A stretch of 62,665 bases of DNA, filler included, from an uncultured virus (IMG/VR IMGVR_UViG_2061766007_001450) (taxonomy: Duplodnaviria > Heunggongvirae > Uroviricota > Caudoviricetes). It is 5 parts of one record of this genome, joined end to end, with 100 filler letters (N's around TTAATTAATTAA, not from the genome) between each part and the next. Parts side by side here need not be neighbours in the genome. Positions count along the whole stretch, not along the records: positions 1 to 1,674 come from IMGVR_UViG_2061766007_001450; positions 1,775 to 30,689 come from IMGVR_UViG_2061766007_001450; positions 30,790 to 31,626 come from IMGVR_UViG_2061766007_001450; positions 31,727 to 34,511 come from IMGVR_UViG_2061766007_001450; positions 34,612 to 62,665 come from IMGVR_UViG_2061766007_001450. One strand, 5' to 3'. Each line of letters opens with the position of its first letter. The first letter of the stretch is position 1. The position numbers and the translations under genes are program-made. The notes under the pieces are model-generated. The model was not told where the DNA came from and did no database searches. It worked only from the letters and a program-made list of their open reading frames with translations. Positions 1-62,665 of the stretch are shown here, piece after piece.

Positions 1-780
1 CTAATCGTAGGCTACGGCATCACCGGCAAAAACTTGCACCGCGAAATCGCCGTCCTAAATCCCGATATTTGCGACATTGACAGCGCAAAAATCCCGCCCG
101 AGCATCAAGGGCGTAATTACAGCAAGTACGATGCAATTTTTGTTTGCGTCGATACGCCTTATGTTTCACGTGAAAAACGATGCGACATTACGGCGGTGGA
201 AAAAGTAATCGACACACACAAAGAGGAACTTGCAGCCGGAGGCGTATTCGTAATCAAGTCAACGATACCACCGCACACAACATCACAACTCAATAATTGT
301 TTCCCGACCGTGCCGATTATTCACAGCCCCGAATACTTCGGCGACACTCAACACTGCAACAACTTTGATTTTGACTTTACCGTGTTGGGCGGACGGCGCA
401 AATGGTGTAACAAGATACAAGCGATGTTGCAGATGTGCCACGATGCACGGCACAGATTTTTCGTGGTTGATGCAGCCGTGGCGGAATTAGCCAAGTATAT
501 GGAGAATTGTTTTTTGGCGACAAAGGTGTCTTTTTGCGTGGAGTTTTACCGAATTGCAAACGACCTCGACATTGATTATAATGCAGTGCGTGAAATCTTC
601 ATACAAGACCCGCGCGTCAATCCGAGCCATACATTTGTTTATCCCGACGCACCGTATTGGGATAGCCATTGCCTCAACAAAGACGTTGCAACAATCGCAG
701 ACAATCCAGAGGCATATCTATTGCGTCAAATTCAAATAATCAACTTCAATGACTTTTGCAAAAAAAACTTTGTAAGTTAA
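1..780 (+). CDS. UDP-glucose/GDP-mannose dehydrogenase-like protein, short form, 5' partial
   Basis: Frame open from base 1 (LIVGYGITG Rossmann motif); CVDTP, IKSTIPP, SPE, AELAKYMENCFLATKVSF, D-PR and SHCLNKD (catalytic Cys) present; ends without the C-terminal UDP-binding domain. Confidence 0.8.
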   Translation, partial: LIVGYGITGKNLHREIAVLNPDICDIDSAKIPPEHQGRNYSKYDAIFVCVDTPYVSREKRCDITAVEKVIDTHKEELAAGGVFVIKSTIPPHTTSQLNNCFPTVPIIHSPEYFGDTQHCNNFDFDFTVLGGRRKWCNKIQAMLQMCHDARHRFFVVDAAVAELAKYMENCFLATKVSFCVEFYRIANDLDIDYNAVREIFIQDPRVNPSHTFVYPDAPYWDSHCLNKDVATIADNPEAYLLRQIQIINFNDFCKKNFVS

Positions 781-831
781 CACTTTTTAACGTTAAAAAT
801 TTGCACGATACAAATATTAATTGTAATTTTG
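777..831 (+). promoter_or_regulatory. Bacteroidota-type promoter with upstream TTAAC-N5-TTAAC
   Basis: TTTG (800-803), 20 nt spacer, TAATTTTG (824-831); matches the Bacteroides -33/-7 consensus; near-identical copy at 3478-3532. Confidence 0.8.
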
Positions 832-877
832 TATCGTAATCAAAAAACAAAAGTTGAACACTTAACACACAAAGAAA

Positions 878-1123
878 ATGAAAGCAGCAAAGAAAACAAT
901 GTTGATTGACGGCGCAAAGGTTGCCTACACACACGGACAGTACGGCAAAAAGGTTGCCGAAATAACATTCAAGGACGGCGACAGCATCACGGTAACAGCA
1001 TCATTCGCGACGTTGCTTGATGCAAAAATCAAAGTGGCAATCAAGGAGCATTACAGCAACGTAATTGCCAACCTTGCTAAGACCGCACGCGAAATCAACA
1101 ACAATGCACGCAAGGCGGCATAA
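878..1123 (+). CDS. Hypothetical early protein (81 aa)
   Basis: Follows the promoter and an A/C-rich leader; homolog at 51991-52215 (A-FA-LL-AK--VAIK-HYS-VI--LA-TAREIN). Confidence 0.75.
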   Translation: MKAAKKTMLIDGAKVAYTHGQYGKKVAEITFKDGDSITVTASFATLLDAKIKVAIKEHYSNVIANLAKTAREINNNARKAA

Positions 1124-1139
1124 TCGAATAGCAATAACC

Positions 1140-1162
1140 GCGCCCGGTTAAGTATCGGGCGC
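1140..1162 (+). repeat. GC-rich intergenic hairpin GCGCCCG-N9-CGGGCGC
   Basis: Perfect 7-bp stem; second copy at 5150-5172 in the same downstream context. Confidence 0.7.
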
Positions 1163-1176
1163 ATAATTCAAAAAAA

Positions 1177-1446
1177 ATGATGACAGAGGAGCAAATGGCG
1201 CAGCCAATAACAATCGAATTTCTCAAAAAGAATTTCGACGACTACGACGCCAACAATAACGTATATTCGACAATGCCGGAGCAATCGCCAAAATGTGTTA
1301 ATGTTTTGCCGTATTTCTGGAAATTCGTAATTTCTGTCTATGACGAAACGAATGATAATTGCTTTACGGCATCAACCATCGGGCAGTTGGTTGCGTTCCT
1401 CAATCTTTGCGGACTTCAATCATTTACATCAACATTAAAAATGTAG
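1177..1446 (+). CDS. Hypothetical protein (89 aa)
   Basis: Close homolog at 5188-5457 with the frame preserved. Confidence 0.75.
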   Translation: MMTEEQMAQPITIEFLKKNFDDYDANNNVYSTMPEQSPKCVNVLPYFWKFVISVYDETNDNCFTASTIGQLVAFLNLCGLQSFTSTLKM

Positions 1447-1450
1447 AGAT

Positions 1451-1674
1451 ATGGAAAAGGTAGTAAAAGACAAAATCCACGAAATTATGGACAAGCAAGG
1501 CTTTTGCTGTCAATTCGATTGGTTTGAGGAAAGTATGACCGAGTTGGCGGAATGGCTTGTGGCGAGATACCGCAGCATCGAAAACAACAATATCGCTTTG
1601 GTTAAGACTTGCGATATGTTCAGAGCGGAAAACGCGAAACTCAAAGAGCGGATTAACGAAATGGTTGAGAGCCG
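1451..1674 (+). CDS. Hypothetical coiled-coil protein, 3' partial
   Basis: Homolog of 5462-5704; runs into a gap. Confidence 0.7.
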
Positions 1675-1718
1675 NNNNNNNNNNNNNNNNNNNNNNNNNN
1701 NNNNNNNNNNNNNNNNNN

Positions 1719-1730
1719 TTAATTAATTAA
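1719..1730. other. Artificial contig linker TTAATTAATTAA
   Basis: All-frame stop 12-mer flanked by N runs; identical at 30734, 31671 and 34556. Confidence 0.95.
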
Positions 1731-1774
1731 NNNNNNNNNNNNNNNNNNNNNNNNNNNNNNNNNNNNNNNNNNNN

Positions 1775-2200
1775 ACAATCGCTAATGTGTCAATGGCTAT
1801 CTTTAAACGAAGTCCGCAAGATAAAGGAAATGGTAAAGAGCGATAAATGGCTCAACCATTTGCATAAGTTCAAGCACGGTCTATGGCTTACTGAAAACGG
1901 ATTAACGCAGCGTCAGACGTTGCTATTCCAATTTCAATGCAGGTATGAAGACAGCGCGAAAAAGGACATTGCGATAATTAACAGACTTTTGGGCGAGGTT
2001 ACAGATGCACTCACACCCGACATCGAAATGTTAAAGCGGTGTCTGTTTAAATTGGTGTCGTTTAATGATTGTGTGTACGAAAGCATTTTGTCAGAGTTCC
2101 TGACAGTCGGCACGTTGTTGCATCACGCCGTCAGAATTTTTGACGAACTCGATAATCCGTGGAAGTATATATCCGAGGGTTACGATATACACAAAACCAT
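1775..2200 (+). CDS. Hypothetical protein fragment (family of 7799-8684 and 46587-47258)
   Basis: Near-identical to 7845-8490; gap on both sides. Confidence 0.7.
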
Positions 2201-2517
2201 NNNNNNNNNNATTTCGCCACAAACAAAATATTTATTCCAAGACATTTGCATTGCACGTCGTATAAATCAATGTTATCAATTCGACGCGAGAGGCATCAGT
2301 TACGCGACGTGGTACGCGGATTTTACATACACATTCGAGGAGATGTGCGAGGCAAACGGCGTTGAATACATCGAACCGACAAACATATCAAAATGAACAC
2401 ATTGCAGAGAGATATTAACGCATTGCTCAATGATATGGCGTATGAGCACCCACGGTATGAAGTAATTTCGGANNNNNNNNNNATGTTTCACGTTGTTAAT
2501 CCTACAAACATACCAAA

Positions 2518-3330
2518 ATGAACACATTGCAGAGAGATATTAACGCCTTGCTCAATGATATGGCGTATGAGCACCCACGGTATGAAGTAATTTCGGATTT
2601 TTTCGAGATGTCCGCAATCGCCATCCGTAACGCCGTATCATACGACAGCCAACGCGCCGAATACGAAAAACGGTATGCAGATGTTGCAAAGAAATACGAC
2701 GGAAAACAGATAAAAGCGTTTTCGATGGCATTGGCGAGGTTTCAAGACGAAATAACACTTGCCATCAACGGCGGCGCACCGTTCAGAGATTGGGCGGGTG
2801 AGTTGTATATGGAAAGCGGTACGTACAATGCTAATTTCGGTCAATTCTTTACGCCTTATGCTTTATCAAAAATGACGGCGATGGTAGGAACGGGCATTGA
2901 CGCAATAAAAGCCAAAATCGCAGAGGATAGCAATTATATAATGACTATCCAAGAGCCGACCGTTGGCGCAGGCGGTCTGATTGTGGCGGCGATGGAATTT
3001 CTAAGGAGCAACGGTATCAACTATTCGTGGAACTGTTTTGTGGATTGCGGCGATATTGATGCAAGATGTTTTTTTATGACGTACTTGACATTGAGCCTTT
3101 TGGGAGTTCCCGCCGTGGTACGTTTGGGAGATGCCTTAAAATTGGAATATCGCGCCGCGTGGTTTACGCCCGCCTACATTTTCGGCTACTCGCATTTTTA
3201 TTCAAGATTGAAAAATGGCGACTATCCGAGGGCGGCGACAATCCCGAAACCAAAATCAGAAACAAAACAAGTAACAGAACCGCCGACAACAAAGGCGGAT
3301 AAATACGGACAATTATCATTATTATTCTAA
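2518..3330 (+). CDS. N6-adenine methyltransferase-like protein (HsdM-like SAM-binding part, no NPPY/F motif)
   Basis: GQFFTP, EPTVGAGG, DID and GDAL motifs; no NPP[FY]; ends GQLSLLF. Confidence 0.7.
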   Translation: MNTLQRDINALLNDMAYEHPRYEVISDFFEMSAIAIRNAVSYDSQRAEYEKRYADVAKKYDGKQIKAFSMALARFQDEITLAINGGAPFRDWAGELYMESGTYNANFGQFFTPYALSKMTAMVGTGIDAIKAKIAEDSNYIMTIQEPTVGAGGLIVAAMEFLRSNGINYSWNCFVDCGDIDARCFFMTYLTLSLLGVPAVVRLGDALKLEYRAAWFTPAYIFGYSHFYSRLKNGDYPRAATIPKPKSETKQVTEPPTTKADKYGQLSLLF

Positions 3331-3331
3331 T

Positions 3332-3448
3332 ATGAAACCATCAACATTAATCGTCGGTTACGGTATCACAGGCAAAAACTTGCACCGCGAAATCGCCGCA
3401 CTTAATCCCGACATTTGCGACATTGACAGCGCAAAGCATCAACTTTAA
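3332..3448 (+). pseudogene. Internally deleted remnant of the UDP-sugar dehydrogenase-like gene
   Basis: MKPSTLIVGYGITGKNLHREIAALNPDICDIDSAK matches the 5' end of the 1-780 gene, then jumps without a gap to sequence matching 739-800. Confidence 0.8.
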
Positions 3449-3477
3449 TAACCATTGCAAAAAAAATCTTTGCAAAG

Positions 3478-3532
3478 TTAACATTTATTAACGTTAAAAA
3501 TTTGCACGTTAAAAATATTATGTGTAATTTTG
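3478..3532 (+). promoter_or_regulatory. Bacteroidota-type promoter (copy of 777-831)
   Basis: TTTG 3501-3504, 20 nt, TAATTTTG 3525-3532. Confidence 0.8.
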
Positions 3533-3578
3533 TAACGTAATCAAAAAAACAAAGTTGAACACTTAACACACAAAGAAA

Positions 3579-3773
3579 ATGAACACGTTAAAAGAAATCG
3601 CAGACCTCGCACGGAGCATCAACAACCACACGGCAGTAACCACCGCCGAAGACGAGCGCGAATACAACAATAACATAACGGCGGCAGCGGTTGCCGTTTA
3701 CAACGAAAATATGTTTTCGGAGAATGGCGACAAATACGCCGCAATTCTCTCAAAGTCTAACATTATAAAATAA
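3579..3773 (+). CDS. Hypothetical protein (64 aa)
   Basis: Same leader as the 878 gene (acttaacacacaaagaaaATG). Confidence 0.6.
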   Translation: MNTLKEIADLARSINNHTAVTTAEDEREYNNNITAAAVAVYNENMFSENGDKYAAILSKSNIIK

Positions 3774-3782
3774 ATCAACACT

Positions 3783-5126
3783 ATGGGAATGACAATCAAA
3801 CGCTTGGAGTTGCGGAACTTTCAAGCAATCAAAGATTTTTCCGCCGATTTTTCGGGCGATGTTTACCTTGTTAAAGGTGAAAACGAAGTCGGCAAGTCCA
3901 CAATCCTAAAATCCATCGTTTGCCTTTTGACCGGCGAGCGCGATGCCGTTTTGAGGAACGGCGAAAAGAACGGCTTTGCAAAGATGATAATTGGCGGCGA
4001 CGGCAAGGAATACACCGTCGAACTTCGCTTTACTGAAAACGACCCACGCGGAACGATAAGCATAAAAGCAAAAGACGGTATGCGCAGCACCAACGTGTCT
4101 ATGCTCCGCACTATCCTCAATTATCACAACTTCGATGCAGAGGAATTTGCAAGATGGAGCGAAAACGCGGAAGGCCGCCGCAAACAGATACAAGTCGTTA
4201 TGGCTTTATTGCCCGAAACAATCAGGCAGCGGGTCACGCAAATAGACGCGGACACAATCAACATCAAAGAGAGCCGCAAGGACGCAAACGCGACGCTCAA
4301 AATCAAGAGTGCCGAACTCGAAAGCATTAAGGCACAATTATTGGCCGGCGACACGGTAACCTACACCGAGCCAATAGACTTGTCGGAATTGATGCAGGAG
4401 AGCGCAGAAGCGGCAGCACGTGCGGCAGACGCGAAGCACGTGAAAGAAAAGATGGAGAAGATGCAGAAACGCATCGACGAGGAAATTCCGGCGGAAATCG
4501 AGCAAGCCGAAACAGACCTTGCAAAAGCACTTGCGGCCTACGAAGCGGCAAAGAAAAGGCGCGATGATAGGGTGGCGGAAATCAGCAAGGAGCGCGGCGA
4601 ACTGACTGAAAAAATTGGCAGAGGCAAAGAATGGCTTGCCAAATACGAGAGCGAGCCTCAAAAAGATGTTGCCGCCGAACTCGCCAAGGCGCAAGCGCAC
4701 AATGCGAAATGCAGCATTGTAAAATTGTTTCACGAGAAACAAAGTGAATTGCAGAACGCCAAGACGAATGTTGATGCAATGAATGACAAACTCGCCAAAC
4801 TTGCAGAGGAGCGCAGCACGTTAATCAATCAGTCAGAATTGCCGATAAAAGGTCTGTCATTCGGCGAGGACGGCTTGATATTGAACGACGTTCCATTTGT
4901 CGTAGGCAAAGTGTCCGACAGTCAGATAATGGAAGTGGCGGCAAAGTTGGTAATTGCATCAAACCCGACTGTAAACATTTTCAGGATTGGACGCGGCGAG
5001 AGCCTCGGTACGAAACGACTGCAATCCATAGTAAACCTTGCAAAAGAAAACGGTTTTCAGGGCTTTATCGAGCAAGTGGAGCGAGGACAAGAGACAATCA
5101 GCATTGAAGAATACCGCGAGGTGTAA
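3783..5126 (+). CDS. SMC/Rad50-like coiled-coil ATPase
   Basis: IKRLELRNFQAIK, Walker A GENEVGKS, long central coiled coil, degenerate signature (VSDSQ) and Walker B (IFRIGRGE). Confidence 0.8.
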   Translation: MGMTIKRLELRNFQAIKDFSADFSGDVYLVKGENEVGKSTILKSIVCLLTGERDAVLRNGEKNGFAKMIIGGDGKEYTVELRFTENDPRGTISIKAKDGMRSTNVSMLRTILNYHNFDAEEFARWSENAEGRRKQIQVVMALLPETIRQRVTQIDADTINIKESRKDANATLKIKSAELESIKAQLLAGDTVTYTEPIDLSELMQESAEAAARAADAKHVKEKMEKMQKRIDEEIPAEIEQAETDLAKALAAYEAAKKRRDDRVAEISKERGELTEKIGRGKEWLAKYESEPQKDVAAELAKAQAHNAKCSIVKLFHEKQSELQNAKTNVDAMNDKLAKLAEERSTLINQSELPIKGLSFGEDGLILNDVPFVVGKVSDSQIMEVAAKLVIASNPTVNIFRIGRGESLGTKRLQSIVNLAKENGFQGFIEQVERGQETISIEEYREV

Positions 5127-5187
5127 CAATTAACAGAATAACAACAACCGCGCCCGGTCAAGCATCGGGCGCATAATTCAAAAAAAA

Positions 5188-5457
5188 ATGATAACAGAGA
5201 AGCAAATGGCGCAGCCAATCACGGTTGAATTTCTCAAAAAGAATTTTGCCGATTACAGCGAAAATAACAACGTGTATTCTACAACGCGGGAACAATCACC
5301 AAGATGTGTTAATGTTTTGCCGTATTTCGGGAAATTCGTAATTTCTGTCTATGACGAAACGAATGATAATTGCTTTACAGCATCAACTATCGGGCAGTTG
5401 GTTACGTTCCTCAACCTTTGCGGATTGAATGATTTTGTTTCAACATTAAAAATGTAG
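5188..5457 (+). CDS. Hypothetical protein (89 aa)
   Basis: Homolog of 1177-1446. Confidence 0.75.
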   Translation: MITEKQMAQPITVEFLKKNFADYSENNNVYSTTREQSPRCVNVLPYFGKFVISVYDETNDNCFTASTIGQLVTFLNLCGLNDFVSTLKM

Positions 5458-5461
5458 AGAT

Positions 5462-5704
5462 ATGGCAGCAACGACTATTGCAGAGAAAATCGCCGAAATT
5501 GAGTGCAAACAGAATTTTACCTCGGATTGGTTTGAGGAAAGTTTGCAGGAAATGGCGGATTTTGTAAAAGCGAAATACCGCAGCATCGAAAACAACAATA
5601 TCGCCTTGGTTAAGACTTGCGATATGTTCAGGGCGGAAAACGCGAAACTCAAAGAGCGGATTAACGAAATGGTTGAGAGCCGCCGCGAGTATCTTGATGT
5701 TTAA
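5462..5704 (+). CDS. Hypothetical coiled-coil protein (80 aa)
   Basis: Homologs at 1451 and 25273-25350. Confidence 0.75.
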   Translation: MAATTIAEKIAEIECKQNFTSDWFEESLQEMADFVKAKYRSIENNNIALVKTCDMFRAENAKLKERINEMVESRREYLDV

Positions 5705-5728
5705 CTTTTCACGTGAAACAAGTCAACA

Positions 5729-6172
5729 ATGAGAATGAGAGAGCATTTATTCAGAGGTAAGTACACCGACGGAAACGGCAACCAACATTGGATTGTCGGA
5801 CACTACACCGAGGGTGCTTATGTCAATCCCAACACGGGCGAGGAAACAAAACGCTACATCATCAGCAACGAGGACGGACTGTTTGATGTCGCCCCCGAAA
5901 GCGTAGGAGAATGGACGGGATTTTGGGACGCATCAGAGCCGCCAAAGAGGATTTTCGAGGACGATGTAATTGAGAGCCAAAACGGCGTACAACATTGGTT
6001 GCAATGGGACGACGAGACGGCAGGGTTTCAGGCGCACTCAATCCAACTGCCGAATTGGGCGGTGGATAGCGGTTGCAGACCGAACCAAGAGTGGATAAAG
6101 AAATACGGCAAAAAGGTTGTAGCGAACTATTATGACAGCGTTTTTGCCGCAAAATGCAATGATAAAAAATGA
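5729..6172 (+). CDS. YopX-family protein
   Basis: REHLFRG...W-VG, SVGEWTG-D, IFEDDVI, VV-N-YD pattern. Confidence 0.75.
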   Translation: MRMREHLFRGKYTDGNGNQHWIVGHYTEGAYVNPNTGEETKRYIISNEDGLFDVAPESVGEWTGFWDASEPPKRIFEDDVIESQNGVQHWLQWDDETAGFQAHSIQLPNWAVDSGCRPNQEWIKKYGKKVVANYYDSVFAAKCNDKK

Positions 6173-6522
6173 GTAGCACGGCGAAATTCAAAAACGAAAA
6201 TATTAAAATGGATATAATAAACTTTAAAACGGCTTACAGCGTCCACGATAAAGTATATATACTTGTAGGTGGCGAAATCAGACTTGGCAAGATAGCCGCA
6301 ATCGCCTTTTGTGGCGATGGCTATGCTTACGATGTTGAGACGTGCGCGGCATATTCAAAAACCGCAACAACAACATCAAGACGCAAGGAAAGTGAAATCC
6401 GCATCACCCTTGAAGATGCAATCAATTATGCCGTCGAAACATACCGCAAAAGTCTTTGCGATGATTGGGGTTTTGATGTTCAAGATGACGGCAAAATTGT
6501 TTCACGTAAAACAAAAAATTAA
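6169..6522 (+). CDS. Hypothetical protein
   Basis: ATGA overlap with the upstream gene; homolog at 24585-24830. Confidence 0.7.
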   Translation: MSSTAKFKNENIKMDIINFKTAYSVHDKVYILVGGEIRLGKIAAIAFCGDGYAYDVETCAAYSKTATTTSRRKESEIRITLEDAINYAVETYRKSLCDDWGFDVQDDGKIVSRKTKN

Positions 6523-6530
6523 CAATAAAT

Positions 6531-6562
6531 TTTGCATTATACAAAAATTATTGTTATCTTTG
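6531..6562 (+). promoter_or_regulatory. Bacteroidota-type promoter of the ssb operon
   Basis: TTTG 6531-6534, 20 nt, TATCTTTG 6555-6562; conserved at about 24489-24520 (-). Confidence 0.75.
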
Positions 6563-6679
6563 CAGTAATAAAAACCGAGCGTAATTCCGCCGTAACCAAT
6601 CGGCTGTCGCTATACAGAACATAGGCGGCGAGGTTCGACACCAAAGTTATTTGCAACCGCCATTTTTAAAATCTTTGCT

Positions 6680-6814
6680 ATGGAAACGACAAAGACAGAC
6701 AAAAAAATGAAACGGTATAAATTTTGGGTGTGGGTGTGGCTGATACTGACAGCCGCCGCATACATCAATGCCGTTATTGATATAATCAACGTAATCAAAA
6801 AATTATGGGAGTAA
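6680..6814 (+). CDS. Small membrane protein (44 aa) overlapping the ssb start
   Basis: METTKTDKKMKRYKFWVWVWLILTAAAYINAVIDIINVIKKLWE; conserved upstream of ssb in B, similar ORF in C. Confidence 0.6.
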   Translation: METTKTDKKMKRYKFWVWVWLILTAAAYINAVIDIINVIKKLWE

Positions 6815-7266
6815 ACAAACAAATTATCCTTGGCAACGTGGGACAAGAGCCGAGGATAAGCACCTTTTCAGACGGCGGCACGGTTGCCAATTTCTCCGTG
6901 GCGTACACTGAAAAGGGGTACACTACAAAAGATGGGCGACAGATACCAGACAGCACCGAATGGTTTAACATTGTTGCCAAAAACAGCCTTGCAAACGTGG
7001 TGCAGCAATACGTACACAAAGGCGATAAAATCTACATTGAGGGCAAGACCAAGACCCGCGAATATGTAGGCAGCGACAATGTACAAAAGCGCATCACCGA
7101 AGTACACGCCGAAAAAATAGACCTTTTGGGGCGTTTGACGGTTCAAGATGCAACAGCGCAACCGCAGCAACAAGACACGGCGGCGCAACTGTACGGACAG
7201 CCGCAGCAAACAACGATGCAGCAACCGGCGGTAGCACCGCCCAAAGACGATGATTTGCCATTTTAA
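6805..7266 (+). CDS. ssb: Single-stranded DNA-binding protein
   Basis: NKQIILGNVGQEP, VANFSVA, TEWFNIV, KGDKIYIEG, tail DDDLPF. Confidence 0.95.
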   Translation: MGVNKQIILGNVGQEPRISTFSDGGTVANFSVAYTEKGYTTKDGRQIPDSTEWFNIVAKNSLANVVQQYVHKGDKIYIEGKTKTREYVGSDNVQKRITEVHAEKIDLLGRLTVQDATAQPQQQDTAAQLYGQPQQTTMQQPAVAPPKDDDLPF

Positions 7267-7286
7267 CTTTTGACATATTAGTAACG

Positions 7287-7802
7287 ATGATGATACAACA
7301 AAACGACCCCGATAATGCGCAAATGTACCGTTGCACCGTAATCAGACAACCGTTTGCAGACGCTTTTATCAAGGTTGTGCGCACGGATGCAGAAGGAATG
7401 ACGTTTGCGGAGAAATCCATCGACATACATTCCTATCCCACGGAGTATCGGGGCGATGTTCTTATATGTTCCTCGTCTAAGGGGGTGGGGGACGCAAATA
7501 GGGACGGCGTGACAATCGGGGTTGTGGAGTTGTACGATGTTCGAGCCGTAGAAACATTCACGGATAAAGAATGGGCGCAAACACGTGTTTCACGTGAAAA
7601 TTGGCGAAAGGAGAAAAGATGGTTTGGATGGTTCTATCGAAACCCGCGCCCCGTGGTAGAGTTGCCAATCGAAATCAAGCCCGGCGCGTTATGGTGGATG
7701 GCAGCACCGCCCGACAGCATTATTGAGTACCCCCGAGCGGTCAAACTTGACGATGCAGGGTGGCGGCAAATTATGGATAACAACAAAGACAAATTACTAT
7801 GA
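7287..7802 (+). CDS. ASCH-domain protein
   Basis: QPFA...EKSI, YRGDVLICSS, GV-ELYD, NPRPV pattern; homologs at 23333 and 47265. Confidence 0.75.
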   Translation: MMIQQNDPDNAQMYRCTVIRQPFADAFIKVVRTDAEGMTFAEKSIDIHSYPTEYRGDVLICSSSKGVGDANRDGVTIGVVELYDVRAVETFTDKEWAQTRVSRENWRKEKRWFGWFYRNPRPVVELPIEIKPGALWWMAAPPDSIIEYPRAVKLDDAGWRQIMDNNKDKLL

Positions 7803-8684
7803 ATAACAACAGCAACGCGGGACTTCCGTATGAAGTAGTGGCGACGCAATCGCTAATGTGTCAATGGCTATCTTTGAACGAAGTCCGCAAGATAAAGGAA
7901 ATGGTAAAGAGCGACAAATGGCTCAACCATTTGCATAAGTTCAAGCACGGTCTATGGCTCACTGAAAACGGATTGACGCAGCGTCAGACGTTGCTTTTCC
8001 AATTCCAATGCCGTTATGAAGATAGTGTGAAAAGGGATATTGCAATTATAAACAGACTTTTGGGCGAGGTGACGGACGCACTGACACCAGACATCGAAAT
8101 GTTAAAGCGGTGTCTGTTTAAATTGGTGTCGTTTAATGANNNNNNNNNNACATAAGTTCAAGCACGGTCTTTGGTTAACTGAAAACGGATTAATGCAGCG
8201 GCAGACGCTGCTATTCCAATTTCAATGCCGTTATGAAGATAGCGCAAAAAAAGACATTGCAATTATTAACAGACTTTTGAGCGAGGTGACGGACGAACTC
8301 ACGCCCGATATTGAAATGCTCAAAAGGTGTCTGTTTAAATTGCTGTCATACCACGATTGCGTATATGAGAGTATTTTGGCGGAATTTCTGACGGTCGGCA
8401 CGTTGTTACACCACGCCGTTAGAATTTTCGACGAATTGGATAATCCGTGGAAGTATATATCCGAGGGTTACGATATACACAAAACCATCAAGCGCATCAA
8501 ACCCGAAAGGGAAGTAAAGAATTTTGAGGATGCAGTTTTGGCAACAAACTTGCTCCCCGACGGCATAGACTACTTGGCGGATATGGACGTGCGAAATTGC
8601 GTTAAAATCCTATCGAAACGGATGGACACGCAATTTGTAGAGAAATTCACAAACAAAGGCAAAAATGTTAACATTGCAGCATAA
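7799..8684 (+). CDS. Hypothetical protein (about 225 aa; two overlapping variant pieces across a gap)
   Basis: Homologous to the intact gene 46587-47258. Confidence 0.7.
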
Positions 8685-8856
8685 CACAAACGATGTTGAC
8701 GTTATAATCATAGAGCGGGACGATAGAACGGTGGCACAAANNNNNNNNNNTACAAACAAAGGCAAAAATGTTAACATTGCAGCATAACGCCCCCGATGTT
8801 GACGTTATAATCATAGAGCGGGACGATAGGACGGTGGCACAAAACGCGCCGTTCAT

Positions 8857-8872
8857 TGTTTCGCGTGAAACA
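8857..8872. promoter_or_regulatory. parS-like site upstream of the ParB-N gene
   Basis: TGTTTCGCGTGAAACA, 16 nt before the ATG at 8889. Confidence 0.75.
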
Positions 8873-8888
8873 ACAATATTGATTTACG

Positions 8889-9470
8889 ATGGAAATAAAG
8901 ACTATCAAGATAAAGGACTTGGCGACGAATGACGGACAGATTGAGGGGCTCCCCAAAAATCCGCGGCAAATTCGCGACCACCGATACGAAAAACTTAAAA
9001 AGAGCATCGAGGACGCGCCCGAAATGCTCCAACTCCGTGAATTACTTGTTTACCCCCACGGCGGCAAATTCGTGATTGTCGGCGGTAATATGCGTTACAG
9101 AGCCTGCAAAGAAATCGGCTACAAAGAATTGCCGTGCAAAGTCCTTGATGCTGAAACGCCTGTTGAAAAGTTGCGCCAATACGCCATCAAGGATAATGAA
9201 AATTTTGGCGAGTACGATTGGGACGTAGTGGCAAACGAGTGGGACACGTCCGAGTTGGAAGATTGGGGCGTGGAATTGCCGACGGATTGGGGCGCGGAGT
9301 TGGAGGAAAAAGATTATTCTGCAAAGGAATTAGACCCTGAGGAATTTGGCGACAAAGTGGAAATAAAATTGCATTTCGACCAAGAGGAATGGCAATTCGT
9401 TAACAATGCTTTGTCGAAGATAGACGCAAATAAAGAAAAAGCGATTTTAAAACTTTTAAAATATGAGTAG
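8889..9470 (+). CDS. ParB N-terminal (ParB/Srx fold) domain protein without evident HTH
   Basis: NPRQI, LKKSI, IVGGNMRYRA (GxxR box), DNENFG, acidic C-terminus. Confidence 0.85.
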   Translation: MEIKTIKIKDLATNDGQIEGLPKNPRQIRDHRYEKLKKSIEDAPEMLQLRELLVYPHGGKFVIVGGNMRYRACKEIGYKELPCKVLDAETPVEKLRQYAIKDNENFGEYDWDVVANEWDTSELEDWGVELPTDWGAELEEKDYSAKELDPEEFGDKVEIKLHFDQEEWQFVNNALSKIDANKEKAILKLLKYE

Positions 9471-10110
9471 TTTTGATTTCGACACAATAAAAGATTTTGA
9501 CAATCATATAAATAATTCGATTATGGGGTATGACTTGCTTCATAATCTAATTATCAATTTGTCAGAGTTTTTTATACAGAAAAACAGCACCTTGCCAATA
9601 GTGGATTTAGGTTGCACATCAGGCAAATTGTTGCAGATGATAAAAGAGCGGTGGCCGTTTTTGAACTGCAAAGGATACGATAAAACAGACCACAATTTTT
9701 TGCAGACAAACGACATCGAATTAATAAGAGCCGACATTACAAATATTGATTTTCCCAAAAGTCAAATTTTTTACTCAATATTCACGCTGCAATTTATTGA
9801 GATTGGCAAACGACAAGATATTTTAAAGCGCATTTGCGAAAGTCTTTATCCAAACGGTGTATTTTTCTTTTGTGAAAAAGAGTATGCACAAAACGCCAAA
9901 TTTCAAGAGGTTTACACATTTGCGAATTATTCAAACAAACAAAAATCATTTTCGCACACTGAAATCCTCGAAAAAGAAAAAGACATCAGGACTTTAATGT
10001 CTCCGTTGAATGAGTACGAAAACAAAAAAATGCTTAAAACGGCAGGTTTTAAACATATAGACATATTTTTTAAATCGTTGAATTTTACAGGATATATTTG
10101 TCAAAAATGA
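9463..10110 (+). CDS. CmoA-like SAM-dependent enzyme (putative carboxy-SAM synthase)
   Basis: FD-HI--SI-GY, VDLGCTSG, FTLQFI, R--IL--I---L--NG-F---EK, L--AGF, FKSLNF match the CmoA layout. Confidence 0.7.
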   Translation: MSSFDFDTIKDFDNHINNSIMGYDLLHNLIINLSEFFIQKNSTLPIVDLGCTSGKLLQMIKERWPFLNCKGYDKTDHNFLQTNDIELIRADITNIDFPKSQIFYSIFTLQFIEIGKRQDILKRICESLYPNGVFFFCEKEYAQNAKFQEVYTFANYSNKQKSFSHTEILEKEKDIRTLMSPLNEYENKKMLKTAGFKHIDIFFKSLNFTGYICQK

Positions 10111-11141
10111 CAATAACAGAGAATATATTTCCGCTTGAATGGTCTTTAAAAGACCCGCTAAAAGTCGAATATCACGGCAAAAAAGTGTTTGGCACGTTTG
10201 TTTGTGGTGGTGGCTCTACAATGGGCTATAAATTAGCGGGTTACGAACATTTGGGGGGGGTAGAGTTTACGGAGCATTACAGCCGTATCTACAAAAAAAA
10301 CCACAACCCAAAATATTTCTATATGGAAGATATGAGGGATTTTGTAAATCGTGCCGACTTGCCCGAGGAACTTTACCATCTTGATTTGTTGGACGGTTCG
10401 CCACCGTGTGCGGCATTTTCGACAGCGGGCAAGCGCGAGGACATTTGGGGAAAGCAATCAACGTATGAAAACAAAGTGCAACAAAAGGACGATTTACCAT
10501 TTGTGTATTGCGCTTTGATAAACAAACTTGTGCCAAAAGTCTTTTTGCTTGAAAACGTTTCGGGACTATCGAAAGGCAACGGCAAGGTTTATATCAAAAA
10601 AATTATTCAGAGCGTTGCGACAAATTACGATTGTCAGGTCTTTTTGTTGTATGCGGCATCAATGGGCATACCGCAATTAAGGCAAAGAACATTTATAATT
10701 GGCAAGCGTAAGGAATTTAATTTGCCGAAATTGTCTTTGGATTTTCGATGCCCCCAAACTACATTTGCGGTAACAAAGAAGTTTTGGAACGATGCAGAAT
10801 TAAACAAGGATTGTTGGCTAACTAAACCGCGAATGATTAAAGAGTATGACGAAACACCTATCGGACATTCTCACCCGAAACATTTTAGCCGCGTGAAATT
10901 ATCCGAGTTTAAGCCCATAAACACGGTATTGGCGACATCGGCAAGCGAAATATCGCCGCTATTTCACCCATATCAAAGGCGCGTTCTTAATCTTGAAGAG
11001 GTGCGAATGTGCTGCACATTTCCGAAAGATTATGACTTTTTGGACTTGCCGCCCAATAATGTTATGGGGCGCAGCGTTTTGCCGGTAATGATGGCAAACA
11101 TCAGCCACCAAATTTATTTGCAGTGGCTAAGCAAAATTTAA
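10098..11141 (+). CDS. DNA cytosine-C5 methyltransferase family (possible carboxymethyltransferase); probable start 10107
   Basis: GSPPC, ENV, Q-R-R, FP-DY; motif X reads GRSV. Confidence 0.9.
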   Translation: MSKMTITENIFPLEWSLKDPLKVEYHGKKVFGTFVCGGGSTMGYKLAGYEHLGGVEFTEHYSRIYKKNHNPKYFYMEDMRDFVNRADLPEELYHLDLLDGSPPCAAFSTAGKREDIWGKQSTYENKVQQKDDLPFVYCALINKLVPKVFLLENVSGLSKGNGKVYIKKIIQSVATNYDCQVFLLYAASMGIPQLRQRTFIIGKRKEFNLPKLSLDFRCPQTTFAVTKKFWNDAELNKDCWLTKPRMIKEYDETPIGHSHPKHFSRVKLSEFKPINTVLATSASEISPLFHPYQRRVLNLEEVRMCCTFPKDYDFLDLPPNNVMGRSVLPVMMANISHQIYLQWLSKI

Positions 11142-11157
11142 TGTTTCACGTGTAACG
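11142..11157. promoter_or_regulatory. parS-like site abutting the methyltransferase stop
   Basis: TGTTTCACGTGTAACG directly after TAA. Confidence 0.7.
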
Positions 11158-11185
11158 ACACAAAAGACACAACAATAAAAAAGCA

Positions 11186-11536
11186 ATGAGGAACACGGCG
11201 CAGAAAAAGGAGCAATTTTTGACGGTCTATGCTAAACGCCTTTGCAATGTTACAGAGACTTGCAGGGCTATTGGCATAGAGCGCAAAACCTTTTACCGTT
11301 GGTACAATGGCGATGCACGTTTTAAAAAAGCCGTTGACGATACATCGGAAGTGCGCATTGACTTTGCGGAAAACGCCCTCAATCTAAAAATCCAATCAGG
11401 CGACACGGCGGCGATAATCTTTTTTCTCAAAACAAAAGGCAAGCATCGTGGATATGTTGAGCGTGTGGAAAATGCCGTATCGGTACAAGTAGAGCAACCG
11501 CTATTTGGTGACTATGACGAAAGTAAGGAGTGTTGN
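11186..11536 (+). CDS. Terminase small subunit-like HTH protein (116 aa)
   Basis: NVTETCRAIGIERKTFYRW, AAIIFFLKTKGKHRGYVER; overlaps the TerL start; near-identical to 44327-44677. Confidence 0.75.
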
Positions 11537-12850
11537 NNNNNNNNNNNNNNNNNNNNNNNNNNNNNNNNNNNNNNNNNNNNNNNNNNNNNNNNNNNNNNNN
11601 NNNNNNNNNNNNNNNNNNNNNNNNNNNNNNNNNNNNNNNNNNNNNNNNNNNNNNNNNNNNNNNNNNNNNNNNNNNNNNNNNNNNNNNNNNNNNNNNNNNN
11701 NNNNNNNNNNNNNNNNNNTAGTTTCATTGAGTTTTTCTCCGCCGACAAACAATCGAAAGTTAGAGGCCCGCGCCGTGATATTCTCTATATAAACGAGTGT
11801 AACGCCGTTGATTTTGAAACATATTACCAATTGGCAATCCGTACAAAAAAAGTAATATGGCTCGACTTTAATCCCACGTCCGAGTTTTGGGTACACACCG
11901 AACTCGCCAACGATGCAGACGTGGAGACGCTTGTTTTGACCTACAAAGACAACGAGGCATTAAGCCCTATTGTCGTAAAGGAAATCGAAAAGGCAAAAGA
12001 AAAAGCGTTTTTCAATCCCGACGCGCCCGACCTATTCAACGAAAAAAACATCAAGTCCCCTTATTGGGCAAATTGGTGGAAAGTCTATGGACGCGGAGAA
12101 GTCGGCAGCGTGCAAGGCTGTATTTTCTCTAATTGGAAATTGATTGACAAAATCCCGCCTGACGCGGTGCGCCTTGGTATCGGTATCGACTTTGGATTTA
12201 CCAACGATCCGACAACGGCGATTGAGTTGTGGCGATACAACGGTGGCATTATCATTAATCAACTTTGTTATCAATCGGGAATGACTAACAGAGATATTGC
12301 GGCGATGTTGAAAACAAACAACATTCCGCCGTCAACTGTAATCGTGGCGGATTGTGCCGAGCCGAAATCTATTGCAGAAATAAACCAATTTGGNNNNNNN
12401 NNNNNNNNNNNNNNNNNNNNNNNNNNNNNNNNNNNNNNNNNNNNNNNNNNNNNNNNNNNNNNNNNNNNNNNNNNNNCACGATAAAAGAATACAGGAACTA
12501 TGTTTGGGAAACCGACAAAGACGGCAATAAGACCGGCAGAGCCATTGATGCGTTTAATCATTCGATGGACGCACTGCGATACATAGCAACGACNNNNNNN
12601 NNNTGCGGACAGCATCAACTTTGGTATTGGCGTTATTCAAGAGGTTGATGATATGAGCATCACGAAAGACAGCACCGAAACCATAAAGGAATACCGAAAT
12701 TATGTTTGGGAAACCGACAAAGACGGCAACAAGACCGGCAGAGCGATTGATGCGTTTAATCATTCGATGGACGCACTGCGATACATAGCAACGACCGTAT
12801 TGGCGAGGTATCAACAGAAACATTCACGCGGAGTGGTGCGGCGCAATTAG
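11514..12850 (+). CDS. terL: Terminase large subunit, PBSX-like (gapped, duplicated 3' end)
   Basis: RG-RRDILYINE, LDFNP, TYKDN, GIDFGFTNDPT, ADCAEPKSI, D-FNHSMDALRY. Confidence 0.9.
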
Positions 12851-12943
12851 TGTAATAAATATTTTACAAGTGTCGAAAATTCCCGATAGTGCGTTTACAA
12901 AATGTAAAGTAAGATTAAAAAACGTGTTTCACGTGAAAAAATA

Positions 12944-12975
12944 TTTGCAAGTGTGGATTTTTGTTTGTATTTTTG
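12944..12975 (+). promoter_or_regulatory. Bacteroidota-type promoter just downstream of the parS-like site at 12925
   Basis: TTTG 12944-12947, 20 nt, TATTTTTG 12968-12975; conserved in B near 16701-16732 (-). Confidence 0.6.
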
Positions 12976-13088
12976 TGCTATTCAAAAAACGCACATTGTA
13001 AATACTATATTTGGCTATTTGTTTTAATTGTTTTTCACAGACCCCTTTTTCATAGTTAAACATTAGTTTAGATTGAAGTTTAATTTTT

Positions 13089-13121
13089 CCGCCCTGCAAC
13101 CTGCAACGCGGGGCGGTTTTT
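13089..13121 (+). terminator. Rho-independent terminator
   Basis: CCGCCC-loop-GGGCGG followed by TTTTT; conserved in B (16575-16606). Confidence 0.7.
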
Positions 13122-13170
13122 AAAGAAAATCCACATATTCCATATATATTTGAACGTTGATTTATTCAGT

Positions 13171-13199
13171 CCCGACCGTCAAAAAGTCGGGATTTTTTT
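13171..13199 (+). terminator. Rho-independent terminator
   Basis: CCCGAC-N9-GTCGGG followed by ATTTTTTT. Confidence 0.7.
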
Positions 13200-13220
13200 A
13201 ACAAAATTTTCGTTAAAAAA

Positions 13221-13252
13221 TTTGGTAGTTAAATTTGTAGTGAGTAACTTTG
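13221..13252 (+). promoter_or_regulatory. Bacteroidota-type promoter of the candidate ncRNA
   Basis: TTTG 13221-13224, 20 nt, TAACTTTG 13245-13252; -7 box identical in B. Confidence 0.7.
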
Positions 13253-13271
13253 CGGCATACTCAATGACATA

Positions 13272-13473
13272 CACGTTCACGGGAAGCCTGGCCTCCGACA
13301 GTCCTTTTGGGGAGCGTCGGAAATCCGAGGGACTAAAAATACTATTTAGACCGTAGGAAAACCCCGAGTGGCGGCGATTGTATCAATGCCACTTTTTGCT
13401 TTGAGCCTGAGAATTGCCCGCAAGGCACACAGATAAATCAAGAGCCTTACCACAGCAGCGGAGCGGCGATAAC
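13272..13473 (+). ncRNA. Candidate structured ncRNA, long form
   Basis: Stems CCGAC/GTCGG, AGTGGC/GCCACT and TGCC/GGCA conserved with the B copy while loops vary; frame-breaking indels. Confidence 0.55.
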
Positions 13474-13718
13474 ATCAACGCTCCATTTTTGAAGACATTG
13501 CCAATCAGCTCCGGCGGCGAAGTTCATAGAGAGCCGAGCCGCCATTTTATTAAGTGTCGAATATAATTCCATTATAATGTTTCGGGCGGTGGCGACAGCA
13601 TCAAGACCGCCTTTGTTAAGGATGATTGTTTTTTTCATTTTAGATAGACATAATTAAGTTTTTAGAGTTTTTCAATTTTTGATGATGTGTTTACTAACAA
13701 GAGTAGTTAAGTGTTTCG

Positions 13719-13746
13719 GCGCGGTGTTTCCTTACCGCGCTTTTTT
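13719..13746 (+). terminator. Rho-independent terminator followed by a parS-like site
   Basis: GCGCGG-loop-CCGCGC followed by TTTTTT. Confidence 0.65.
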
Positions 13747-13887
13747 GTTGTTTCACGTGAAAAAATCCGCCCTTGCAAAACGCTATCCGCCAACGTATTG
13801 AAAAATTTTTTGAAAAAAGTTTCAAAAAGATTTGGAAATAATGTTACATTATACATATCTTTGCATCGTTAAACATAGATAAACATT

Positions 13888-14073
13888 ATGAAAGTAAGCG
13901 AATTTGCAAAAAAATGCGGAGTTCACGATTTGACAGTCCGAAGATGGATTAAAGAGGGCAAAATCGTTGCAACGAAAGTGCCGATTAAACCCTTTGTCCT
14001 TGCATTGGATATTGCAGACGAGGAACTCAAAAAGATATTGATTAAAAAACCCAAACAAGATGGCGAGCAATGA
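13888..14073 (+). CDS. Small excisionase/MerR-like HTH protein
   Basis: SEFAKKCGVH-LTVRRWIKEGKI; preceded by a TTTG...TATCTTTG promoter. Confidence 0.8.
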   Translation: MKVSEFAKKCGVHDLTVRRWIKEGKIVATKVPIKPFVLALDIADEELKKILIKKPKQDGEQ

Positions 14074-14703
14074 GTTAACATATATCGAAGTCGAGGACAT
14101 CAAGGAAACACCGGCGGCATCAGTATTTGAGCGGTGCGAAATACAATCAAAGTTTCTGACCGTGACGGCGTGGTACTTGTCCCACTTTGGAAAACTCTCC
14201 CCCGATATTTGGTGGGGCTATCAATTCGNNNNNNNNNNATCAGTGTTTGAGCGGTGCGAAATCCAATCAAAGTTTCTGACCGTGACAGCGTGGTACTTGT
14301 CACACTTCGGGCGACTCTCGCCCGATATTTGGTGGGGCTATCAATTCGCATATTATGCGCTTTGTCTTTTGCCGATTGTCGCCTTGACATTCAGTATTGA
14401 CGTTTTGGCGATGGTGATAAANNNNNNNNNNGATATTATGCGCTTTGCTTGCTCCCGATTGTCGCCTTGACATTCAGTATTGACGTTTTGGCGATGGTGA
14501 TAAAAGGCGCGGTCATAGTGGCAAAGGCTATTGCACTGAAAGCGATAGACCTTGCATTTATGGCGGCGGGCAAAGTTGCAGGCGTTTTGGGAATTGCATT
14601 TGCCTTATTCCTAATTGTAATGTTTTGTTACAACGAGGGATGGGAAGGATGCAAAGAATGTTACAAAAATATCGTTGAATGGTTAGGAAATGTGTTAAAA
14701 TAA
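14060..14703 (+). CDS. Membrane protein (gapped overlapping pieces)
   Basis: Homolog of 15366-15809 and 40772-41203. Confidence 0.65.
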
Positions 14704-14844
14704 TTTTCTTTGTGTTAGTAACGGTAGTTATGGCGGTTGAGGTGACTAAGGCGAAATTTTATGCAGATGTTACGGAATGTTTCACGCCGACAGCCGAAAT
14801 GGGAGAGCCTAAATATATAACGCTCCNNNNNNNNNNGTAATATG

Positions 14845-15390
14845 TTAATTTGTTTGTTGCCATTCTAATATGTATTGTTTCATTGCATCAAAATCGAAAT
14901 TGTTTCCGCAACACGATGTTTTGTTTTGCTCCCAGTCTTGATGCCGTTTGATGTTTTCTTTTTTGATTTTGTATTGGTAACAAAGTTTGTTTATCAAAAC
15001 AATAATCAAAACTTGTTGTTTTAAAGTCGGGCGCGTCTTGTTAAAATCTCCGTGAATACATATCCCGATGTTGCCGCCGTTGCCGTTCTTTACGTGTGTG
15101 CCAATTTGATGCTCGTCTCGACACTTGTAAATTTTGTTTTCGCTTATGTAGTAGTGGTAAGCAAAGCCGCTCTCCCACTTGCAACTGTCGCGGTGGTATC
15201 GGTCAATTTCGTTTAAAGTAGTCGGGCGGTCGATGCCGTCGTGATGGAGCGTTATATATTTAGGCTCTCCCATTTCGGCTGTCGGCGTGAAACATGTTGT
15301 AACATCAACGTAATAACGCGCCTTAGTAACCTCAACCGCCATTCCTACTATCAACACAAAGAAAACTATTCTGCACAATCTTTTACCCAT
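14845..15390 (-). CDS. N-acetylmuramoyl-L-alanine amidase with N-terminal signal/anchor
   Basis: Hydrophobic N-terminus; ITLHH, AYHY, GTHV, NIGIC-HGDF, HQDW, TSCCG (Amidase_2 Zn ligands). Confidence 0.85.
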   Translation of the reverse strand: MGKRLCRIVFFVLIVGMAVEVTKARYYVDVTTCFTPTAEMGEPKYITLHHDGIDRPTTLNEIDRYHRDSCKWESGFAYHYYISENKIYKCRDEHQIGTHVKNGNGGNIGICIHGDFNKTRPTLKQQVLIIVLINKLCYQYKIKKENIKRHQDWEQNKTSCCGNNFDFDAMKQYILEWQQTN

Positions 15391-15809
15391 TCAATTAAAT
15401 TTTTGTAACAATCTTTCATACCCTCCCATCCTTGGGAGTTGACGAACATTACTATCAAAAAGATAGCAAAAGCGATTGCCAAGATGCCGACAATCTTAGA
15501 CGCTGCCACGTAACAAAGATTGATTGCGAAATCAATCACTTTTAATGTTGCAGTCTTTATTATCAAGGCTGCGCCTTTTGTCAACATCGCCAAAAGGTCA
15601 ATCGCGAATGATAGCAAAAACGCCGTCGGGAAACAAATCACGTAATACGCGAATTTGTAGCCCCACCAAACCTCGGGGGATAACGTGCCGAAATTCGACA
15701 GATACCACGCCGACACTGTCAGCAACTTTGATTGTATATTGCGCCGCTCAAATGCTGATGCCGTGCCTGCGATTTCCTCAGCCTCTACGTATGTTAACTC
15801 ATTGCTCAT
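15366..15809 (-). CDS. Membrane protein, 2-3 TM (possible holin)
   Basis: Hydrophobic segments; overlaps the amidase start. Confidence 0.65.
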   Translation of the reverse strand: MSNELTYVEAEEIAGTASAFERRNIQSKLLTVSAWYLSNFGTLSPEVWWGYKFAYYVICFPTAFLLSFAIDLLAMLTKGAALIIKTATLKVIDFAINLCYVAASKIVGILAIAFAIFLIVMFVNSQGWEGMKDCYKNLIEWVKDCAE

Positions 15810-15966
15810 TTGGTATTACTTTTTTTAGTTCCTCGTCCGCTATTTCATAAGCAAGGACGAATGGTTTTATCGCTTTTTTTGTGGCGACGATTTTTCCCTC
15901 TTTAATCCATCTTCGGACTGTCAAGGGGTGAACGTGCGCCACCTTTGCAAACTCTGATATTGTCAT
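15799..15966 (-). CDS. Small HTH protein (55 aa)
   Basis: MTISEFAKVAHVHPLTVRRWIKEGKI; homolog of 13888. Confidence 0.75.
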   Translation of the reverse strand: MTISEFAKVAHVHPLTVRRWIKEGKIVATKKAIKPFVLAYEIADEELKKVIPNEQ

Positions 15967-16263
15967 TGTATTATATTTAGTTGTGTTTAACGATGCAAAG
16001 ATATATATAATATAACATTATTTCCAAATCTTTTTGCAACTTTTTTCAAAATATTTTTCAAAGCGTTGGCGGATAGCGTTTTACAAGGGCGGATTTTTTT
16101 CCACGTGAAACAATAAAAAAAGGCGCGGAAGGGAAGATGCCGCGCCGGTGAAACACTTAACTCACAAAGTTAATAAACACATCATCTAATTGAAAAACTT
16201 AACACTTATACTTATACTATTGAATATGTCAAATAAAACTTCTATAAAAAGGCGGTTTGGCTT

Positions 16264-16417
16264 GTTGCCGCGCCGCCGTGGTTGTGGGTCTTGGCTTATC
16301 TTGTGCCTCGACGGGCATTTCTCAGGGTCAATCAAAAAGTGGCATTGATACAATCGCCGCCACTCGGGGTTCCGACGCTCCAAAAAGATTGTCGGCGGCC
16401 AGGCTTCCCGTGAACGT
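16264..16417 (-). ncRNA. Candidate structured ncRNA, medium form
   Basis: Homolog of 13272-13473 lacking one hairpin insertion. Confidence 0.55.
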
Positions 16418-16852
16418 TATATGTTGTATGCTGCAAAGTTACGCACTACAAATTTAATCACCAAATTTTTTAATAAAAATTTTGTTAAAAAAAGTCCCGA
16501 CTTTTTGACGGTCGGGACGTGGTACAATAAATAATCAACGTTCAAATATATATGGAATTAGGACTTGTCATTTAAAACCGCCCTGCGTTGCAGGTTGCAG
16601 GGCGGAAAAGATTTCAAATCTGAAAATAAACCAAAAAGCCTAAAAAGTGAAAAAAACAATTAAAACAAATAGTATTAAAATGTACGTTTTTTGAATAGCA
16701 CAAAAATACAAACAAAAATCCACACTTGCAAATAATTTTTCACGTAAAACACGTTTTTAAATCTTACTTTACATTTTGTAAACGCGGTATCGGGAATTTT
16801 CGACACTTGTAAAATAGTTTTTACACGATAATTTCCATTTTGGAAATAGTCG

Positions 16853-17149
16853 CTAATTGCGACGTACCACGCCTCGCGAATGTTTCTGCTGATACCTCGC
16901 CAATACGGTCGTTGCTATGTATCGTAATGCGTCCATCGAATGATTAAACGCATCAATGGCTCTGCCGGTCTTGTTGCCGTCTTTGTCAGTTTCCCAAACA
17001 TAGTTCCTATATTCTTTTATCGTTTCGGTGCTGTCTTTCGTGATGCTCATATCATCAACTTCTTGAATAACACCAATACCAAAGTTGATGCTGTCCGCGC
17101 CCTTGACTGATGGCTGCACGTGATAGCCAAATTGGTTTATTTCTGCAAT
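16853..17149 (-). CDS. terL: Terminase large subunit C-terminal fragment
   Basis: DAFNHSMDALRY; matches 12604-12850. Confidence 0.85.
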   Translation of the reverse strand: MAEINQFGYHVQPSVKGADSINFGIGVIQEVDDMSITKDSTETIKEYRNYVWETDKDGNKTGRAIDAFNHSMDALRYIATTVLARYQQKHSRGVVRRN

Positions 17150-17335
17150 NNNNNNNNNNGAAACATACCCGACTTTGAAACAACAAATTTTGATTATTGT
17201 TTTGATAAACAAACTTTGTTATCAATATAAAATCAAAAAAGAAAACATCAAACGACATCAAGATTGGGAGCAAAACAAAACATCGTGTTGCGGAAAGAAT
17301 TTTGATTTTGATGCAATGAAACAATACATTTTAGA

Positions 17336-18205
17336 ATGACAACAAACAAATTGACATATTACGACCCCGAAACAATGAGCGTCGGCAGCATCACCACGAC
17401 CGATAACGAAACGTGGTATAATTCCGCCGACGGTGTTGTAAGTAGGGTAGTGGAGCAGCCCGCGAGCCTTATTCCCTTCGCCGCCTATTCTGCATTTGTA
17501 AAGATGATGCAGAGAGCGGCACAGAGTAGCGGCAACGATACGGCAATAATGCCGCAATTTTCTGACATCGTCGCGGCAGCGTCGGGACAGTGTTTCGACA
17601 ATCTCCCGACAACAACCCGACAGACAAACGACACAAGCGCGGCGAGAAATGCCAAGCGTCCGCCGTTAAAACCGCGTCAGATTTTAAAGAAATATGCCGC
17701 AGTAGTGGCAATCTTGAAAGACGCAAAGACCATCAAGGAAGTGAGCGGCGGCGTTTATTCAGGCTTTAAATCCTTGCCGACAAACACCCCTCAATATTTG
17801 GTGGACGAAATAAACCGCAGAGGATTGAGGCGAGAAAACGGCAAGATGTGGACGCAGGAAACCGTCAGCCCGATTGTTGCCGCAATGAAAATCAACGCCC
17901 GACCGACTTTGTTTAGAGTTTGTTTTTTGATTGTTGTTTCGATGATAATCGCCGTTGGCGTTACGAAGGTATGGCAGTGGTTTGCAGCACCGACCGAAAC
18001 AACGATGCAGACAGTACAATCAAACAATCAAAACAAATTCACGGCGGCGGATGTTGATTTGATTTGTAAAGAAAACAAAATCAAGTTGACCGAGTACAGA
18101 GTAAATTTGATTGTGGCGAAAACATATCCCGACAAGTCGGCACTTGTCGCGGAAATCAAAACACAATATGCCGAAATGTTAAACGCAATGAAAAAACAGA
18201 AATGA
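17336..18205 (+). CDS. Protein with recombinase-type DNA-binding segment and one TM helix
   Basis: LVDEINRRGLRRENGKMWTQETVSPI followed by a hydrophobic helix; follows the amidase 3' end. Confidence 0.65.
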   Translation: MTTNKLTYYDPETMSVGSITTTDNETWYNSADGVVSRVVEQPASLIPFAAYSAFVKMMQRAAQSSGNDTAIMPQFSDIVAAASGQCFDNLPTTTRQTNDTSAARNAKRPPLKPRQILKKYAAVVAILKDAKTIKEVSGGVYSGFKSLPTNTPQYLVDEINRRGLRRENGKMWTQETVSPIVAAMKINARPTLFRVCFLIVVSMIIAVGVTKVWQWFAAPTETTMQTVQSNNQNKFTAADVDLICKENKIKLTEYRVNLIVAKTYPDKSALVAEIKTQYAEMLNAMKKQK

Positions 18206-18434
18206 AGATAATCGGAGTAATATTGGCAATGATTATTGTTGCCTTTGCCGTCAATATCTTGATGGGTGGCGGCGAGGTAACAAAGNNNNNNNNNNTTGTT
18301 TTTGATTGTAATGTTTTGCTACAATCAAGGATGGGACGGATGCAAAGAAACATACAGAGAAATAATTGAATGGGTAAAAAATGCGTTAAAATAATTTTCT
18401 TTGTGTTAGTAGTAGGAATGGCGGNNNNNNNNNN

Positions 18435-19076
18435 AGTATTTGCGGCAAATGGTAACCGCCTTGCGCAAAAAGTCAGACCAATCAATTTGCCTGTCAATGC
18501 CTTGGTAGTTGTTAATCTTGCCAATCTTGACGTGGCTTNNNNNNNNNNNNNNNNNNNNNNNNNNNNNNNNNNNNNNNNNNNNNNNNNNNNNNNNNNNNNN
18601 NNNNNNNNNNNNNNNNNNNNNNNNNNNNNNNNNNNNNNNNNNNNNNNNNNNNNNNNNNNNNNNCTGTCTGCATCTTCGGCAAATGTGAGTGTTGCGCCAA
18701 TCTTGATGCGGTTTCCAAATTCCTTAAAAACATCAAGATGCTGCAAGGCTCTTTCTCCGCCTTTGGTCAAGATTGCAACGTGATGACCGTACTTGTTGAG
18801 AATTTCCAAGACCTTTCGCGTATCATCAATATCCTTGCCGCAATACGGGTCGCCCGTGAATGACAGCAAAATCTGTTTGCCGCAACCTTGCATTTTACGT
18901 GCCGAGCGNNNNNNNNNNNNNNNNNNNNNNNNNNNNNNNNNNNNNNNNNNNNNNNNNNNNNNNNNNNNNNNNNGCACGTAGCAATACAAACAGTTGTGTG
19001 TGCATCCGTGGAAGTAGTTAAACGCCAACGGCGAGTACTCCCTTGCACGTCCTTTGGGTTCGTAGATGGTGCTCAT
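18435..19076 (-). CDS. Radical SAM protein (spore-photoproduct-lyase-like), gapped
   Basis: N-F-GCTHNCLYCY (CxxxCxxC), LSFTGDPY, ILTK; own promoter at about 19119-19151. Confidence 0.8.
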
Positions 19077-19187
19077 TTTCTTTGTGTTTAGTTAAGTGTT
19101 TTTCTTTATTTGTATGTACAAATTTACAATTATTATTTTTATTGTGCAAATTTTANNNNNNNNNNTGCGGTCGTATATACAAAGCCG

Positions 19188-19562
19188 TCAACACTCCTTA
19201 CTTTCGTCATAGTCACCAAATAGCGGTTGCTCCGTCTTGATTGTAACATCTGTTTTCAAAACATTCTCGCCCAAAATCTCTCTTATTAATTCAATGGCTT
19301 TAATATCGCCGTTGGCGGCTTTTGCTATAAGTTTCACCATTGATGCCTCAATGAATGTCATTCCGTCCTCGCCCGTGGTCGGATTGGTCAAGGGATTGCC
19401 GTTTTTGTCTTTCATTTGCAAATGCAAAAAGCGCAACAAATTTTCTTTCATTGTGCGCTTTTTGCGTCTGGACTTGCCGCTATTGATGCCGCCTTTGCGT
19501 CCAAATTCTCTTGCTTCGCTCTTGCTTCGTTGGCTTGTCGGTATTAAATTATCGTCATTCAT
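19188..19562 (-). CDS. Alternative terminase small subunit-like protein (124 aa)
   Basis: NLIP...GRKGGINSG-SRR, KA--GD-KA; between the methyltransferase and the TerL start. Confidence 0.7.
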   Translation of the reverse strand: MNDDNLIPTSQRSKSEAREFGRKGGINSGKSRRKKRTMKENLLRFLHLQMKDKNGNPLTNPTTGEDGMTFIEASMVKLIAKAANGDIKAIELIREILGENVLKTDVTIKTEQPLFGDYDESKEC

Positions 19563-19583
19563 AGCGTTGTTATTTTATTGCGG

Positions 19584-19599
19584 TGTTTCGCGTGAAACA
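19584..19599. promoter_or_regulatory. parS-like site abutting the methyltransferase stop
   Basis: TGTTTCGCGTGAAACA. Confidence 0.7.
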
Positions 19600-20664
19600 T
19601 TAAATTTTGCTTAGCCACTGCAAATAAATTTGGTGGGCAATTTGCGCCGTCATAATTGGCGGCACGGACATTCCCAAAAAGAATTGTAATTTTTGCCCCC
19701 CCCAATTATAATCCATTGGGAATGTACTTAATTTTAACAATTCATTATTATTTAATCCTCTTTTGTACAAAGGGTGATACAAGCAACTTCCGGCTGCCAA
19801 AGTGTTGGGGACATCATTCATATTCAACCTTACACTATTAAAGCGGTTGCCTTTGGGATGATGCTTGCTGATTGGCTCGCCTTGTTTGCACAAATCATAA
19901 TATGGAATGTCGCACGGTGCAATTTTGTTTTCGCCGCCAATATTACCATCATCAATATCTTTAAATAAAATAGGCGGCTCTGAAAAATTCAGAACCAATT
20001 TTGGCAAACGAAATTCTTTTTTCAATCCAATTACAAAAACACGTTCCCTTTTTTGCGGAACGCCCATCTGCGCGGCGTTTAGCAAAAAGACTTGCACGTT
20101 ATATCCTATTGTATCAAGATGTTTAACAATTTTTTTTAGATAAACTTTGCCGTTTCCTTTTGCTAACCCGGAAACATTTTCAAGCCAACAAACTTTTGGC
20201 TTTAATTTTTTTATCGTGTCGCAATACACAAACACTAAATCATCAAGTCTTTGTTTTTTCTGACCTTCCGCAAATTGCTTTTCTTTGCCCCACGCAGCCT
20301 CTCGACTTCCGGCTGTTGAAAATGTAGAACACGGCGGCGAACCGTCCAAAATGTCTAATTGATACAACTCTTCGGGCAAATCAGTTCTTTCGTTAAAATC
20401 TCTAATATCCTCTATGAATAGATATTTTGGGTGATGATTTATTTTATATACTTGTGCTACTTTTGGGTCTAATTCGACACCGCCTAAATGGTCATAACCG
20501 GCTAATTTATATCCCATAGACGAACCACCACCACAAATAAAAGTGCCAAATACTTTGCATTTGTGCTGTTGTATATTATTTGATGGATAGCCGTCTGACA
20601 ATCGCCATATATAAGGGAATGTATGACCGTTAAATTTTTGCGTATTTTTCTCTGTCATAGCCAA
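19600..20664 (-). CDS. DNA cytosine-C5 methyltransferase
   Basis: GSPPC, ENV, QKRER; motif X GMSV. Confidence 0.9.
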   Translation of the reverse strand: MAMTEKNTQKFNGHTFPYIWRLSDGYPSNNIQQHKCKVFGTFICGGGSSMGYKLAGYDHLGGVELDPKVAQVYKINHHPKYLFIEDIRDFNERTDLPEELYQLDILDGSPPCSTFSTAGSREAAWGKEKQFAEGQKKQRLDDLVFVYCDTIKKLKPKVCWLENVSGLAKGNGKVYLKKIVKHLDTIGYNVQVFLLNAAQMGVPQKRERVFVIGLKKEFRLPKLVLNFSEPPILFKDIDDGNIGGENKIAPCDIPYYDLCKQGEPISKHHPKGNRFNSVRLNMNDVPNTLAAGSCLYHPLYKRGLNNNELLKLSTFPMDYNWGGQKLQFFLGMSVPPIMTAQIAHQIYLQWLSKI

Positions 20665-21018
20665 GCATTTTTAATATTTTACCTTCTTTGTCATCGCCTA
20701 ATTGTTGCTGTACAAATGCGTGTTCCTCAATGGTAAATTTCAATTTCATTTCGATTTTATCATCGAAATCAGAAACATCAATTTCTTTGCCGTCTTTCAA
20801 ATTTGGGTCGCCATCCAACTCTGCGCCCCAATCGGTCGGCAACTCCACGCCCCAATCTTCCATTTCTGCCGTGTCCCATTCGTTTGCGACAATATCCCAA
20901 TCATACTCACCAAAATTTTCATTGTCTTTGATTGCATATTGGCGCAATTTTTCAACCGGCGTTTCTGTATCAAGCACCTTGCACGGCAATTCTTTGTAGC
21001 CGATTTCTTTGCAGGCTC
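20630..21018 (-). CDS. ParB-N protein, C-terminal fragment
   Basis: ACKEIGYKELPCKVLD...DNENFG; overlaps the methyltransferase start with no CmoA-like gene between. Confidence 0.8.
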
Positions 21019-21029
21019 NNNNNNNNNNC

Positions 21030-21373
21030 TGCGGGAAGTAACTACAAAATACAGCCTTGTTTTCTTTGTACAAATCCTCAATGCCTACTGAAAATAATAA
21101 TTCTTTCGGCATATTGCCCATCATACTTTCTATCGCCGTAATAATCAGTATGCCGTGCCATTGCCGCAAAGTGATAATTTCAATTTGTTTTGTAGGCACT
21201 CCATAGGCATCAATATCAATTATATCAAATTTTGACAAATCAAGCGTTGGCAAGTATTTAAGATTGTCGCCTTGTAAGGCGGTGGGATTTTTGCCTTTCT
21301 CTTTTTCGATTGATACAATTTTTATTATTTTGTCTGAACGTCTTTTTACTTCTTGCCATAAAAGACCATAACC
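21030..21373 (-). CDS. Putative methyltransferase fragment (DxDAYG motif)
   Basis: GYGLLW...QGDNLKYL...FDIIDIDAYGVP; both ends in gaps. Confidence 0.55.
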
Positions 21374-21627
21374 NNNNNNNNNNNNNNNNNNNNNNNNNNN
21401 NNNNNNNNNNNNNNNNNNNNNNNNNNNNNNNNNNNNNNNNNNNNNNNNNNNNNNNNNNNNNNNNNNNAACTCGTTTGAATTTGGAAAGAATAATTTTGAA
21501 GTGCCTTTTGTATGGTTTCGGCGATTTCGGTAGCATAATCGCACTCGCAAGATACCAATATAAATGATTTTTNNNNNNNNNNNNNNNNNNNNNNNNNNNN
21601 NNNNNNNNNNNNNNNNNNNNNNNNNNT

Positions 21628-22022
21628 AGTTCGTCGCCCCAATCTGTCGGCAACTCCACGCCCCAATCTTCCATTTCTGCCGTGTCCCAACTATTAGCCA
21701 CTTCGTCCCAATCATACTCGCCAAAGTTTTCATTATCTTTGATTGCGTATTGACGCAATTTTTCAACCGGCGTTTCTGCATCAAGCACCTTGCAAGGCAA
21801 TTCCTTATACCCAAGTTCCTTNNNNNNNNNNNNNNNNNNNNNNNNNNNNNNNNNNNNNNNNNNNNNNNNNNNNNNAAGTTGGAGCATTTCGGGCGCGTCC
21901 TCGATGCTTTTCTTTAACTTTTCGTATCGGTGGTCGCGAATTTGACGCGGATTTTTGGGGAGTCCCTCAATCTGTCCGTCATTCGTCGCCAAGTCCTTTA
22001 TCTTGATAGTCTTTATTTCCAT
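21628..22022 (-). CDS. ParB-N protein, gapped variant
   Basis: N-terminus identical to 8889; another start copy at 22132-22278; parS-like site at 22042. Confidence 0.8.
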
Positions 22023-23332
22023 CGTCCAAAATTAGTATTGTTGTTTCACGCGAAACAATGAACGGCGCGTTTTGTGCCACCGTTCTATCGTCCCGCTCTA
22101 TGATTATAACGTCAACATCGNNNNNNNNNNGAGTTGGAGCATTTCGGGCGCGTCCTCGATGCTCTTTTTTAACTTTTCGTATCGGTGGTCGCGAATTTGG
22201 CGCGGATTTTTGGGCAAACCGTCAATTTGCCCGTCATTCGTTGCCAAGTCCTTTATCTTGATAGTCTTTATTTCCATCGTCCAAAATTAGTANNNNNNNN
22301 NNNNNNNNNNNNNNNNNNNNNNNNNNNNNNNNNNNNNNNNNNNNNNNNNNNNNNNNNNNNNNNNNNNNNNNNNNNNNNNNNNNNNNNNNNNNNNNNNNNN
22401 NNNNNNNNNNNNNNNNNNNNNNNNNNNNNNNNNNNNNNNNNNNNNNNNNNNNNNNNNNNNNNNNNNNNNNNNNNNNNNNNNNNNNNNNNNNNNNNNNNNN
22501 NNNNNNNNNNNNNNNNNNNNNNNNNNNNNNNNNNNNNNNNNNNNNNNNNNNNNNNNNNNNNNNNNNNNNNNNNNNNNNNNNNNNNNNNNNNNNNNNNNNN
22601 NNNNNNNNNNNNNNNNNNNNNNNNNNNNNNNNNNNNNNNNNNNNNNNNNNNNNNNNNNNNNNNNNNNNNNNNNNNNNNNNNNNNNNNNNNNNNNNNNNNN
22701 NNNNNNNNNNNNNNNNNNNNNNNNNNNNNNNNNNNNNNNNNNNNNNNNNNNNNNNNNNNNNNNNNNNNNNNNNNNNNNNNNNNNNNNNNNNNNNNNNNNN
22801 NNNNNNNNNNNNNNNNNNNNNNNNNNNNNNNNNNNNNNNNNNNNNNNNNNNNNNNNNNNNNNNNNNNNNNNNNNNNNNNNNNNNNNNNNNNNNNNNNNNN
22901 NNNNNNNNNNNNNNNNNNNNNNNNNNNNNNNNNNNNNNNNNNNNNNNNNNNNNNNNNNNNNNNNNNNNNNNNNNNNNNNNNNNNNNNNNNNNNNNNNNNN
23001 NNNNNNNNNNNNNNNNNNNNNNNNNNNNNNNNNNNNNNNNNNNNNNNNNNNNNNNNNNNNNNNNNNNNNNNNNNNNNNNNNNNNNNNNNNNNNNNNNNNN
23101 NNNNNNNNNNNNNNNNNNNNNNNNNNNNNNNNNNNNNNNNNNNNNNNNNNNNNNNNNNNNNNNNNNNNNNNNNNNNNNNNNNNNNNNNNNNNNNNNNNNN
23201 NNNNNNNNNNNNNNNNNNNNNNNNNNNNNNNNNNNNNNNNNNNNTAAAGACAGCCATTGACACATAAGGCTCTGTGTCGCCACTACTTCATACGGAAGTC
23301 CCGCGTTGCTGTTGTTATTCTCCATTTGTTTT

Positions 23333-23860
23333 TCATTTTTTAGGCGGTAGGGGGAACGCCAATTTGTCATAATTGTCTGCCATAATCTTGTACCAAGCAT
23401 CTGCATCAAGTTGCACGGCTCGGGGGTATTCGATTATGCTGTCTTTCGGTGCTGCCATCCACCACAAACCAAATTTGCCTTTGATTGGCAACTCGATAAC
23501 GGGGCGCGGGTTTCTGAATAGCCACCCCCACCCTTTTTTGATGCTCTGCCAATTTTCACGTGAAACACGTGTACACATCCAATCTTTTTCTGTAAATTGC
23601 TCCACGGGCTTGATGTCGTACAACTCCGCAACCCCTACGGTGATGCCGTTTCGCTCTGTATGCCCCACCCCCTTTTGTGAGGAACATATCAAAACGTCGC
23701 CGCGATATTTCAAAGGTCTTGAACGTAATTCAATGCTCTTTTCGCCGAATGTTACGCCGTTGGCATCGGTGTAAGCCGGTGTTATCAAGGTATCGGCAAA
23801 TGGTTGTTTCACGGTCAAGCATCGAAACATATCCACTTCGGGGTCGTTTTGTTGTATCAT
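23333..23860 (-). CDS. ASCH-domain protein
   Basis: LTVKQPFA, GEKSIELRS, YRGDVLI, KGKFGLW. Confidence 0.8.
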   Translation of the reverse strand: MIQQNDPEVDMFRCLTVKQPFADTLITPAYTDANGVTFGEKSIELRSRPLKYRGDVLICSSQKGVGHTERNGITVGVAELYDIKPVEQFTEKDWMCTRVSRENWQSIKKGWGWLFRNPRPVIELPIKGKFGLWWMAAPKDSIIEYPRAVQLDADAWYKIMADNYDKLAFPLPPKK

Positions 23861-23876
23861 CGGTCAAAAGTTAAAG

Positions 23877-24335
23877 TTAAAATGGCAAATCATCATCTTT
23901 TGGCGGTGCTGCCGCCGGTTGCTGCATCGTTGTTTGCTGCGGCTGTCCGTACAGTTGNNNNNNNNNNNNNNNNNNNNNNNNNNNNNCTGCATCTTGAACC
24001 GCCAAACGTCCAAGCAATTCGACGCGCTCAACAATAACTTCCGTTATCTTGTGCGGAACATTGTCGCTGCCTACATATTCGCGTGTGCGTGTTTTGCCCT
24101 CGCAATAAATCTTATCGCCCTTATGTACATATTGAGCGATAACATTTGCAAGGTTGCCTTTGGCGACGCAATTAAACCACTCTGTGTGGTCGGGAACTTG
24201 CCGTCCGTCCTTGGTGGTATAGCCTTTGTCAGTGACAGCCACGGAGAAATTGGCAACCGTGCCGCCGTCTGCAAAGTTTGAAATTCTCGGCTCGCCGCCA
24301 ACGTTGCCGAGGATTGTCTGTACATTTACTCCCAT
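23877..24335 (-). CDS. ssb: Single-stranded DNA-binding protein
   Basis: OB-fold motifs and DDDLPF tail. Confidence 0.95.
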   Translation of the reverse strand: MGVNVQTILGNVGGEPRISNFADGGTVANFSVAVTDKGYTTKDGRQVPDHTEWFNCVAKGNLANVIAQYVHKGDKIYCEGKTRTREYVGSDNVPHKITEVIVERVELLGRLAVQDAXXXXXXXXXXQLYGQPQQTTMQQPAAAPPKDDDLPF

Positions 24336-24584
24336 ATTCTTTTTATAACGTTGATTATATCAATAACGGCATTGATGTATGCTGCGGCTGTCAGTATCAG
24401 CCACACCCACACATAAATTTTGTACCGTTTCATTTTTTTATCTTCTGTCTTTGTCGTTTCCATAGCAAAGATTTTAATTTTGTTACTGCAAAGATAACAA
24501 TAATTTTTGTATAATGCAAAATTTATTGTTAANNNNNNNNNNNNNNNNNNNNNNNNNNNNNNNNNNNNNNNNNNNNNNNNNNNN

Positions 24585-24830
24585 TCTTTTGCGGTATGTT
24601 TCGACGGCATAATTGATTGCATCTTCAAGGGTAACACGGATTTCGCTTTCCTTGCGTCTTGATGTTGTTGTTGCGGTCTTTGAATATGCCGCGCACGTTT
24701 CAACATCGTAAGCATAACCATCTCCACAAAAAGCGATTGCGGCTATCTTGCCAAGTCTGATTTCGCCACCTACAAGTATATATACTTTATCGTGGACGCT
24801 GTAAGCCGTTTTAAAATTAATTACTTCCAT
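24585..24830 (-). CDS. Hypothetical protein, 3' partial
   Basis: Homolog of 6169-6522. Confidence 0.7.
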
Positions 24831-25254
24831 CTCTTTTGTGTATTTCGCCGAGTTCGGGGTTTTGATAAATGTTGCCCACTACCTCTGCATCAAGGTTTGT
24901 TGTTTTGTTCTTATATTCGCGCAAAAGGCGGCTTAACTCCATCGTAAAGCCGTATGTGTGCCGTACATCGAAACGGAAATATTTCTCATTGTAAAATACG
25001 ACATAAACGCCCTTTGCATCGTTTTGTTTTAGCGCGTCGCCCTCATATACATCGTTTCCGTTGCAGTCTTTTGCAACCCACTTCCCCACCGTAGTGGGGT
25101 CAACGTCCATCAATCCGACGTCGGTGTGTATAATGTGCCGCTCGGGGAACATTCCATCGTCAGACGGCGCGGCATAGTCGTAATATCCATATACCCAAAA
25201 AGGCGCGCTACCATTACCGGGGTCGTAGAGTCCTCTGCATTTATGTTCTTTCAT
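24817..25254 (-). CDS. YopX-family protein
   Basis: WVYG, VDP-TVG, D-NG--VYEGD, EVVGNIYQNPEL. Confidence 0.85.
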   Translation of the reverse strand: MKEHKCRGLYDPGNGSAPFWVYGYYDYAAPSDDGMFPERHIIHTDVGLMDVDPTTVGKWVAKDCNGNDVYEGDALKQNDAKGVYVVFYNEKYFRFDVRHTYGFTMELSRLLREYKNKTTNLDAEVVGNIYQNPELGEIHKRDGSN

Positions 25255-25360
25255 ATCATTTCACGTGAAAAGTTAAACATCAAGATACTCGCGGCGGCTA
25301 TCAACCATTTCGTTAATCCGCTCTTTGAGTTTCGCGTTTTCCGCCCTGAANNNNNNNNNN

Positions 25361-25710
25361 ACGTTGATGTTACAACGTGTTTCACGCCGACAGCCGAAAT
25401 GGGAGAGCCTGAATTTTTGACGCTTCACTATGACAGCATCGACCGCCCGACTACTTGTGATGAAATCAACCGATACCACCGCGACACTTGCAAATGGGAT
25501 AGCGGCATCGCTTATCATTATGTAGTTATGGGTGATAAAATCTACAAATGCAGAGATGAGCATCAGATAGGAACACACGTAAAAAACGGCAATTCCAANN
25601 NNNNNNNNNNNNNNNNNNNNNNNNNNNNNNNNNNNNNNNNNNNNNNNNNNNNNNNNNNNNNNNAATTTTGATTTGGACGGTTTGAAAAAATGGATATTTA
25701 CAACAAATTA
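25361..25710 (+). CDS. Amidase fragment (variant)
   Basis: FLTLH, IAYHY, GTHVKNGN. Confidence 0.7.
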
Positions 25711-25712
25711 GA

Positions 25713-26579
25713 ATGGCAACAAAAACAACATACTTTGACCCCGAAACAATGAGCGTCGGCAACATCACCACGACCGATAACGAAACGTGGTATAATTCCG
25801 CCGACGGAGTTGTAAGTAGGGTAGTGGAGCAGCGCGAGAGCCTTATTCCCTTTGCCGCCTATTCCGCATTTGTGAAGATGATGCAGAGAGCGGCACAGAA
25901 TAGCGGCAACGATGCGGCAATAATGCCACAATATTCTGACATCGTCGCGGCAGCATCGGGACAGTGTTCCGACAGTGTTACGACAATAACCCGACAGACA
26001 AACGACACAAGCGCGGCGAGAAGTGCAAGGCGTCCGTCGTTAAAACCGCGTCAGATTTTAAAGAAATATGCCGCAGTAGTGGCAATTCTGAAAGACGCAA
26101 AGACAATCAAGGAAGTGAGCGGCGGCGTATATTCCAACTTTAAATCCTTACCGACAAACACCCCTCAATATTTGGTGGACGAAATCAACCGCCGAGGATT
26201 GAGGAGAGAAAACGGCAAGATGTGGACGCAGGAAACAATATCGCCGATTGTTGCAGCAATGAAAATCAACGCCCGACCGACTTTGTTTCGCGTTTGTTTT
26301 TTGATTGTTGTTTCGATTGTTATTGCCGTTGGCGTTACGAAGGTGTGGCAGTGGTTTGCAGCACCGACCGAAACAACGATGCAGACAGTACAATCAAGTA
26401 ATCAAAACAAATTCACGGTGGCGGATGTTGATTTGATTTGTAAAGAAAACAAAATCAAGTTGACAGAATACAGAGTTAATTTGATTTTGGCAAAGAGTTA
26501 CCCCGACAAGGCGGCACTTGCCGAGGAAATCAAAAAGCAATATGCCGAAATGTTAAACGCAATGAAAAAACAGAAATGA
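25713..26579 (+). CDS. DNA-binding-segment plus TM protein
   Basis: Close homolog of 17336-18205. Confidence 0.7.
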   Translation: MATKTTYFDPETMSVGNITTTDNETWYNSADGVVSRVVEQRESLIPFAAYSAFVKMMQRAAQNSGNDAAIMPQYSDIVAAASGQCSDSVTTITRQTNDTSAARSARRPSLKPRQILKKYAAVVAILKDAKTIKEVSGGVYSNFKSLPTNTPQYLVDEINRRGLRRENGKMWTQETISPIVAAMKINARPTLFRVCFLIVVSIVIAVGVTKVWQWFAAPTETTMQTVQSSNQNKFTVADVDLICKENKIKLTEYRVNLILAKSYPDKAALAEEIKKQYAEMLNAMKKQK

Positions 26580-27202
26580 TTATATTCTTTATAGTTATAA
26601 TATCATTTATTCTTTTTTTGTGGGCTTTGAACGAAGGGCAACATCCAATATCAGATACAGCGGATGAAATATGCCTAATTGACCCGCAGAAGGACATATA
26701 TTATTCACTTGTCGATGAGATAAGCGGTGTGGAGAAATTTGATTTTTCAAAATACAATCTTTATTTGGATGGACGCCGTAAGTATAAAGGAGGGTATGAT
26801 TATGAGCGTATCATCGTAGGGAATGATATTGAAGAATTAAAATCAAAAAAGGCGGAGATTTTACAAAAAAAAATATATAATCCCGCATATCCTAAGTCAA
26901 TAAAAATAAAATTAGACATTAACGACGAAATAATATGTGGAAGACCAAAGGAAATAGTTACTAACAGTAGAGATATTGTAATGCTGTGGAAATCTTATGA
27001 TTACATTAGGTATATAGATGGAGAATGGATAAGAGTTCCGCAAGGCTATTACAATCATATTGAATTGTCGAATGGTGTCAGCTACGAAACTGATTTTGAA
27101 AGTCCAGAGGAATATAACGAGCGCATTAAAAGCAAGGCTTTGCAGCGCGAAGAGGAGAGATTAAACAACATACTAACCCAAATTGATAATTTAACGAAAT
27201 GA
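26576..27202 (+). CDS. Inserted low-GC gene with N-terminal TM (moron)
   Basis: Absent at the equivalent junction (18202); ATGA overlaps at both ends. Confidence 0.7.
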   Translation: MIIFFIVIISFILFLWALNEGQHPISDTADEICLIDPQKDIYYSLVDEISGVEKFDFSKYNLYLDGRRKYKGGYDYERIIVGNDIEELKSKKAEILQKKIYNPAYPKSIKIKLDINDEIICGRPKEIVTNSRDIVMLWKSYDYIRYIDGEWIRVPQGYYNHIELSNGVSYETDFESPEEYNERIKSKALQREEERLNNILTQIDNLTK

Positions 27203-27479
27203 AGATAATCGGAGTAATATTGGCGATGATTGTTGTTGCCTTTGCCGTCAATATCTTGATGGGTGGCGGCGAGGTAACAAAGNNNNNNNNNNCAACGCCC
27301 GCATTGATAGCGTCCGCGCCGACGTTGCCAAGGTGTGGAATGTTTCACGCGAAACGAAAGTCAACACCGACAGCATCAAGGCGGAAGTGCGCACACTTGA
27401 CGGCAAGGTGGACGAAATAGCCAAAGACGTAAAGGAGATAAAAACAACAACACAGACAATCGAATTTAAATTATTCTAA
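27199..27479 (+). CDS. Small signal-anchored coiled-coil protein (gapped)
   Basis: MKIIGVILAMIVVAFAVNILMGG...TIEFKLF; copies at 18202, 29388-29573 and 38738-39035. Confidence 0.65.
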
Positions 27480-27481
27480 CT

Positions 27482-27997
27482 ATGGGGAAAGGTATGACAG
27501 GATGGTCATTAGCACCTACATACGAAGAGGAGAGAAATGAGGTTTATACAACTGCAATTTCTATCTTTGGTAAAATTGCATACGCAATATTCCGTTATGA
27601 GGATATTTCTGTAACAATTACAAAGAATATCTTATTGATGATTTTTGCGCGGCGAAAATATTTAGAGGTGTCAAAATTCTTGGACGCTTACGGGAATGGT
27701 CTATTTAGGCAACGTGTCTATTCTGTGCTAAACACACTTTATCAATGTAAAGTGGTAATAAGAGGGGCAGGATATACGTTTGGCATTTTCGAGACCTTTT
27801 ACCCAAAGGGTTGTGGCAATTTCGGCATAGGTTCTCTCAATGATTGTATGGAGAGCGATATTACCCTTAAATTCGACGATGATTTTAAATGTTTTATCGA
27901 AAATGCGGATAAATATGAATATGCAGGCGGTTATAATTCGCCAAGAGCGGTCAAAAAAATAGCGTTCAGAAGAAAACCAAATTCGGAAATCGTCTAA
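27482..27997 (+). CDS. Hypothetical protein in a variable slot
   Basis: 171-aa ORF between conserved flanks. Confidence 0.65.
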   Translation: MGKGMTGWSLAPTYEEERNEVYTTAISIFGKIAYAIFRYEDISVTITKNILLMIFARRKYLEVSKFLDAYGNGLFRQRVYSVLNTLYQCKVVIRGAGYTFGIFETFYPKGCGNFGIGSLNDCMESDITLKFDDDFKCFIENADKYEYAGGYNSPRAVKKIAFRRKPNSEIV

Positions 27998-28015
27998 CAA
28001 ACAAAGTAAAACGGA

Positions 28016-28561
28016 ATGATACTCAAAATAATTTTGGCGGCACTTTGTGCAAACTTACTTTACACCAACGCGAATTTGATGTTAGCGGCATCGTCAGAGT
28101 TGGCAACGTGGCAATCGTGGATGATGGTTGTTTTTGCTATCACTTACAGCCTTATATCGACACTATCCATATTCAAGATGCAGAGCCTTTTTGCAATCGT
28201 CTGTTTTGCGATATTGGACGGCGCGGCGGTTTATCTTCACTTTGCCGATCACGGCGCAAACTTCAAAATGATTGTGGCGGTGTATTTCGGCATTTACACN
28301 NNNNNNNNNTGTTTTTGCTGTAACATACAGCCTTATATCCACGTTATCAATCTTTAAAATGCAGAGTCTTTTTGCAATCGTCTGTTTTGCGATATTGGAC
28401 GGCACGGCGGTGTTTCTACATTTTGCCGACCACGGCGCAAACTTCAAAATGATTGTGGCGGTGTATTTCGGCATTTACACAGCTTACACCTTGATTGTCG
28501 CCTTTGCCATCAAGCGCAATGAAGATGCAGAGGATAACGGCAACGAGGTTGAGGGACACGA
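28016..28561 (+). CDS. Multi-TM protein (gapped pieces)
   Basis: Homolog of 37514-38206. Confidence 0.65.
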
Positions 28562-28598
28562 NNNNNNNNNNAAAAACTTTACGACTTATGAATTTAAA

Positions 28599-29249
28599 AT
28601 GAAAGTTTACGGATATTTAAGGGTCTCTACGGACGACCAAGACGAAAACAGCCAAAAGCGCGGTGTTGACGAATTTGCGTCGAAAAACGGCTTGAAAATA
28701 GATGAGTACGTGATAGACCACGGACTGTCAGGTGCTAAGGAATTCAAAGACCGTGTCATCGGCAAACTCATAAAGAAGTTGCAGAAGGGCGACACCGTTA
28801 TTGCGTCGGAAATTTCGCGCATCGGAAGGCGACTTATCCTCGTTCTTGACTTTATCAAGATTTGCACGGAAAAGGGTGTCAACTTCTTTACGGTGAAAGA
28901 CCGCTATAAAATTGAGGACACGTTGCAGAGCAAAGTAATTCTTACTGTTATGGGATTGTGTGCGGAAATAGAGCGTGATTTGATAAGGCAGCGCACTTGT
29001 GAAGGCTTGGCAAGGGTAAGAGCAACAGGGAAAAAATTGGGTAGGGCGTATGGCGTAAGATGCCGTGTTAATCCCAAATGCGAGGCAATGTTTATTGAAA
29101 TAAATGCAATGATAGCCGGCGGAGTAGAAAAAAGCGTAATCGCGGAAAAAGTTGGCGTATCAAAAGCAACATTATATAGGTATCTTGTGTACAAAGGACT
29201 TTTTACAACAAAAAGCAAAAAGTTTCGGGAGACAGGTATATTTTACTGA
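28599..29249 (+). CDS. Small serine recombinase (resolvase/invertase family)
   Basis: YGYLRVST, D-G-SG, EISRIGR, AEIERDLIRQRT-EGL, GKKLGR, C-terminal HTH VSKATLYRY. Confidence 0.92.
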   Translation: MKVYGYLRVSTDDQDENSQKRGVDEFASKNGLKIDEYVIDHGLSGAKEFKDRVIGKLIKKLQKGDTVIASEISRIGRRLILVLDFIKICTEKGVNFFTVKDRYKIEDTLQSKVILTVMGLCAEIERDLIRQRTCEGLARVRATGKKLGRAYGVRCRVNPKCEAMFIEINAMIAGGVEKSVIAEKVGVSKATLYRYLVYKGLFTTKSKKFRETGIFY

Positions 29250-29632
29250 TAAGAATTATGAAATTCGAGAAAATAACGCTATCAGAGCCGCAAATAAAAT
29301 GGCTGCAAAAACATTTCAAACACACGAAAAACGATGTTATCCGTGAGCGTTTGGGATTGAGCCATTCTACACTTCANNNNNNNNNNTAACGCCCGCATTG
29401 ATAGCGTCAGGGCTGACCTTGCTAAGGTGTGGAATGTTTCACGCGAAACAAAGGCAAACACGGACAGCATCAAGGCGGAAGTGCGCACACTTGACGGCAA
29501 AGTGGACGAAATAGCCAAAGACGTAAAGGAGATAAAGACAACGACAAAAACGATTGAGTTTAAACTGTTTTAAATACGACAAAAAATCCGTGCATAGTTT
29601 CACGGTAGTAATAACATCATAATAACAAACAA

Positions 29633-30511
29633 ATGAATACAACATCAAACACCGTTATCGAAAGGATAACACCCGAAAAGGCACGTGAGTATTTCAACAC
29701 GTCAATTGGAGAGGGCAGAAACGCTCGCCCCGTATCAAAGACCTACATTCAGTCCTATGCCGACACAATGCGCAAGGGTAGATGGATGCTCAATGGCGTT
29801 CCAATCATTTTCGACAACGAAGGACACCTTATTGATGGCTGTCATCGTATGTTGGCGGTTGAGAAAGCGGGCATCGCAGTCCCCTTTGAAGTGAGGCGCG
29901 GAGTGTCGCCCGAGGCATTCACTACCTACGATTGTGGCAGACACCGCACGCTCGGTCAGTTGCTTGCAATGCAAGGCACGAAAAACTACAATTTGATTGC
30001 ATCTATTGTGGTAGTCAACGAAAGACTAATCAAGAATGGCAGATTGTATGAAAACAACAATGGCAAAATGAGCGACGGAGAGTTTGTAGTCAAGCAATCC
30101 AACTACGACAAGTATGACAATTTCAAGCGAGACCCCGAGGGATTTAGCGAGGCTGCATTAATCGCAAGCAAACCGGCACGGTCAGTAATGCCGCAGTCGT
30201 GGATGTGCGGAATGTACTACTATTTGACGCACACGGGCGGCTACGACAGGGAATTTGTCAAGGAGTTTTTCTTGCAAGCAACATCAATCGAGACTGCAAA
30301 AAATCAGTCAATTGAAGTTTTGCGCCGTCGTCTGTATGCAGAGCGAATGAAAAACCGCAAACTTGATGCAGCGTTTATGTTCGCTATCATAGCCAAGGCG
30401 TGGAACGCATACGCAGTTGGACGCACTCTCAATGTCCTAAAATGGGACGCGGAGAGGGAAAAGCTCCCGACATTGTTGCTCAAAGGCGAGCGCACGCTTG
30501 ACTTCGAATAA
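29633..30511 (+). CDS. ParB/Srx-superfamily protein (DGQHR-like, here DGCHR)
   Basis: ITPE-A, N-R-V, YAD-M-KG-W-LNG-PI-FD--G-LIDGCHRM-A. Confidence 0.7.
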   Translation: MNTTSNTVIERITPEKAREYFNTSIGEGRNARPVSKTYIQSYADTMRKGRWMLNGVPIIFDNEGHLIDGCHRMLAVEKAGIAVPFEVRRGVSPEAFTTYDCGRHRTLGQLLAMQGTKNYNLIASIVVVNERLIKNGRLYENNNGKMSDGEFVVKQSNYDKYDNFKRDPEGFSEAALIASKPARSVMPQSWMCGMYYYLTHTGGYDREFVKEFFLQATSIETAKNQSIEVLRRRLYAERMKNRKLDAAFMFAIIAKAWNAYAVGRTLNVLKWDAEREKLPTLLLKGERTLDFE

Positions 30512-30789
30512 AGGCACAAAACACAATTCAACGCTATCCATCGTCTAATATTCAGGCGGTGGATAGTTTAAAAAACAAAAGTAACGGAATGATACTCAAA
30601 ATAATTTTGGCGGCACTTTGTGCGAATTTGCTATACACAAACGCAAATTTGATGTTGGCGGCATCGTCAGAGTTGGCAACGTGGCAATCNNNNNNNNNNN
30701 NNNNNNNNNNNNNNNNNNNNNNNNNNNNNNNNNTTAATTAATTAANNNNNNNNNNNNNNNNNNNNNNNNNNNNNNNNNNNNNNNNNNNN

Positions 30790-31185
30790 ATGGCAGGCAC
30801 GAATGACAGCCGCCGACTCTACGAAGATAATCATCAGCCCTTACATCTACTCCCCCACACAAGAGACCGGCGCACCGCGCACATTTGGCGGCGGTAACGA
30901 CAGCCTTGGCGGNNNNNNNNNNNNNNNNNNNNNNNNNNNNNNNNNNNNNNNNNNNNNNNNNNNNNNNNNNNNNNNNNNNNNNNNNNNNNNNNNNNNNNNN
31001 NNNNNTGTTTACCTTATTGACGAAAACGGCAACGTTGAAGCCTTGGGCATCACCGACAGCGACAACAACGATTACATTTACCCCATTCCGATTAGGGCGT
31101 TTTTCGTTGGTGACAAAGTTCACGGCGGTATCGATAACCCCGACACAAACGCTATTCAGTGGTCATTCTTGCCTAACTACTCCGA
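30790..31185 (+). CDS. Putative virion structural protein fragment
   Basis: YPIPI--FFVGDKVHGGIDNPDTNAIQWSFLPNYS shared with 61825-62665; sits before the portal fragment. Confidence 0.5.
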
Positions 31186-31362
31186 NNNNNNNNNNNNNNN
31201 NNNNNNNNNNNNNNNNNNNNNNNNNNNNNNNNNNNNNNNNNNNNNNNNNNNNNNNNNNNNNNNNNNNNNNNNNNNNNNNNNNNNNNNNNNNNNNNNNNNN
31301 NNNNNNNNNNNNNNNNNNNNNNNNNNNNNNNNNNNNNNNNNNNNNNNNNNNNNNNNNNNNNN

Positions 31363-31626
31363 ACAAAACGCCCTAAAAGAGGGGTGGGGAAGAAAGACGG
31401 TAACGAGGGCGATAGCGCACCAAAACCGCCTGAAATTTCACGCCCAGACGGAACTGACGGCTAACTTATCGCAGCCGTTTGCAGATTTTATGGCATTTGT
31501 AAGTAACATATTGCCGCACGACAAATTAAAATTGTTTAAAACATTATTCCGTTATCCCCTCAAAACAAACGAGGTTACGGCAAAATGTTTTGACAAACTA
31601 TCCCGAATTTTTGACGGAAGAAATCC
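31363..31626 (+). CDS. Putative portal protein N-terminal fragment
   Basis: Ends KCFDKLSRIFDGRN, overlapping the sequence at 34467-34511 (-). Confidence 0.55.
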
Positions 31627-31726
31627 NNNNNNNNNNNNNNNNNNNNNNNNNNNNNNNNNNNNNNNNNNNNTTAATTAATTAANNNNNNNNNNNNNNNNNN
31701 NNNNNNNNNNNNNNNNNNNNNNNNNN

Positions 31727-32272
31727 CTTGACTTTTGCCAAAACGCTGTTTTTAGCCATCGCCATCAAAGTAGGCGTTAATCCCTCTTTGAACTTCACGC
31801 CGCCCAAGGCGTTTGCAACCTCGCTTTCGATTTTCACGTGAAACACATCTTTTGCAAACTTATCTTTTGCGCCGTCGTATTCCGTTTTGAGGTCGTTAAA
31901 CTGTTTCGTGATTGCGGCAAGGTCTTTTTCGGCTTGCTGCAATTTGTTTTTTGTTTCGGTGTCGTGGCTGCCGTCTGCGATTGCCTTTTGCAATTTGGCG
32001 TTTGTCACTGTCAGTTCCTCAACTTGTTTTGTCGCTGCCGTTGCCTTGGCGCGCACCTCGTTGGCGGCTCTCTCCATATAGAGGTATGTTTTTTCGTCGC
32101 CATTGCGCTTTACGCCCGTGGACTTTTCGATGATGCTGTCAAGATTTCTGTAAACCTCACCAAACTTATCACCAATTACTTTGTCCTCGTCTGCCTTTGA
32201 CAACTCGGCAATTTTGGCGGCTTGCTCGTCATTGATGCCATCAACCGCCTTGATGTTTTCGATAGTTAACAT
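31727..32272 (-). CDS. Putative capsid scaffolding protein, 3' partial
   Basis: Coiled-coil, K/E/A-rich; two genes downstream of the putative portal. Confidence 0.5.
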
Positions 32273-32294
32273 TTCTTACCCTTTGAAATTGTTG

Positions 32295-32729
32295 TTACTC
32301 TGATTTCTTTTTTGTGCCTTGCTTTTCGGCAAGTGCCTTTTCGACTGCGGCATTGATGCGGTCTTGCATCTCCGCCTCTTTCTCGGCGATTTTCTTTGCC
32401 ACGATTGCGTCAATCTCGGCTTGCCTTGCCGCCCTCTGTACGGTCGTGCCTTTTGCTTTCAACTCGTCAAGATAGGCGGTCGGGTCGTAAAGTACCGTGA
32501 TTTCGTAGCCTTGTTTTTCCCAACTTTCGCGCAATGCGTGGAATGTCTTTGCGCCGAATTTCTGCAACTTCGGGCGGCTGATACGCTTACCCGTCTTTGG
32601 GTCGAATGTTGGTATCTCCATTGTTACGTGCCAAAGGTGCTTTTCCTTGTCAGGAACAATGTAATTGTCTTTTGTTACGGCGGTTATCTCCACGTCCTTT
32701 TTGCCGCCGTCTTCTGTCTTTACAAACAT
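32295..32729 (-). CDS. Hypothetical head-module protein
   Basis: Clean 144-aa ORF, co-oriented. Confidence 0.7.
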   Translation of the reverse strand: MFVKTEDGGKKDVEITAVTKDNYIVPDKEKHLWHVTMEIPTFDPKTGKRISRPKLQKFGAKTFHALRESWEKQGYEITVLYDPTAYLDELKAKGTTVQRAARQAEIDAIVAKKIAEKEAEMQDRINAAVEKALAEKQGTKKKSE

Positions 32730-32743
32730 AGTTGTTATTCCTT

Positions 32744-34511
32744 TTAGTTAATGTATGTTGTTAATGTTTCTTTGATGCGCTTTATTTTGTCGGCATAGTT
32801 CAATGCCGTGCCAAATTCCACGATATTGAGGTTTTCGCGCTCAAAACGCTTTACCAAGTTGGTAAAGTTCAATTTGAGTTTCAAATCCTCGTCCGATACT
32901 ACGCCTGCCGTGTGCAAATCCGTCACCTCTTTTGCCGTCAAATGACGATACGGTTCTAATTCGTGCAATATCATCATTCTTTGCAGTTCGGCGGGATTGT
33001 GGCGAAATTCTGTCTCCAAAATTTGTTGCTGCAAAGCGTCTAATTCGCTTTCCGATGCGCCGCTCTCTTTCGCGTCCTTGTACCTTTCGCGCAATGTTGC
33101 TGCATCGAAAATGAAAAACTCCGTGCCATAGTTGATTGATGCCGAAACAAAAGCATCGCCGTATCTTAGTCTGCATACGGTTGCATCAACAAAAGTTTGC
33201 GCCTTTTCAAATTGCTTTTTTACATTGTTCAAGGCGTTGATTTGACTTTGGAATGATGCCAATACTTGTTGCTCGTTGATGGCTGTTTTGGTCTGCGCGT
33301 CCTCTGTGTAACCGCAAACGGCGTTGATGATTTCGCGCTCCAATCTGCCAATCTCCGACACGTTGTAATCCAAACTGTCTTTGTCAACGGTCAGCATTTG
33401 GACGGGGTTTCGCAAATCGGGCTGTCCCTCGGTCGGGATAGGGATTTCAACGAATGAACCGACGCCCACAATGCGCTTGTCGCCACACTTCGGGCAACGG
33501 CACATAAGACCGTTTGCGTCAAACTTATAAAAACCTTGTTTGTCTTTCAAAAATCCGCCGTCGCAATAGTCGCCGTTTTCCGCGTTGGTATAATCGCACG
33601 CCTGCTCATAACCGCTGTAAATCGGGTAACTTGCATACAAATCAAGATGCCTTTTTGACAGCGTGAAAAACAAATACCAATCGAGCGCGTCAAGTTCCTT
33701 TGTTAGTGGGGACGCTTTCACATCCGGCTCGCTGATGCTGATAGGCTCTGTGACAAAGAACATCGCGGGAACATATCCCAAATTGTGCGCCGACTGCGAT
33801 ATTAACTCGCCAAGGCTCTCGCGGTCGTTGACATAGACGCTGTATGTGTCTGCATCAATCACCGTGAATGTTGCGCCGCCNNNNNNNNNNGTCGCCGTTT
33901 TCCGCGTTGGTAAAATCGCACGCTTGTTCATAACCGCTGTAAATCGGGTAACTTGCATACAAATCAAGATGCCTTTTTGACAGCGTGAAAAACAAATACC
34001 AATCAAGCGCATCAAGTTCTTTTGTCAGTGGGGACGCTTTAACGTCCGGCTCGCTGATGCTGATAGGCTCTGTAACAAAGAATATCGCGGGAACGTACCC
34101 AAGATTGTGCGCCGATTGCGATATTAACTCGCCAAGGCTCTCGCGGTCGTTAACATAGACGCTGTATGTGTCTGCATCAATCACCGTGAATGTTGCGCCG
34201 CCGTCAGACTTGATGATAATAAAATCAAAGTCCTTGCCGCTCTTGCCGTATGCCGCCACGTCAGAAATTGACAGCCAATAAAAGTATGGCTCGGGCTGCT
34301 CGGTCATTTGCTCTTTCGGCAAGTCAACTATCAATACGCTGTTTGGCTCGGTCTTGTAAAAGTCCCATCCCAAAGTTTGCCATATTTCAGGCTCTTTTAA
34401 TTTGTCGTGTCTGTACCACTGCCAATCGTCCAAAGTTTCAGACGATTTAAATTGGTAATTAAACACGGGATTTCTTCCGTCAAAAATTCGGGATAGTTTG
34501 TCAAAACATTT
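32744..34511 (-). CDS. Putative portal protein (two overlapping variant pieces)
   Basis: About 600 aa when joined; HNLGYVP, helical C-terminal half, Cys cluster insert; head-module position. Confidence 0.6.
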
Positions 34512-34667
34512 NNNNNNNNNNNNNNNNNNNNNNNNNNNNNNNNNNNNNNNNNNNNTTAATTAATTAANNNNNNNNNNNNNNNNNNNNNNNNNNNNNNNNN
34601 NNNNNNNNNNNCCACATCGCCAATAACGTTGCCAACTTTGCGCCAAATCTTTTTCCGTATCTTGCCG

Positions 34668-34973
34668 TTAATTTTCATAACTCATTGCCGCTGCTATCAT
34701 TTGCAATGTTGCAGTTGTTAACAGTTGTTGGGGCGTTACTCTCAACAAACGCCACCCCAACACCGCCGCCGCGTTGTATTTCTCCATATCTTTCAAAAAG
34801 CCACTCGCCCGATTGTGCCGTCCATCTATCCACGCGCCGCCCTCAACTTCGATGGCGATTTTGTGGGACGGAATGGCATAATCGAAACGCCATTTTCTTT
34901 TTGGGTGGAATTGGTATTCTGTTACAACGTCCGCACCGCAATAACCTTTGCACAACTTTACAAATATATTCAT
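34668..34973 (-). CDS. PD-(D/E)xK endonuclease (DUF559/Vsr-like)
   Basis: EYQFHPKRKWRFDYA...IAIEVEGG...RH...DMEKYN-A--LGW; second copy 36307-36599. Confidence 0.85.
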   Translation of the reverse strand: MNIFVKLCKGYCGADVVTEYQFHPKRKWRFDYAIPSHKIAIEVEGGAWIDGRHNRASGFLKDMEKYNAAAVLGWRLLRVTPQQLLTTATLQMIAAAMSYEN

Positions 34974-35542
34974 TATGCCGCAATTTTGATTATCATACCC
35001 AACTTTTCNNNNNNNNNNNNNNNNNNNNNNNNNNNNNNNNNNNNNNNNNNNNNNNNNNNNNNNNNNNNNNNNNNNNNNNNNNNNNNNNNNNNNNNNNNNN
35101 NNNNNNNNNNNNNNNNNNNNNNNNNNNNNNNNNNNNNNNNNNNNNNAAGTCCCCAATTAAGACGTACCTCGTCCGCGTCTCTCGTTTTCCGCCACGATGC
35201 CTTTCGTTTTGCATTGATTACAGCCAATTGCGCGGGTGTCTTTTTCGATAAAGACCACTCGCCCTCTTTAAAGCATCTTTCGGGGTTTCTGTTTTGGTTG
35301 GCTTGCTGTCTGCGCCGCTCCTTTGCCGCCTCGTCCTCGGCTGCGATTGCCGCCTTGCCCGCCATTGATGCCGCCATCTGCATCTTCGCCATAAATTGCC
35401 GTGTTTTCTTTAATCCCAACTCTCGCGCAATTCTGTGAAGTGTAGAATGGCTTAGTCCCAAACGCTCACGAATAACATCATTTTTCGTGTGCTTGAAATG
35501 TTTTTGCAGCCATTTTATTTGCGGCTCTGATAGCGTTATTTT
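34973..35542 (-). CDS. HTH-containing basic protein (gapped)
   Basis: Copy of 37006-37517. Confidence 0.65.
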   Translation of the reverse strand, partial: KITLSEPQIKWLQKHFKHTKNDVIRERLGLSHSTLHRIARELGLKKTRQFMAKMQMAASMAGKAAIAAEDEAAKERRRQQANQNRNPERCFKEGEWSLSKKTPAQLAVINAKRKASWRKTRDADEVRLNWGLXXXXXXXXXXXXXXXXXXXXXXXXXXXXXXXXXXXXXXXXXXXXXXEKLGMIIKIAA

Positions 35543-36595
35543 NNNNNNNNNNTTTGATGCTTAATATCGTTTTGCTGATGTCAGCATCTTGATGTTCGGC
35601 GTTTATCTCTTTCCCGACGTCGGGAAGTTCATTTGGCTCGCCATCAATCATTTTAGTGACCTCACGAAATTGGTCGGGGGTCGGCTCTGTTTCAAACGGT
35701 GTCATTTTGTTGCCGGTTGCGGCATTGTCGGCACGGTCTTTTTGATACAAAAAACATTTGTGCCAATATTGCGCGTCGTGTCCCTCAACCTCGTTGCCGT
35801 TATCCTCTGCATCTTCATTGCGCTTNNNNNNNNNNCTTAATGCTTAATATCGTTTTGCTGATGTCAGCATCTTGATGCTCGGCGTTTATCTCTTTCCTGA
35901 TGTCGGGAAGTTCTTTTGGCTCGTCCTCAATCATTTTCGTGACCTCACGAAATTGGTCGGGGGTCGGCTCTGTTTCAAACGGTGTCATTTTGTTACCGGT
36001 TGCGGCATTGTCGGCACGGTCTTTTTGATACAGAAAACATTTGTGCCAATATGCCGCATCGTGTCCCTCAACCTCGTTGCCGTTATCCTCTGCATCTTCA
36101 TTGCGCTTNNNNNNNNNNACTCTATATTAAGTTGTATTTGGTTACTGATTTAGTAACCGATTTTTTATTTCAATGCTGATAACGTTATCTTTCCAACAAT
36201 CATCAACGGCAATAAAGCAAGGAACATCGCCACGAATAGCACACACAAAGTCACATCGCCAATAACGCTGCCGACTTTGCGCCAAATCTTTTTCCTTATT
36301 TTGACGTTAATTCTCATAACTCAATGCCGCTGCTACCATTTGCAATGTTGCAGTTGTTAACAGTTGTTGGGGCGTTACTCTCAACANNNNNNNNNNNNNN
36401 NNNNNNNNNNNNNNNNNNNNNNNNNNNNNNNNNNNNNNNNNNNNNNNNNNNNNNNNNNNNNNNNNNNNNNNATGGCGATTTTGTGTGTGGGGATAGCATA
36501 ATCGAAACGCCATTTGCGTTTTGGGTGGAACTGATATTCTGTTACAACATCCGCGCCGCAATAGCCTTTGCAAAGTTTGACAAAAATGTTCACTT

Positions 36596-37006
36596 TCATA
36601 TTATAAAATCTGTTGTGCCTTTATGTTTATCAACTATCATTTGCAATATTTTTGTGATAATCGCCCTTGCAAATGTATTATCACACATTGCGTCGTAATT
36701 CTTGCCATCCTTTGCGAATACCAAAACCCTGCTAATTGAGATTTTTTCCGTTTTGAGAAAATGACGGCTGAATTGAACATAATCACATAATTCGATGTTT
36801 AATTTGTCCAACAGCCATCCTGCAACAGCGGCGCAAAAGGTGTCTATGCTGTTAGACAGCGTGTAGCCATTCCTTCCATCTTTTGCATCAACGGCGCAAA
36901 TTTCTTCTATCTCGATGCCTACTTGCTTCAATACTGCATCGGCTTTTGCATTGCTCTCTGCACCGGGCAAAGGCAAATCCCAAGTATTTTCCTTTTGTTT
37001 TTTCAT
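36596..37006 (-). CDS. Inserted hypothetical protein (136 aa)
   Basis: Absent at the equivalent junction (34973). Confidence 0.65.
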   Translation of the reverse strand: MKKQKENTWDLPLPGAESNAKADAVLKQVGIEIEEICAVDAKDGRNGYTLSNSIDTFCAAVAGWLLDKLNIELCDYVQFSRHFLKTEKISISRVLVFAKDGKNYDAMCDNTFARAIITKILQMIVDKHKGTTDFII

Positions 37007-37517
37007 TATGCTGCAATTTTAATTATCATTCCTAATTTCTTTGCTTTTGTCTCCATCTTTGCGCTGCGCCTTGTTTCACGTGTAACATAGACAGCCATTN
37101 NNNNNNNNNGAGTCCCCAATTCAGACGTACCTCGTCCGCTTGCCTTGTTTTTAGCCACGATGCCTTTCTCTTTGCGTTGATGATAGAGAGTTTTTCGGGC
37201 GGGCATTTTGCCAAAGACCACTTCCCCTTTTTAAAGCATCTTTCGGGGTTGCGGTTGGCGTTGGCTTGCTGTCTGCGCCGCTCCTTTGCTGCCTCGTCCT
37301 CGGCTGCGATTGCCGCCTTGCCCGCCATTGATGCCGCCATCTGCATCTTCGCCATAAATTGCCGTGTTTTCTTTAATCCCAACTCTCGCGCAATTCTGTG
37401 AAGTGTAGAATGGCTCAATCCCAAACGTTCACGAATAACATCGTTTTTCGTGTGCTTAAAGTGTTTCTTTAACCACTTTATTTGCGGCTCTGATAGCGTT
37501 ATTTTCTCGAATTTCAT
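37006..37517 (-). CDS. HTH-containing basic protein (gapped)
   Basis: WLKKHFKHTKNDVIRERLGLSHSTLHRIARELGLKK. Confidence 0.7.
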
Positions 37518-38206
37518 AAGTCGTAAATTTTTCTGATTTCATTTTTCACTTCATCGGGCAAGTCCTTGATGCGCTCGCGCCTTTTGTCGGGGTCTTTCAT
37601 TCGGGCAAACGCCCTTTTGATGCTTAGTATCGTATTGCTGATGTCAACATCTTGATGCTCTGCGTTTATCTCTTTCCTGATGTCGGGAAGTTCTTTTGGC
37701 TCGTCCTCTATCATTTTCGTGACCTCACGCAAATGCTCCGTTATCGGCTCTGTATTTTCAAACGGTGTCATTTTGTTGCCGGTTACGGCATTGTCGGCAC
37801 GGTCTTTTTGATACAGAAAACATTTGTGCCAATAGACAGCATCGTGTCCCTCAACCTCGTTGCAATTATCCTCTGCATCGTCATTGCGCTTGATGGCAAA
37901 TGCAACAATCAAGGTGTAAGCGGTGTAAATGCCGAAATACACTGCCACAATCATTTTGAAGTTCGCGCCGTGGTCGGCAAAATGCAAAAACACCGCCGCG
38001 CCGTCCAATATCGCAAAACAGACGATTGCAAAAAGACTCTGCATTTTGAATATTGACAGCGTGGATATAAGGCTGTAAGTGATAGCAAAAACTACCATCA
38101 ACAAAGATTGCCACGTTGCCAACTCTGACGATGCCGCCAACATCAAATTTGCGTTGGTGTAAAGCAAATTCGCGCAAAGTGCCGCCAAAATTATCTTTAA
38201 TATCAT
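37514..38206 (-). CDS. Four-TM protein with charged C-terminal domain
   Basis: Four hydrophobic helices in the first 105 aa; several variant copies. Confidence 0.75.
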   Translation of the reverse strand: MILKIILAALCANLLYTNANLMLAASSELATWQSLLMVVFAITYSLISTLSIFKMQSLFAIVCFAILDGAAVFLHFADHGANFKMIVAVYFGIYTAYTLIVAFAIKRNDDAEDNCNEVEGHDAVYWHKCFLYQKDRADNAVTGNKMTPFENTEPITEHLREVTKMIEDEPKELPDIRKEINAEHQDVDISNTILSIKRAFARMKDPDKRRERIKDLPDEVKNEIRKIYDL

Positions 38207-38235
38207 TTTTACAATTTAATTAATTGTTAGTTTTT

Positions 38236-38724
38236 CTAAAATGGTAGATTGGTATCAATCTCATTTTTGGGAGGTTCGATAAAATTAGGATTGTCAAAAA
38301 TATAGCCACCACTTGTCAAATATATATCGTTTCGATAATAAGTGTAGATTTCTTGCTCTATAAAGTTGCACAAATGTTTTAATACGATTTTTCTTTTACC
38401 TTTCCGTGCAACATAGCAACCCCAATCATCATCATATTCGCAGACACCCAAAAGTATAGGCTCGGGGTCTCCGGCAAATCCTAACATAACGAATTGTCCT
38501 TCGCAAAAAAACTTTGTTTTGCTACCGTCAAAAATAGGGCAGTCGGTTTTTACCCCAACACTCTTTCCGTGAACGGGGATGTCGTTAACGCTATGCGAAT
38601 GTGTCCCAAATGTATATTTGATTTTACCAAATAACCATTCGCCAGTTTCTATTGATTTTCCGATACCATAGCCTCTATCAATAAAGGTTATTGGTGTAAC
38701 GTATGTGTCTAATGAATTAGCCAT
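38236..38724 (-). CDS. YopX-like protein in a variable slot
   Basis: GKSIETGEWLFG, SVG, G-IFDNP; ends DTNLPF. Confidence 0.55.
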   Translation of the reverse strand: MANSLDTYVTPITFIDRGYGIGKSIETGEWLFGKIKYTFGTHSHSVNDIPVHGKSVGVKTDCPIFDGSKTKFFCEGQFVMLGFAGDPEPILLGVCEYDDDWGCYVARKGKRKIVLKHLCNFIEQEIYTYYRNDIYLTSGGYIFDNPNFIEPPKNEIDTNLPF

Positions 38725-38737
38725 AGTTTCTCTTTGA

Positions 38738-39035
38738 TTAAAACAGTTTAAACTCAATCGTTTTTGTCGTTGTCTTTATCTCCTTTACGTCTTTGGCTAT
38801 TTCGTCCACCTTGCCGTCAAGGGTGCGCACTTCCGCCTTGATGCTGTCGGTGTTGGCCTTTGTTTCGCGTGAAACTTTCCAGACCTTTGCAACGTCAGCG
38901 CGCACACTGTCGATCCGTGCGTTTAATTCCTCGATGCGCTTGTCAAAATGCGCCCGCGTCACCTCGTCGCCGCCAATCATCATGTTAACGGCGACGGCGA
39001 TTATTACGGCGGCAATGATTGTTAATATTGTTTTC
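38738..39035 (-). CDS. Signal-anchored coiled-coil protein, 5' partial
   Basis: RIDSVRADVAKVWKVSRETK...TIEFKLF. Confidence 0.7.
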
Positions 39036-39066
39036 NNNNNNNNNNNNNNNNNNNNNNNNNNNNNNN

Positions 39067-39404
39067 TAAATACCCAAAAACATTTTTACTTGTCCTCGTG
39101 TACATACGAAAATATTATGATAATATGATGTTTTTCTGTTGTATATGTGAAATTTCCAAATAGCATTATCCAATATTTCAGCTCCCAAATCTACACCCCC
39201 AACTGTCCTTAAAAAGTTAACACCTCTTGGACGGCTAACGCTAAATTTATTTTCAACCAGCCATTCCGCGCTAATAGGCGTTACATCTTCATAAGACGAT
39301 AATTTTTGCAGCCAGCCCGCAAGTTGCTGATGTTCTTTGCCGCACTCGTCGCACTTGACGGCGGCAACATCTTGACAGTGTTTTATTGCCTCTTTCAGTG
39401 TCAT
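39067..39404 (-). CDS. Inserted hypothetical protein, 3' partial
   Basis: MTLKEAIKHC...CDECGKEHQQLAGWL; ATGA overlap with the upstream stop. Confidence 0.65.
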
Positions 39405-40269
39405 TTTTGCCTCCTCTGGATGGTGTTCAACATATCGGCATATTGTCGTTTTATCTCCTCGACAAGTGCCGCCTCGTCGGGGTATGACTTTTGAACTATC
39501 AAGCCGNNNNNNNNNNNNNNNNNNNNNNNNNNNNNTGATTTTGTTTTGCAATTTGTTTTACATAATCAAAATCAAATTTTGTTTTGTTTTGTTCCGTCGT
39601 CGGTGTGTCTGTTGCGCCGCCGTCGGGGGTGACAATCCAAAACCAAACTTTTGTAACAATCACCGAAACAAGAACCGCCAGCACAATCAAATAACAAACG
39701 CGGAACAAAGACGGGCGGGATGTTATCTTCATTGCCGCAACAACGGGCGACAATGTTTCTTGTGTGTATTCCCTGCCGTCGGGTCGGCGTATGCCTCGGC
39801 GGTTGATTTCGTCCACGNNNNNNNNNNNNNNNNNNGGGAACGCTTGAAAATCTCGGTATGTGCCGTTGCTCGTCTCTCTGATAAACTTTGCATTTTTCAG
39901 CATCTCCACCGCCTCGGCGTGCGCCCTGCAAATCTGTTTTGCTGTCGGCGGTTTGCGCCTTGCGGCACGTGCCGACGATGTGTCTCTTCTTGTCGTGTTG
40001 TTGTCGTCATTCTGTCGTGACGCTGTTACAACGTCGTTACAACTTTGTCCCGATACTGTCAGAATGTTGTCGCGTCTCTGCATCAATGATTGTTGCATCT
40101 GGGCAAGGAGCGCGCAAAATTCCGCATAGGGAATTAACACCTCCCCCTCCCCCACTTCGCGACTCATCGTGCCGTCGGTGGAGTGGAACCAGGTCTCGCC
40201 GTCGGTGTCGGCTACGTGTCCGACCGTCATTGATTGCGGGTCAAAGTATGTTGTTTTTTGTGTCGTCAT
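39401..40269 (-). CDS. DNA-binding-segment plus TM protein (divergent, gapped)
   Basis: TYFDP-SM-VG, VDEINRRGIRR-DG--YTQETLSP, TM helix, KSYPDEAAL. Confidence 0.7.
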
Positions 40270-40805
40270 TCTTTCGTGTATATGTATTTCAACATTTGTT
40301 TCAAATCAAAGTTTTTGCCAGGGCAAGAGGTGTTATTGCCCGCCCAATCTCCGTGTCCCTTGATATTTTGTTTTGGGATGTCATACTCCCAACAAAGTTT
40401 GTTAACTAAACAAATCAACAAAATTTGTTGTGTGAGTGTCGGGCGGCTTTTGTTGAAGTCTCCATGTACGCAAATGCCAATATTGCCCGTGTTCCCATTT
40501 TTAACGTGTGTGCCGCGCTGCCTCTCGTCCCTTATCTTATAAATTCGGTCGGGCATTACGACGTAATGGTAGGCGATGCCGTACTCCATCTCGCAAGTGT
40601 CACGGTGGTAACGGTTGATTTCGTCGCACGTGGTAGGGCGGTCGACGCCGTCGTGATGTATCGTTAAAAAACGCGGTGTCGCCGTTATCGGTGACGGGGT
40701 GAAACACTCCGTCACGTCCTTATAGTAGCGACTACACAAGGCATCGACCAGAAACCAAACCACCGCCGCACTCACTGCGACGAAACGAAACACCTTTTTA
40801 ACCAT
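40266..40805 (-). CDS. Amidase with N-terminal signal/anchor
   Basis: LTIHH, AYHY, GTHV, NIGICVHGDF, GHGDW, TSCPG. Confidence 0.85.
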   Translation of the reverse strand: MVKKVFRFVAVSAAVVWFLVDALCSRYYKDVTECFTPSPITATPRFLTIHHDGVDRPTTCDEINRYHRDTCEMEYGIAYHYVVMPDRIYKIRDERQRGTHVKNGNTGNIGICVHGDFNKSRPTLTQQILLICLVNKLCWEYDIPKQNIKGHGDWAGNNTSCPGKNFDLKQMLKYIYTKE

Positions 40806-41203
40806 TCACACATATCTTTGTAGTCTGACAGCATACCGTCAACACCGTTGTTGTAGATGTACATTGCAACGAGAATGACCGCCGCCGCCGCTAATAATAT
40901 TTTTGCCGCCGTCTGCATCGACGACAAGACCAAGGCGAGCAACTTTTTTGTAAGGTCTGCGCCGAAACACACGGCAATGATAACGAGGTCAACTAAAAAA
41001 GCCAGCGCGAAAAGGCACGGGAACGCGACCAAGTAGTAACCTACTTTGTACCCCCACCAAACGTGGTGCGCAATCTTCCCGAAATTGGAGAGAAACCACG
41101 CCGTGGTCGTGAACGTGGAACTTTCGATTTTCTCACGTTCAAACGCTGGGCGGCTCTGCTCACCCGTTGCGGGAAGCTCTACATAGTCAACTTCTTGTAT
41201 CAT
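40772..41203 (-). CDS. Membrane protein (possible holin)
   Basis: Homolog of 15366-15809. Confidence 0.65.
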   Translation of the reverse strand: MIQEVDYVELPATGEQSRPAFEREKIESSTFTTTAWFLSNFGKIAHHVWWGYKVGYYLVAFPCLFALAFLVDLVIIAVCFGADLTKKLLALVLSSMQTAAKILLAAAAVILVAMYIYNNGVDGMLSDYKDMCEWLKRCFVSSQ

Positions 41204-41360
41204 TTTTGATTACTTTTTTAATTTCTTCTTCGGGAATGTCCAAATAAAAGACAAACCCTTTCAATTGTTTGCGGTCGGCGGTTATCTTCCGCTCCCGTAT
41301 CCACCGCCTCACGGTCAAAGGGTGGACGCCGACTTTCTTTGCAAAATCTGAAATATTCAT
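41187..41360 (-). CDS. Small HTH protein (57 aa)
   Basis: MNISDFAKKVGVHPLTVRRWIRERKI. Confidence 0.75.
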   Translation of the reverse strand: MNISDFAKKVGVHPLTVRRWIRERKITADRKQLKGFVFYLDIPEEEIKKVIKNDTRS

Positions 41361-41793
41361 ATTTAATATATATTGTGTTTAACGTTGCAAAGATATATAT
41401 AATGTTGCATCAATTCCAAATTTTTTTGCAACTTTTTTCAAAAAAAATTACATTATGGCGATAATCAAAGACTTACAGACACAAAAAACGGCGATTTGTT
41501 TTGACAGCACAAATCACCGTAAAATAAATATGAATGTATATTTAGAGAAAACGCGGATTAAAAGAAAAGCGCGGCTTTCACCCCGCGCTCTGACGAAATA
41601 CACACACTCAATCAAACATGATTGTATGTAAAACACGATTTAATTTCTAACACGATGCAAAGATATATATAATGTTGCATCTTTGCAACTTTTTTTGCAA
41701 CTTTTTTCACGTGAAACATCATTTTTATATTTTATTTTACTTTTTGTCAACGCAAAGGCGGCATTTTTTGACACTTGTAAAATAAGATATACT

Positions 41794-42618
41794 TTAATTT
41801 CGACGGGTAACGCCGCGACGCTGCCTTTGGTTATGTTTTGCCAAAACTTTGATTGCAATATAGCGCAATGCGTCCATACAGTGGTTGAAGTCGTCAATGG
41901 GTCTGCCCGTCTTGTTTCCGCTTTTGTCAGTCTCCCAAACATAATTGCGATATTCTTTTATAAAATTCGTGCTTTCGCGGGTGATGCTGATGTCCTCGCA
42001 CTCCTGCAAAACGCTAATGCCAAACAATATGCTGTCGTTCCCTTTTTCGCTCGGTATGACTTTGAACCCGTACTCGTTAACCTCGTGTATGGATTTCGGC
42101 TCGGCGCAATCGGCGACAATCAAGGTGTTAGCCGTGCAGCCCTGGTGTTTCAGCTCTGCGGCAATATCTTTGTTGGTCATTCCCGTTTTATAACACATTT
42201 CGTGCAGATATACTCCGCCGTTGTATCTGTAAAGCCCTATTATTGCGGTGGGGTCGTTTATAAATCCAAAGTCCATGCCGACACCAAGCAACACCGCGTC
42301 CGTCGGGATAGCATCAACAAAATGCCAATTTGAGAATACACAGCCTTGTATGCTGCCGACTTCGCCCAGACCGTACACTTTCCACCAGTTCGCCCAATAT
42401 GCGCTTTTAATGTTGCTTTCAATAAACGGGTTGGATATGTCGGGATCGTAAAATGCGCGGGTTTTCGCCTTTTCAATCTCCGCAACTATGATGTCGGGGA
42501 GTGCCTCGTTATCTTTGTAGGTCAGTGTCAATGTCTCGGTGTCGGGGTCGTCTTTTATTTCAGTGTGAACCCAAAACTCGGACGTGGGGTTAAAATCAAG
42601 CCATATTACCTTTTTCGT
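41794..42618 (-). CDS. terL: Terminase large subunit, C-terminal half (divergent variant)
   Basis: LDFNP, GMDFGF-NDPT, DDFNHCMDALRY. Confidence 0.9.
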   Translation of the reverse strand, partial: TKKVIWLDFNPTSEFWVHTEIKDDPDTETLTLTYKDNEALPDIIVAEIEKAKTRAFYDPDISNPFIESNIKSAYWANWWKVYGLGEVGSIQGCVFSNWHFVDAIPTDAVLLGVGMDFGFINDPTAIIGLYRYNGGVYLHEMCYKTGMTNKDIAAELKHQGCTANTLIVADCAEPKSIHEVNEYGFKVIPSEKGNDSILFGISVLQECEDISITRESTNFIKEYRNYVWETDKSGNKTGRPIDDFNHCMDALRYIAIKVLAKHNQRQRRGVTRRN

Positions 42619-42629
42619 NNNNNNNNNNT

Positions 42630-44349
42630 ACAATGACAGTTGACGGCGGAATGTTGTTTGCTTTCAACATCGCCGCAATATCGCGGTTTGTCATTCCTGA
42701 TTGATAGCATAATTGATTGATGATAATGCCGCCGTTGTATCGCCAAAGTTCTATTGCCGTTGTCGGGTCGTTGGTAAATCCAAAGTCGATGCCGATACCA
42801 AGGCGCACAGCGTCAGGCGGGATTTTGTCAATCAGTTTCCAATTACTGAAAATGCAACCTTGCACGCTGCCGACTTCTCCGCGTCCGTACACTTTCCACC
42901 AATTTGCCCAATAAGGCGATTTTATGTTTTTTTCGTTGAATAGGTCGGGCGCGTCGGGATTGAAAAACGCTTTTTCTTTTGCCTTTTCGATTTCCTTGAC
43001 GACAATAGGGCTTAATGCCTCGTTATCTTTGTAGGTCAAAACAAGTGTCTCCACGTCTGCATCGTTGGCAAGTTCAGTATGTACCCAAAACTCGGACGTG
43101 GGGTTAAAATCAAGCCATATTACCTTTTTCGTNNNNNNNNNNATTTTTACACTAATTGCGCCGCAAAACTCCGCGTGAATGTTTCTGCTGATACCTCGCC
43201 AATACGGTCGTTGCTATGTATCGCAGTGCGTCCATCGANNNNNNNNNNNNNNNNNNNNNNNNNNNNNNNNNNNNNNNNNNNNNNNNNNNNNNNNNNNNNN
43301 NNNNNNNNNNNNNNNNNNNNNNNNNNNNNNNNNNNNNNNNNNNNNNNNNNNNNNNNNNNNNNNNNNNNNNNNNNNNNNNNNNNNNNNNNNNNNNNNNNNN
43401 NNNNNNNNNNNAATGACAGTTGACGGCGGTATGTTGTTTGCTTTCAACATCGCCGCAATGTCGCGGTTTGTCATTCCCGACTGGTAACACAATTGATTGA
43501 TGATAATGCCGCCGTTGTATCGCCACANNNNNNNNNNTGGTGAATCCAAAGTCGATGCCGATACCAAGGCGCACCGCGTCAGGCGGGATTTTGTCAATCA
43601 GTTTCCAATTTGAAAAAATGCAACCTTGAACGCTGCCTACTTCGCCACGTCCGTACACTTTCCACCAATTAGCCCAATAAGGCGACTTGATGTTTTTTTC
43701 GTTGAATAGGTCGGGCGCGTCGGGATTGAAAAACGCTTTTTCTTTTGCTTTTTCGATTTCCTTTACGACGATAGGGCTTAATGCCTCGTTGTCTTTGTAT
43801 GTCAAAACAAGTGTTTCCGCATCTGCATCGTTGGCAAGTTCAGTATGTACCCAAAACTCGGACGTGGGATTAAAGTCAAGCCATATTACTTTTTTTGTAC
43901 GGATTGCAAGTTGATAATATGTTTCAAAATCAACGGCGTTACATTCNNNNNNNNNNGGCGGAGAAAAACTCAATGAAACTGCCGTTTGTGAATGTATAGG
44001 TAAAATTTGATTNNNNNNNNNNCGCACTGAAAAACTCAATGAAACTGCCGTTTGTGAATGTATAGGTAAAATTCGACTTATTCCAATGGTCATCAATGTA
44101 GCGTCCGGTCGCTTGCATAATCTTTAAAAAATCCCTCATCGCGCCTTTGCGTAGGTGGGGTATGCTCTCGGATACGATGGATATTTCAAAGCGTTTGCGA
44201 CTTGCAACGTCAATCAAGATTGGAATGATGCCAAAGGTCTTGCCCGCCGAAGTTCCGCCCGGCACGATGCGAACCCTCGCCGACATTTGCCGCAATTTCT
44301 CTATCGCGGTCGTATATACAAAGCCGTCAACACTCTTTACTTTCGTCAT
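42630..44349 (-). CDS. terL: Terminase large subunit, redundant gapped pieces including the N-terminus
   Basis: Walker A GGTSAGKT, NGSFIEF, stop at 43152; extra fragment 42630-43132. Confidence 0.85.
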
Positions 44350-44677
44350 AATCACCAAATAGCGGTTGCTCTACTTGCACCGATACGGCATTTTCCACGC
44401 GCTCAACATATCCACGATGCTTGCCTTTTGTTTTGAGAAAAAAGATTATCGCCGCCGTGTCGCCTGATTGTATTTTTAGATTGAGGGCGTTTTCAACAAA
44501 GTCAATGCGTACTTCCGATGTATCGTCAACGGCTTTTTTAAAACGTGCATCGCCATTGTACCAACGGTAAAAGGTTTTGCGCTCTATGCCAATTGCCCTG
44601 CAAGTTTCCGTAACATTGCAAAGGCGTTTGGCATAGACCGTCAAAAATTGCTCCTTTTTCTGCGCCGTGTTCCTCAT
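44327..44677 (-). CDS. Terminase small subunit-like HTH protein
   Basis: Near-identical to 11186-11536. Confidence 0.75.
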   Translation of the reverse strand: MRNTAQKKEQFLTVYAKRLCNVTETCRAIGIERKTFYRWYNGDARFKKAVDDTSEVRIDFVENALNLKIQSGDTAAIIFFLKTKGKHRGYVERVENAVSVQVEQPLFGDYDESKEC

Positions 44678-44705
44678 CGCTTTTTTATTGTTGTGTCTTT
44701 TGTGT

Positions 44706-44721
44706 CGTTACACGTGAAACA
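44706..44721. promoter_or_regulatory. parS-like site abutting the methyltransferase stop
   Basis: CGTTACACGTGAAACA. Confidence 0.7.
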
Positions 44722-45768
44722 TTAAATTTTGCTTAGCCACTGCAAATAAATTTGGTGGGCAATTTGCGCCGTCATAATTGGCGGCACTGACATTCCAACA
44801 TACCACATTATTTTGCCGTCGCATTGATAATCTTGCGGAAAACTACCGGCACACATTATTTCGTAGTCTGTCATTTTCCTCGGATATTCATATACAACGT
44901 GTTCGCGCGATGCTATTATTGTGTAACATACCTTATTGCCTTGTTGAATTGCGCAATTAAAACTACTGTGCCGTCGTTCCTCTCTCCAAATGATATCGCC
45001 AAGACTGCTATCGCCACGTTGGCGCAATTTCCAAAATTTATACTCAAAATCCGTCAATTCTACTTTATCGCCTGTATCTTGTTGAAAATCTTTAAATAAT
45101 ATTGGCGGCTCGTTGAAGTTAAGATTTAATTTTGGTAAATCAAAATCTTTCCTCAATCCAATTATAAAAACACGTTCCCTTTTTTGAGGAACGCCCATTG
45201 TGGCGGCATTGAGTAAAAACCCTTGTGGACGATAACCTATTTTTTCAAGTTTTTGCACAATCTTTTTGTAATAAACTTTGCCATTACCTTTAACAAGCCC
45301 ACTTACATTTTCTAATAAACAGACTTTCGGCATAAGTTTTTTTATTGTATCGCAATACACAAAAACAAGGTCATCTAATGTTTGTACTTGTTGCCCTTCT
45401 TTAAATTGTTTTCTTTTCCCCCAAGCATCTTCACGGCTTCCTGCTGTGGAAAACGTGGAGCAAGGCGGCGAACCATCAAGCAAATCAAGGTCGTATAAGT
45501 CTGATGGCAAATCTTGTCTTTCGTTGAATTGCCTTATATCTTCCACATAAAGCAATTGAGGGTGGAGATTTCGTTTGTAATTTGCCGCTACTTTCGGGTC
45601 TATCTCTACCCCCCCCAAATGATTAAATCCCGCTAATTTATATCCCATTGACGAACCGCCGCCGCAAATGAATGTGCCGAATGATTTACAACCGTGGTAT
45701 TCTATGCCGGGCGCGGGATAACCATCCGTTAATCTCCATTTGTAAGGGAATTTATGCGTTTGCGTCAT
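44722..45768 (-). CDS. DNA cytosine-C5 methyltransferase
   Basis: GSPPC, ENV, QKRER; motif X GMSV. Confidence 0.9.
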   Translation of the reverse strand: MTQTHKFPYKWRLTDGYPAPGIEYHGCKSFGTFICGGGSSMGYKLAGFNHLGGVEIDPKVAANYKRNLHPQLLYVEDIRQFNERQDLPSDLYDLDLLDGSPPCSTFSTAGSREDAWGKRKQFKEGQQVQTLDDLVFVYCDTIKKLMPKVCLLENVSGLVKGNGKVYYKKIVQKLEKIGYRPQGFLLNAATMGVPQKRERVFIIGLRKDFDLPKLNLNFNEPPILFKDFQQDTGDKVELTDFEYKFWKLRQRGDSSLGDIIWREERRHSSFNCAIQQGNKVCYTIIASREHVVYEYPRKMTDYEIMCAGSFPQDYQCDGKIMWYVGMSVPPIMTAQIAHQIYLQWLSKI

Positions 45769-46337
45769 AATCCAATATCTTTAACAATGCCATTTCTTTG
45801 TTGGCGTTTACTTTCTGCAATTTTGCATTAATAAATTGCCATTCCTCTATTGAGAATTGAAATTTTATCTCTACTTTGTCGCCGATTTCTGCATCTTCAA
45901 TTTCTTTATTAGAGTTGTTTATTTCCTCGCCGTCCAACTCTGCGCCCCAATCGGTCGGCAACTCCACGCCCCAATCTTCCATNNNNNNNNNNCACTACGT
46001 CCCAATCGTACTCGCCAAAATTTTCATTGTCTTTGATGGCGTATTGGCGCAACTTTTCAACCGGTGTTTCTGCATCAAGCACCTTGCACGGCAATTCTTT
46101 GTAGCCGATTTCTTTGCAGGCTCTGTAACGCATATTGCCGCCGATAATCACGAACTTGCCGCCGTCTATTGGATAGACAAGCAGCTCGCGCAATTTCAGC
46201 ATCTCGGGCGCGTCGGTGATGCTCTTTTTCAAAAGCTCATACCGACCGTCCTTGATTTGTCGGGGGTTTTTGGGCAAACCGTCAACTTGCCCGTTGTTGG
46301 TCTGCAACAGCTTTATGTCAATTTCTTTCGTCTCCAT
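45752..46337 (-). CDS. ParB-N domain protein (one gap)
   Basis: NPRQI, IIGGNMRYRA, DNENFG; parS-like site at 46353. Confidence 0.85.
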
Positions 46338-46609
46338 CTTTGATTAAAAAATTGTTTCACGCGGAACACTTGCAAACATAACCAAAACTCCGCCTTTGTC
46401 TTGACGAAGGCTTGCATCTGTCGGTCGTCCTCGCCGTATATGGACACACACCAATCCTCCGTATCTCTCCATTTCTGCACAAACAAAGTGCCGACGGGCA
46501 AACGCTTTTTGAATGACTTTTCGCCTTTGATTACTAAATCAAAATCATCTAAATAGTTTGCCAAAAAAGCAGCCGTTATTTTTTCGCTATCCTGCAACGT
46601 TTTTTCCAT
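46313..46609 (-). CDS. Hypothetical protein (98 aa)
   Basis: Co-oriented ORF overlapping both neighbours. Confidence 0.6.
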   Translation of the reverse strand: MEKTLQDSEKITAAFLANYLDDFDLVIKGEKSFKKRLPVGTLFVQKWRDTEDWCVSIYGEDDRQMQAFVKTKAEFWLCLQVFRVKQFFNQRWRRKKLT

Positions 46610-47258
46610 TTTTTGCCATATTAGTGAATTTCAGCACAAAATCCTGCGCCATCTTGTTGGCTATGACAAGGACGCTGTTGTGCACGTCCATATCAGCCAT
46701 ATAATTGAGGTCTTGCGGCAATATCTGCAATGCCTCGACCGCGTTTTCAAAGTTGCGCTTTTCCTGGCTCGGCTTTATGCGGTCCAACGTCTTGTAAATG
46801 TCGTATCCCTCTTTGAGATATTGCCACGGATTTTCAACGAGAGACAGCACCTCGACGGCGTGATGCAACATAGTTCCTACAACCAGCAACATTGCAATCA
46901 GTTTTTCATATACGCAATCATCGTAAGACACGTATTTTGCAATGCAGCGTTTCAGCATCTCAACGTCGGGGGACAGACCCTCCGCCACCTCGTTTAATAA
47001 CCTTTTTACGGTCTTTGCATCCGCATCGGTGGCTGGTGTGCGCCGTGTGACGGTGTACAAGTTCATTTGCCGGGACTCCAATCCGTTGACGGTCAGCCAT
47101 AGACCGTGGCGGAAGTGGTGGTTTTTTGTCAGTCTCGGATCGTCCATCTTTTTCAATTCCTCTTTGATTTGCGCCAATTCGTTGAGGGCGATTTTTTGCG
47201 CCATCAATGACTGCGTCGCGCATATCTCAAACGGGAACGATAATTTTTTGTTTTGCAT
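46587..47258 (-). CDS. Hypothetical protein (223 aa)
   Basis: Homolog of 7799-8684. Confidence 0.75.
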   Translation of the reverse strand: MQNKKLSFPFEICATQSLMAQKIALNELAQIKEELKKMDDPRLTKNHHFRHGLWLTVNGLESRQMNLYTVTRRTPATDADAKTVKRLLNEVAEGLSPDVEMLKRCIAKYVSYDDCVYEKLIAMLLVVGTMLHHAVEVLSLVENPWQYLKEGYDIYKTLDRIKPSQEKRNFENAVEALQILPQDLNYMADMDVHNSVLVIANKMAQDFVLKFTNMAKNGKNVAG

Positions 47259-47264
47259 CGTGTT

Positions 47265-47819
47265 TTATGTTGTTAGTGTGTGTTTGAGGGTGTCTGGCAA
47301 CGGGAAAGCCAACTTGTCGTAATTGGTTGCCATCATTGCCAGCCACGCTTTAAAATCCAACTTTACAGCCGTGGGGTAGGTGATTATGTCGCCCTTGTCA
47401 AAAACGGCATTCCATAACCCCATCTGCCCTTTTGTCGGCATTTCGACTACGGGGCGCGGGTTGCGGAAAAACCACCCGTAACCCTTTTTTATCATACCCC
47501 AATTTTCACGTGAAACGCGGGTTTTGTACCACACGTCCTCGGTAAAATCCGCAACGGGTCTAACGTCGTAAAGCTCGACAAAACCCACCGTCACGCCGTT
47601 ACGCTCCGAACGTCCAACCCCCTTATTGCTGGAACATATCAGAATGTCACCACGGTATTTTATACGGTGGCTGCGTATTTCCACGGATTTCTCCGCAAAG
47701 GTGATGCCGTCGTCGGAAAATGCCGCTGTAATAAGGCAATCCGCAAACGGCTGTTTTACGGTTAATGCGCGGAACTTGTCGTGGCGGTCGGGGTCATATA
47801 ATTTTGCGTTAATCTGCAT
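47265..47819 (-). CDS. ASCH-domain protein
   Basis: ALTVKQPFA, EKSVEIRS, YRGDILI, KGQMGLW. Confidence 0.8.
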   Translation of the reverse strand: MQINAKLYDPDRHDKFRALTVKQPFADCLITAAFSDDGITFAEKSVEIRSHRIKYRGDILICSSNKGVGRSERNGVTVGFVELYDVRPVADFTEDVWYKTRVSRENWGMIKKGYGWFFRNPRPVVEMPTKGQMGLWNAVFDKGDIITYPTAVKLDFKAWLAMMATNYDKLAFPLPDTLKHTLTT

Positions 47820-47835
47820 TTTGTTTCACGTGAAA

Positions 47836-48279
47836 TTAAAACGGGAGGTCGTCGTTTGAACTTGACGGGACGGCGGTGTCTTGCGATACGGGCGCGGTGG
47901 CTGTCGGGTTGGTTGGTTGGTCTATCGGCGCGAATTGTCCGCCGCCCTGGGGTTTGCCGCCCAAAAGCTCGATTTTGTCAACGATAACCTCCGTAATGTT
48001 GCGGAGTGTGCCGTCTTGTGCGGTGTACTGCCTTGTTTTCGTCTCACCAGCCACAAAAAGCCTTTCGCCCTTGTGGACGTAGCCCTCGACAACCTTGGCT
48101 TGTGCGTTTCTGGCAACGACGTTAAACCATTCCGTATGGTCGGGAACTTGCCGACCGTCCTTGGTGGTGTAGCCCTTTTTGGTTACGCCGATAGTGAATT
48201 GCGCGACCTTGCCGCCGTCGTTGAAGTCTGTGATACGCGGGTCGCCGCCCACATATCCAATTATCAATTGTGTGTTCAT
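47836..48279 (-). CDS. ssb: Single-stranded DNA-binding protein
   Basis: OB-fold motifs and NDDLPF tail. Confidence 0.95.
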   Translation of the reverse strand: MNTQLIIGYVGGDPRITDFNDGGKVAQFTIGVTKKGYTTKDGRQVPDHTEWFNVVARNAQAKVVEGYVHKGERLFVAGETKTRQYTAQDGTLRNITEVIVDKIELLGGKPQGGGQFAPIDQPTNPTATAPVSQDTAVPSSSNDDLPF

Positions 48280-48439
48280 AACGTGTGTGTATTAGTGTAT
48301 AAATGATTTTACAATGTTGTAAATGCTGTACACGTAGGAGGCAAGTGTAAGGACGATAAACGCCCACACACAAAATTTTATCCACCTCACTTGTTTCTGT
48401 TTCTTTTCGTCTTCCTTTTGTTTCTTTTCGTCTTCCATA

Positions 48440-48804
48440 TCAAAACTCGTTAAAAACTTGCAGACGGTCGGGACAGCCGAACATCTGCAAAATTTGGTTT
48501 ATCTCGCCGACCGTGATTGTCGGCTTTCTTAGCTCTACACGGTTGTCGCGGAAATTGCCGAAAAATTCAACTTTGTTTGTCACCCTCGAATGGTTATTAA
48601 ATTTGACGTTAAACGCGCCCTTTGCAAACTGCGACATAAGCTCATTGTTACAGTAAGCCTCCCACCCGTTGCGCACCATCAAAAAAGGCGTTATTGCCGT
48701 GTCGTTGTGCGCGGTGATTTCGTCGGCGAGGCTCTGTCTCGCTGCATCTGCATTGTTTTTGGCTCGGACGATGCCGCCCAGCCTTGACAACTCACGGCGC
48801 AACA
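48440..48804 (-). CDS. Hypothetical protein, 5' partial
   Basis: Open frame out of a gap; C-terminus resembles TV--L--L----G motif of neighbours. Confidence 0.5.
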
Positions 48805-49358
48805 NNNNNNNNNNNNNNNNNNNNNNNNNNNNNNNNNNNNNNNNNNNNNNNNNNNNNNNNNNNNNNNNNNNNNNNNNNNNNNNNNNNNNNNNNNNNNNNN
48901 NNNNNNNNNNNNNNNNNNNNNNNNNNNNNNNNNNNNNNNNNNNNNNNNNNNNNNNNNNNNNNNNNNNNNNNNNNNNNNNNNNNNNNNNNNNNNNNNNNNN
49001 NNNNNNNNNNNNNNNNNNNNNNNNNNNNNNNNNNNNNNNNNNNNNNNNNNNNNNNNNNNNNNNNNNNNNNNNNNNNNNNNNNNNNNNNNNNNNNNNNNNN
49101 NNNNNNNNNNNNNNNNNNNNNNNNNNNNNNNNNNNNNNNNNNNNNNNNNNNNNNNNNNNNNNNNNNNNNNNNNNNNNNNNNNNNNNNNNNNNNNNNNNNN
49201 NNNNNNNNNNNNNNNNNNNNNNNNNNNNNNNNNNNNNNNNNNNNNNNNNNNNNNNNTTAACCGTGCATAATCCTTGCTTGTCTTGTATGCCTCGGATTTC
49301 AGACCGTCGGCATTATAAACGGGTTTTTTCTGCATAGTGTTTAGTTTTACGTAAAACA

Positions 49359-49769
49359 TTAGATTTTGAATTGCGGCAAGCCTACGATTTCAAAAAGTGT
49401 GTTTAATTGCGCCACCGTGGCAATGTCAACTCGCACTTGAAAAATGCCGTCAGACCTCAAATCAATTTTGTTTATGCGCTTGCGAAAATCAATATTGACA
49501 TAAATTTCGTCAATCTCTTTTTCCATATTCACGACCGCCTCGTTTTCGTGCCGATTCTTCCAACCCGCCGCCGTCAATATTTCGGGCGTTACCTTTGCGG
49601 AATAACGCACGAAACGCTTTGGTACAATCGGCATTTTGTCGGTGAGTTTGCAGTCGTAAAAATATGTTACGATGCAACCGTCCTCGTCGGCGGTGTNNNN
49701 NNNNNNNNNNNNNNNNNNNNNNNNNNNNNNNNNNNNNNNNNNNNNNNNNNNNNNNNCTCCGCGTTTCAT
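49359..49769 (-). CDS. Hypothetical protein (gapped)
   Basis: ATGA overlap with the YopX gene. Confidence 0.55.
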   Translation of the reverse strand: MKRGXXXXXXXXXXXXXXXXXXXXXTADEDGCIVTYFYDCKLTDKMPIVPKRFVRYSAKVTPEILTAAGWKNRHENEAVVNMEKEIDEIYVNIDFRKRINKIDLRSDGIFQVRVDIATVAQLNTLFEIVGLPQFKI

Positions 49770-50188
49770 TTTCTTTTGTGTATTTCGCCGAGGTCGGGGT
49801 TTTCATAGATATTGCCCACGACCTCGGCATCTAAATTTGTTGTTTTATTCTTAAATTCTCTCAAAAGGCGGCTTAACTCCATCGTGAAACCGTATGTGTG
49901 CCGAGCATCAAAACGGAAGTATTTGTCATTGTAAAAGACGACATAAACGCCTTTTGCATCTGTTTGTTTTAGCGCGTCGCCCTCGTAAACGTTGCGCCCG
50001 TTCTTGTCCTTTGCGACCCACTCTCCCACCGTTGCGGGGTCAACGTCCATCAATCCGACGTCGGTGTGTATAATGTGCCGTTCGGGGAACATTGCGTCCC
50101 CTGCAACGTGGGTGTAATATCCGTACACCCAGAAGGGCGGGTTGCCGTTGTGCGGGTCGTATAGTCCCCGTGTTAACTTGTTTTTCAT
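49766..50188 (-). CDS. YopX-family protein
   Basis: Homolog of 24817-25254. Confidence 0.85.
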   Translation of the reverse strand: MKNKLTRGLYDPHNGNPPFWVYGYYTHVAGDAMFPERHIIHTDVGLMDVDPATVGEWVAKDKNGRNVYEGDALKQTDAKGVYVVFYNDKYFRFDARHTYGFTMELSRLLREFKNKTTNLDAEVVGNIYENPDLGEIHKRK

Positions 50189-50323
50189 ATTGTTTCACGT
50201 GAAATTAAACGTCGAGAAATTCTCGGCGGCTCTCCACCATATCCGACATTCCGATAAAGTGCATAAAACACTCCTTGCGTAGATTTCCAAACATTTTTTT
50301 TTGATGTTTTACGTGAAACATTG

Positions 50324-51142
50324 TTACATTGGCAAGTCTGCGTCCTCGTCGAAATAGTCGGCGGGGCTGCATTGCGCCCTTCCGTTAATCTGCCACACCG
50401 CGACCAAAAGCGGGTTACTTGTAAGCATCGCCAGGGCTTGCACATCTTTTGTGGTGCAATGCGAATTAAAGAACGGTTGCGCGGGATCAACGAATGTATG
50501 ATGGGGACTAATGCGGGGGTCTGAAATGAATATCTCGCGGACTTCGTTGTAGTCTGCATTGAAACGGGTTGCCATATCCGCGAATTGTGCGCAAAACACC
50601 TCCTTAAAAGCGATGGCGCAATTTTCCATATATTTCGCCAATTCCGCATTGATGCTGGTTGTTTTGATAAAGCGGTGCGAGCCGTTGTGGCAATGCTGCA
50701 ATATAGTTTGCACCGCTTTTGTCCACATCTTGTCGCCGCCCAATACGGTGAAGTCAAAGTTGAACAAATCGCGACGGCTGTGGATTGTGCAGCCGTACCA
50801 AACGGGGCTGCATACAATCGGCATGAATGGGAACTTTGCCCTTAGTTTGTCAGTAGTGCCAGGCAACACCGTTGTACATATCACAAAAACGCCGTCATAC
50901 GCCCGCCTTTCCAAATTCATTTGTATTGCGGTCTCCACGTTGGAGGTGTCGCAAGGGTTTTCGCCGTTTATTTCGGCGGGGACGCAAATAAAAATTGCGT
51001 CGTATTCGCTGTATTGGGGTGTCCCTTTGATGTAGCCTTCGTATTTGATGTCGGCAACGTCTGGGCTTATGGGTTCCAACTCTGTTGCAAGTTGCTGTCC
51101 GATTTCGCCGTGTCCGACAATTAGTGTCCTTTGTTTACTCAT
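50324..51142 (-). CDS. UDP-glucose/GDP-mannose dehydrogenase-like protein, short form (272 aa)
   Basis: LIVGHGEIG, AELAKYMEN, DPRI, SHCTTKD. Confidence 0.8.
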   Translation of the reverse strand: MSKQRTLIVGHGEIGQQLATELEPISPDVADIKYEGYIKGTPQYSEYDAIFICVPAEINGENPCDTSNVETAIQMNLERRAYDGVFVICTTVLPGTTDKLRAKFPFMPIVCSPVWYGCTIHSRRDLFNFDFTVLGGDKMWTKAVQTILQHCHNGSHRFIKTTSINAELAKYMENCAIAFKEVFCAQFADMATRFNADYNEVREIFISDPRISPHHTFVDPAQPFFNSHCTTKDVQALAMLTSNPLLVAVWQINGRAQCSPADYFDEDADLPM

Positions 51143-51851
51143 TTCCGTATATCTTTTGATAATGTTTCTTAAATCCTTCGTGCGTCTCCATTGTTTTCTG
51201 CCTCATCCATTGAGGCATCCACGTCCCACTGAATTGATGCACCGCGAATGTTTGCGCGTTTGCGTACATTTCGCCGGTCTCGGGATTGTAACCGCAAAAA
51301 TACTCTTTGGGGAAAATAGTCATATCTCCGACTATTTGGAAACGGTCGGCGCGGTAGATGTCGAAACCCATACCTTCCAACAACTCCGTTTCCCTTATTG
51401 TACAATTTACAAAGATTGGCTCGCCCTTTGCGGTGCAAAATCTCGAACCTTCGTACATCTCAACCATTTTGTTGACGACAAGCCCGTCGGGGACGCTGCC
51501 GAGAATAAGACCCGACGCGAACATTCCGCCGTTGGAGACACCGCCAAATGCCGAATTGTGCAAAAGCGACGTTAAATCCTTGATGATACGGACGTCGCTG
51601 TCAACATAAATGCCGCCGTATTGCTGCAACACCCACCACCGCGCATAATCGGAAACAAAGGCATAATTGCCAGTGTCGTATGCGTCGGAGGCAAACTTGC
51701 ATCTCCTCACATCAAAATTGTTTTCATTCCAAAATTGGATAATGAAGTCGGGCAAGATTTCGCGCCACGTCTTGACGCAATCTTTGTTTACTTGCGGCAT
51801 CCGTTTGTTACCAAACCAACACCAATGTAATATTTTGGGGATTTTCTGCAT
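51135..51851 (-). CDS. DxD glycosyltransferase (GT32/Och1-like)
   Basis: IPKILHWCWFG, WNE-NFD, AFVSDYAR, GGIYVDSDV, H-FSGTW. Confidence 0.92.
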   Translation of the reverse strand: MQKIPKILHWCWFGNKRMPQVNKDCVKTWREILPDFIIQFWNENNFDVRRCKFASDAYDTGNYAFVSDYARWWVLQQYGGIYVDSDVRIIKDLTSLLHNSAFGGVSNGGMFASGLILGSVPDGLVVNKMVEMYEGSRFCTAKGEPIFVNCTIRETELLEGMGFDIYRADRFQIVGDMTIFPKEYFCGYNPETGEMYANAQTFAVHQFSGTWMPQWMRQKTMETHEGFKKHYQKIYGNE

Positions 51852-51897
51852 GGTTGATTTTTTTTTAAAACAACGGGCGAGACTTGCGCCGCGCCCG

Positions 51898-51947
51898 TTG
51901 CCGCTCCTTATCTGTGGTGCGGGGTTCCCAGGGCTCTCGTGAACGTG
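51898..51947 (-). ncRNA. Candidate ncRNA, minimal form
   Basis: CACGTTCACGAGAGCCCTGGGAACCCCGCACCACAGATAAGGAGCGGCAAC; same ordered blocks as 13272-13473. Confidence 0.45.
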
Positions 51948-51990
51948 GANNNNNNNNNNNNNNNNNNNNNNNNNNNNNNNNNNNNNNNNN

Positions 51991-52215
51991 GTTGATTTCT
52001 CGCGCCGTCTGGGCGAGGCTCTGTATCACCGCCGAGTAGTGGTTTTTGATTGCCACGTCAACCTTCGCGGTTAACAACTTTGCAAACGTGGCTTTTACTG
52101 TTTCGCGGTCTCCGCTCTGGGTGTAGCGGATTGTGGCGATATATCTGCCGCCTTGACGCTCCGTTGTGATGATTACGCCGTCGCGGTAAACTGTTTTTGT
52201 CTTTGTTGTGCTCAT
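51991..52215 (-). CDS. Hypothetical early protein, 3' partial
   Basis: Homolog of 878-1123. Confidence 0.7.
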
Positions 52216-52261
52216 AATCGTGTGTTTTTGTGTGTTAGTATTTCGTTCTGTTTTGATGATA

Positions 52262-52316
52262 CAAAATTACATTAATAATTTGTATCGTGCAAATTTTTTT
52301 AGTTAACTAATGTTAA
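52262..52316 (-). promoter_or_regulatory. Repeated Bacteroidota-type early promoter
   Basis: TTAAC-N5-TTAAC, TTTG, 20 nt, TAATTTTG; related copies near 57608-57662, 59475-59529, 60201-60256 and 61583-61637. Confidence 0.8.
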
Positions 52317-52321
52317 AACCA

Positions 52322-53197
52322 TTAACTTTTTTTCGTTGCGTCCTGCGCTTTTAGTTTGTCAAAATATGCCCTTATTACGCGGTGCATCGCCACCGTCAAG
52401 GCCAACGGTTGCAACTCTCTTGCATCTTTGCCCGTGTGTATCACCCATTTTGCCTCGTAAAAATTACGGTAGCCGAGTTCGGCTTGCAGACAATAACGGT
52501 TGTATGCGCGTTGTTTGTCGTCGTCTGTCACTTGCACCGCCTCAATAAGTCCAAGTTCCAAAAGATAATTGTACACGACGACGTCCTCGTGACCGCCAAA
52601 ATTAAGGCGGTGTGTCTTGACATATTCGTCGTAAATTCGGCGCGTTATGCCTTTTTTATTCCACCCTTGCGACGTTCCCGCCGTCAATGCCTTGGGTGTC
52701 TCCTTTGGAATTTCCCGCGCCTTTTGGATTGTTACGCCCTGCCTTTTTCGGTAAGCCGTCACAACCTTTGTAACATAATCGGCGTTGAATGCCTGGTAAT
52801 GTGCGCGGTCTGGCTCTCCGTTCCCGTTCTTGGGGAGGTACGGGTCCAACTCTCCGACGATTAACAGTTCAAACGCCGTTTTAATGTCCACGGTCGTAAG
52901 GTCTGAATGATAACGGCGTAATATTTCCGCTATACGGGTGACGAGGTATCGCCACTCCATTTCCTCGGGCTTGCGGTAGCCTACGTCCAGGGCGATAAAA
53001 TTAAACATCTGCATCAATGTTTCGACCAATGCCGCTGTTTCATACTCGCCGACTAATGTCCCTTTTGCCGCCGCCAATATTGCGCGGTCTGCCTTGCCCA
53101 TCTTGGACAATACGCGGGTTTCGTCTGCATACCTGCGCACCTCCGAGACCACGGGCGGGACTTTTTGTATTGTTGCGACTGTTGTTTCCATAATCAT
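52322..53197 (-). CDS. Hypothetical protein (291 aa), possibly replication-associated
   Basis: Long clean ORF downstream of the initiator-like gene. Confidence 0.7.
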   Translation of the reverse strand: MIMETTVATIQKVPPVVSEVRRYADETRVLSKMGKADRAILAAAKGTLVGEYETAALVETLMQMFNFIALDVGYRKPEEMEWRYLVTRIAEILRRYHSDLTTVDIKTAFELLIVGELDPYLPKNGNGEPDRAHYQAFNADYVTKVVTAYRKRQGVTIQKAREIPKETPKALTAGTSQGWNKKGITRRIYDEYVKTHRLNFGGHEDVVVYNYLLELGLIEAVQVTDDDKQRAYNRYCLQAELGYRNFYEAKWVIHTGKDARELQPLALTVAMHRVIRAYFDKLKAQDATKKS

Positions 53198-53526
53198 TTG
53201 TTTTCCGCTTTCTTTATCTCCGTGCTAATGTTGCGCCATACAAAACACTCCGCCTTGCTGGGCTTGCCGTCCTTGTTGAATTTTCGCACCTTGAACGGAC
53301 GGTTGTAACAATGATGTGCGAAACCGCAATACACGTATTTTTTGCCGTCTATCTCCACGGTATCGCCTTTGCTGATGCCGTGCTCGAGCTCAAATTGTCG
53401 GTCATACTCGGCGTTATACTCTTTTTCAAGTCTATCCCGCTCTTCCCTAAGACAAGACAAACACCTTTCAACTTCGTTTATCTTGTATCTTATTTCGTTT
53501 AGTCTGTTTTCCATAATCATTTGCAT
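53194..53526 (-). CDS. Hypothetical protein
   Basis: Coiled coil plus small beta domain; overlaps neighbours. Confidence 0.65.
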   Translation of the reverse strand: MQMIMENRLNEIRYKINEVERCLSCLREERDRLEKEYNAEYDRQFELEHGISKGDTVEIDGKKYVYCGFAHHCYNRPFKVRKFNKDGKPSKAECFVWRNISTEIKKAENK

Positions 53527-53741
53527 TTATATGTTTGGTGAGAGAATGACACCGACTGCGAGACAATGTAAGTTTTGCCACATTTCGGGCAATCGAAGTC
53601 TGTTTCAAATTCCAACTCGTTGGGGATAAATTCAGTATAATCCATTTTGTGAACGTGTCCGCAATACGGGCAAATCCACTCGCCGAGAACCGAGTAGTGG
53701 GCGACCTCGTCATCAACGTTTTCCCATTCGACTTTATCCAT
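53517..53741 (-). CDS. Zinc-ribbon protein
   Basis: CPYCG...CPKCG. Confidence 0.7.
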   Translation of the reverse strand: MDKVEWENVDDEVAHYSVLGEWICPYCGHVHKMDYTEFIPNELEFETDFDCPKCGKTYIVSQSVSFSHQTYKCK

Positions 53742-53749
53742 TTTCTTGA

Positions 53750-53798
53750 TGTTTTACGTGAAACAAAGGGCGGGGCGGTGATGCCGCCGCCCGTGGTT
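53750..53798 (-). repeat. GC hairpin fused to a parS-like site
   Basis: GGGCGGCGGCATCACCGCCCCGCCC-TT-TGTTTCACGTAAAACA; copies at 56389-56435 and 59072-59119; hairpin only at 57358, 59794 and 60441. Confidence 0.8.
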
Positions 53799-54780
53799 AT
53801 TTACTCGTTGTACTTGGTGATGATGTAGTCTTTAACCTCGGCAAAAGTCTTNNNNNNNNNNNNNNNNNNNNNNNNNNNNNNNNNNNNNNNNNNNNNNNNN
53901 NNNNNNNNNNNNNNNNNNNNNNNNNNNNNNNNNNNNNNNNNNNNNNNNNNNNNNNNNNNNNNNNNNNNNNNNNNNNNNNNNNNNNNNNNNNNNNNNNNNN
54001 NNNNNNNNNNNNNNNNNNNNNNNNNNNNNNNNNNNNNNNNNNNNNNNNNNNNNNNNNNNNNNNNNNNNNNNNNNNNNNNNNNNNNNNNNNNNNNNNNNNN
54101 NNNNNNNNNNNNNNNNNNNNNNNNNNNNNNNNNNNNNNNNNNNNNNNNNNNNNNNNNNNNNNNNNNNNNNNNNNNNNNNNNNNNNNNNNNNNNNNNNNNN
54201 NNNNNNNNNNNNNNNNNNNNNNNNNNNNNNNNNNNNNNNNNNNNNNNNNNNNNNNNNNNNNNNNNNNNNNNNNNNNNNNNNNNNNNNNNNNNNNNNNNNN
54301 NNNNNNNNNNNNNNNNNNNNNNNNNNNNNNNNNNNNNNNNNNNNNNNNNNNNNNNNNNNNNNNNNNNNNNNNNNNNNNNNNNNNNNNNNNNNNNNNNNNN
54401 NNNNNNNNNNNNNNNNNNNNNNNNNNNNNNNNNNNNNNNNNNNNNNNNNNNNNNNNNNNNNNNNNNNNNNNNNNNNNNNNNNNNNNNNNNNNNNNNNNNN
54501 NNNNNNNNNNNNNNNNNNNNNNNNNNNNNNNNNNNNNNNNNNNNNNNNNNNNNNNNNNNNNNNNNNNNNNNNNNNNNNNNNNNNNNNNNNNNNNNNNNNN
54601 NNNNNNNNNNNNNNNNNNNNNNNNNNNNNNNNNNNNNNNNNNNNNNNNNNNNNNNNNNNNNNNNNNNNNNNNNNNNNNNNNNNNNNNNNNNNNNNNNNNN
54701 NNNNNNNNNNNNNNNNNNNNNNNNNNNNNNNNNNNNNNNNNNNNNNNNNNNNNNNNNNNNNNNNNNNNNNNNNNNNNNNN

Positions 54781-55075
54781 AAAACGTGCGCCCGAGCTTG
54801 TCGCAGTCGGGGTGCTTAATCAGCAGCCCAGCGTCTATCAGACGCTCCACGCGCTTTTTAATGCCCGACTTTGATTGGATATGCAGCATTGGCAACTCGT
54901 CCAAAATTAATTGATGCGCCACCCAATAATAAGCCTTTGCGCCGTGTACGGTGGTCTCCGCGACTCCGCTTGTCGCAAAATCCTTTATAAATTCCAGGAC
55001 GGCGATGTCGTTGAAGTCGAGCTCCGCGTTGAGCCTCATCGCCGCCGCTTGATTGATGTTTACTGTGTATTTCAT
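54781..55075 (-). CDS. Putative replication initiator, N-terminal winged helix (3' partial)
   Basis: MKYTVNINQ...LDF-DIAVLEFI...YYWV----I-DELPML...IKKRVERL-DAGLL. Confidence 0.6.
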
Positions 55076-55275
55076 AGCAAAAAAAATTGAGCCTAAAATA
55101 CAGACCGCCATCTGTATTAAAGGCTCATTTGGTTGCATTTCTGCATTATGTCTTGTGATGCAATGGCGGTTGCATCTNNNNNNNNNNNNNNNNNNNGCAA
55201 TGTTGGGCAATCTTGCAAATTTTTTGTTAAAAATCTTTGCAATTTCTGCAAGAATTTGCAAGAATTTGCAAAGAT

Positions 55276-55716
55276 TTAAAACAGTGTCATCTGCACAAAA
55301 CGGCGTTTTGCGAGCTCAATTTCAATTGCCTTGTGTATGTCCCTTTTATATTTGCTTTTATAGAGATATTTAAGGCAGTCTAATATTGCGCTGTCCTCGT
55401 TTTGGAACGTCGGCCTTGAGAATGATGCAGGGATCGACGTGTCCAAAACGCCGCAACAAAAGACACCCCACACCCATTTGTCGGGTGCAATTTGCGCCGT
55501 CTGTATCTCAATGACGGTGCAATCGTTGGCCTTGATGTCGATGCGGTGCGGGTTCGTACATACGTCATACATATTGTAATTGAACCCGCACACCACCGCG
55601 ATTGTGTCGTCTATGCCCTCGATGCCTGGGTGGTCGTCTTCCATCTTGAAAAATTCGTCGATGGTTAACCATTTGCCGAGACACGCCAAATAATGGTATT
55701 TTTCATTTGTTACCAT
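55276..55716 (-). CDS. Hypothetical protein ending QMTLF
   Basis: Probable start MVTNEK; C-terminal clamp-binding-like motif. Confidence 0.6.
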   Translation of the reverse strand: MVTNEKYHYLACLGKWLTIDEFFKMEDDHPGIEGIDDTIAVVCGFNYNMYDVCTNPHRIDIKANDCTVIEIQTAQIAPDKWVWGVFCCGVLDTSIPASFSRPTFQNEDSAILDCLKYLYKSKYKRDIHKAIEIELAKRRFVQMTLF

Positions 55717-55898
55717 AATTGCAGCATTAAAAGCCAAACATTTTGCAAAGTGTCTCCCATACGGCTTGGAAGTTCGCGCCGACGACTCCAATTGTCGTGC
55801 CGCCAACGGTCACCCAAGCCCAGACCCTGCCTCCGTTGTTGCTTTTGTCTGTGATTTTTATCCAATTTGCCATTTTCTTTGTGTTTTAGTGTTAGTTA

Positions 55899-56087
55899 TT
55901 AATCGAAGTTTCTGTAATTCGGACAGCGGTCGGCGAGGCTGCAATCACGGCAATCAAAACCGTTTGCGTCGAAGTCACAATTGCCGCCGTCAAAGGTGTA
56001 CAGCCCTTTGCGCTCTCCGTCTGTCTCTGGTCGGGATTTGATTTCCTCCAAATACCACCCGCCGTTGTTGTGTGAGTCGTCGTACAT
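55899..56087 (-). CDS. Small Cys-rich protein
   Basis: C---C--C-----C cluster. Confidence 0.5.
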   Translation of the reverse strand: MYDDSHNNGGWYLEEIKSRPETDGERKGLYTFDGGNCDFDANGFDCRDCSLADRCPNYRNFD

Positions 56088-56089
56088 AG

Positions 56090-56380
56090 TTAATACATTT
56101 GTGTTAATATTGAAACATCTTCTTTCATTGTTTCAAATTCTTGGATTATTTGTTTTTTTGTCATTCCCGACATTGTTTCAATGTCGAGTTCTAAACTAAG
56201 TCCAGCATCGCAAAACGTCACAAAAACAGTCTCGCCACGTCCCGCGAATACCGCGCCGAATTTGTCGTAATTCTTAAAGCCGAGACTTTTTGCAAGTAGT
56301 TTTGCTGCCTCGTCGATTTCCTCAATTGCGGTTAAAATAAGGTTGTGCGCCTTGACCGTTTTTTTCTCCCATCGTTTCAT
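56090..56380 (-). CDS. Hypothetical protein (96 aa)
   Basis: Starts after the hairpin-parS leader CATCAAGAAAATG, as does 53741. Confidence 0.65.
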   Translation of the reverse strand: MKRWEKKTVKAHNLILTAIEEIDEAAKLLAKSLGFKNYDKFGAVFAGRGETVFVTFCDAGLSLELDIETMSGMTKKQIIQEFETMKEDVSILTQMY

Positions 56381-56475
56381 TTTCTTGATGTTTTACGTGA
56401 AACAAAGGGCGGTGGCGGGGATGCCGCCGCCCGTCTGTTTNNNNNNNNNNNNNNNNNNNNNNNNNNNNNNNNNNN

Positions 56476-57325
56476 GTTCTGGTGTCGCCGTTGGTTCGGG
56501 CTGTTGCGCCTGGGGTTCGGGTGCCATCTGTCCCTCGGCGGGTTCGGGCTGTGCCTCTGTCAGCGGTTTCCACACCGTCAAGTCCAACTGCTCCATTGCG
56601 GCAATCTCCGCCGCGCACTCGTCAGAATGACCCCAGTATTTGCGCACGAAGTCGAGCGTCCGTTTTGCGCCGCCAAGGTCGCCACGGTTATAAGTGGCGT
56701 AAAAACCGTTTACGCACTCTCTAAATGTGCGCTGTTTCTGTGTCTGCTGCGGCTGTTGCGGCTGTTGGCCTCTCTGTTGCTGGTTGCCTCTCTGTTGTTG
56801 GTTGCCTCTCTGCTGCGGCTGCTCCTTTGCGTCGGGGTCTTGCTCTGTCTGAATACCAAAGACGAGACCCAACAAATACCTTGCGATATACGTGAATGTG
56901 CTCCCGTCGGCCTTGATTGCCTCGGGGTTCGATGCCAATCTAAACGGGTAGATAATTGGCTCGGTTGTTTCTCCCGTCTCCACGTCCACCATGTGGATAG
57001 AAAAGAAACGGTAGCCTTGCGGCATCAGTTGGACCGCGAGCTCGCTCCATACGGGCGAGATTACGTAGTCGACACCGTACTCCGCCAAGGCGGGTGTCAG
57101 TTTCTCCAATACGTTGGTGAGGGTGGCGTACTTTATCTCCTTTTGGTTGCCCTTTTGCTCGCTGCCAACCTTGCCCGTGCCGTCCTTATAGACTTTGCCG
57201 ACGGCGTTTTTCACGGATAGGATTTTTTGGGCGAGTGTCATTTTGGTTTTTGCCTCGGTGGGCTGTGCCGCCGTCTGTGCCTGGGGTTCGGGCTGAACCT
57301 CGGCGGGTGTTGTTTTCTTTGCCAT
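56476..57325 (-). CDS. ERF-family single-strand annealing protein (stop probably in gap)
   Basis: YATL--V---L-PAL-EYG, GSTFTYIARY-L---FGI--E-DPDA; 18-bp QQQRGN repeats at 56766-56816. Confidence 0.85.
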
Positions 57326-57390
57326 AGCGTGTTCGTTTGTGTGTGTGTGTGTGAATTTGGGCGGGGCGGTGTGCCGCCGCCCGTTTATTG

Positions 57391-57561
57391 TTAGTTGGCG
57401 TTTGCCATCTTTTTACTTTCAAGTTTGCGATACTCTTTTAACGCTGCATCATAATCGTTAAAGTTAGAGTAAACGACCTCATCGTGGTCATAAATTCTCC
57501 ATTCCGTGCCTATGAATGTATCGTAGCCACCTAACTTAATGTGTAATTCTCTATTTGTCAT
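57391..57561 (-). CDS. Small early protein (56 aa)
   Basis: MTNRELHIKLGGYDTFIG...; between a repeated promoter and a repeated hairpin. Confidence 0.6.
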   Translation of the reverse strand: MTNRELHIKLGGYDTFIGTEWRIYDHDEVVYSNFNDYDAALKEYRKLESKKMANAN

Positions 57562-57725
57562 TTTCGTGTGTTTTTGTGTGTTAGTATTTCGTTTAACTTT
57601 GATGATACAAAATTACATTAATTTTCTGTACATAGCAAATATTTTTAGTTAATAAGTGTTAAGAAATTAGTTTTCGATGTTAAAAAGTGCAACGTGTTGA
57701 TATTTAATTATTTAGGCATAATAAA

Positions 57726-57767
57726 CAAAAAAACGCCTATATACGTATATAGGCGCGTATATAGGCG
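57726..57767 (-). terminator. Terminator with 22-bp palindrome and duplicated arm
   Basis: CGCCTATATACGTATATAGGCG (57734-57755) with a T-run on the minus strand. Confidence 0.55.
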
Positions 57768-58030
57768 GTGTATGTTCTTAATAATTAAAAATTTGGTAAT
57801 GCGTTTGGGTCGCGAAAATGCGCATTAAGTCCCCAAAAGTCGCCGCCAAACAACGACTTTGACATTGGAGACCATACGCGGGACGGCAACAAACAGAACC
57901 CGCCTTCCACGGCGTTTGTGTTTCACGTGAAATTTGCACGGGTTCATAAATGTGAATAAGTACACGGTCGTCCCCCTCGAAAAAATCACCGTTTTTAAAT
58001 ATGTGTTGTGACCTTTGCCCTTATACATAG

Positions 58031-58622
58031 TTAAATCAATTTGAGTTTTCGACATTCAAAAAAGCATTTTACAAGGGCTCGCACGTCCTCCATAGAGTTG
58101 TGCGCGGGGAACGCCTCGCCATTAAATAATTTTGCATACAGCTCCTCCAATCGGGGGAACTTGCCAGGATTCCCGTTGGGAAACCTCGCGCCGACAAAAT
58201 CAATAATTGCCCGTTCTTTCATAGTGTCAAACAACGGCATTGTGTGCAAGTAGTTTGCAAATCCTTTCGCCCGTTGCGCGTTACTCATGCGCACGTACTC
58301 GGCAATAATAACGGGCATATCGAAGCCCGCATTGTGCGCACACAACGCGTCTGCAGACTTCACATCGTTCCAAAACTGCAAAAACGCCGTTTTGTACGGC
58401 ACACCCTCGGCGAGTGCGCGGTCGGTGGTGATGCCGTGGACGGCGGCAGNNNNNNNNNNNNNNNNNNNNNNNNNNNNNNNNNNNNNNNNNNNNNNNCTCC
58501 TTGCCGTCCACGCTCCACGATATTTGCACGATGCGCGGAAAGGCTGATGTTTGGATAAACGGGTCATAAACGCCACGAGGTATCGTTCCCGTTGTTTCCG
58601 TATCAAAGAAAAGAATTTTCAT
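58031..58622 (-). CDS. DEDDh 3'-5' exonuclease (one gap)
   Basis: FFDTETTG, AHNAGFD, FDT, AHNSMEDV. Confidence 0.9.
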
Positions 58623-59062
58623 TATAAATTGTGTTTTATGCCGTCAACAATCAATATGTTGCCGTCTTTTTTTAAGTTAAAAAAGGCAATCGAGCCTTGG
58701 TTGTTTGTCAACGACTCGCTTGTCGTTGTTAGGGTGTACTCCACGCCGTCTTTTAATGCCGCCAACATTTCCAGCTTTTCACGGAAAAAAATATTTTTCT
58801 TTTTTCCATTTTCTGTCAGCATGAACGGAAAGAGCCAATTGGGCAACACCCGTGGGTGGCGGTGTGTCTCTATGCCCGACAAGTTGCCGTCGGTGAACTT
58901 TACAAGGATTTTGATGTTCACGCCGTCTGTTGTCGATGCAAAAAACGATTTTGAGCGGAAAAACTCGCCCTTTGCTTTCTTAGCGTAACACGCGGATATG
59001 ATACCGAACATCATGTCCTTCTGTGTCTCGTACCATTCCGCTAATTCTATTACAAAAACCAT
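58622..59062 (-). CDS. Hypothetical protein (146 aa)
   Basis: TAATG overlap with the exonuclease. Confidence 0.65.
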   Translation of the reverse strand: MVFVIELAEWYETQKDMMFGIISACYAKKAKGEFFRSKSFFASTTDGVNIKILVKFTDGNLSGIETHRHPRVLPNWLFPFMLTENGKKKNIFFREKLEMLAALKDGVEYTLTTTSESLTNNQGSIAFFNLKKDGNILIVDGIKHNL

Positions 59063-59121
59063 TGTTGCCGATGTTTTACGTGAAACAATAAGGCGGGGCG
59101 AGTGCCGCCGCCCGTGGTTTG

Positions 59122-59430
59122 CTAATCGAGCAATTTTCCGAAATTATCAAATTGAATTTCGTGGCAGTCGCAAATGCCGCAGTCAATATGATGCTGATTG
59201 GTATTGCGAATTTTACGCGCCAACATTACGCAGGTTTTTGTCGTGAATACTCGCGTCGCTGCATAGTGTGTGTTATCGGGGAGCATACCGATAGTTTTGA
59301 TACGAAGATAACCGCTCCTTGCGTCTATACGTTTATATTCTACGCTTTCGATGTTGTACTCCTCATAAAAAGGAATTACATCGCTAATGCGAAGATTTCC
59401 GAGGTTGAATGTGCTAATGTATGCTTTCAT
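59122..59430 (-). CDS. Hypothetical early protein (102 aa)
   Basis: Between a repeated promoter and a hairpin-parS element. Confidence 0.65.
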   Translation of the reverse strand: MKAYISTFNLGNLRISDVIPFYEEYNIESVEYKRIDARSGYLRIKTIGMLPDNTHYAATRVFTTKTCVMLARKIRNTNQHHIDCGICDCHEIQFDNFGKLLD

Positions 59431-59534
59431 TTTCGTGTGTTTTTGTGTGTTGTATTTCGTTTTGTTTGATGGTACAAATTTACATTAACTTTTTGTATAA
59501 TGCAAATTATTTTAGTTAATAGATGTTAAAATTA

Positions 59535-59777
59535 TTAACTTTTTTTGCAATTTTTGTCCCACTCAAAAAGACCGTCGGGTGTCGTCTCCAAGATACGGCA
59601 AAGGCACACAATGGCACGGGGCGCAATCTTTTTTGTGCGCCCTTTCATAAGGTTAAAAAGGTTGATATTTTGCGCCAGCGGTGCCGAGTTCGGCCACAAT
59701 TCGGCGCAAATCTCCGCCCGTTTCTGCATTTGGACGGGGCGGTCAAATCTCGAAAGTAAAGTCTCGATTATTTTCAT
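59535..59777 (-). CDS. Cro/XRE-like HTH regulator
   Basis: AEICAELW...NLMKGRTKKI...LCRILETTPDGLF. Confidence 0.7.
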   Translation of the reverse strand: MKIIETLLSRFDRPVQMQKRAEICAELWPNSAPLAQNINLFNLMKGRTKKIAPRAIVCLCRILETTPDGLFEWDKNCKKS

Positions 59778-59826
59778 TTTTTATGTTTTTTGTGGGCGGT
59801 CGGGGTGATGCCGCCGCCCGTGGTTA

Positions 59827-60154
59827 TTACTCTTGTTTTGCTGCACGTGAGACATTTAGCCATTTTATTGCCTTGATTTCCTTGAAAAGTTCGTAGAAAT
59901 ACGCCCTGCGGTCGCTCTTGTCGTCCAGGGTGTCGAGGGTGTCGTTGTGCTTGAAGATGTACTCGTCGAGGGTGTCGTACACCTTTTGCAATTTGCTTTC
60001 CAAGGTGGAGATTTTTGCGGCTGCTTCTTTTGATGCTTTCAATATGCNNNNNNNNNNTATCTTCGTTTCCCGACATATACGCAACGTTGATTTTTTCAAA
60101 CTGCTCGTCGGTGGGGTAGTAACCCGTTCTTTGTACAAATTCCGTGTGTGTCAT
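59827..60154 (-). CDS. Hypothetical coiled-coil protein (gapped)
   Basis: MTHTEFVQRTGY...FEKINVAYM; follows a repeated promoter. Confidence 0.6.
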
Positions 60155-60491
60155 TTTGATAGTGTTTTTGTGTGTTAGTATTTCGTTTTGTTTGATGCAA
60201 CAAAATTACGTTAAAATATTGTACTATGCAAATATTTTATATTAAAATTTGTCAACGTAGTAATTTTTTTTAATCTTGTTTTTTCAACGTCTTGATCCCG
60301 CGAATAATGAAACCAAAACCCACCGCGACGCCCAGCAGCCACCATTTGCTGCCGTCTATCAAAGACGCGCCGCAAATAAACACCGCAACCGTGCCAATTA
60401 AAATATCTCTCATTTGGATTGTTTTTTTTGATTAAACAAAGGGCGGTGGCGGTGTGCCGCCGCCCGTCTGTCGTGCTGTCTGTCGTGCTGA

Positions 60492-61535
60492 TTATGCAGC
60501 CAGCAAAATGTCGCCGTATGCCTGCATTATCTTTGCGCTTGCCGTGCCGCCGCCGAGAATGTTGTCAAACTTTTTCTCCGCGTCGTGCTGACCTTTTGAC
60601 ACGTATGTTTTTGTGTTCTGGAAATACGTTGTGATGCCGTTAAACAGCCAGTTGCCGTTCTTGGTCTTGAACATATCTTGGCCAACACCGTCTTCAACGC
60701 TCTTGCGGAGGTCGTAATACGTGTTGATATTGCGCATACCCAAGTCGTCGATGCTTGGACCGTTGGCCTTAAAGATGGGGTACTTGTCACCAAAAGCAAC
60801 GCGACCGCAAACCATCTTGACCGTAGCCTCGTCCACCTTGATGTTGTTGAGGAGTGCGGTTTTCTCCTCAATGGCTTTTTTTGTAGCCTCAAAACAGCCC
60901 AAAACCTTTGCAGCGTGTTCGAGGTCTTCTTTCATTCTCAACTTTACGTTGACGGTGTGACGGAAGGCGAATTTGGAATAGTTGCAGCCGAGAGCGTATT
61001 GCAACGTGTTGTTGCATACAACCCTTACGGGGGTGAGCATTACCGTAACAGCTCCCGAACCGTCGTGGCTGGTGGTTATCACCGCGTAAACCTCTGCATC
61101 GTCACCGAGGATTTCGCCGCATTTGAAACGCTCGGGGAACTTTGCGGTGATGAATACGCGCTCGCCGTGTCCCAAAACACCCGCGCTCTCGATGAACGGC
61201 TCGGCGGCATCTCCACCCGCGCAAAGGTTGTTAACAAATTGGAAGGCATCAGCGTTTTGCACCACTCCGTAAGACTTCTTGACAAGTCCGAGCGGCGCGC
61301 CGTTATCCTCTCGGATAATGTGGTAAAATTCGGGATTGGCTGCAAATCCGCCGTTCTTGGTCTGATAGTACACGGGCATTTTTGCGACCGTGTAGTCTGC
61401 GTGGCTGGCTGCGAGGGCTGTCTCAACGGTCATTTCACCGTCGAAAACAACGCCGAGTTCGTGCCATGCTCTCTCTTTCCTGCCGTTCTCTGCGAAACTT
61501 GCAACTCCGTTAATTTCTTCAATCATGTGTGCCAT
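60492..61535 (-). CDS. DUF932-family phage/plasmid protein
   Basis: AWHELG, LG-V---Y-VVQN-DAF-F, ESAGVLG-GERVF, TSHDGSG, TPVRVVCNNTL, RHT. Confidence 0.88.
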   Translation of the reverse strand: MAHMIEEINGVASFAENGRKERAWHELGVVFDGEMTVETALAASHADYTVAKMPVYYQTKNGGFAANPEFYHIIREDNGAPLGLVKKSYGVVQNADAFQFVNNLCAGGDAAEPFIESAGVLGHGERVFITAKFPERFKCGEILGDDAEVYAVITTSHDGSGAVTVMLTPVRVVCNNTLQYALGCNYSKFAFRHTVNVKLRMKEDLEHAAKVLGCFEATKKAIEEKTALLNNIKVDEATVKMVCGRVAFGDKYPIFKANGPSIDDLGMRNINTYYDLRKSVEDGVGQDMFKTKNGNWLFNGITTYFQNTKTYVSKGQHDAEKKFDNILGGGTASAKIMQAYGDILLAA

Positions 61536-61762
61536 AGTGTGTAGTGTTTTTTGTGTTAGTAATTGGTTTAACTTTGATGCTACAAAATTACATTAAAATT
61601 CTGTATAGTGCAAATTATTTTAGTTAAGATTTGTTAAAATATTTAATTTTTTTTTGGACGGGTAGGATTGGACAATTTAAGTATCTGAAAACCAACAAAA
61701 AAACACCCTACAAAGGGCAATTGTAGGGTATTTGTAGGGTGCTATATTTCAAATTAGCAACA

Positions 61763-61800
61763 AAAAAGACAGCACCATAAAATTATGATGCTGTCTTTTT
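61763..61800. terminator. Bidirectional terminator
   Basis: AAAAAGACAGCA...TGCTGTCTTTTT. Confidence 0.75.
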
Positions 61801-61808
61801 CGTTACAT

Positions 61809-61824
61809 TGTTGCACGTGAAACA
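61809..61824. promoter_or_regulatory. parS-like site abutting a stop codon
   Basis: TGTTGCACGTGAAACA, exact match to TGTTNCACGTGAAACA. Confidence 0.75.
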
Positions 61825-62634
61825 TTACGTTGAAATTAACGTGAAATAGCCGGGCGTACCCGCGCGGTCAATCCTTGCATACTCTTGATTGATGTGGGCT
61901 GCATTGTATGTCGTGCCGTTGCCGCCGACAAGCGAGGTGCAGCCGTAAAACATAGCGGAACCATTCGGAAGCGGAACCCAGTCGTTGTAAGTGTAGATGG
62001 TACGAAGATTGCGGCATCCACGGAAAAAGTAGTCAATATATTCGACTTCCGAAATGTCGAAATTATGAAATTCAATTCTTTCACACTCGTAACCATTGAA
62101 AAGATACATACTATTTTTTGGCGCGCAAATAATGTTGTCGCTGACAATTTTATAATATCCATAGCCGTTAACATCTTTCCAAACAGAAATTGTATAAAAG
62201 TCATCAGCGTAGCCAATTTGTTCAAATCCTGACAAATGTGCGGCATTATAACCTTTGTAAAAGGAAATAAACACGGCGGTTGTCGGAACTTTCGCTTGAA
62301 AAGCAAAAATGCTTAACGTGGATTTTTGGGGAGATGGTGATGCTCCCGCGCATAAGTCAGCCAAGGGGTTGAACGTTTCCAAAACGAAGATGTGCAAATC
62401 GTCGGAGTAGTTAGGCAAAAACGACCATTGGATTGCATTGGTATCGGGATTGTCGATGCCGCCGTGAACCTTGTCGCCAACAAAGAACGATTTGATGGGT
62501 ATTGGATAGGCGTTACCGTCCTCGTCAACAATACACTCTACATTGCCGTATTGGTCGAACAAATAAACGCCTAAACTTCCCTCACACTGCATTTGTTTCA
62601 ATGCGGAAACTACCAACTGCGGGAGATTACGCAC
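61825..62634 (-). CDS. Putative structural protein fused to a BspA/DUF285-like LRR module (true start uncertain, near the window edge)
   Basis: N-part matches 31007-31185; C-part F-GC-NL-TIY, MFYGCTSLVGGNGTTY...YARID--GTPGYFT. Confidence 0.65.
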   Translation of the reverse strand: MRNLPQLVVSALKQMQCEGSLGVYLFDQYGNVECIVDEDGNAYPIPIKSFFVGDKVHGGIDNPDTNAIQWSFLPNYSDDLHIFVLETFNPLADLCAGASPSPQKSTLSIFAFQAKVPTTAVFISFYKGYNAAHLSGFEQIGYADDFYTISVWKDVNGYGYYKIVSDNIICAPKNSMYLFNGYECERIEFHNFDISEVEYIDYFFRGCRNLRTIYTYNDWVPLPNGSAMFYGCTSLVGGNGTTYNAAHINQEYARIDRAGTPGYFTLIST

Positions 62635-62665
62635 ACTCGCGGTAAATGAGGAAGGCTCGCGCCCG

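Follow-up and report, generated by a model that had tools for sequence, protein, structure and literature searches.

Dispersed parS-like sites in a gut phage genome and host ParB as their possible reader

The stretch of DNA analysed here (the window, 62,665 nucleotides of an uncultured caudoviricete phage, filler included) is densely studded with 16-bp elements that resemble the parS site of bacterial chromosomes. This raises the question of which protein reads these elements and what the phage may gain from them.

Sites in the window

A recount returned 30 sites within two mismatches of TGTTTCACGTGAAACA, the same number and coordinates as in the original prediction, the first at 162-177 and the last at 61809-61824. 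As had been stated, none is perfect; 16 have one mismatch and 14 have two. The 13 sites previously assigned to a "segment C" are matched by the 13 found between 37072 and 61809. The claim of an occurrence far above chance is upheld by 100 dinucleotide-preserving shuffles of the window, in which 0.08 sites were expected (largest 1), and 8- to 12-mers of the motif are among the most frequent words of the window. Sites with exactly three mismatches add just three to the count, so the site class is sharply bounded. The consensus over the sites is exactly TGTTTCACGTGAAACA with a nearly invariant inner TTTCACGTGAAA, which confirms the assignment to chromosomal-type parS; common variants are TTTTTCACGTGAAACA, ATTTTCACGTGAAACA and TGTTTCACGTAAAACA. 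The sites, listed without strand, are as follows (minus strand of ORFs marked by a minus sign):

162..177, TGTTTCACGTGAAAAA, 1 mismatch; within the 5'-open ORF 1-780, UDP-glucose dehydrogenase-like
4726..4741, TGTTTCACGAGAAACA, 1 mismatch; within ORF 3783-5126, AAA/SbcC-like ATPase
5705..5720, 2 mismatches; fills the interval from the ORF 5462-5704 stop to ATG 5729 (8 nt upstream)
6498..6513, TGTTTCACGTAAAACA, 1 mismatch; final codons of ORF 6169-6522, with a promoter -7 box (6555) about 40 nt downstream
7586..7601, 2 mismatches; within ORF 7287-7802
8857..8872, TGTTTCGCGTGAAACA, 1 mismatch; intergenic, ATG of the ParB_N-like gene 16 nt downstream
11142..11157, 2 mismatches; abuts the C5-methylase stop (11141), terminase ATG 11186 28 nt downstream
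12925..12940, 1 mismatch; intergenic, abuts on its upstream side the -33 element (TTTGCA) of a Bacteroidota-type promoter with -7 box TATTTTTG at 12968-12975; identical layout in the relative
13749..13764, 1 mismatch; poorly coding stretch adjoining a terminator-like GC hairpin
16097..16112, 2 mismatches; repeats the 13749 locus in inverted orientation (second copy)
16736..16751, 2 mismatches; repeats the 12925 locus in inverted orientation (second copy)
19584..19599, 1 mismatch; between the stop of C5-methylase ORF 19600-20664(-) and ATG 19562(-); the 11142 locus in another copy
22042..22057, 1 mismatch; the 8857 locus in an inverted copy
23552..23567, 2 mismatches; within an ORF, copy of the 7586 locus
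27341..27356, 2 mismatches; locus in three copies, the others at 29435 and 38861
29435..29450, 1 mismatch; copy of the 27341/38861 locus
31830..31845, ATTTTCACGTGAAACA, 2 mismatches; within virion-protein ORF 31679-32272(-)
37072..37087, 1 mismatch; 3' end of ORF 37032-37517(-), ATG 37006 65 nt downstream
38861..38876, 2 mismatches; within 81-aa coiled-coil ORF 38738-38983(-); the locus of 27341 in its third copy
41703..41718, 1 mismatch; intergenic, the 12925 locus in a diverged copy
44706..44721, 2 mismatches; between the stop of C5-methylase ORF 44722-45768(-) and the small-terminase ATG 44677
46353..46368, 2 mismatches; 15 nt upstream of ATG 46337, where the second ParB_N-like copy starts
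47822..47837, 2 mismatches; overlaps the stop of SSB ORF 47836-48279(-), ATG 47819 follows after 2 nt
50191..50206, 2 mismatches; ATG 50188 (YopX-like) follows after 2 nt
50305..50320, 1 mismatch; intergenic, close behind the stop of ORF 50324-51142(-)
53750..53765, 1 mismatch; ATG 53741 8 nt downstream, and a GC-rich terminator-like hairpin that comes before the site as transcription runs (hairpin-site-ATG unit)
56389..56404, 1 mismatch; 8 nt upstream of ATG 56380, hairpin-site-ATG unit as at 53750, overlaps the stop of ERF ORF 56393-57325(-)
57919..57934, 2 mismatches; within ORF 57825-58055(-)
59072..59087, 1 mismatch; 9 nt upstream of ATG 59062, hairpin-site-ATG unit as at 53750
61809..61824, TGTTGCACGTGAAACA, 1 mismatch; abuts the stop of ORF 61825-62634(-)

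As a scaffold, the window contains 65 N runs (4745 N), and the same phage regions occur in it as two to three diverged copies of 70-97% identity, mostly inverted. Clustering by flanking sequence placed 34 sites (33 with up to three mismatches and one with four) into 17 clusters. The predicted sites are real, but their number is swollen because the jumbled scaffold repeats diverged copies of one phage; independent loci number roughly 17-20.

Relatives and selection on the sites

The enrichment is real and is seen again in clean relatives. A complete, gap-free circular genome of 43,813 bp, whose portal protein shares 98% identity, carries 28 sites, a 32-kb contig of a relative 22, and a 26-kb contig from a second lineage (G013), which is more distant, 18. 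The exact consensus 16-mer is not among the sites of the window, the complete relative or either contig, an absence which a pure model of binding ParB as well as possible does not predict.

In the complete relative the sites cover the whole genome at about one per 1.6 kb, and their spacing is more even than random (CV 0.59 versus 0.95; 0.3% of 20,000 random placements were as even). According to crude ATG-ORF gene calls, on which the positional statistics rest, 16 of the 28 are intergenic, a category comprising 7.5% of positions, and about 11 lie inside ORFs. The latter occupy all three reading frames and entail amino acid replacements relative to motif-less relatives; for example, the ortholog of the 31830 site encodes VFHVK in the relative and VFGIR or LFGVR where the motif is missing. 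The use of all three frames together with these replacements shows that selection acts on the DNA. Behind the tape-measure gene, motif-less relatives have 1-3 nt before the following gene begins; in the complete relative this interval is exactly the 16-nt site, and in the second lineage it measures 47 nt and includes a site. Within the sites one half is perfect and the other imperfect in 26 of 28 cases, the perfect half being GTTTCAC and the second one slightly degraded by one or two mismatches. Three of the 28 abut -7 or -33 boxes of late-operon promoters, a layout that recurs in the second lineage. On the best reading of these patterns, the 16-bp elements are probably cis-acting chromosomal-type parS DNA sites that are kept under selection genome-wide.

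The motif is restricted to few lineages. No site was found in 34 more distant portal relatives, about 575 kb in total, nor in three complete motif-less genomes. The portal of the second motif-bearing lineage is 50% identical to that of the first, whereas motif-less relatives reach 61%; recurrence of the motif in the structurally more distant lineage is easier to reconcile with a target set by the host than with a regulator private to one lineage. The non-structural genes common to both motif-bearing lineages are a ParB_N-like gene (67% identity) and a DUF285 repeat protein, which is also present in motif-less relatives.

Promoters of the TAnnTTTG type and missing Shine-Dalgarno sequences (similar sequences at 2 of 63 starts) point to Bacteroidota as hosts, in line with the original prediction, which had grouped the phage with Bacteroidota phages. 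The complete relative sits in a MAG labelled Eubacteriales, though the expression signals of the phage are of Bacteroidota type. The carriers are best regarded as a siphovirus-like gut phage lineage of about 44 kb with Bacteroidota-type hosts, which acquired the sites. Most close relatives get by without them.

Host ParB as candidate reader

The phage genes offer one ParB-related candidate, which is followed directly by two methyltransferase genes:

8889..9470, plus strand; ParB_N-like protein of 193 aa, ParB/Srx-fold N domain only, GGNMRYRA in place of GERRxR
45909..46337, minus strand; second, gap-truncated copy of the ParB_N-like gene
9463-10110; SAM-methyltransferase, next after the ParB_N-like gene
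10107-11141; C5-methylase, next after the SAM-methyltransferase

The protein can be aligned to ParB, Noc and Srx over the N domain only, and in its predicted model the N domain alone is confident and a helix-turn-helix (HTH) is absent. PDB entries 8qa8 and 8qa9, which we take to be KorB structures, are among its fold matches. Pfam scans of the window and the complete relative detected no ParA, and a six-frame search for HTH_ParB (E<=1) was empty on the complete phage and two other motif-bearing contigs. The original prediction was therefore right that ParA and an HTH-bearing ParB are missing; it overlooked the ParB_N-like gene. Proteins that adopt the ParB-CTPase fold and are fused or adjacent to DNA methyltransferases are described from phages (PMC12704722), and the gene order found here is this common arrangement. 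The account of that class in PMC12704722 assigns it no DNA site; here the gene is not predictive, its presence does not track the motif, which occurs in only 5 of the 80 viral loci that have a homologue (51-74% identity). The other 75 have neither this nor another dispersed motif and contain a single site in total, a perfect one. We consider the protein a candidate accessory and at most a putative reader of the sites.

Since the phage lacks ParA and a ParB with the parS-reading HTH, the reader is most likely the host's own ParB. Candidate hosts possess the matching system: the examined MAGs and Bacteroidaceae-family genomes encode one canonical ParB and carry the same parS, perfect or with one mismatch; in the three Bacteroidaceae-family genomes examined, one ParB is accompanied by one or two such sites each. 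Recruitment of host ParB appears to be the most economical reading, and we tentatively propose that the sites serve as its docking sites along the whole phage DNA. We infer binding and each consequence that would follow from it. After injection, host ParB dimers would dock on the approximately 28 sites, each with one perfect half (GTTTCAC), and the entire phage DNA would turn into a ParB-bound, multi-centromere molecule. The ParABS machinery of the host might then position or pass on the unintegrated genome, a carrier-state analogue of the Spo0J-dependent entrapment of phi29. At sites abutting -7 or -33 boxes, ParB could damp late-operon promoters until replication out-titrates it. No integrase, replication initiator or partition gene was found in the gene annotation of the window or the complete relative, so a benefit in segregation is conjecture; the window variant encodes a small serine recombinase of the resolvase type (28359-29249).

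Partition-type sites scattered over a phage genome rather than clustered are also found in the linear phage-plasmid N15, whose centromere sites are dispersed and which encodes its own SopAB. N15 has few sites, of its own type, in contrast to about 28 of host type here.

The Bacillus phage phi29, not named in the original prediction, is the one known precedent for host-type parS sites on a phage without its own ParB; it has five, bound by host Spo0J (PMC2731898). A chromosome-partition protein of the host acts on the phage genome there, as host ParB would do here. The site density is far higher in the present phage, with about 28 sites distributed evenly over 44 kb, many within genes. The phi29 sites serve prespore entrapment in a sporulating Firmicute (PMC2731898), whereas the Bacteroidota-type promoters of our phage and its lack of Shine-Dalgarno sites make sporulation an unlikely context. 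A second parallel is the half-parS GTTTCAC, which ParB of Pseudomonas aeruginosa and some other species binds in narrow peaks, many dispersed chromosomal sites being occupied without spreading (PMC7022226). The phage sites are likewise dispersed and have one good GTTTCAC half, exactly one perfect half in 26 of 28; unlike the isolated chromosomal heptamers, they retain a second half within one or two mismatches.

Alternative readings

The sites might instead be operators of an unrecognised phage DNA-binding protein, perhaps acting with the ParB_N-like protein and the neighbouring methyltransferases in a network that controls or marks the whole genome and merely looks like host parS or was copied from it. 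The model for this is plasmid RK2, where the ParB-family clamp KorB has 12 OB operators, a palindrome scattered over a mobile genome and partly placed at promoters. The scattering over the whole genome and the presence of some sites at promoters are shared; KorB is plasmid-encoded with an HTH, however, whereas no such protein is encoded here, the palindrome is the parS of the host, and promoters are touched by just 3 of 28 sites. Such operators would fit the ParB_N-like gene being, DUF285 repeat protein aside, the only non-structural gene of both lineages, whose own start has a site 16-19 nt before it, as well as the sites at late-operon boxes in both lineages, and avoidance of the exact host 16-mer could insulate the system from host ParB. 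We nevertheless regard it as unlikely, given the empty six-frame search for a ParB-type HTH (E<=1), the HTH-free model, the 75 loci without any dispersed motif and the homologue in one motif-less relative. Moreover, the consensus is still exactly host parS with no shift in specificity, and a private 16-bp palindrome would be very unlikely to match it by chance.

Somewhat less probable still is a titration of host ParB, in which the sites of each replicating genome would soak up the protein, and with it ParA/SMC functions, so that host segregation or division is disorganised to the benefit of a phage whose own DNA is not segregated. The ratio of 28 sites per phage genome to one or two chromosomal parS in candidate hosts, a dispersion unlike centromere-type clustering and the failure to find lysogeny or plasmid genes in the complete relative are all consistent with it. 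Even spacing and promoter placement are not required for titration, however, the sites are absent from most relatives, and in the literature searched no lytic phage is documented to profit from the loss of ParB.

A function as intercistronic hairpin at the level of RNA or single-stranded DNA, serving processing, stability or the coupling of translation, with a coincidental likeness to parS, is very improbable. Many of the intergenic sites lie 0-26 nt upstream of start codons or right behind stop codons, and mismatches favour the half nearer the downstream gene (26 sites versus 13; binomial P 0.053). Real variants, however, fold at only -0.3 to -0.7 kcal/mol compared with -3.9 for the perfect palindrome, changes are never compensatory, leaving one perfect and one imperfect half in 26 of 28 sites, the in-ORF sites do not fit, and the identity with parS is left unexplained.

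Chance matches multiplied through redundant assembly of strain variants would suit a chimeric scaffold with duplicated regions and several sites that are copies of one locus, but this explanation is refuted by the 17 flank clusters that remain against 0.08 expected sites and by the 28 sites in a gap-free circular genome.

Sites and composition of the window

Re-scanning of the window reproduced the 30 originally predicted sites within two mismatches of TGTTTCACGTGAAACA at their positions, 16 of them with one mismatch and 14 with two. They match the 16-bp parS palindrome tGTTNCACGTGAAACa, the exact 16-mer occurring, as had been noted, in none of them. At exactly three mismatches just three more sites were detected, and words derived from the motif rank among the commonest 8- to 12-mers of the window. 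In the comparison with shuffled controls, which the original prediction had called for, 100 dinucleotide-preserving shuffles contained 0.08 sites on average and never more than 1. The 13 sites assigned earlier to segment C, a 28-kb part of the window, correspond to those located within 37072-61809. The number 30 holds for sites and not for independent loci: the flanks of 34 window sites, compared with the motif itself masked, formed 17 clusters, so that approximately 17-20 independent loci are represented.

The window is a chimeric scaffold and not a clean genome. It comprises 65 runs of N (4745 N in total), many of them of exactly 10 N, and the same regions are present in 2-3 diverged copies (70-97% identity) which are mostly inverted. 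Of its called bases (57.9 kb), no more than about 28 kb could be aligned, as many shuffled pieces, to phi, a complete circular relative with 98% portal identity, and the gene order is scrambled in comparison to this genome. On the flanks of the gaps there are near-duplicates, in tandem or inverted, a pattern expected from co-scaffolded strain variants of one phage.

The encoded proteins represent the set of a tailed phage (portal, small and large terminase, head and tail proteins), accompanied by ERF, SSB, YopX, an exonuclease, amidase endolysins, glycosyltransferases, a small serine recombinase, a C5-methylase in three copies, other methyltransferases and a 193-aa ParB_N-like protein. Megablast searches with window positions 1-13000 and 44000-62665 gave no match to cultured phages. 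A UDP-glucose dehydrogenase-like protein and DXD glycosyltransferases are encoded at 50324-51851 (-) and 1-780 (+), and the co-occurrence of these sugar genes with several DNA methyltransferases and a radical-SAM protein hints at functions in the modification of DNA or surface sugars. The recombinase gene and its surrounding repeats are located as follows:

28359-29249 (+): small serine recombinase (Resolvase + HTH_7, 296 aa), not in phi
27294-27470: flanking repeat of ~180 bp, direct, containing a parS-like site
29388-29564: flanking repeat of ~180 bp, direct, containing a parS-like site
38738-38923: further copy of the repeat, inverted, containing a parS-like site

The recombinase with its repeats may constitute a segment capable of inversion or mobility; alternatively, the arrangement may be an artefact of scaffolding.

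In four IMG/VR contigs with portal identities of 94-98% the motif has a density of 5-6 sites per 10 kb, and not a single site was found in 34 contigs (~575 kb in total) with portal identities of 56-64%. A portal search of a species-representative genome collection yielded a 43,954-bp contig with 98% portal identity inside a MAG labelled Eubacteriales. Because the contig ends overlap by 141 bp, it represents the complete circular genome of 43,813 bp, referred to as phi. This genome harbors 28 sites (17 with one mismatch and 11 with two), none of them perfect, and three more at three mismatches; in the rest of its MAG (~2.46 Mb) just three sites were detected, two perfect and one with two mismatches. 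A 32-kb relative carries 22 sites. Scanning of metagenomes added only more members of two identity classes (96-100% and 56-66%) without intermediates, and the sites were confined to the class of 96-100%.

A second, more distant lineage with the motif is represented by the contig G013 (locus L075; 25.9 kb, 38% G+C, estimated to be 56% complete). Its 18 sites include three with a perfect 14-bp core, and the exact 16-mer is absent. The portal identity to phi amounts to 50% for G013 and to 61% for the motif-less genomes, and the structural proteins of G013 are further off. Since G013 is structurally further from phi than genomes lacking the motif, the motif must have been either gained twice or lost repeatedly.

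Placement and anatomy of the sites

Nearly all phi genes share one strand. Based on crude ORF calls, 16 of the 28 sites are intergenic, a fraction that makes up 7.5% of the positions (binomial P ~1e-11). At several junctions the gap from the stop codon to the next ATG consists wholly of the site; the gap 3' of the tape-measure gene, for instance, is 16 nt long and is taken up entirely by the site. This junction measures 1-3 nt in three relatives lacking the motif; in the second lineage it is 47 nt long and includes a site, and sites of this lineage are likewise found at gene junctions, often directly after the stop codon. For four phi sites within structural genes a comparison with relatives was carried out. 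Sites inside ORFs use all three reading frames (GTG TTT CAC GTG AAA; GAT GTT TCA CGT GAA ATC; TAT TTC ACG CGA AAC), and amino acid differences from the motif-less relatives coincide with them, e.g., VFHVK versus VFGIR or LFGVR. The use of three frames together with the altered amino acids indicates a selection on the nucleic acid which overrides the protein sequence.

Instead of few sites clustered near an origin or centromere, as is typical of parS, the 28 sites are found around the whole 43.8-kb circle. Their spacing is more regular than random (CV 0.59 vs. 0.95), an evenness reached in 0.3% of 20,000 random placements, and the longest site-free gap is 3.9 kb.

The inner 12 bp are almost constant over the 56 half-sites of phi, and 26 of these half-sites are perfect TGTTTCAC. 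One perfect and one imperfect half are combined in 26 of the 28 sites. Under independence of the halves about six perfect sites were expected and none was seen (P ~0.001); as a threshold-affinity model also makes any single perfect sequence rare, we do not claim avoidance of the perfect site as proven. Mismatches fall more often in the half on the side of the downstream gene (26 sites vs. 13, P 0.053), and A or T accounts for 47 of the 67 substituted bases, a mismatch bias which as a weak trend fits the A-rich gene leaders.

A function as structured intergenic RNA or REP-like repeat, which implies stable and compensated hairpins, is argued against by the weak folding of the real variants (-0.3 to -0.7 kcal/mol, compared with -3.9 for the perfect palindrome), by the asymmetry of 26 of the 28 sites and by changes in the two halves which are never compensatory. 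Separate GC-rich terminator-like hairpins (GGGCGG..GCCGCCGCCC) adjoin three parS-like sites of the window (53766-53800, 56405-56440 and 59088-59115), and a unit composed of hairpin, site, 8-9 nt and ATG is repeated in the early region.

On the sense strand of phi, 13 intergenic TAnnTTTG boxes with TTTG/TTGC ~20 nt upstream were identified; we take TAnnTTTG to be the Bacteroidota promoter consensus. Eight of the boxes belong to a repeated early-promoter family, nine copies of which are present in the window:

824, 3525, 6555 (+): -7 boxes of early promoters
61590, 60208, 59482, 57615, 52269, 24496 (-): -7 boxes of early promoters

In these promoters TTAAC..TTAAC is followed by AATTTGCA and TAATTTTG, a Bacteroidota-type -33/-7 pair, and by an A-rich leader ending in ACACAAAGAAA-ATG. 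The upstream direct repeat TTAACA/TTAACG may be a separate operator. The parS-like sites and the early promoters of the window do not overlap. Contact with a promoter was observed for three of the 28 phi sites: two are positioned 2-5 nt upstream of the -7 boxes of late operons, and the third, identical to window site 12925, immediately precedes a -33 element. A matching layout of site and promoter precedes the tape-measure gene and a tail gene of G013. No site was found at a distance of up to 80 nt from any of the remaining 10 phi boxes, which include all eight of the early family, and most sites therefore do not appear to be promoter elements.

Candidate readers encoded by the phage

Neither ParA nor a ParB HTH was detected in Pfam scans of the window and phi, and a six-frame search for HTH_ParB (E<=1) yielded nothing on phi, the 32-kb relative or the second lineage, which bears out the original prediction on this point; the same search does find both chromosomal ParB/Noc genes of phi's MAG. 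Self-contained ParABS cassettes of plasmids and phage-plasmids encode their cognate ParA and HTH-bearing ParB, whereas phi encodes neither. The KorB/OB network likewise involves an element-encoded ParB-family regulator with an HTH, and no such regulator was found in phi. The search of the phage for an integrase, ParA or replication-initiator gene was also negative.

The sites may instead be read by a phage-encoded protein, which is less probable than reading by host ParB. As a candidate we considered the ParB_N-like protein, encoded at window positions 8889-9470 (+) with a second, truncated copy at 45909-46337 (-). Its match to Spo0J/ParB is confined to residues 25-105 (E 4e-4, profile against PDB sequences) and shows GGNMRYRA where ParB has GERRxR. 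In the AlphaFold model (mean pLDDT 76) the N domain alone is predicted with confidence, and Foldseek matches of this domain were ParB, Noc, KorB and sulfiredoxin. Homologues are numerous (2389 at E<=1e-5), and among 80 viral loci encoding them (51-92% identity) the motif is present in only five, namely four of the phi clade and the G013 locus; in the other 75 no dispersed motif of whatever sequence was seen. A homologue without the motif is also present in one of five distant portal relatives. With matches restricted to the N domain and homologues that do not track the motif, the protein was rejected as reader of the sites. Its gene is located immediately 5' of two methyltransferase genes, an arrangement described as common in phages (PMC12704722).

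A co-evolving phage regulator would be indicated by an alternative palindrome at equivalent places. In the portal relatives (loci <=21 kb) no such dense palindrome was detected, the top 12-mers reaching only 2-4 copies per locus. In phages with a homologue of the ParB_N-like protein 1-8 copies were counted, the highest numbers being those of A/T runs, and the frequent 10-mers of these phages are local tandem repeats.

Candidate hosts and host ParB as predicted reader

Shine-Dalgarno-like starts are rare in phi (2 of 63) compared with a chromosomal piece of its MAG (7 of 14), and together with the TAnnTTTG promoters these few starts point to a Bacteroidota host. Binning into a Eubacteriales MAG is weak evidence for the host; two more MAGs of the same Eubacteriales family contain relatives lacking the motif, on contigs of 20 and 42 kb that show no flanking host DNA. 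In the MAG of phi, Spo0A is present together with a noc-soj-spo0J-like locus; this locus includes two perfect parS sites at a distance of 38 bp on the chromosome piece L047:

8530: perfect parS site
8568: perfect parS site

Both have a Noc/ParB-like gene on one side and the soj-spo0J pair on the other and are found downstream of gidA/gidB-like genes, which is the usual arrangement for Firmicutes. Three Bacteroidaceae-family genomes possess one canonical ParB each and 1-2 chromosomal parS sites, which are perfect or TGTTTCACGTGAAACG. This type of parS is used by either candidate host. Chromosomal-type parS is bound by ParB, whose loading depends on CTP, and a ParB with HTH_ParB is present in the candidate host genomes.

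The docking of host ParB on the sites is a plausible prediction and represents the simplest account, since the sites correspond to the parS of the host, a ParB-type reader of the phage was not found, two lineages carry the motif and selection acts at the DNA level. For phi29, five parS sites, the host protein Spo0J and entrapment in the prespore are described (PMC2731898). Like phi29, phi carries host-type parS on a phage without its own ParB; the context of phi29 is a sporulating host, whereas phi's own signals are of the Bacteroidota type, with Spo0A being present in its MAG. A Firmicute host with spore entrapment does not agree well with the translation and promoter signals of phi, despite the Eubacteriales binning. 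Bacteroidota are not known to sporulate. In the literature searched, no account of dense parS sites in Bacteroidota phages was found; an engineered lambda with parS (preprint) is an imaging tool and not relevant here.

Docking of host ParB might serve the phage to position or pass on its unintegrated genome, to dampen late promoters locally, or to titrate ParB. A more far-reaching proposal, which we regard as rather unlikely in its entirety, is that the genome is tiled with "hemi-perfect" host parS and uses ParB as phage-wide coat, segregation carrier and late-promoter timer. A hemi-perfect site would consist of one exact and one detuned half and never form the exact 16-mer, so that host ParB would dock along the phage DNA, unlike its behaviour at the chromosomal centromere. 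With this coat the unintegrated genome would be carried along as host cells divide, and the late promoters overlapped by sites would be subject to a timer set by copy number.

If host ParB reads the sites, the virus would have rewritten its own genome, proteins included, for loading with a segregation protein of the host. In that case the single precedent of phi29 and Spo0J would be broadened to one of the major phyla of the gut and to whole-genome use. A natural set of parS variants, hemi-perfect and never perfect, would be available with which ParB docking could be separated from clamp loading, and a mechanism would be suggested by which non-lysogenic phages persist in Bacteroidota, a process so far poorly understood. 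If instead a phage protein is the reader, the DNA target of an unknown regulator which mimics parS would be defined.

Two further repeated sequences were observed in connection with Bacteroidaceae-family genomes. In the 5-Mb genome G397 of this family the 2-mismatch variant TGTATTACGTGAAACA occurs nine times over three contigs, presumably as part of a repeated element. A palindrome of ~26 bp with the core TTTTCGTGACCTCACGAAA (window 35651-35670, 35934-35953 and 37714-37733) encodes ..FREVTKM.. in a 230-aa protein and represents a case of conservation at the nucleotide level within a coding motif. Short matches in 401 Bacteroidaceae-family genomes were considered as CRISPR spacers and turned out to be this conserved palindromic coding motif: stretches of 27-37 nt with 89-96% identity are found again in about 17 of the 401 genomes, and two of three copies inspected are located inside ORFs of >80 aa.

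Follow-up and report, generated by a model that had tools for sequence, protein, structure and literature searches.

In the phage CmoA–CmoX system reported by Yang et al. (Nat Commun 2025, PMC12783734), SpCmoA makes carboxy-SAM (Cx-SAM), and does so more actively than E. coli CmoA, and SpCmoX makes 5-carboxymethylcytosine (5cxmC), accepting only Cx-SAM. R350 of SpCmoX contacts the carboxymethyl group, and the R350N substitution abolished activity with both cofactors. The same report used SPPC (S95–C98 of SpCmoX) as a filter and gives 5,615 candidate CmoX, the neighbours of which include 4,257 CmoA and 1,660 ParBc (PMC12783734).

Here we describe a locus, A, in a 62,665-nucleotide stretch (filler included) of DNA from an uncultured virus of the Caudoviricetes (the window; IMGVR_UViG_2061766007_001450). 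An initial annotation of this DNA had mentioned a phage CmoA/CmoX pair that makes 5cxmC, and such a pair is in print (PMC12783734). Locus A is a further member of that published system, not a new system. Judged from its sequence, it is very probably a DNA-modification cassette in which a CmoA-type synthase and an Arg-type C5 transferase would together produce 5cxmC.

Gene order at locus A and its strain variants

Several related phage genotypes are strung together in the window, a scaffold that contains 65 runs of N. SSB, phrog_3193, ParB, a C5 methyltransferase (MTase), terminase and endolysin are each present three times, in both orientations. From the three copies of these six genes, the N runs and the mixed orientations it follows that the three MTase loci, A, B and C, are co-assembled strain variants of rumen phages, not three copies within one genome.

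Locus A consists of three overlapping genes, all on the + strand and all within a single gap-free segment (8751–11535, 2,785 nt). The first encodes a ParB N-terminal domain protein (8889–9470, 193 aa), which matches phrog_17622 (E 4e-57) and, just under the cut-off, PF02195 (E 4.7e-05). It overlaps by 8 nt with the gene for a homologue of CmoA-type carboxy-SAM synthases (9463–10110, 215 aa), the stop codon of which overlaps in turn, as ATGA, with the ATG (10107) of a CmoX-type C5 cytosine transferase gene (10107–11141, or from 10098). The trio is a translationally coupled cassette. Immediately 3′ of transferase A lies the gene for a small terminase-like helix-turn-helix protein (11186–11535, + strand) with a weak match to HTH_Tnp_1_2. 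Its terminase-like counterpart beside MTase C matches phrog_309/4044, and the DNA from 11105 to 11535 is 97.0% identical to that from 44758 to 44328.

Variants B (MTase at 19600–20664, − strand) and C (44722–45768, − strand) both have GMSV as motif X where A has GRSV. In both, ParB abuts the MTase within gap-free segments, so there is no room for a CmoA gene. Transferase A is 54% identical to that of B and 50% identical to that of C. ORFs, family matches and motif alignments confirm the arrangement given in the initial annotation, with a CmoA-like ORF between ParB-N and a GRSV methyltransferase in A, and GMSV enzymes lacking this ORF in B and C. A has the only C5-MTase in the window with Arg in motif X, as had been claimed, tblastn having found no further copy of either CmoA or C5-MTase there. 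We regard B and C as allelic cassettes of co-occurring strains that carry the family's usual enzyme, with Met in motif X (Met type). Of the 77 Met-type viral relatives, 40 likewise have ParB immediately upstream of the MTase.

As the window is a patchwork of mixed strains with 65 gaps, the adjacency of ParB, CmoA and CmoX might have been created by chimeric assembly of the metagenome scaffold. However, the three genes share one gap-free segment, and the same order is found in a circular 43.8-kb contig (L165/G001:C116), which matches over 2,792 nt at 94% identity, in a 2,172-nt contig from run X4 of another study, which spans 9276–11446, and in dozens of related loci. The independent contigs and related loci refute a chimeric origin of this gene order, leaving it a negligible probability.

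Locus A belongs to a bovine-gut siphophage with a genome of about 44 kb, in which the cassette is just upstream of the terminase genes. Its host probably belongs to the Bacteroidota. The portal protein shares 61–64% identity with its counterparts in Bacteroides, Parabacteroides and Alistipes phages; the metagenome-assembled genome (MAG) that contains L165 is labelled Eubacteriales. A control genome, that of Bacteroides thetaiotaomicron, gave no match to TIGR00740, which bears on the need of the host for a phage CmoA. Contig depth differs between the 5′ part of ParB and the CmoA–CmoX part of the locus, summed contig depth not being a measure of copy number.

The CmoA-like protein and the C5 transferase

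Comparison with CmoA by HMM and by structure, proposed earlier as a check, bore out the identification of the second gene. Its product matches TIGR00740 over the full length (E 1.4e-26), phrog_4752 (E 1.6e-47) and E. coli CmoA (4iwn/4gek, E 2e-17, 25% identity), and among the proteins of the phage collection it comes closest to SpCmoA (36.8% identity, E 4e-34), an enzyme validated biochemically. The top folds for its AlphaFold model (pLDDT 90.3) are the CmoA structures 4iwn, 4gek and 1im8 (TMq 0.84–0.88). Equivalents of the SAM-contacting residues Tyr39, Asp62, Gly64, Asp89 and Asp117 of E. coli CmoA are all kept, the first three (Tyr23, Asp48 and Gly50 here) as invariant columns and the other two Asp within YDKT and ADIT. 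Four residues past the Arg199 position is an Arg (R176) shared by at least 90% of 31 family members.

Could this protein instead be a standard methyltransferase of the CmoA/CysG fold, acting on RNA or a small molecule, and transferase A a SAM-dependent 5mC methyltransferase with Arg in motif X by chance? The match to TIGR00740, at 93.6 bits, does not reach the equivalog cut-off of 193.3, which would suit such a protein. Validated SpCmoA, at 115.6 bits, is likewise under it; thus the cut-off describes cellular CmoA rather than activity. Two E. coli residues are also not kept, Arg199, which forms a salt bridge to the carboxylate, being replaced by Glu and Asn132 by Ile. These had been read by eye as KE and IFTLQF, correctly, and taken as a worry against CmoA function. 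That worry is eased, as active SpCmoA has Glu and Leu at the same positions. Finally, CysG/BelI methyltransferases tie with CmoA by Foldseek E-value, but the TM-scores separate them: the genuine methyltransferase CysG, with an E-value equal to that of CmoA, gives a lower TMq of 0.80–0.83 (0.83 for 9fcy).

Transferase A has 344 aa from the ATG at 10107, the likelier start, or 347 aa from a TTG at 10098. It matches PF00145 (E 8.4e-35, residues 37–339), and SpCmoX (8yf3, E 2.9e-27) is its top hit in the PDB. It contains the motifs SPPC, ENV and QxRxR. Its GSPPCAAFS aligns with GSPPCSAFS of SpCmoX, with S101, P102, P103 and C104 as invariant columns, and its GRSV aligns with GRMV of SpCmoX, which places Arg at the R350 position. 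No column other than this Arg/Met position of motif X (R325 in A) splits the 5 Arg types without exception from the 79 Met types. Some loop positions show further differences between Arg and Met types. The methyltransferase of Staphylococcus phage F1, with an unreadable motif X and a very long branch, was left out of both this comparison and the FastTree tree. Overall, A is no nearer to SpCmoX than the Met types are (tblastn with SpCmoX: 119 bits for A, 156 for B and 128 for C), so the case for A as a CmoX comes from one residue and its gene context. Some SAM-using C5 methyltransferases are said to carry Arg near motif X, a point that counts for a chance Arg in A.

Co-occurrence of CmoA and Arg-type transferases

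Co-occurrence of GRSV with CmoA across phages had been proposed as a further check, and in three samples of relatives every Arg type was accompanied by CmoA. Among 80 viral relatives of the transferase, CmoA is immediately upstream in all three Arg types and nowhere in the locus in any of the 77 Met types, 69 of which have at least 650 nt of upstream sequence. These relatives came from an alignment-based scan; a scan of viral contigs with transferase A as a single protein gave no close relative. When viral loci were seeded with CmoA (n = 80), 72 contained a C5-MTase, with Arg in 69 of the 69 that have a readable motif X; three MTases are cut by the contig end, and eight loci have no C5-MTase within their short flanks. 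In 80 metagenome relatives, CmoA is present in 33/33 Arg types and absent in 34/35 Met types. The exception (L221) has the start of a CmoA gene after the MTase, at the contig end. A scan of genome contigs gave two loci only, one of which, from an archaeal MAG, is a CmoA-like gene that lacks a C5-MTase within 5 kb. Related cassettes are present in marine, freshwater and human-gut contigs.

A quick IQ-TREE tree and a FastTree tree suggest that the Arg clade of A falls inside the Met-type family found in Bacteroidota phages and is distinct from the lineage of SpCmoX. The FastTree tree was rooted by choice on the SpCmoX group and does not give the direction of change between Met and Arg. Arg types occur in at least two separate lineages within the Met-type family. 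An ordinary methyltransferase beside a chance Arg leaves unexplained why Arg accompanies CmoA in 3 + 69 + 33 loci and in these lineages, and, taken with the SpCmoA comparison, we consider that explanation very unlikely.

The same loci bear on what the phage CmoA is for. Cellular CmoA acts in tRNA cmo5U formation, and SAM depletion by phage CmoA was raised, and left as an open question, by Yang et al. (PMC12783734). The phage enzyme might thus mainly drain host SAM as a counter-defence, like phage SAM lyases, or alter host tRNA, with DNA carboxymethylation being secondary. A drain alone would not require Arg in the transferase, yet no CmoA was found without an Arg-type transferase where the flank was long enough (viral and metagenome loci), and the two genes are translationally coupled. 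Nor was a CmoB-like gene seen in either the window or the complete relative. A primary role in SAM drainage or tRNA modification is therefore improbable, and we favour DNA carboxymethylation.

Predicted product of the cassette

By homology, the CmoA-type protein would convert SAM and prephenate to carboxy-SAM. The Cys of SPPC in the transferase would attack C6 of cytosine and the carboxymethyl group would be moved to C5, while the motif-X Arg would hold the extra carboxylate of carboxy-SAM. Phage DNA carrying 5cxmC at the target sites of the enzyme would then be shielded from host restriction.

No amide ligase accompanies this pair. In the window, tblastn gave no match to SpCmoY, and no ligase PHROG was found among its 66 ORFs (gapped window; ORFs above 100–110 aa). 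The four closest related cassettes contain no amide ligase, and there is no ligase among the 48 ORFs of the complete relative, the PF00733 matches of that assembly being on other contigs. As CmoY is absent, 5cxmC is probably the final product.

The Met-type enzymes of B and C presumably use plain SAM and make 5mC; we know of no assay of any Met-type enzyme of this transferase family. The initial annotation had seen in A and B/C a natural paired switch between 5cxmC and 5mC. All sequence-level tests fit 5cxmC for A, but the pair is not a clean one-residue switch, because about half of the residues differ, including the target-recognition region. A simple Arg-to-Met swap in transferase A may just kill the enzyme, since SpCmoX R350N lost activity with both cofactors.

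Poly-G tracts and cassette exchange

Transferase A contains a G8 homopolymer (10253–10260, + strand) right after motif I, in the codons Leu-Gly-Gly-Val. There are three G/C 8-mers in the window in all, and all are inside the three transferase genes. These tracts may provide phase variation. The transferase gene of the closest complete relative (L165) carries a frameshift, with G9 at the G8 site breaking the frame. In a variant from run X3, two synonymous G>A changes interrupt the tract. The contigs of four runs, which drop rare variants, showed no length change at the G8 tract, and a degenerate DNA pattern around it gave no match in metagenome contigs. A limited literature search on phase-variable phage methyltransferases, from which absence is not implied, returned bacterial phasevarion papers and none on phage C5-MTases.

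A broader and tentative reading, which we think unlikely, is that the slot between ParB and terminase is a contingency locus. Met-type 5mC cassettes and CmoA plus Arg-type 5cxmC cassettes would be exchanged from strain to strain, and poly-G slippage would switch each transferase on or off. Within the Met-type family, Arg would have emerged, or re-emerged, separately from the SpCmoX lineage and always together with CmoA. One recombination joint may lie in the conserved 3′-terminal part of the transferase gene. If so, unmodified, 5mC and 5cxmC genomes would coexist in one phage population.

Comparison with known systems

Both the Arg signature and the ParB neighbour have already been published along with the system itself (PMC12783734), so the practical gain from locus A is small. 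It places the published CmoA–CmoX system in small siphophages of the bovine gut, probably infecting Bacteroidota, in a minimal form that lacks the ligase, with 5cxmC itself as the predicted end product. In addition, Met-type and Arg-type allelic cassettes at one slot are natural material on the residues beyond Arg that set cofactor choice.

The Met-type GMSVPP C5-MTases (Bacteroides LoVEphage, Cellulophaga phi18:3, Flavobacterium FPSV-S2), which include B and C, belong to the same family as A, with a conserved C-terminus and often ParB upstream, but have Met for Arg and no CmoA. E. coli CmoA/CmoB (tRNA cmo5U34; 4GEK, 4IWN) shares with the CmoA of A its fold, full-length homology and SAM contacts. 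In contrast, A has no CmoB partner, its predicted consumer of carboxy-SAM is a DNA transferase, and Arg199 and Asn132 are changed to Glu and Ile.

In the engineered enzymes M.MpeI N374K and M.MedI N377K, a basic residue at the motif-X Asn allows a C5-MTase to use carboxy-SAM (PMC12015181, PMC12783734), and A is likewise basic there. Both were derived in the laboratory by mutating CG-specific Mycoplasma enzymes, and both still use SAM (PMC12015181, PMC12783734), whereas SpCmoX, the one natural CmoX assayed, takes only Cx-SAM (PMC12783734). The natural alternative to Arg in the family of A is Met, not Asn as in M.MpeI and M.MedI.

The remaining comparison is with CmoA–CmoX(–CmoY) of Synechococcus phage S-B43 (8YF3). 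Identity is about 37% for CmoA and 28–32% for CmoX. The CmoA and CmoX genes overlap directly in A and are separated by the ligase in S-B43; A lacks CmoY and so probably the glycine amide. The target-recognition regions differ, so the GC specificity of SpCmoX is not transferable to A. The A phage has a genome of about 44 kb and probably a Bacteroidota host in the bovine gut, compared to 214 kb for S-B43. In both, a CmoA homologue adjoins a C5-MTase with SPPC and an R350-type Arg, and the ParBc neighbour (1,660 contigs in PMC12783734) and the predicted chemistry, from Cx-SAM to 5cxmC, match those of A.

Gene order at the three loci

The window holds three ParB/C5-methyltransferase loci, A, B and C. 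Locus A lies entirely inside a single gap-free segment (8751-11535) and comprises, on the plus strand, an ORF for ParB-N (8889-9470), a CmoA-like ORF (9463-10110) and a C5 methyltransferase (10107-11141 from an ATG, the likelier start, or 10098-11141 from a TTG), directly followed by a small-terminase-like gene that runs up to 11535. With an 8-nt overlap between ParB and CmoA, and an ATGA in which the CmoA stop overlaps the transferase ATG, the three genes are translationally coupled. At B (19600-20664, minus strand; gap-free 19166-21018) and C (44722-45768, minus strand; gap-free 44023-45982), ParB abuts the transferase, leaving no space for another gene, and tblastn found no further CmoA, C5 methyltransferase or SpCmoY-like sequence in the window (SpCmoA, SpCmoX and SpCmoY are enzymes of Synechococcus phage S-B43). 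The gene arrangement described in the initial annotation, with a CmoA-like ORF between ParB-N and the methyltransferase in A and none in B or C, is therefore correct.

The scaffold is heavily gapped (65 N runs, totalling 4,745 N). Self-comparison and PHROG annotation of 66 ORFs revealed about three copies each, in both orientations, of SSB, phrog_3193, ParB, the C5 methyltransferase, the small and large terminases and the endolysin. These data show that the window consists of joined pieces of several related siphophage genotypes, which makes A, B and C alleles of different strains rather than paralogues within one genome. The scaffold also contains a serine recombinase/DNA invertase gene (28272-29249, plus strand; phrog_125, E 3.8e-44). 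Amid ParB pieces of a further variant (20814-21018 and 21635-21821), an open fragment of 115 aa (21029-21373, minus strand) carries a class-I methyltransferase motif of the DIDAYG type; its TRM-like Pfam match is weak (E 0.009, below cut-off), and it may belong to a non-C5 transferase associated with ParB.

Identity between A and C reaches 97.0% over positions 11105-11535 and 44328-44758, which take in the small terminase-like gene and the final 37 nt of the transferase gene. Outside this stretch it is 66% for the transferase bodies and 74% for the ParB genes. The contrast points to recombination, with the joint lying in the conserved transferase 3' end (…IYLQWLSKI).

The transferase and its motif X

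Transferase A matched PF00145 (E 8.4e-35), and its closest solved structure is SpCmoX (8YF3, E 2.9e-27). It is 54% identical to B, 50% to C and 32% to SpCmoX. In a four-way alignment, SPPC, ENV and QxRxR were invariant, and GRSV in motif X of A aligned with GRMV of SpCmoX, where the Arg is R350, while B and C have GMSV, as had been noted initially. Motif X was the sole alignment column that split all 5 enzymes with Arg there (Arg types) from all 79 with Met (Met types). The loop following motif IV has several positions that differ in most Arg types.

The CmoA-like protein

The top match of the CmoA-like protein among 50,697 phage records was the SpCmoA gene (36.8% identity, E 4e-34). It also matched phrog_4752 (E 1.6e-47) and structures of E. 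coli CmoA (E 2e-17). Comparison by HMM or structure had been proposed in the initial annotation as a check. The match to TIGR00740 was full length (E 1.4e-26), but its score of 93.6 bits is under the cut-off of 193.3. Modelled by AlphaFold from 31 homologues (pLDDT 90.3), the protein superposed best on CmoA (4iwn, 4gek and 1im8; TMq 0.84-0.88); CysG/BelI methyltransferases matched equally by E-value (TMq 0.80-0.83).

The initial annotation had also cautioned that key residues differ from those of E. coli CmoA. They do: the position of Arg199, the carboxylate-binding residue (Byrne et al., PMC3663124), is Glu, and that of N132 is Ile. As a doubt about function the caution probably does not hold, because SpCmoA, a carboxy-SAM (Cx-SAM) synthase with a kcat about tenfold above that of the E. 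coli enzyme (Yang et al., PMC12783734), has Glu and Leu at these positions and likewise scores under the TIGR00740 cut-off (115.6 bits). The deviations are thus probably traits of phage-type CmoA. Four residues past the Glu lies an Arg, R176, that is kept at 90% or more among 31 family members and may substitute for R199.

Linkage of the motif X Arg to CmoA

Co-occurrence of the Arg with CmoA, another check named at the outset, was borne out in three samples. Among the best 80 viral-contig relatives of the transferase, CmoA was immediately upstream in all three Arg types (L005, L006 and L054) and was found nowhere in the locus in any of the 77 Met types; at least 650 nt upstream was present in 69 of these, and in 40 of the 77 ParB ends right at the transferase. 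In 80 viral loci seeded with CmoA, 72 had a C5 methyltransferase, with Arg in 69/69 with a readable motif X (3 were cut by the contig end); the remaining 8 had none within short flanks. Finally, in 80 metagenome relatives of the window's Arg clade (12 truncated before motif X), CmoA accompanied 33/33 Arg types and was absent from 34/35 Met types (at least 650 nt upstream in 27/35).

The only Met-type locus with CmoA nearby (L221:811-2059) has a Met-type gene, then a 33-codon ORF, then the first 35 CmoA codons at the contig end; a second, Arg-type transferase, preceded by this CmoA, may lie beyond. In two Arg-type loci (L180 and L207), about 1 kb, holding an inserted gene without a match to SpCmoY, separates CmoA and transferase in place of the usual overlap. 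A CmoA-like gene 41% identical to that of the window, on a 512-kb contig of an archaeal MAG (L166:5001-5645), has no homologue of the C5 methyltransferase in its 5-kb flanks.

Phylogeny of the transferases

In both a quick IQ-TREE tree (85 sequences) and a FastTree tree (92 sequences), for which the root was not established, the window's Arg clade was nested in the Met-type family (support 100 and 1.0; long stem, 0.8-1.1), with B, C, L016 and L025 as nearest neighbours. Its members are A, L005 and L006; the FastTree tree adds L085 and L086. A second Arg type, L054, which has a CmoY-like ligase, falls elsewhere in the family. Arg with CmoA therefore occurs at least twice within the family; the trees do not give the direction of change. 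The SpCmoX group falls outside the Met-type family in both trees, consistent with the better tblastn match of SpCmoX to B and C (156 and 128 bits) than to A (119 bits). Cultured Bacteroidota phages (Bacteroides LoVEphage, Cellulophaga phi18:3 and Flavobacterium FPSV-S2) carry the Met type. The Arg clade was in no cultured phage of the collection, where the top identity to transferase A was 39%.

Poly-G tracts in the transferase genes

The window has just three G/C runs of at least 6, all 8-mers, one inside each transferase gene; these genes make up about 5% of its non-N sequence. The tracts in A (G8, 10253-10260, plus strand) and C (45609-45616, C8 on the plus strand, gene on the minus strand) share a site shortly past motif I, while that in B (19696-19703, likewise C8 on the plus strand with the gene on the minus strand) is shortly before motif X. 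The 80 viral relatives have six runs of at least 8: four inside transferase genes, each at a different codon, and two within 120 nt upstream, with none elsewhere in about 486 kb. In relatives, 9-mers sit at four further codons of the transferase gene. The pattern resembles slipped-strand contingency loci, and the phage transferase genes may be phase variable. At the site of A's tract, a close relative has G9, which breaks the frame (L165:5793-5801), possibly through an assembly error. In sequencing run X3, two synonymous changes break up the tract of a near-identical variant, and tract length did not change in contigs of four runs, which cannot show rare variants.

Independent assemblies and host

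Over 2,792 nt, locus A shares 94.4% identity with a 43,954-nt contig of a public MAG (L165, G001:C116), and the ParB, CmoA and transferase proteins of the two are 94-98% identical. The contig has repeated ends and is therefore a complete circle of about 43.8 kb. A Pfam search of its 48 ORFs gave no amide ligase, but matched terminase, SSB, ERF, a tape-measure protein, an N6/N4 methylase and two glycosyltransferases; the PF00733 matches of that assembly are on other contigs. The four closest cassettes also lack a ligase and retain the order ParB-CmoA-CmoX-terminase. A 2,172-nt contig from another study covers CmoA and the transferase. Locus A is present in runs from 12 studies; the runs that contain at least half of its words all carry the label bovine gut, bovine metagenome or just metagenome.

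The phage also has two glycosyltransferases, an N6/N4 DNA methylase and a UDP-glucose dehydrogenase-like gene that looks truncated (L171:11441-14112 of the complete relative; window 34-780 and 50324-51142). They could serve surface conversion or DNA modification, and the methylase of the relative holds a G/C 8-mer.

Portals of Bacteroides, Parabacteroides, Alistipes and Elizabethkingia phages share 61-64% identity with the portal protein here, and one CmoA homologue carries the name Parabacteroides merdae. The host is probably a member of the Bacteroidota and may be a Bacteroidales species. A control genome, B. thetaiotaomicron, had no TIGR00740 match; in such a host Cx-SAM would not be host-supplied, which would explain the phage's own synthase.

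Comparison with the CmoA-CmoX system

The phage CmoA/CmoX pair making 5-carboxymethylcytosine (5cxmC) that the initial annotation had mentioned matches the published S-B43 system (Yang et al., Nat Commun 2025, PMC12783734), in which SpCmoA produces Cx-SAM, SpCmoX uses Cx-SAM alone to place 5cxmC at GC sites, and CmoY adds glycine. The annotation's premise that a basic residue in motif X allows use of Cx-SAM agrees with the engineered N374K and N377K enzymes (PMC12015181). In SpCmoX, R350 contacts the carboxymethyl group, and the R350N mutant is dead with both cofactors (PMC12783734). The original observation at locus A is confirmed and its interpretation as a candidate carboxymethylcytosine system supported; we consider a Cx-SAM/5cxmC mechanism very likely.

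The list of candidate CmoX (SPPC + R350) that Yang et al. drew from IMG/VR, UniProt and MGnify has 5,615 entries; CmoA neighbours numbered 4,257, ligase neighbours 2,251 and ParBc neighbours 1,660 (PMC12783734). Their Results and Discussion do not mention the Met-type sister family. The cassette at locus A shows all the sequence features that they used, and is a further member of the already published CmoA-CmoX system.

Follow-up and report, generated by a model that had tools for sequence, protein, structure and literature searches.

A candidate non-coding RNA unit between terL and a small HTH gene in rumen Bacteroidota siphophages

Does the intergenic DNA downstream of the terminase gene terL specify an RNA and, if so, of what kind? 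The question was raised by a prediction, made from a 62,665-nt stretch of viral DNA (here the window), of a conserved structured non-coding RNA at 13272-13473 (element A, + strand, downstream of terL), with the same motifs shared by a second stretch at 16264-16417 (element B, - strand). We examined the make-up of the DNA, the relatives of the element in public collections, its predicted promoter and terminators, its presence in RNA libraries, its coding potential and its fold.

With its 65 runs of N, the window is a scaffold full of gaps. It joins, in both orientations, three or more diverged and incomplete copies of a single phage module; the repeated genes encode an SSB, a ParB-like nuclease, methyltransferases, terminase, a small HTH protein, a 147-aa protein and an amidase. 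The DNA is that of rumen Bacteroidota siphophages, based on a portal protein 56-64% identical to the portals of Bacteroides, Parabacteroides and Alistipes siphophages, an excess of Bacteroidota-type promoters and the origin of the public runs that contain the stretch, which are cattle gut or rumen metagenomes from 13 studies. The promoter pattern TTTG-N18-22-TAnnTTTG has 23 matches in the window vs 2.87 expected, indicating that the phage uses the Bacteroidota promoter type. Many 70-310-nt stretches are repeated across 10-N gaps with 86-98% identity (for example 14119-14228/14239-14348 and 12478-12593/12680-12795), as would follow if the scaffold was assembled from several strains of one phage and not from one genome, which is probably the case. 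No tRNA or tmRNA genes were found in the window. Elsewhere in it, a serine recombinase/DNA invertase-like gene (28272-29249, +; PHROG 125, E 3.8e-44) is surrounded by repeated segments at 27294-27482, 29388-29576 and 38738-38923.

Every motif named in the original prediction was present at its place. The sequence ACGTTCACGGGAAGCCTGG is found at 13273-13291 in A, and its reverse complement at 16399-16417 in B. In A (+ strand) the other motifs are the stem CCGAC/GTCGG (13295-13299/13316-13320), AACCCCG (13360-13366), the stem AGTGGC...GCCACT with inner ATTG/CAAT (13367-13393) and the stem TGCC/GGCA (13415-13418/13424-13427), followed by AGATAA and GCGGC. The hairpin described as extra in A was likewise found, at 13325-13357, and is missing from B by way of a clean 39-nt gap. 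A and B lie within a 0.9-kb inverted match (12605-13467 vs 17098-16267, 79.8% identity) that extends into the terL 3´ end and into downstream genes, including the HTH gene, and they are on different N-delimited pieces of the scaffold (12604-14228 and 14837-17149), placed head to head through three N gaps. Given this homologous match and the separate pieces, A and B are best read as the same locus in two strains and not as two genes within a single genome. The likeness of A and B therefore reflects homology, not independent recurrence, and is by itself silent on function. The third copy of the phage module (~41250-41800, minus strand) is without the element and has a different short promoter-terminator unit at the same place, and terL is not followed by such a gap in Parabacteroides phage PDS1; this is the pattern of an inserted extra unit.

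In that third copy, the promoter region of the HTH gene is duplicated (41382-41440 and 41652-41709, 91.5% identity, minus strand). The upstream duplicate drives ~95 nt with a G/U-rich run and a GCGCGG...CCGCGC terminator, so that 41382-41709 (-) is another candidate small RNA in the same genomic slot.

Nine further copies were found in public contigs, giving 11 with A and B. Pattern scans of IMG/VR placed the element in three contigs, with chance matches making up 2 of 4, 41 of 44, 0 of 3 and 1 of 4 loci in the four scans, and a 22-mer anchor from the upstream terminator T2 (see below) retrieved the same three viral contigs. In a metagenome scan the element was present at 7 of 33 loci, two of them the IMG/VR contigs again, and in a scan of a genome collection at one of three loci, which belongs to a 44-kb contig assigned to a MAG. 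GenBank phage records gave no DNA match to the element, and a search with the 505-nt RNA against 400 further genomes of the order of the carrier MAG gave two weak short matches, taken as chance. Seven of the 11 copies have the long, A-like form and four the short, B-like form, the middle part of the unit being freely gained and lost among them. Across the 11 copies, which are all close relatives (85-95% alike), mean pairwise identity is 0.84-0.99 in the non-coding segments 13076-13425 and 13651-13875, with the exception of the variable P2 hairpin (13326-13350, 0.56), vs 0.7-0.8 in the flanking coding DNA. The high intergenic identity could reflect recent spread of the module instead of constraint.

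The claim that A and B both stand behind a conserved -33/-7 promoter was supported at the sequence level. The Bacteroidota promoter consensus described in PMC4747536 has TTTG at -33 and TAnnTTTG at -7, and in the housekeeping-type pattern that we applied, which both copies match, these boxes are about 19-21 nt apart. The predicted promoter of A (13221-13252, +) has TTTG, a 20-nt spacer and the -7 box TAACTTTG; that of B (16434-16465, -) has the same -33 TTTG/-7 TAACTTTG pattern. Among the 11 copies the -7 box is TAACTTTG, TAATTTTG or TACCTTTG, the variation being confined to the two free positions of the consensus. Upstream, two predicted terminators kept in all 11 copies separate the promoter from terL: T1 (13089-13121, +; CCGCCC...GGGCGG and a T run), which was partly caught by the terminator scan, and T2 (13170-13199, +; TCCCGAC...GTCGGGA and T7, with one loop change in the copy L080), which insulates the unit from terL. 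Downstream, the terminator scan found the strong predicted terminator T5 (13718-13748, +), which has a 9-bp stem with six G-C pairs followed by T6.

Six RNA libraries contain part of the stretch, and the contigs examined from four of them cover 13268-13745 almost exclusively. Contig starts were available from three cattle-gut studies (X15, X16 and X20): those of X20 are at 13268, 13271 and 13282 and that of X16 at 13275, all without loose ends, and a contig of X15, of variant sequence, starts at the equivalent of 13282. At the other side, a 446-nt contig of X16 spans exactly 13275-13717 and a contig of the fourth run, X17, ends at 13745. DNA contigs continue through the places where the RNA-library contigs start and end. 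Loose ends in X15 match the short variant, so both forms are found in RNA libraries. We treat this contig evidence as a weak hint, since the strand and the true ends of an RNA cannot be read from contigs, a contig may also end where strains differ in the assembly graph, and DNA contamination of RNA libraries is possible; the lack of cover at 12976-13227 and 13858-13983 in the four runs is likewise not counted as silence of terL or the HTH gene. With this reservation, the element is present in RNA-library contigs that start just behind the promoter, in keeping with the expression that had been anticipated for it. The RNA does not end at 13473 as originally predicted, since the contigs continue to 13717-13745, and the predicted element is the 5´ half of a longer unit.

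We propose a transcript of ~480 nt for A (13260-13748, +), which would extend from the presumed start as far as the T run of T5, and one of ~310 nt for the short variant B (16114-16428, -), which has hairpins P1 and H1 (16338-16364) and the equivalent of T5 (16114-16147), and is without P2, H2 and H4 (all described below). We infer that the RNA is read from the + strand because the left boundary of the contigs is 6-25 nt behind the expected promoter start and the right boundary is at T5, and because the minus strand is without a nearby promoter match or a left-end terminator: no -33/-7 match was found on the minus strand near 13640-13900, and no terminator for a minus-strand transcript at the left boundary. 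We likewise infer the exact RNA ends, partial termination and a trans-acting role. Overall, we consider it probable that a + strand non-coding RNA is made at the A locus.

A protein product was weighed for both strands. The statement that the element is non-coding on its own strand was upheld, in that no + strand ORF is kept among the copies; B lacks the + strand ATG at 13263, which precedes the starts of the RNA-library contigs. On the opposite strand, gene callers predict a 63-aa ORF (13447-13638, -), which we judged not to be a gene. It is unlikely that the product of the locus is a small minus-strand protein (a secreted or lipoprotein-like moron peptide) or its decayed remnant, with the RNA contigs as its mRNA, even though predictions of the ORF recur across many assemblies (34 protein clusters at E <= 0.1; seven of them, of 96-102 aa, cover nearly the whole 97-aa ORF of L080) and all variants have an ATG and then Lys-rich codons at the same minus-strand place. 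The predicted proteins are alike over their first 50 residues and then run through all three frames of the same DNA, and the 97-aa frame is open in one of the seven long variants, the others having stops or frameshifts. Indels are not clean multiples of three in five of the six other long variants; the three indel differences between B and the copy L001, which are net multiples of three and keep the minus-strand frame, speak slightly for a coding past. Within the 63 codons of A, substitutions number 10, 4 and 3 at codon positions 1, 2 and 3, and there are 13 non-synonymous changes (with two nonsense sites) vs 4 synonymous. The short variants have a hydrophobic stretch ending in Cys (GGLACIGLTGIPLAALVVGLSVC) that resembles a signal peptide, but no ATG is in frame with it, and the A run that precedes it varies in length. 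The minus-strand ORF has neither a Pfam or PHROG match nor a -33/-7 promoter near 13640-13900 nor a left-end terminator. The loop of the repeated hairpin module described below does translate on this strand into a recurrent peptide motif, G-[ILV]-D-x-[IV]-A-A; such a motif explains the fixed part of the module but not its stems, as the three hairpins are complementary with three different stems. No reading frame is kept among the homologues on either strand, and while a decayed minus-strand small-protein gene is possible, a working one is unlikely. The hydrophobic frame could also be taken as the toxin of a type I toxin-antitoxin pair like Sib/Ibs, with the + RNA as its antisense regulator, and in the short variants it is indeed fully covered by the + RNA. 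We regard this as very improbable: the frame is present only in 4 of the 11 copies and in none of the seven long variants, it lacks both an in-frame ATG and a match to a promoter on the minus strand, and in the copy L038 a stop follows immediately after the hydrophobic part.

As had been supposed, the RNA matches no known class: Rfam 15 gave no matches at the gathering threshold in the whole window. At E up to 10, the 11 matches in 12850-13900 were all far below threshold, the best being GcvB (21 bits vs a threshold of 42) at 13648-13748, a stretch that includes the G/U-rich tail. The proposal that the RNA is structured stood in part, as hairpins P1, P2 and H1 keep their pairing through changes on both sides, while the folding energies of A and B are ordinary vs shuffles (z -0.89 and -0.85). 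RNAalifold, run on 10 sequences (L062 was excluded, its 5´ half being identical to that of L004), draws a closing helix CGGG/CCCG (13280-13283 with 13363-13366, +), P1, H1 and a small UGCC/GGCA hairpin; it pairs CCUGGCC with the 3´ side of P2, which is not drawn as a hairpin of its own. By pair count, 97.1% of the cells in the 5´ half are paired, with both-sided changes in 3 of 42 pairs (one in P1, two in H1), and the RNAalifold covariation term of +0.76 lends no support.

The single parts of the RNA differ in how they vary. The 5´ segment ACGUUCACGGGAAGCCUGGCC (13273-13293, +) is identical in 10 of the 11 copies, L038 having CUCGG for CCUGG. P1 (13294-13321, +) has nine pairs, with 98.9% of cells paired, one pair changed on both sides (a C-G, U-G, U-A series) and three with wobble-compatible one-sided changes. 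The optional hairpin P2 (13325-13357, +), missing from B, is the least conserved part of the 5´ half (0.56); its segment folds as a hairpin in all 10 copies that have it, with three different lower-stem sequences. The small UGCC/GGCA hairpin (13415-13427, +) has a near-invariant stem and a loop of 5-6 nt and is weakly supported. Further downstream are H3 (13513-13549, +; GGCGGC...GCCGCC and AUUUUA), which is without the conserved apical part of the module and matches its model weakly (13.8 bits), and a G/U-rich 3´ segment (13651-13717, +) common to all variants, with a mean pairwise identity of 0.90-0.95 in the 11 copies. The one-sided changes in P1 and H1 give G-U pairs that on the other strand would be A-C mismatches, and thus fit the + strand only; the + strand also folds better than the minus strand in 8 of the 11 full-length copies.

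The multi-stem junction that had been envisaged for the 5´ half is unproven, since its closing helix never varies (it is identical in 10 of 10 sequences, an invariance that says nothing either way) and the folding energy is ordinary. B is without one arm of the supposed junction, which shows that P2 is not always kept, and AGTGGC/GCCACT, which had been counted as another arm, is instead the terminator-like hairpin H1. TGCC/GGCA, AGATAA and GCGGC are present as described but lie in the part that differs most between variants. Two further contacts were rejected: a long-range helix of 13274-13278 with 13402-13406, drawn by RNAalifold, is broken by both variable sequences without compensation, and a kissing interaction of the P2 and H1 loops is not kept, as judged by eye in A, L001, L004 and L080.

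H1 belongs to a hairpin module of which the RNA carries one to three copies. The module is found on the + strand at H1 and its U5 (13367-13398; 44 bits, two pairs changed on both sides) and, in long variants only, at H2 and its U run (13460-13491; 44.7 bits) and H4 and its UUUGUU (13585-13617; 45.7 bits); H1 of B scores 45.8 bits in the module model. The common design is a 6-7-bp stem, GC, GAU-NNN-AUC, AA, the closing strand and a U run, with a fixed 15-nt apical part between stems that have fully diverged. H1, H2, H4 and T5 all have the layout of an intrinsic terminator, a G+C-rich hairpin directly before a U run; the first three were missed by the terminator scan because their formal loop is 15 nt. 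One RNA-library contig crosses H1 to H4, so that transcription is not always stopped by these hairpins; the ends of shorter contigs lie at 13383-13419, although contigs cannot show RNA ends. The loop pattern GCGAYNRYATCAA has four matches in the window, all in A or B, vs 0.05 expected. In an alignment of 19 of the 25 family instances (six identical ones were dropped), 5 of 10 pairs are changed on both sides, in 22 cells, a value reached by none of 500 shuffles and compared with 0-2 cells in slid controls. A 26th loop match, at 40601-40636, was discarded, as it is within the amidase gene and forms no hairpin. The module model R1 finds the four window copies at 44-46 bits and nothing else above 19 bits, and against 150 further bacterial genomes, of the order of the carrier MAG, it gave two marginal matches of ~25 bits. 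One of these (L332, G018:C16, ~35034-35069, minus; 25 bits) has GAC-CAC-GUC for GAU-NNN-AUC in a hairpin with a U run, a change that would be compensatory in the apical 3-bp helix of the module.

The module also recurs in viruses with no other likeness to the rumen phage. A viral scan for the apical part and a T run gave at least 120 loci; among those listed, six (five distinct) have at least six of seven flanking pairs, where ~1.6 are expected by chance, and a scan for GGCGATAGCATCAA gave 115 matches, again six with at least six of seven pairs. L283 and L286 were dropped, having no further complementarity by eye. The unrelated viral contigs with the module (L125, L126, L142/L157, L148, L169, L221, L244, L250 and L284; 25-54% G+C) carry the apical GGCGAU-WRY-AUCAA flanked by unrelated stem sequences, and in most of them a T run follows. 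These instances were selected by pairing, so the pair statistics of their alignment are circular and are not used as evidence. In 8 of 9 cases the hairpin is 14-50 nt behind the stop of a same-strand ORF of at least 80 aa; there is no common upstream gene, those found being genes for major tail proteins, SSB and unknowns, and one hairpin precedes an apparent sigma-70-type promoter. A literature search did not find the module loop sequence. We regard this recurrence in unrelated phages as a real but unexplained lead. More speculatively, and with considerable doubt on our part, the undescribed module may serve phages widely as a signal that a conserved factor recognizes, with the rumen RNA as a dedicated decoy or platform for this factor; the role of such a signal would be in termination control, RNA stability or protein capture.

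Phage morons are extra promoter-gene-terminator units between conserved phage genes, a concept of Hendrix and colleagues. The unit described here has a predicted promoter and terminator and is present or absent among relatives at the same site. It resembles morons in having its own promoter and terminators, in its site between conserved genes and in its absence from related genomes, and differs from them in that morons encode protein, whereas its product is apparently RNA. We lean toward the reading that this is an autonomous non-coding unit between terL and the small HTH gene that encodes a trans-acting moron RNA, with much lower confidence in the trans-acting role than in the RNA itself. The host-type promoter at 13221-13252 would start an RNA near 13260 that consists, in order, of the invariant single-stranded 5´ segment, P1, P2, one to three module hairpins, the G/U-rich tail and the terminator at 13718-13748. 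Some transcripts may stop at the first module, giving ~135 nt, with the rest reaching the last terminator and a full-length product of ~480 nt for A and ~310 nt for B. The unit would then be a phage moron encoding RNA instead of protein, possibly regulatory in trans, by base pairing through the invariant 5´ or the G/U-rich 3´ segment or by protein binding through the module. Judged by their invariance (identity of at least 0.9 vs 0.7-0.8 in the neighboring genes), the best candidates for functional parts are the unpaired 5´ segment, the stretch behind H1, the G/U-rich tail and the apical part of the module. A k-mer scan of the window for complementary targets of at least 11 nt returned only copy B and scattered 11-13-mers. 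Pairing of the module loop with gene starts was set aside, as its complement was found only as the opposite strand of the hairpins and in two one-mismatch matches.

The main functional rival to this trans-acting RNA is termination control in cis, in which the unit would be a leader (a riboswitch, a protein-dependent attenuator or a put-like antitermination element) governing read-through into the HTH, 147-aa protein and amidase genes. The arrangement of a promoter, two hairpins and up to five U-run hairpins in series ahead of same-strand genes is what such a leader would look like, one RNA-library contig does pass H1 to H4, and the conservation of the module's apical part hints at a factor that recognizes it. 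We nevertheless think a cis-acting leader improbable, because the HTH gene has its own predicted promoter (13831-13863, +), preceded by a palindrome found phage-wide, inspection by eye gave no convincing alternative pairing of the 5´ domain with H1, the RNA matches none of the known riboswitch or leader families, and B without P2, as well as the short variants without H2 and H4, are still kept and expressed. It could also be that the locus has no function of its own and is a set of stacked terminators with a stray promoter in a recombination-prone intergenic region that has recently spread. The close likeness of the copies, the free gain and loss of the middle part, the ordinary folding energy and the other small promoter-terminator units of the region would all be explained in this way. 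We consider this quite improbable, however, given that the intergenic identity is above that of the flanking genes, the promoter varies at its free positions only, stem changes are compensated while the 15-nt apical part stays fixed, and RNA is found in the libraries of several studies.

Like the phage and prophage sRNAs DicF, IpeX and lambda oop, and like the intergenic sRNAs of Bacteroides thetaiotaomicron as described in PMC10994844, the unit is a promoter-to-terminator RNA gene with conserved unpaired segments that are potential seeds; it differs from them in being longer (310-480 nt), in sharing no common sequence with them and in having internal terminator-like hairpins. The HK022 put RNA similarly has two stem-loops behind a promoter, followed by terminators that some transcripts pass, but it has no sequence likeness to the unit, whose downstream gene has its own promoter; no read-through from the unit into downstream genes was seen in the RNA-library contigs. 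The sponge RNAs CsrB and RsmZ are comparable in presenting a fixed apical sequence on repeated hairpins (one to three in the unit) with differing stems. Their apical motif is GGA, however, whereas the apical part of the unit is different, its hairpins have U runs and its short variants have one copy. ROOL and GOLLD RNAs are also phage-borne, found in rumen samples and several hundred bases long; their models are unmatched here, and the unit has far less structure and covariation. In kind, the unit is closest to phage-encoded sRNAs, while the hairpin module may be newer.

The candidate offers a clear predicted promoter, testable ends and, across several sets of cattle-gut RNA data, signs that it is expressed; its natural long and short variants serve as ready-made deletion mutants. 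To our knowledge, very little work has been done on regulatory RNAs in Bacteroidota phages, and no genetic system exists for rumen phages. If the recurrence of the module holds, it would be a small testable RNA signal that reaches beyond one phage lineage.

Two features of the surrounding DNA were also noted. The palindrome TTTCACGTGAAA, located behind T5 at 13751-13762, has 31 sites in the window at up to one mismatch vs 0.55 expected (for example 12927-12938, 16099-16110 and 41705-41716). Some copies are within ~80 nt upstream of Bacteroidota-type promoters, and the palindrome is likely the operator of a phage-wide regulator; none is near the promoters of A or B, which suggests that their regulation is separate from that of much of the phage. 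In addition, another promoter match at 12944-12975, with the palindrome 6 nt upstream, is followed ~115 nt later by terminator T1. The segment 12944-13121 (+), and its counterpart at 16565-16732 (-), may constitute a second short transcription unit behind terL, with a conservation of 0.7-0.8, below that of the A unit.
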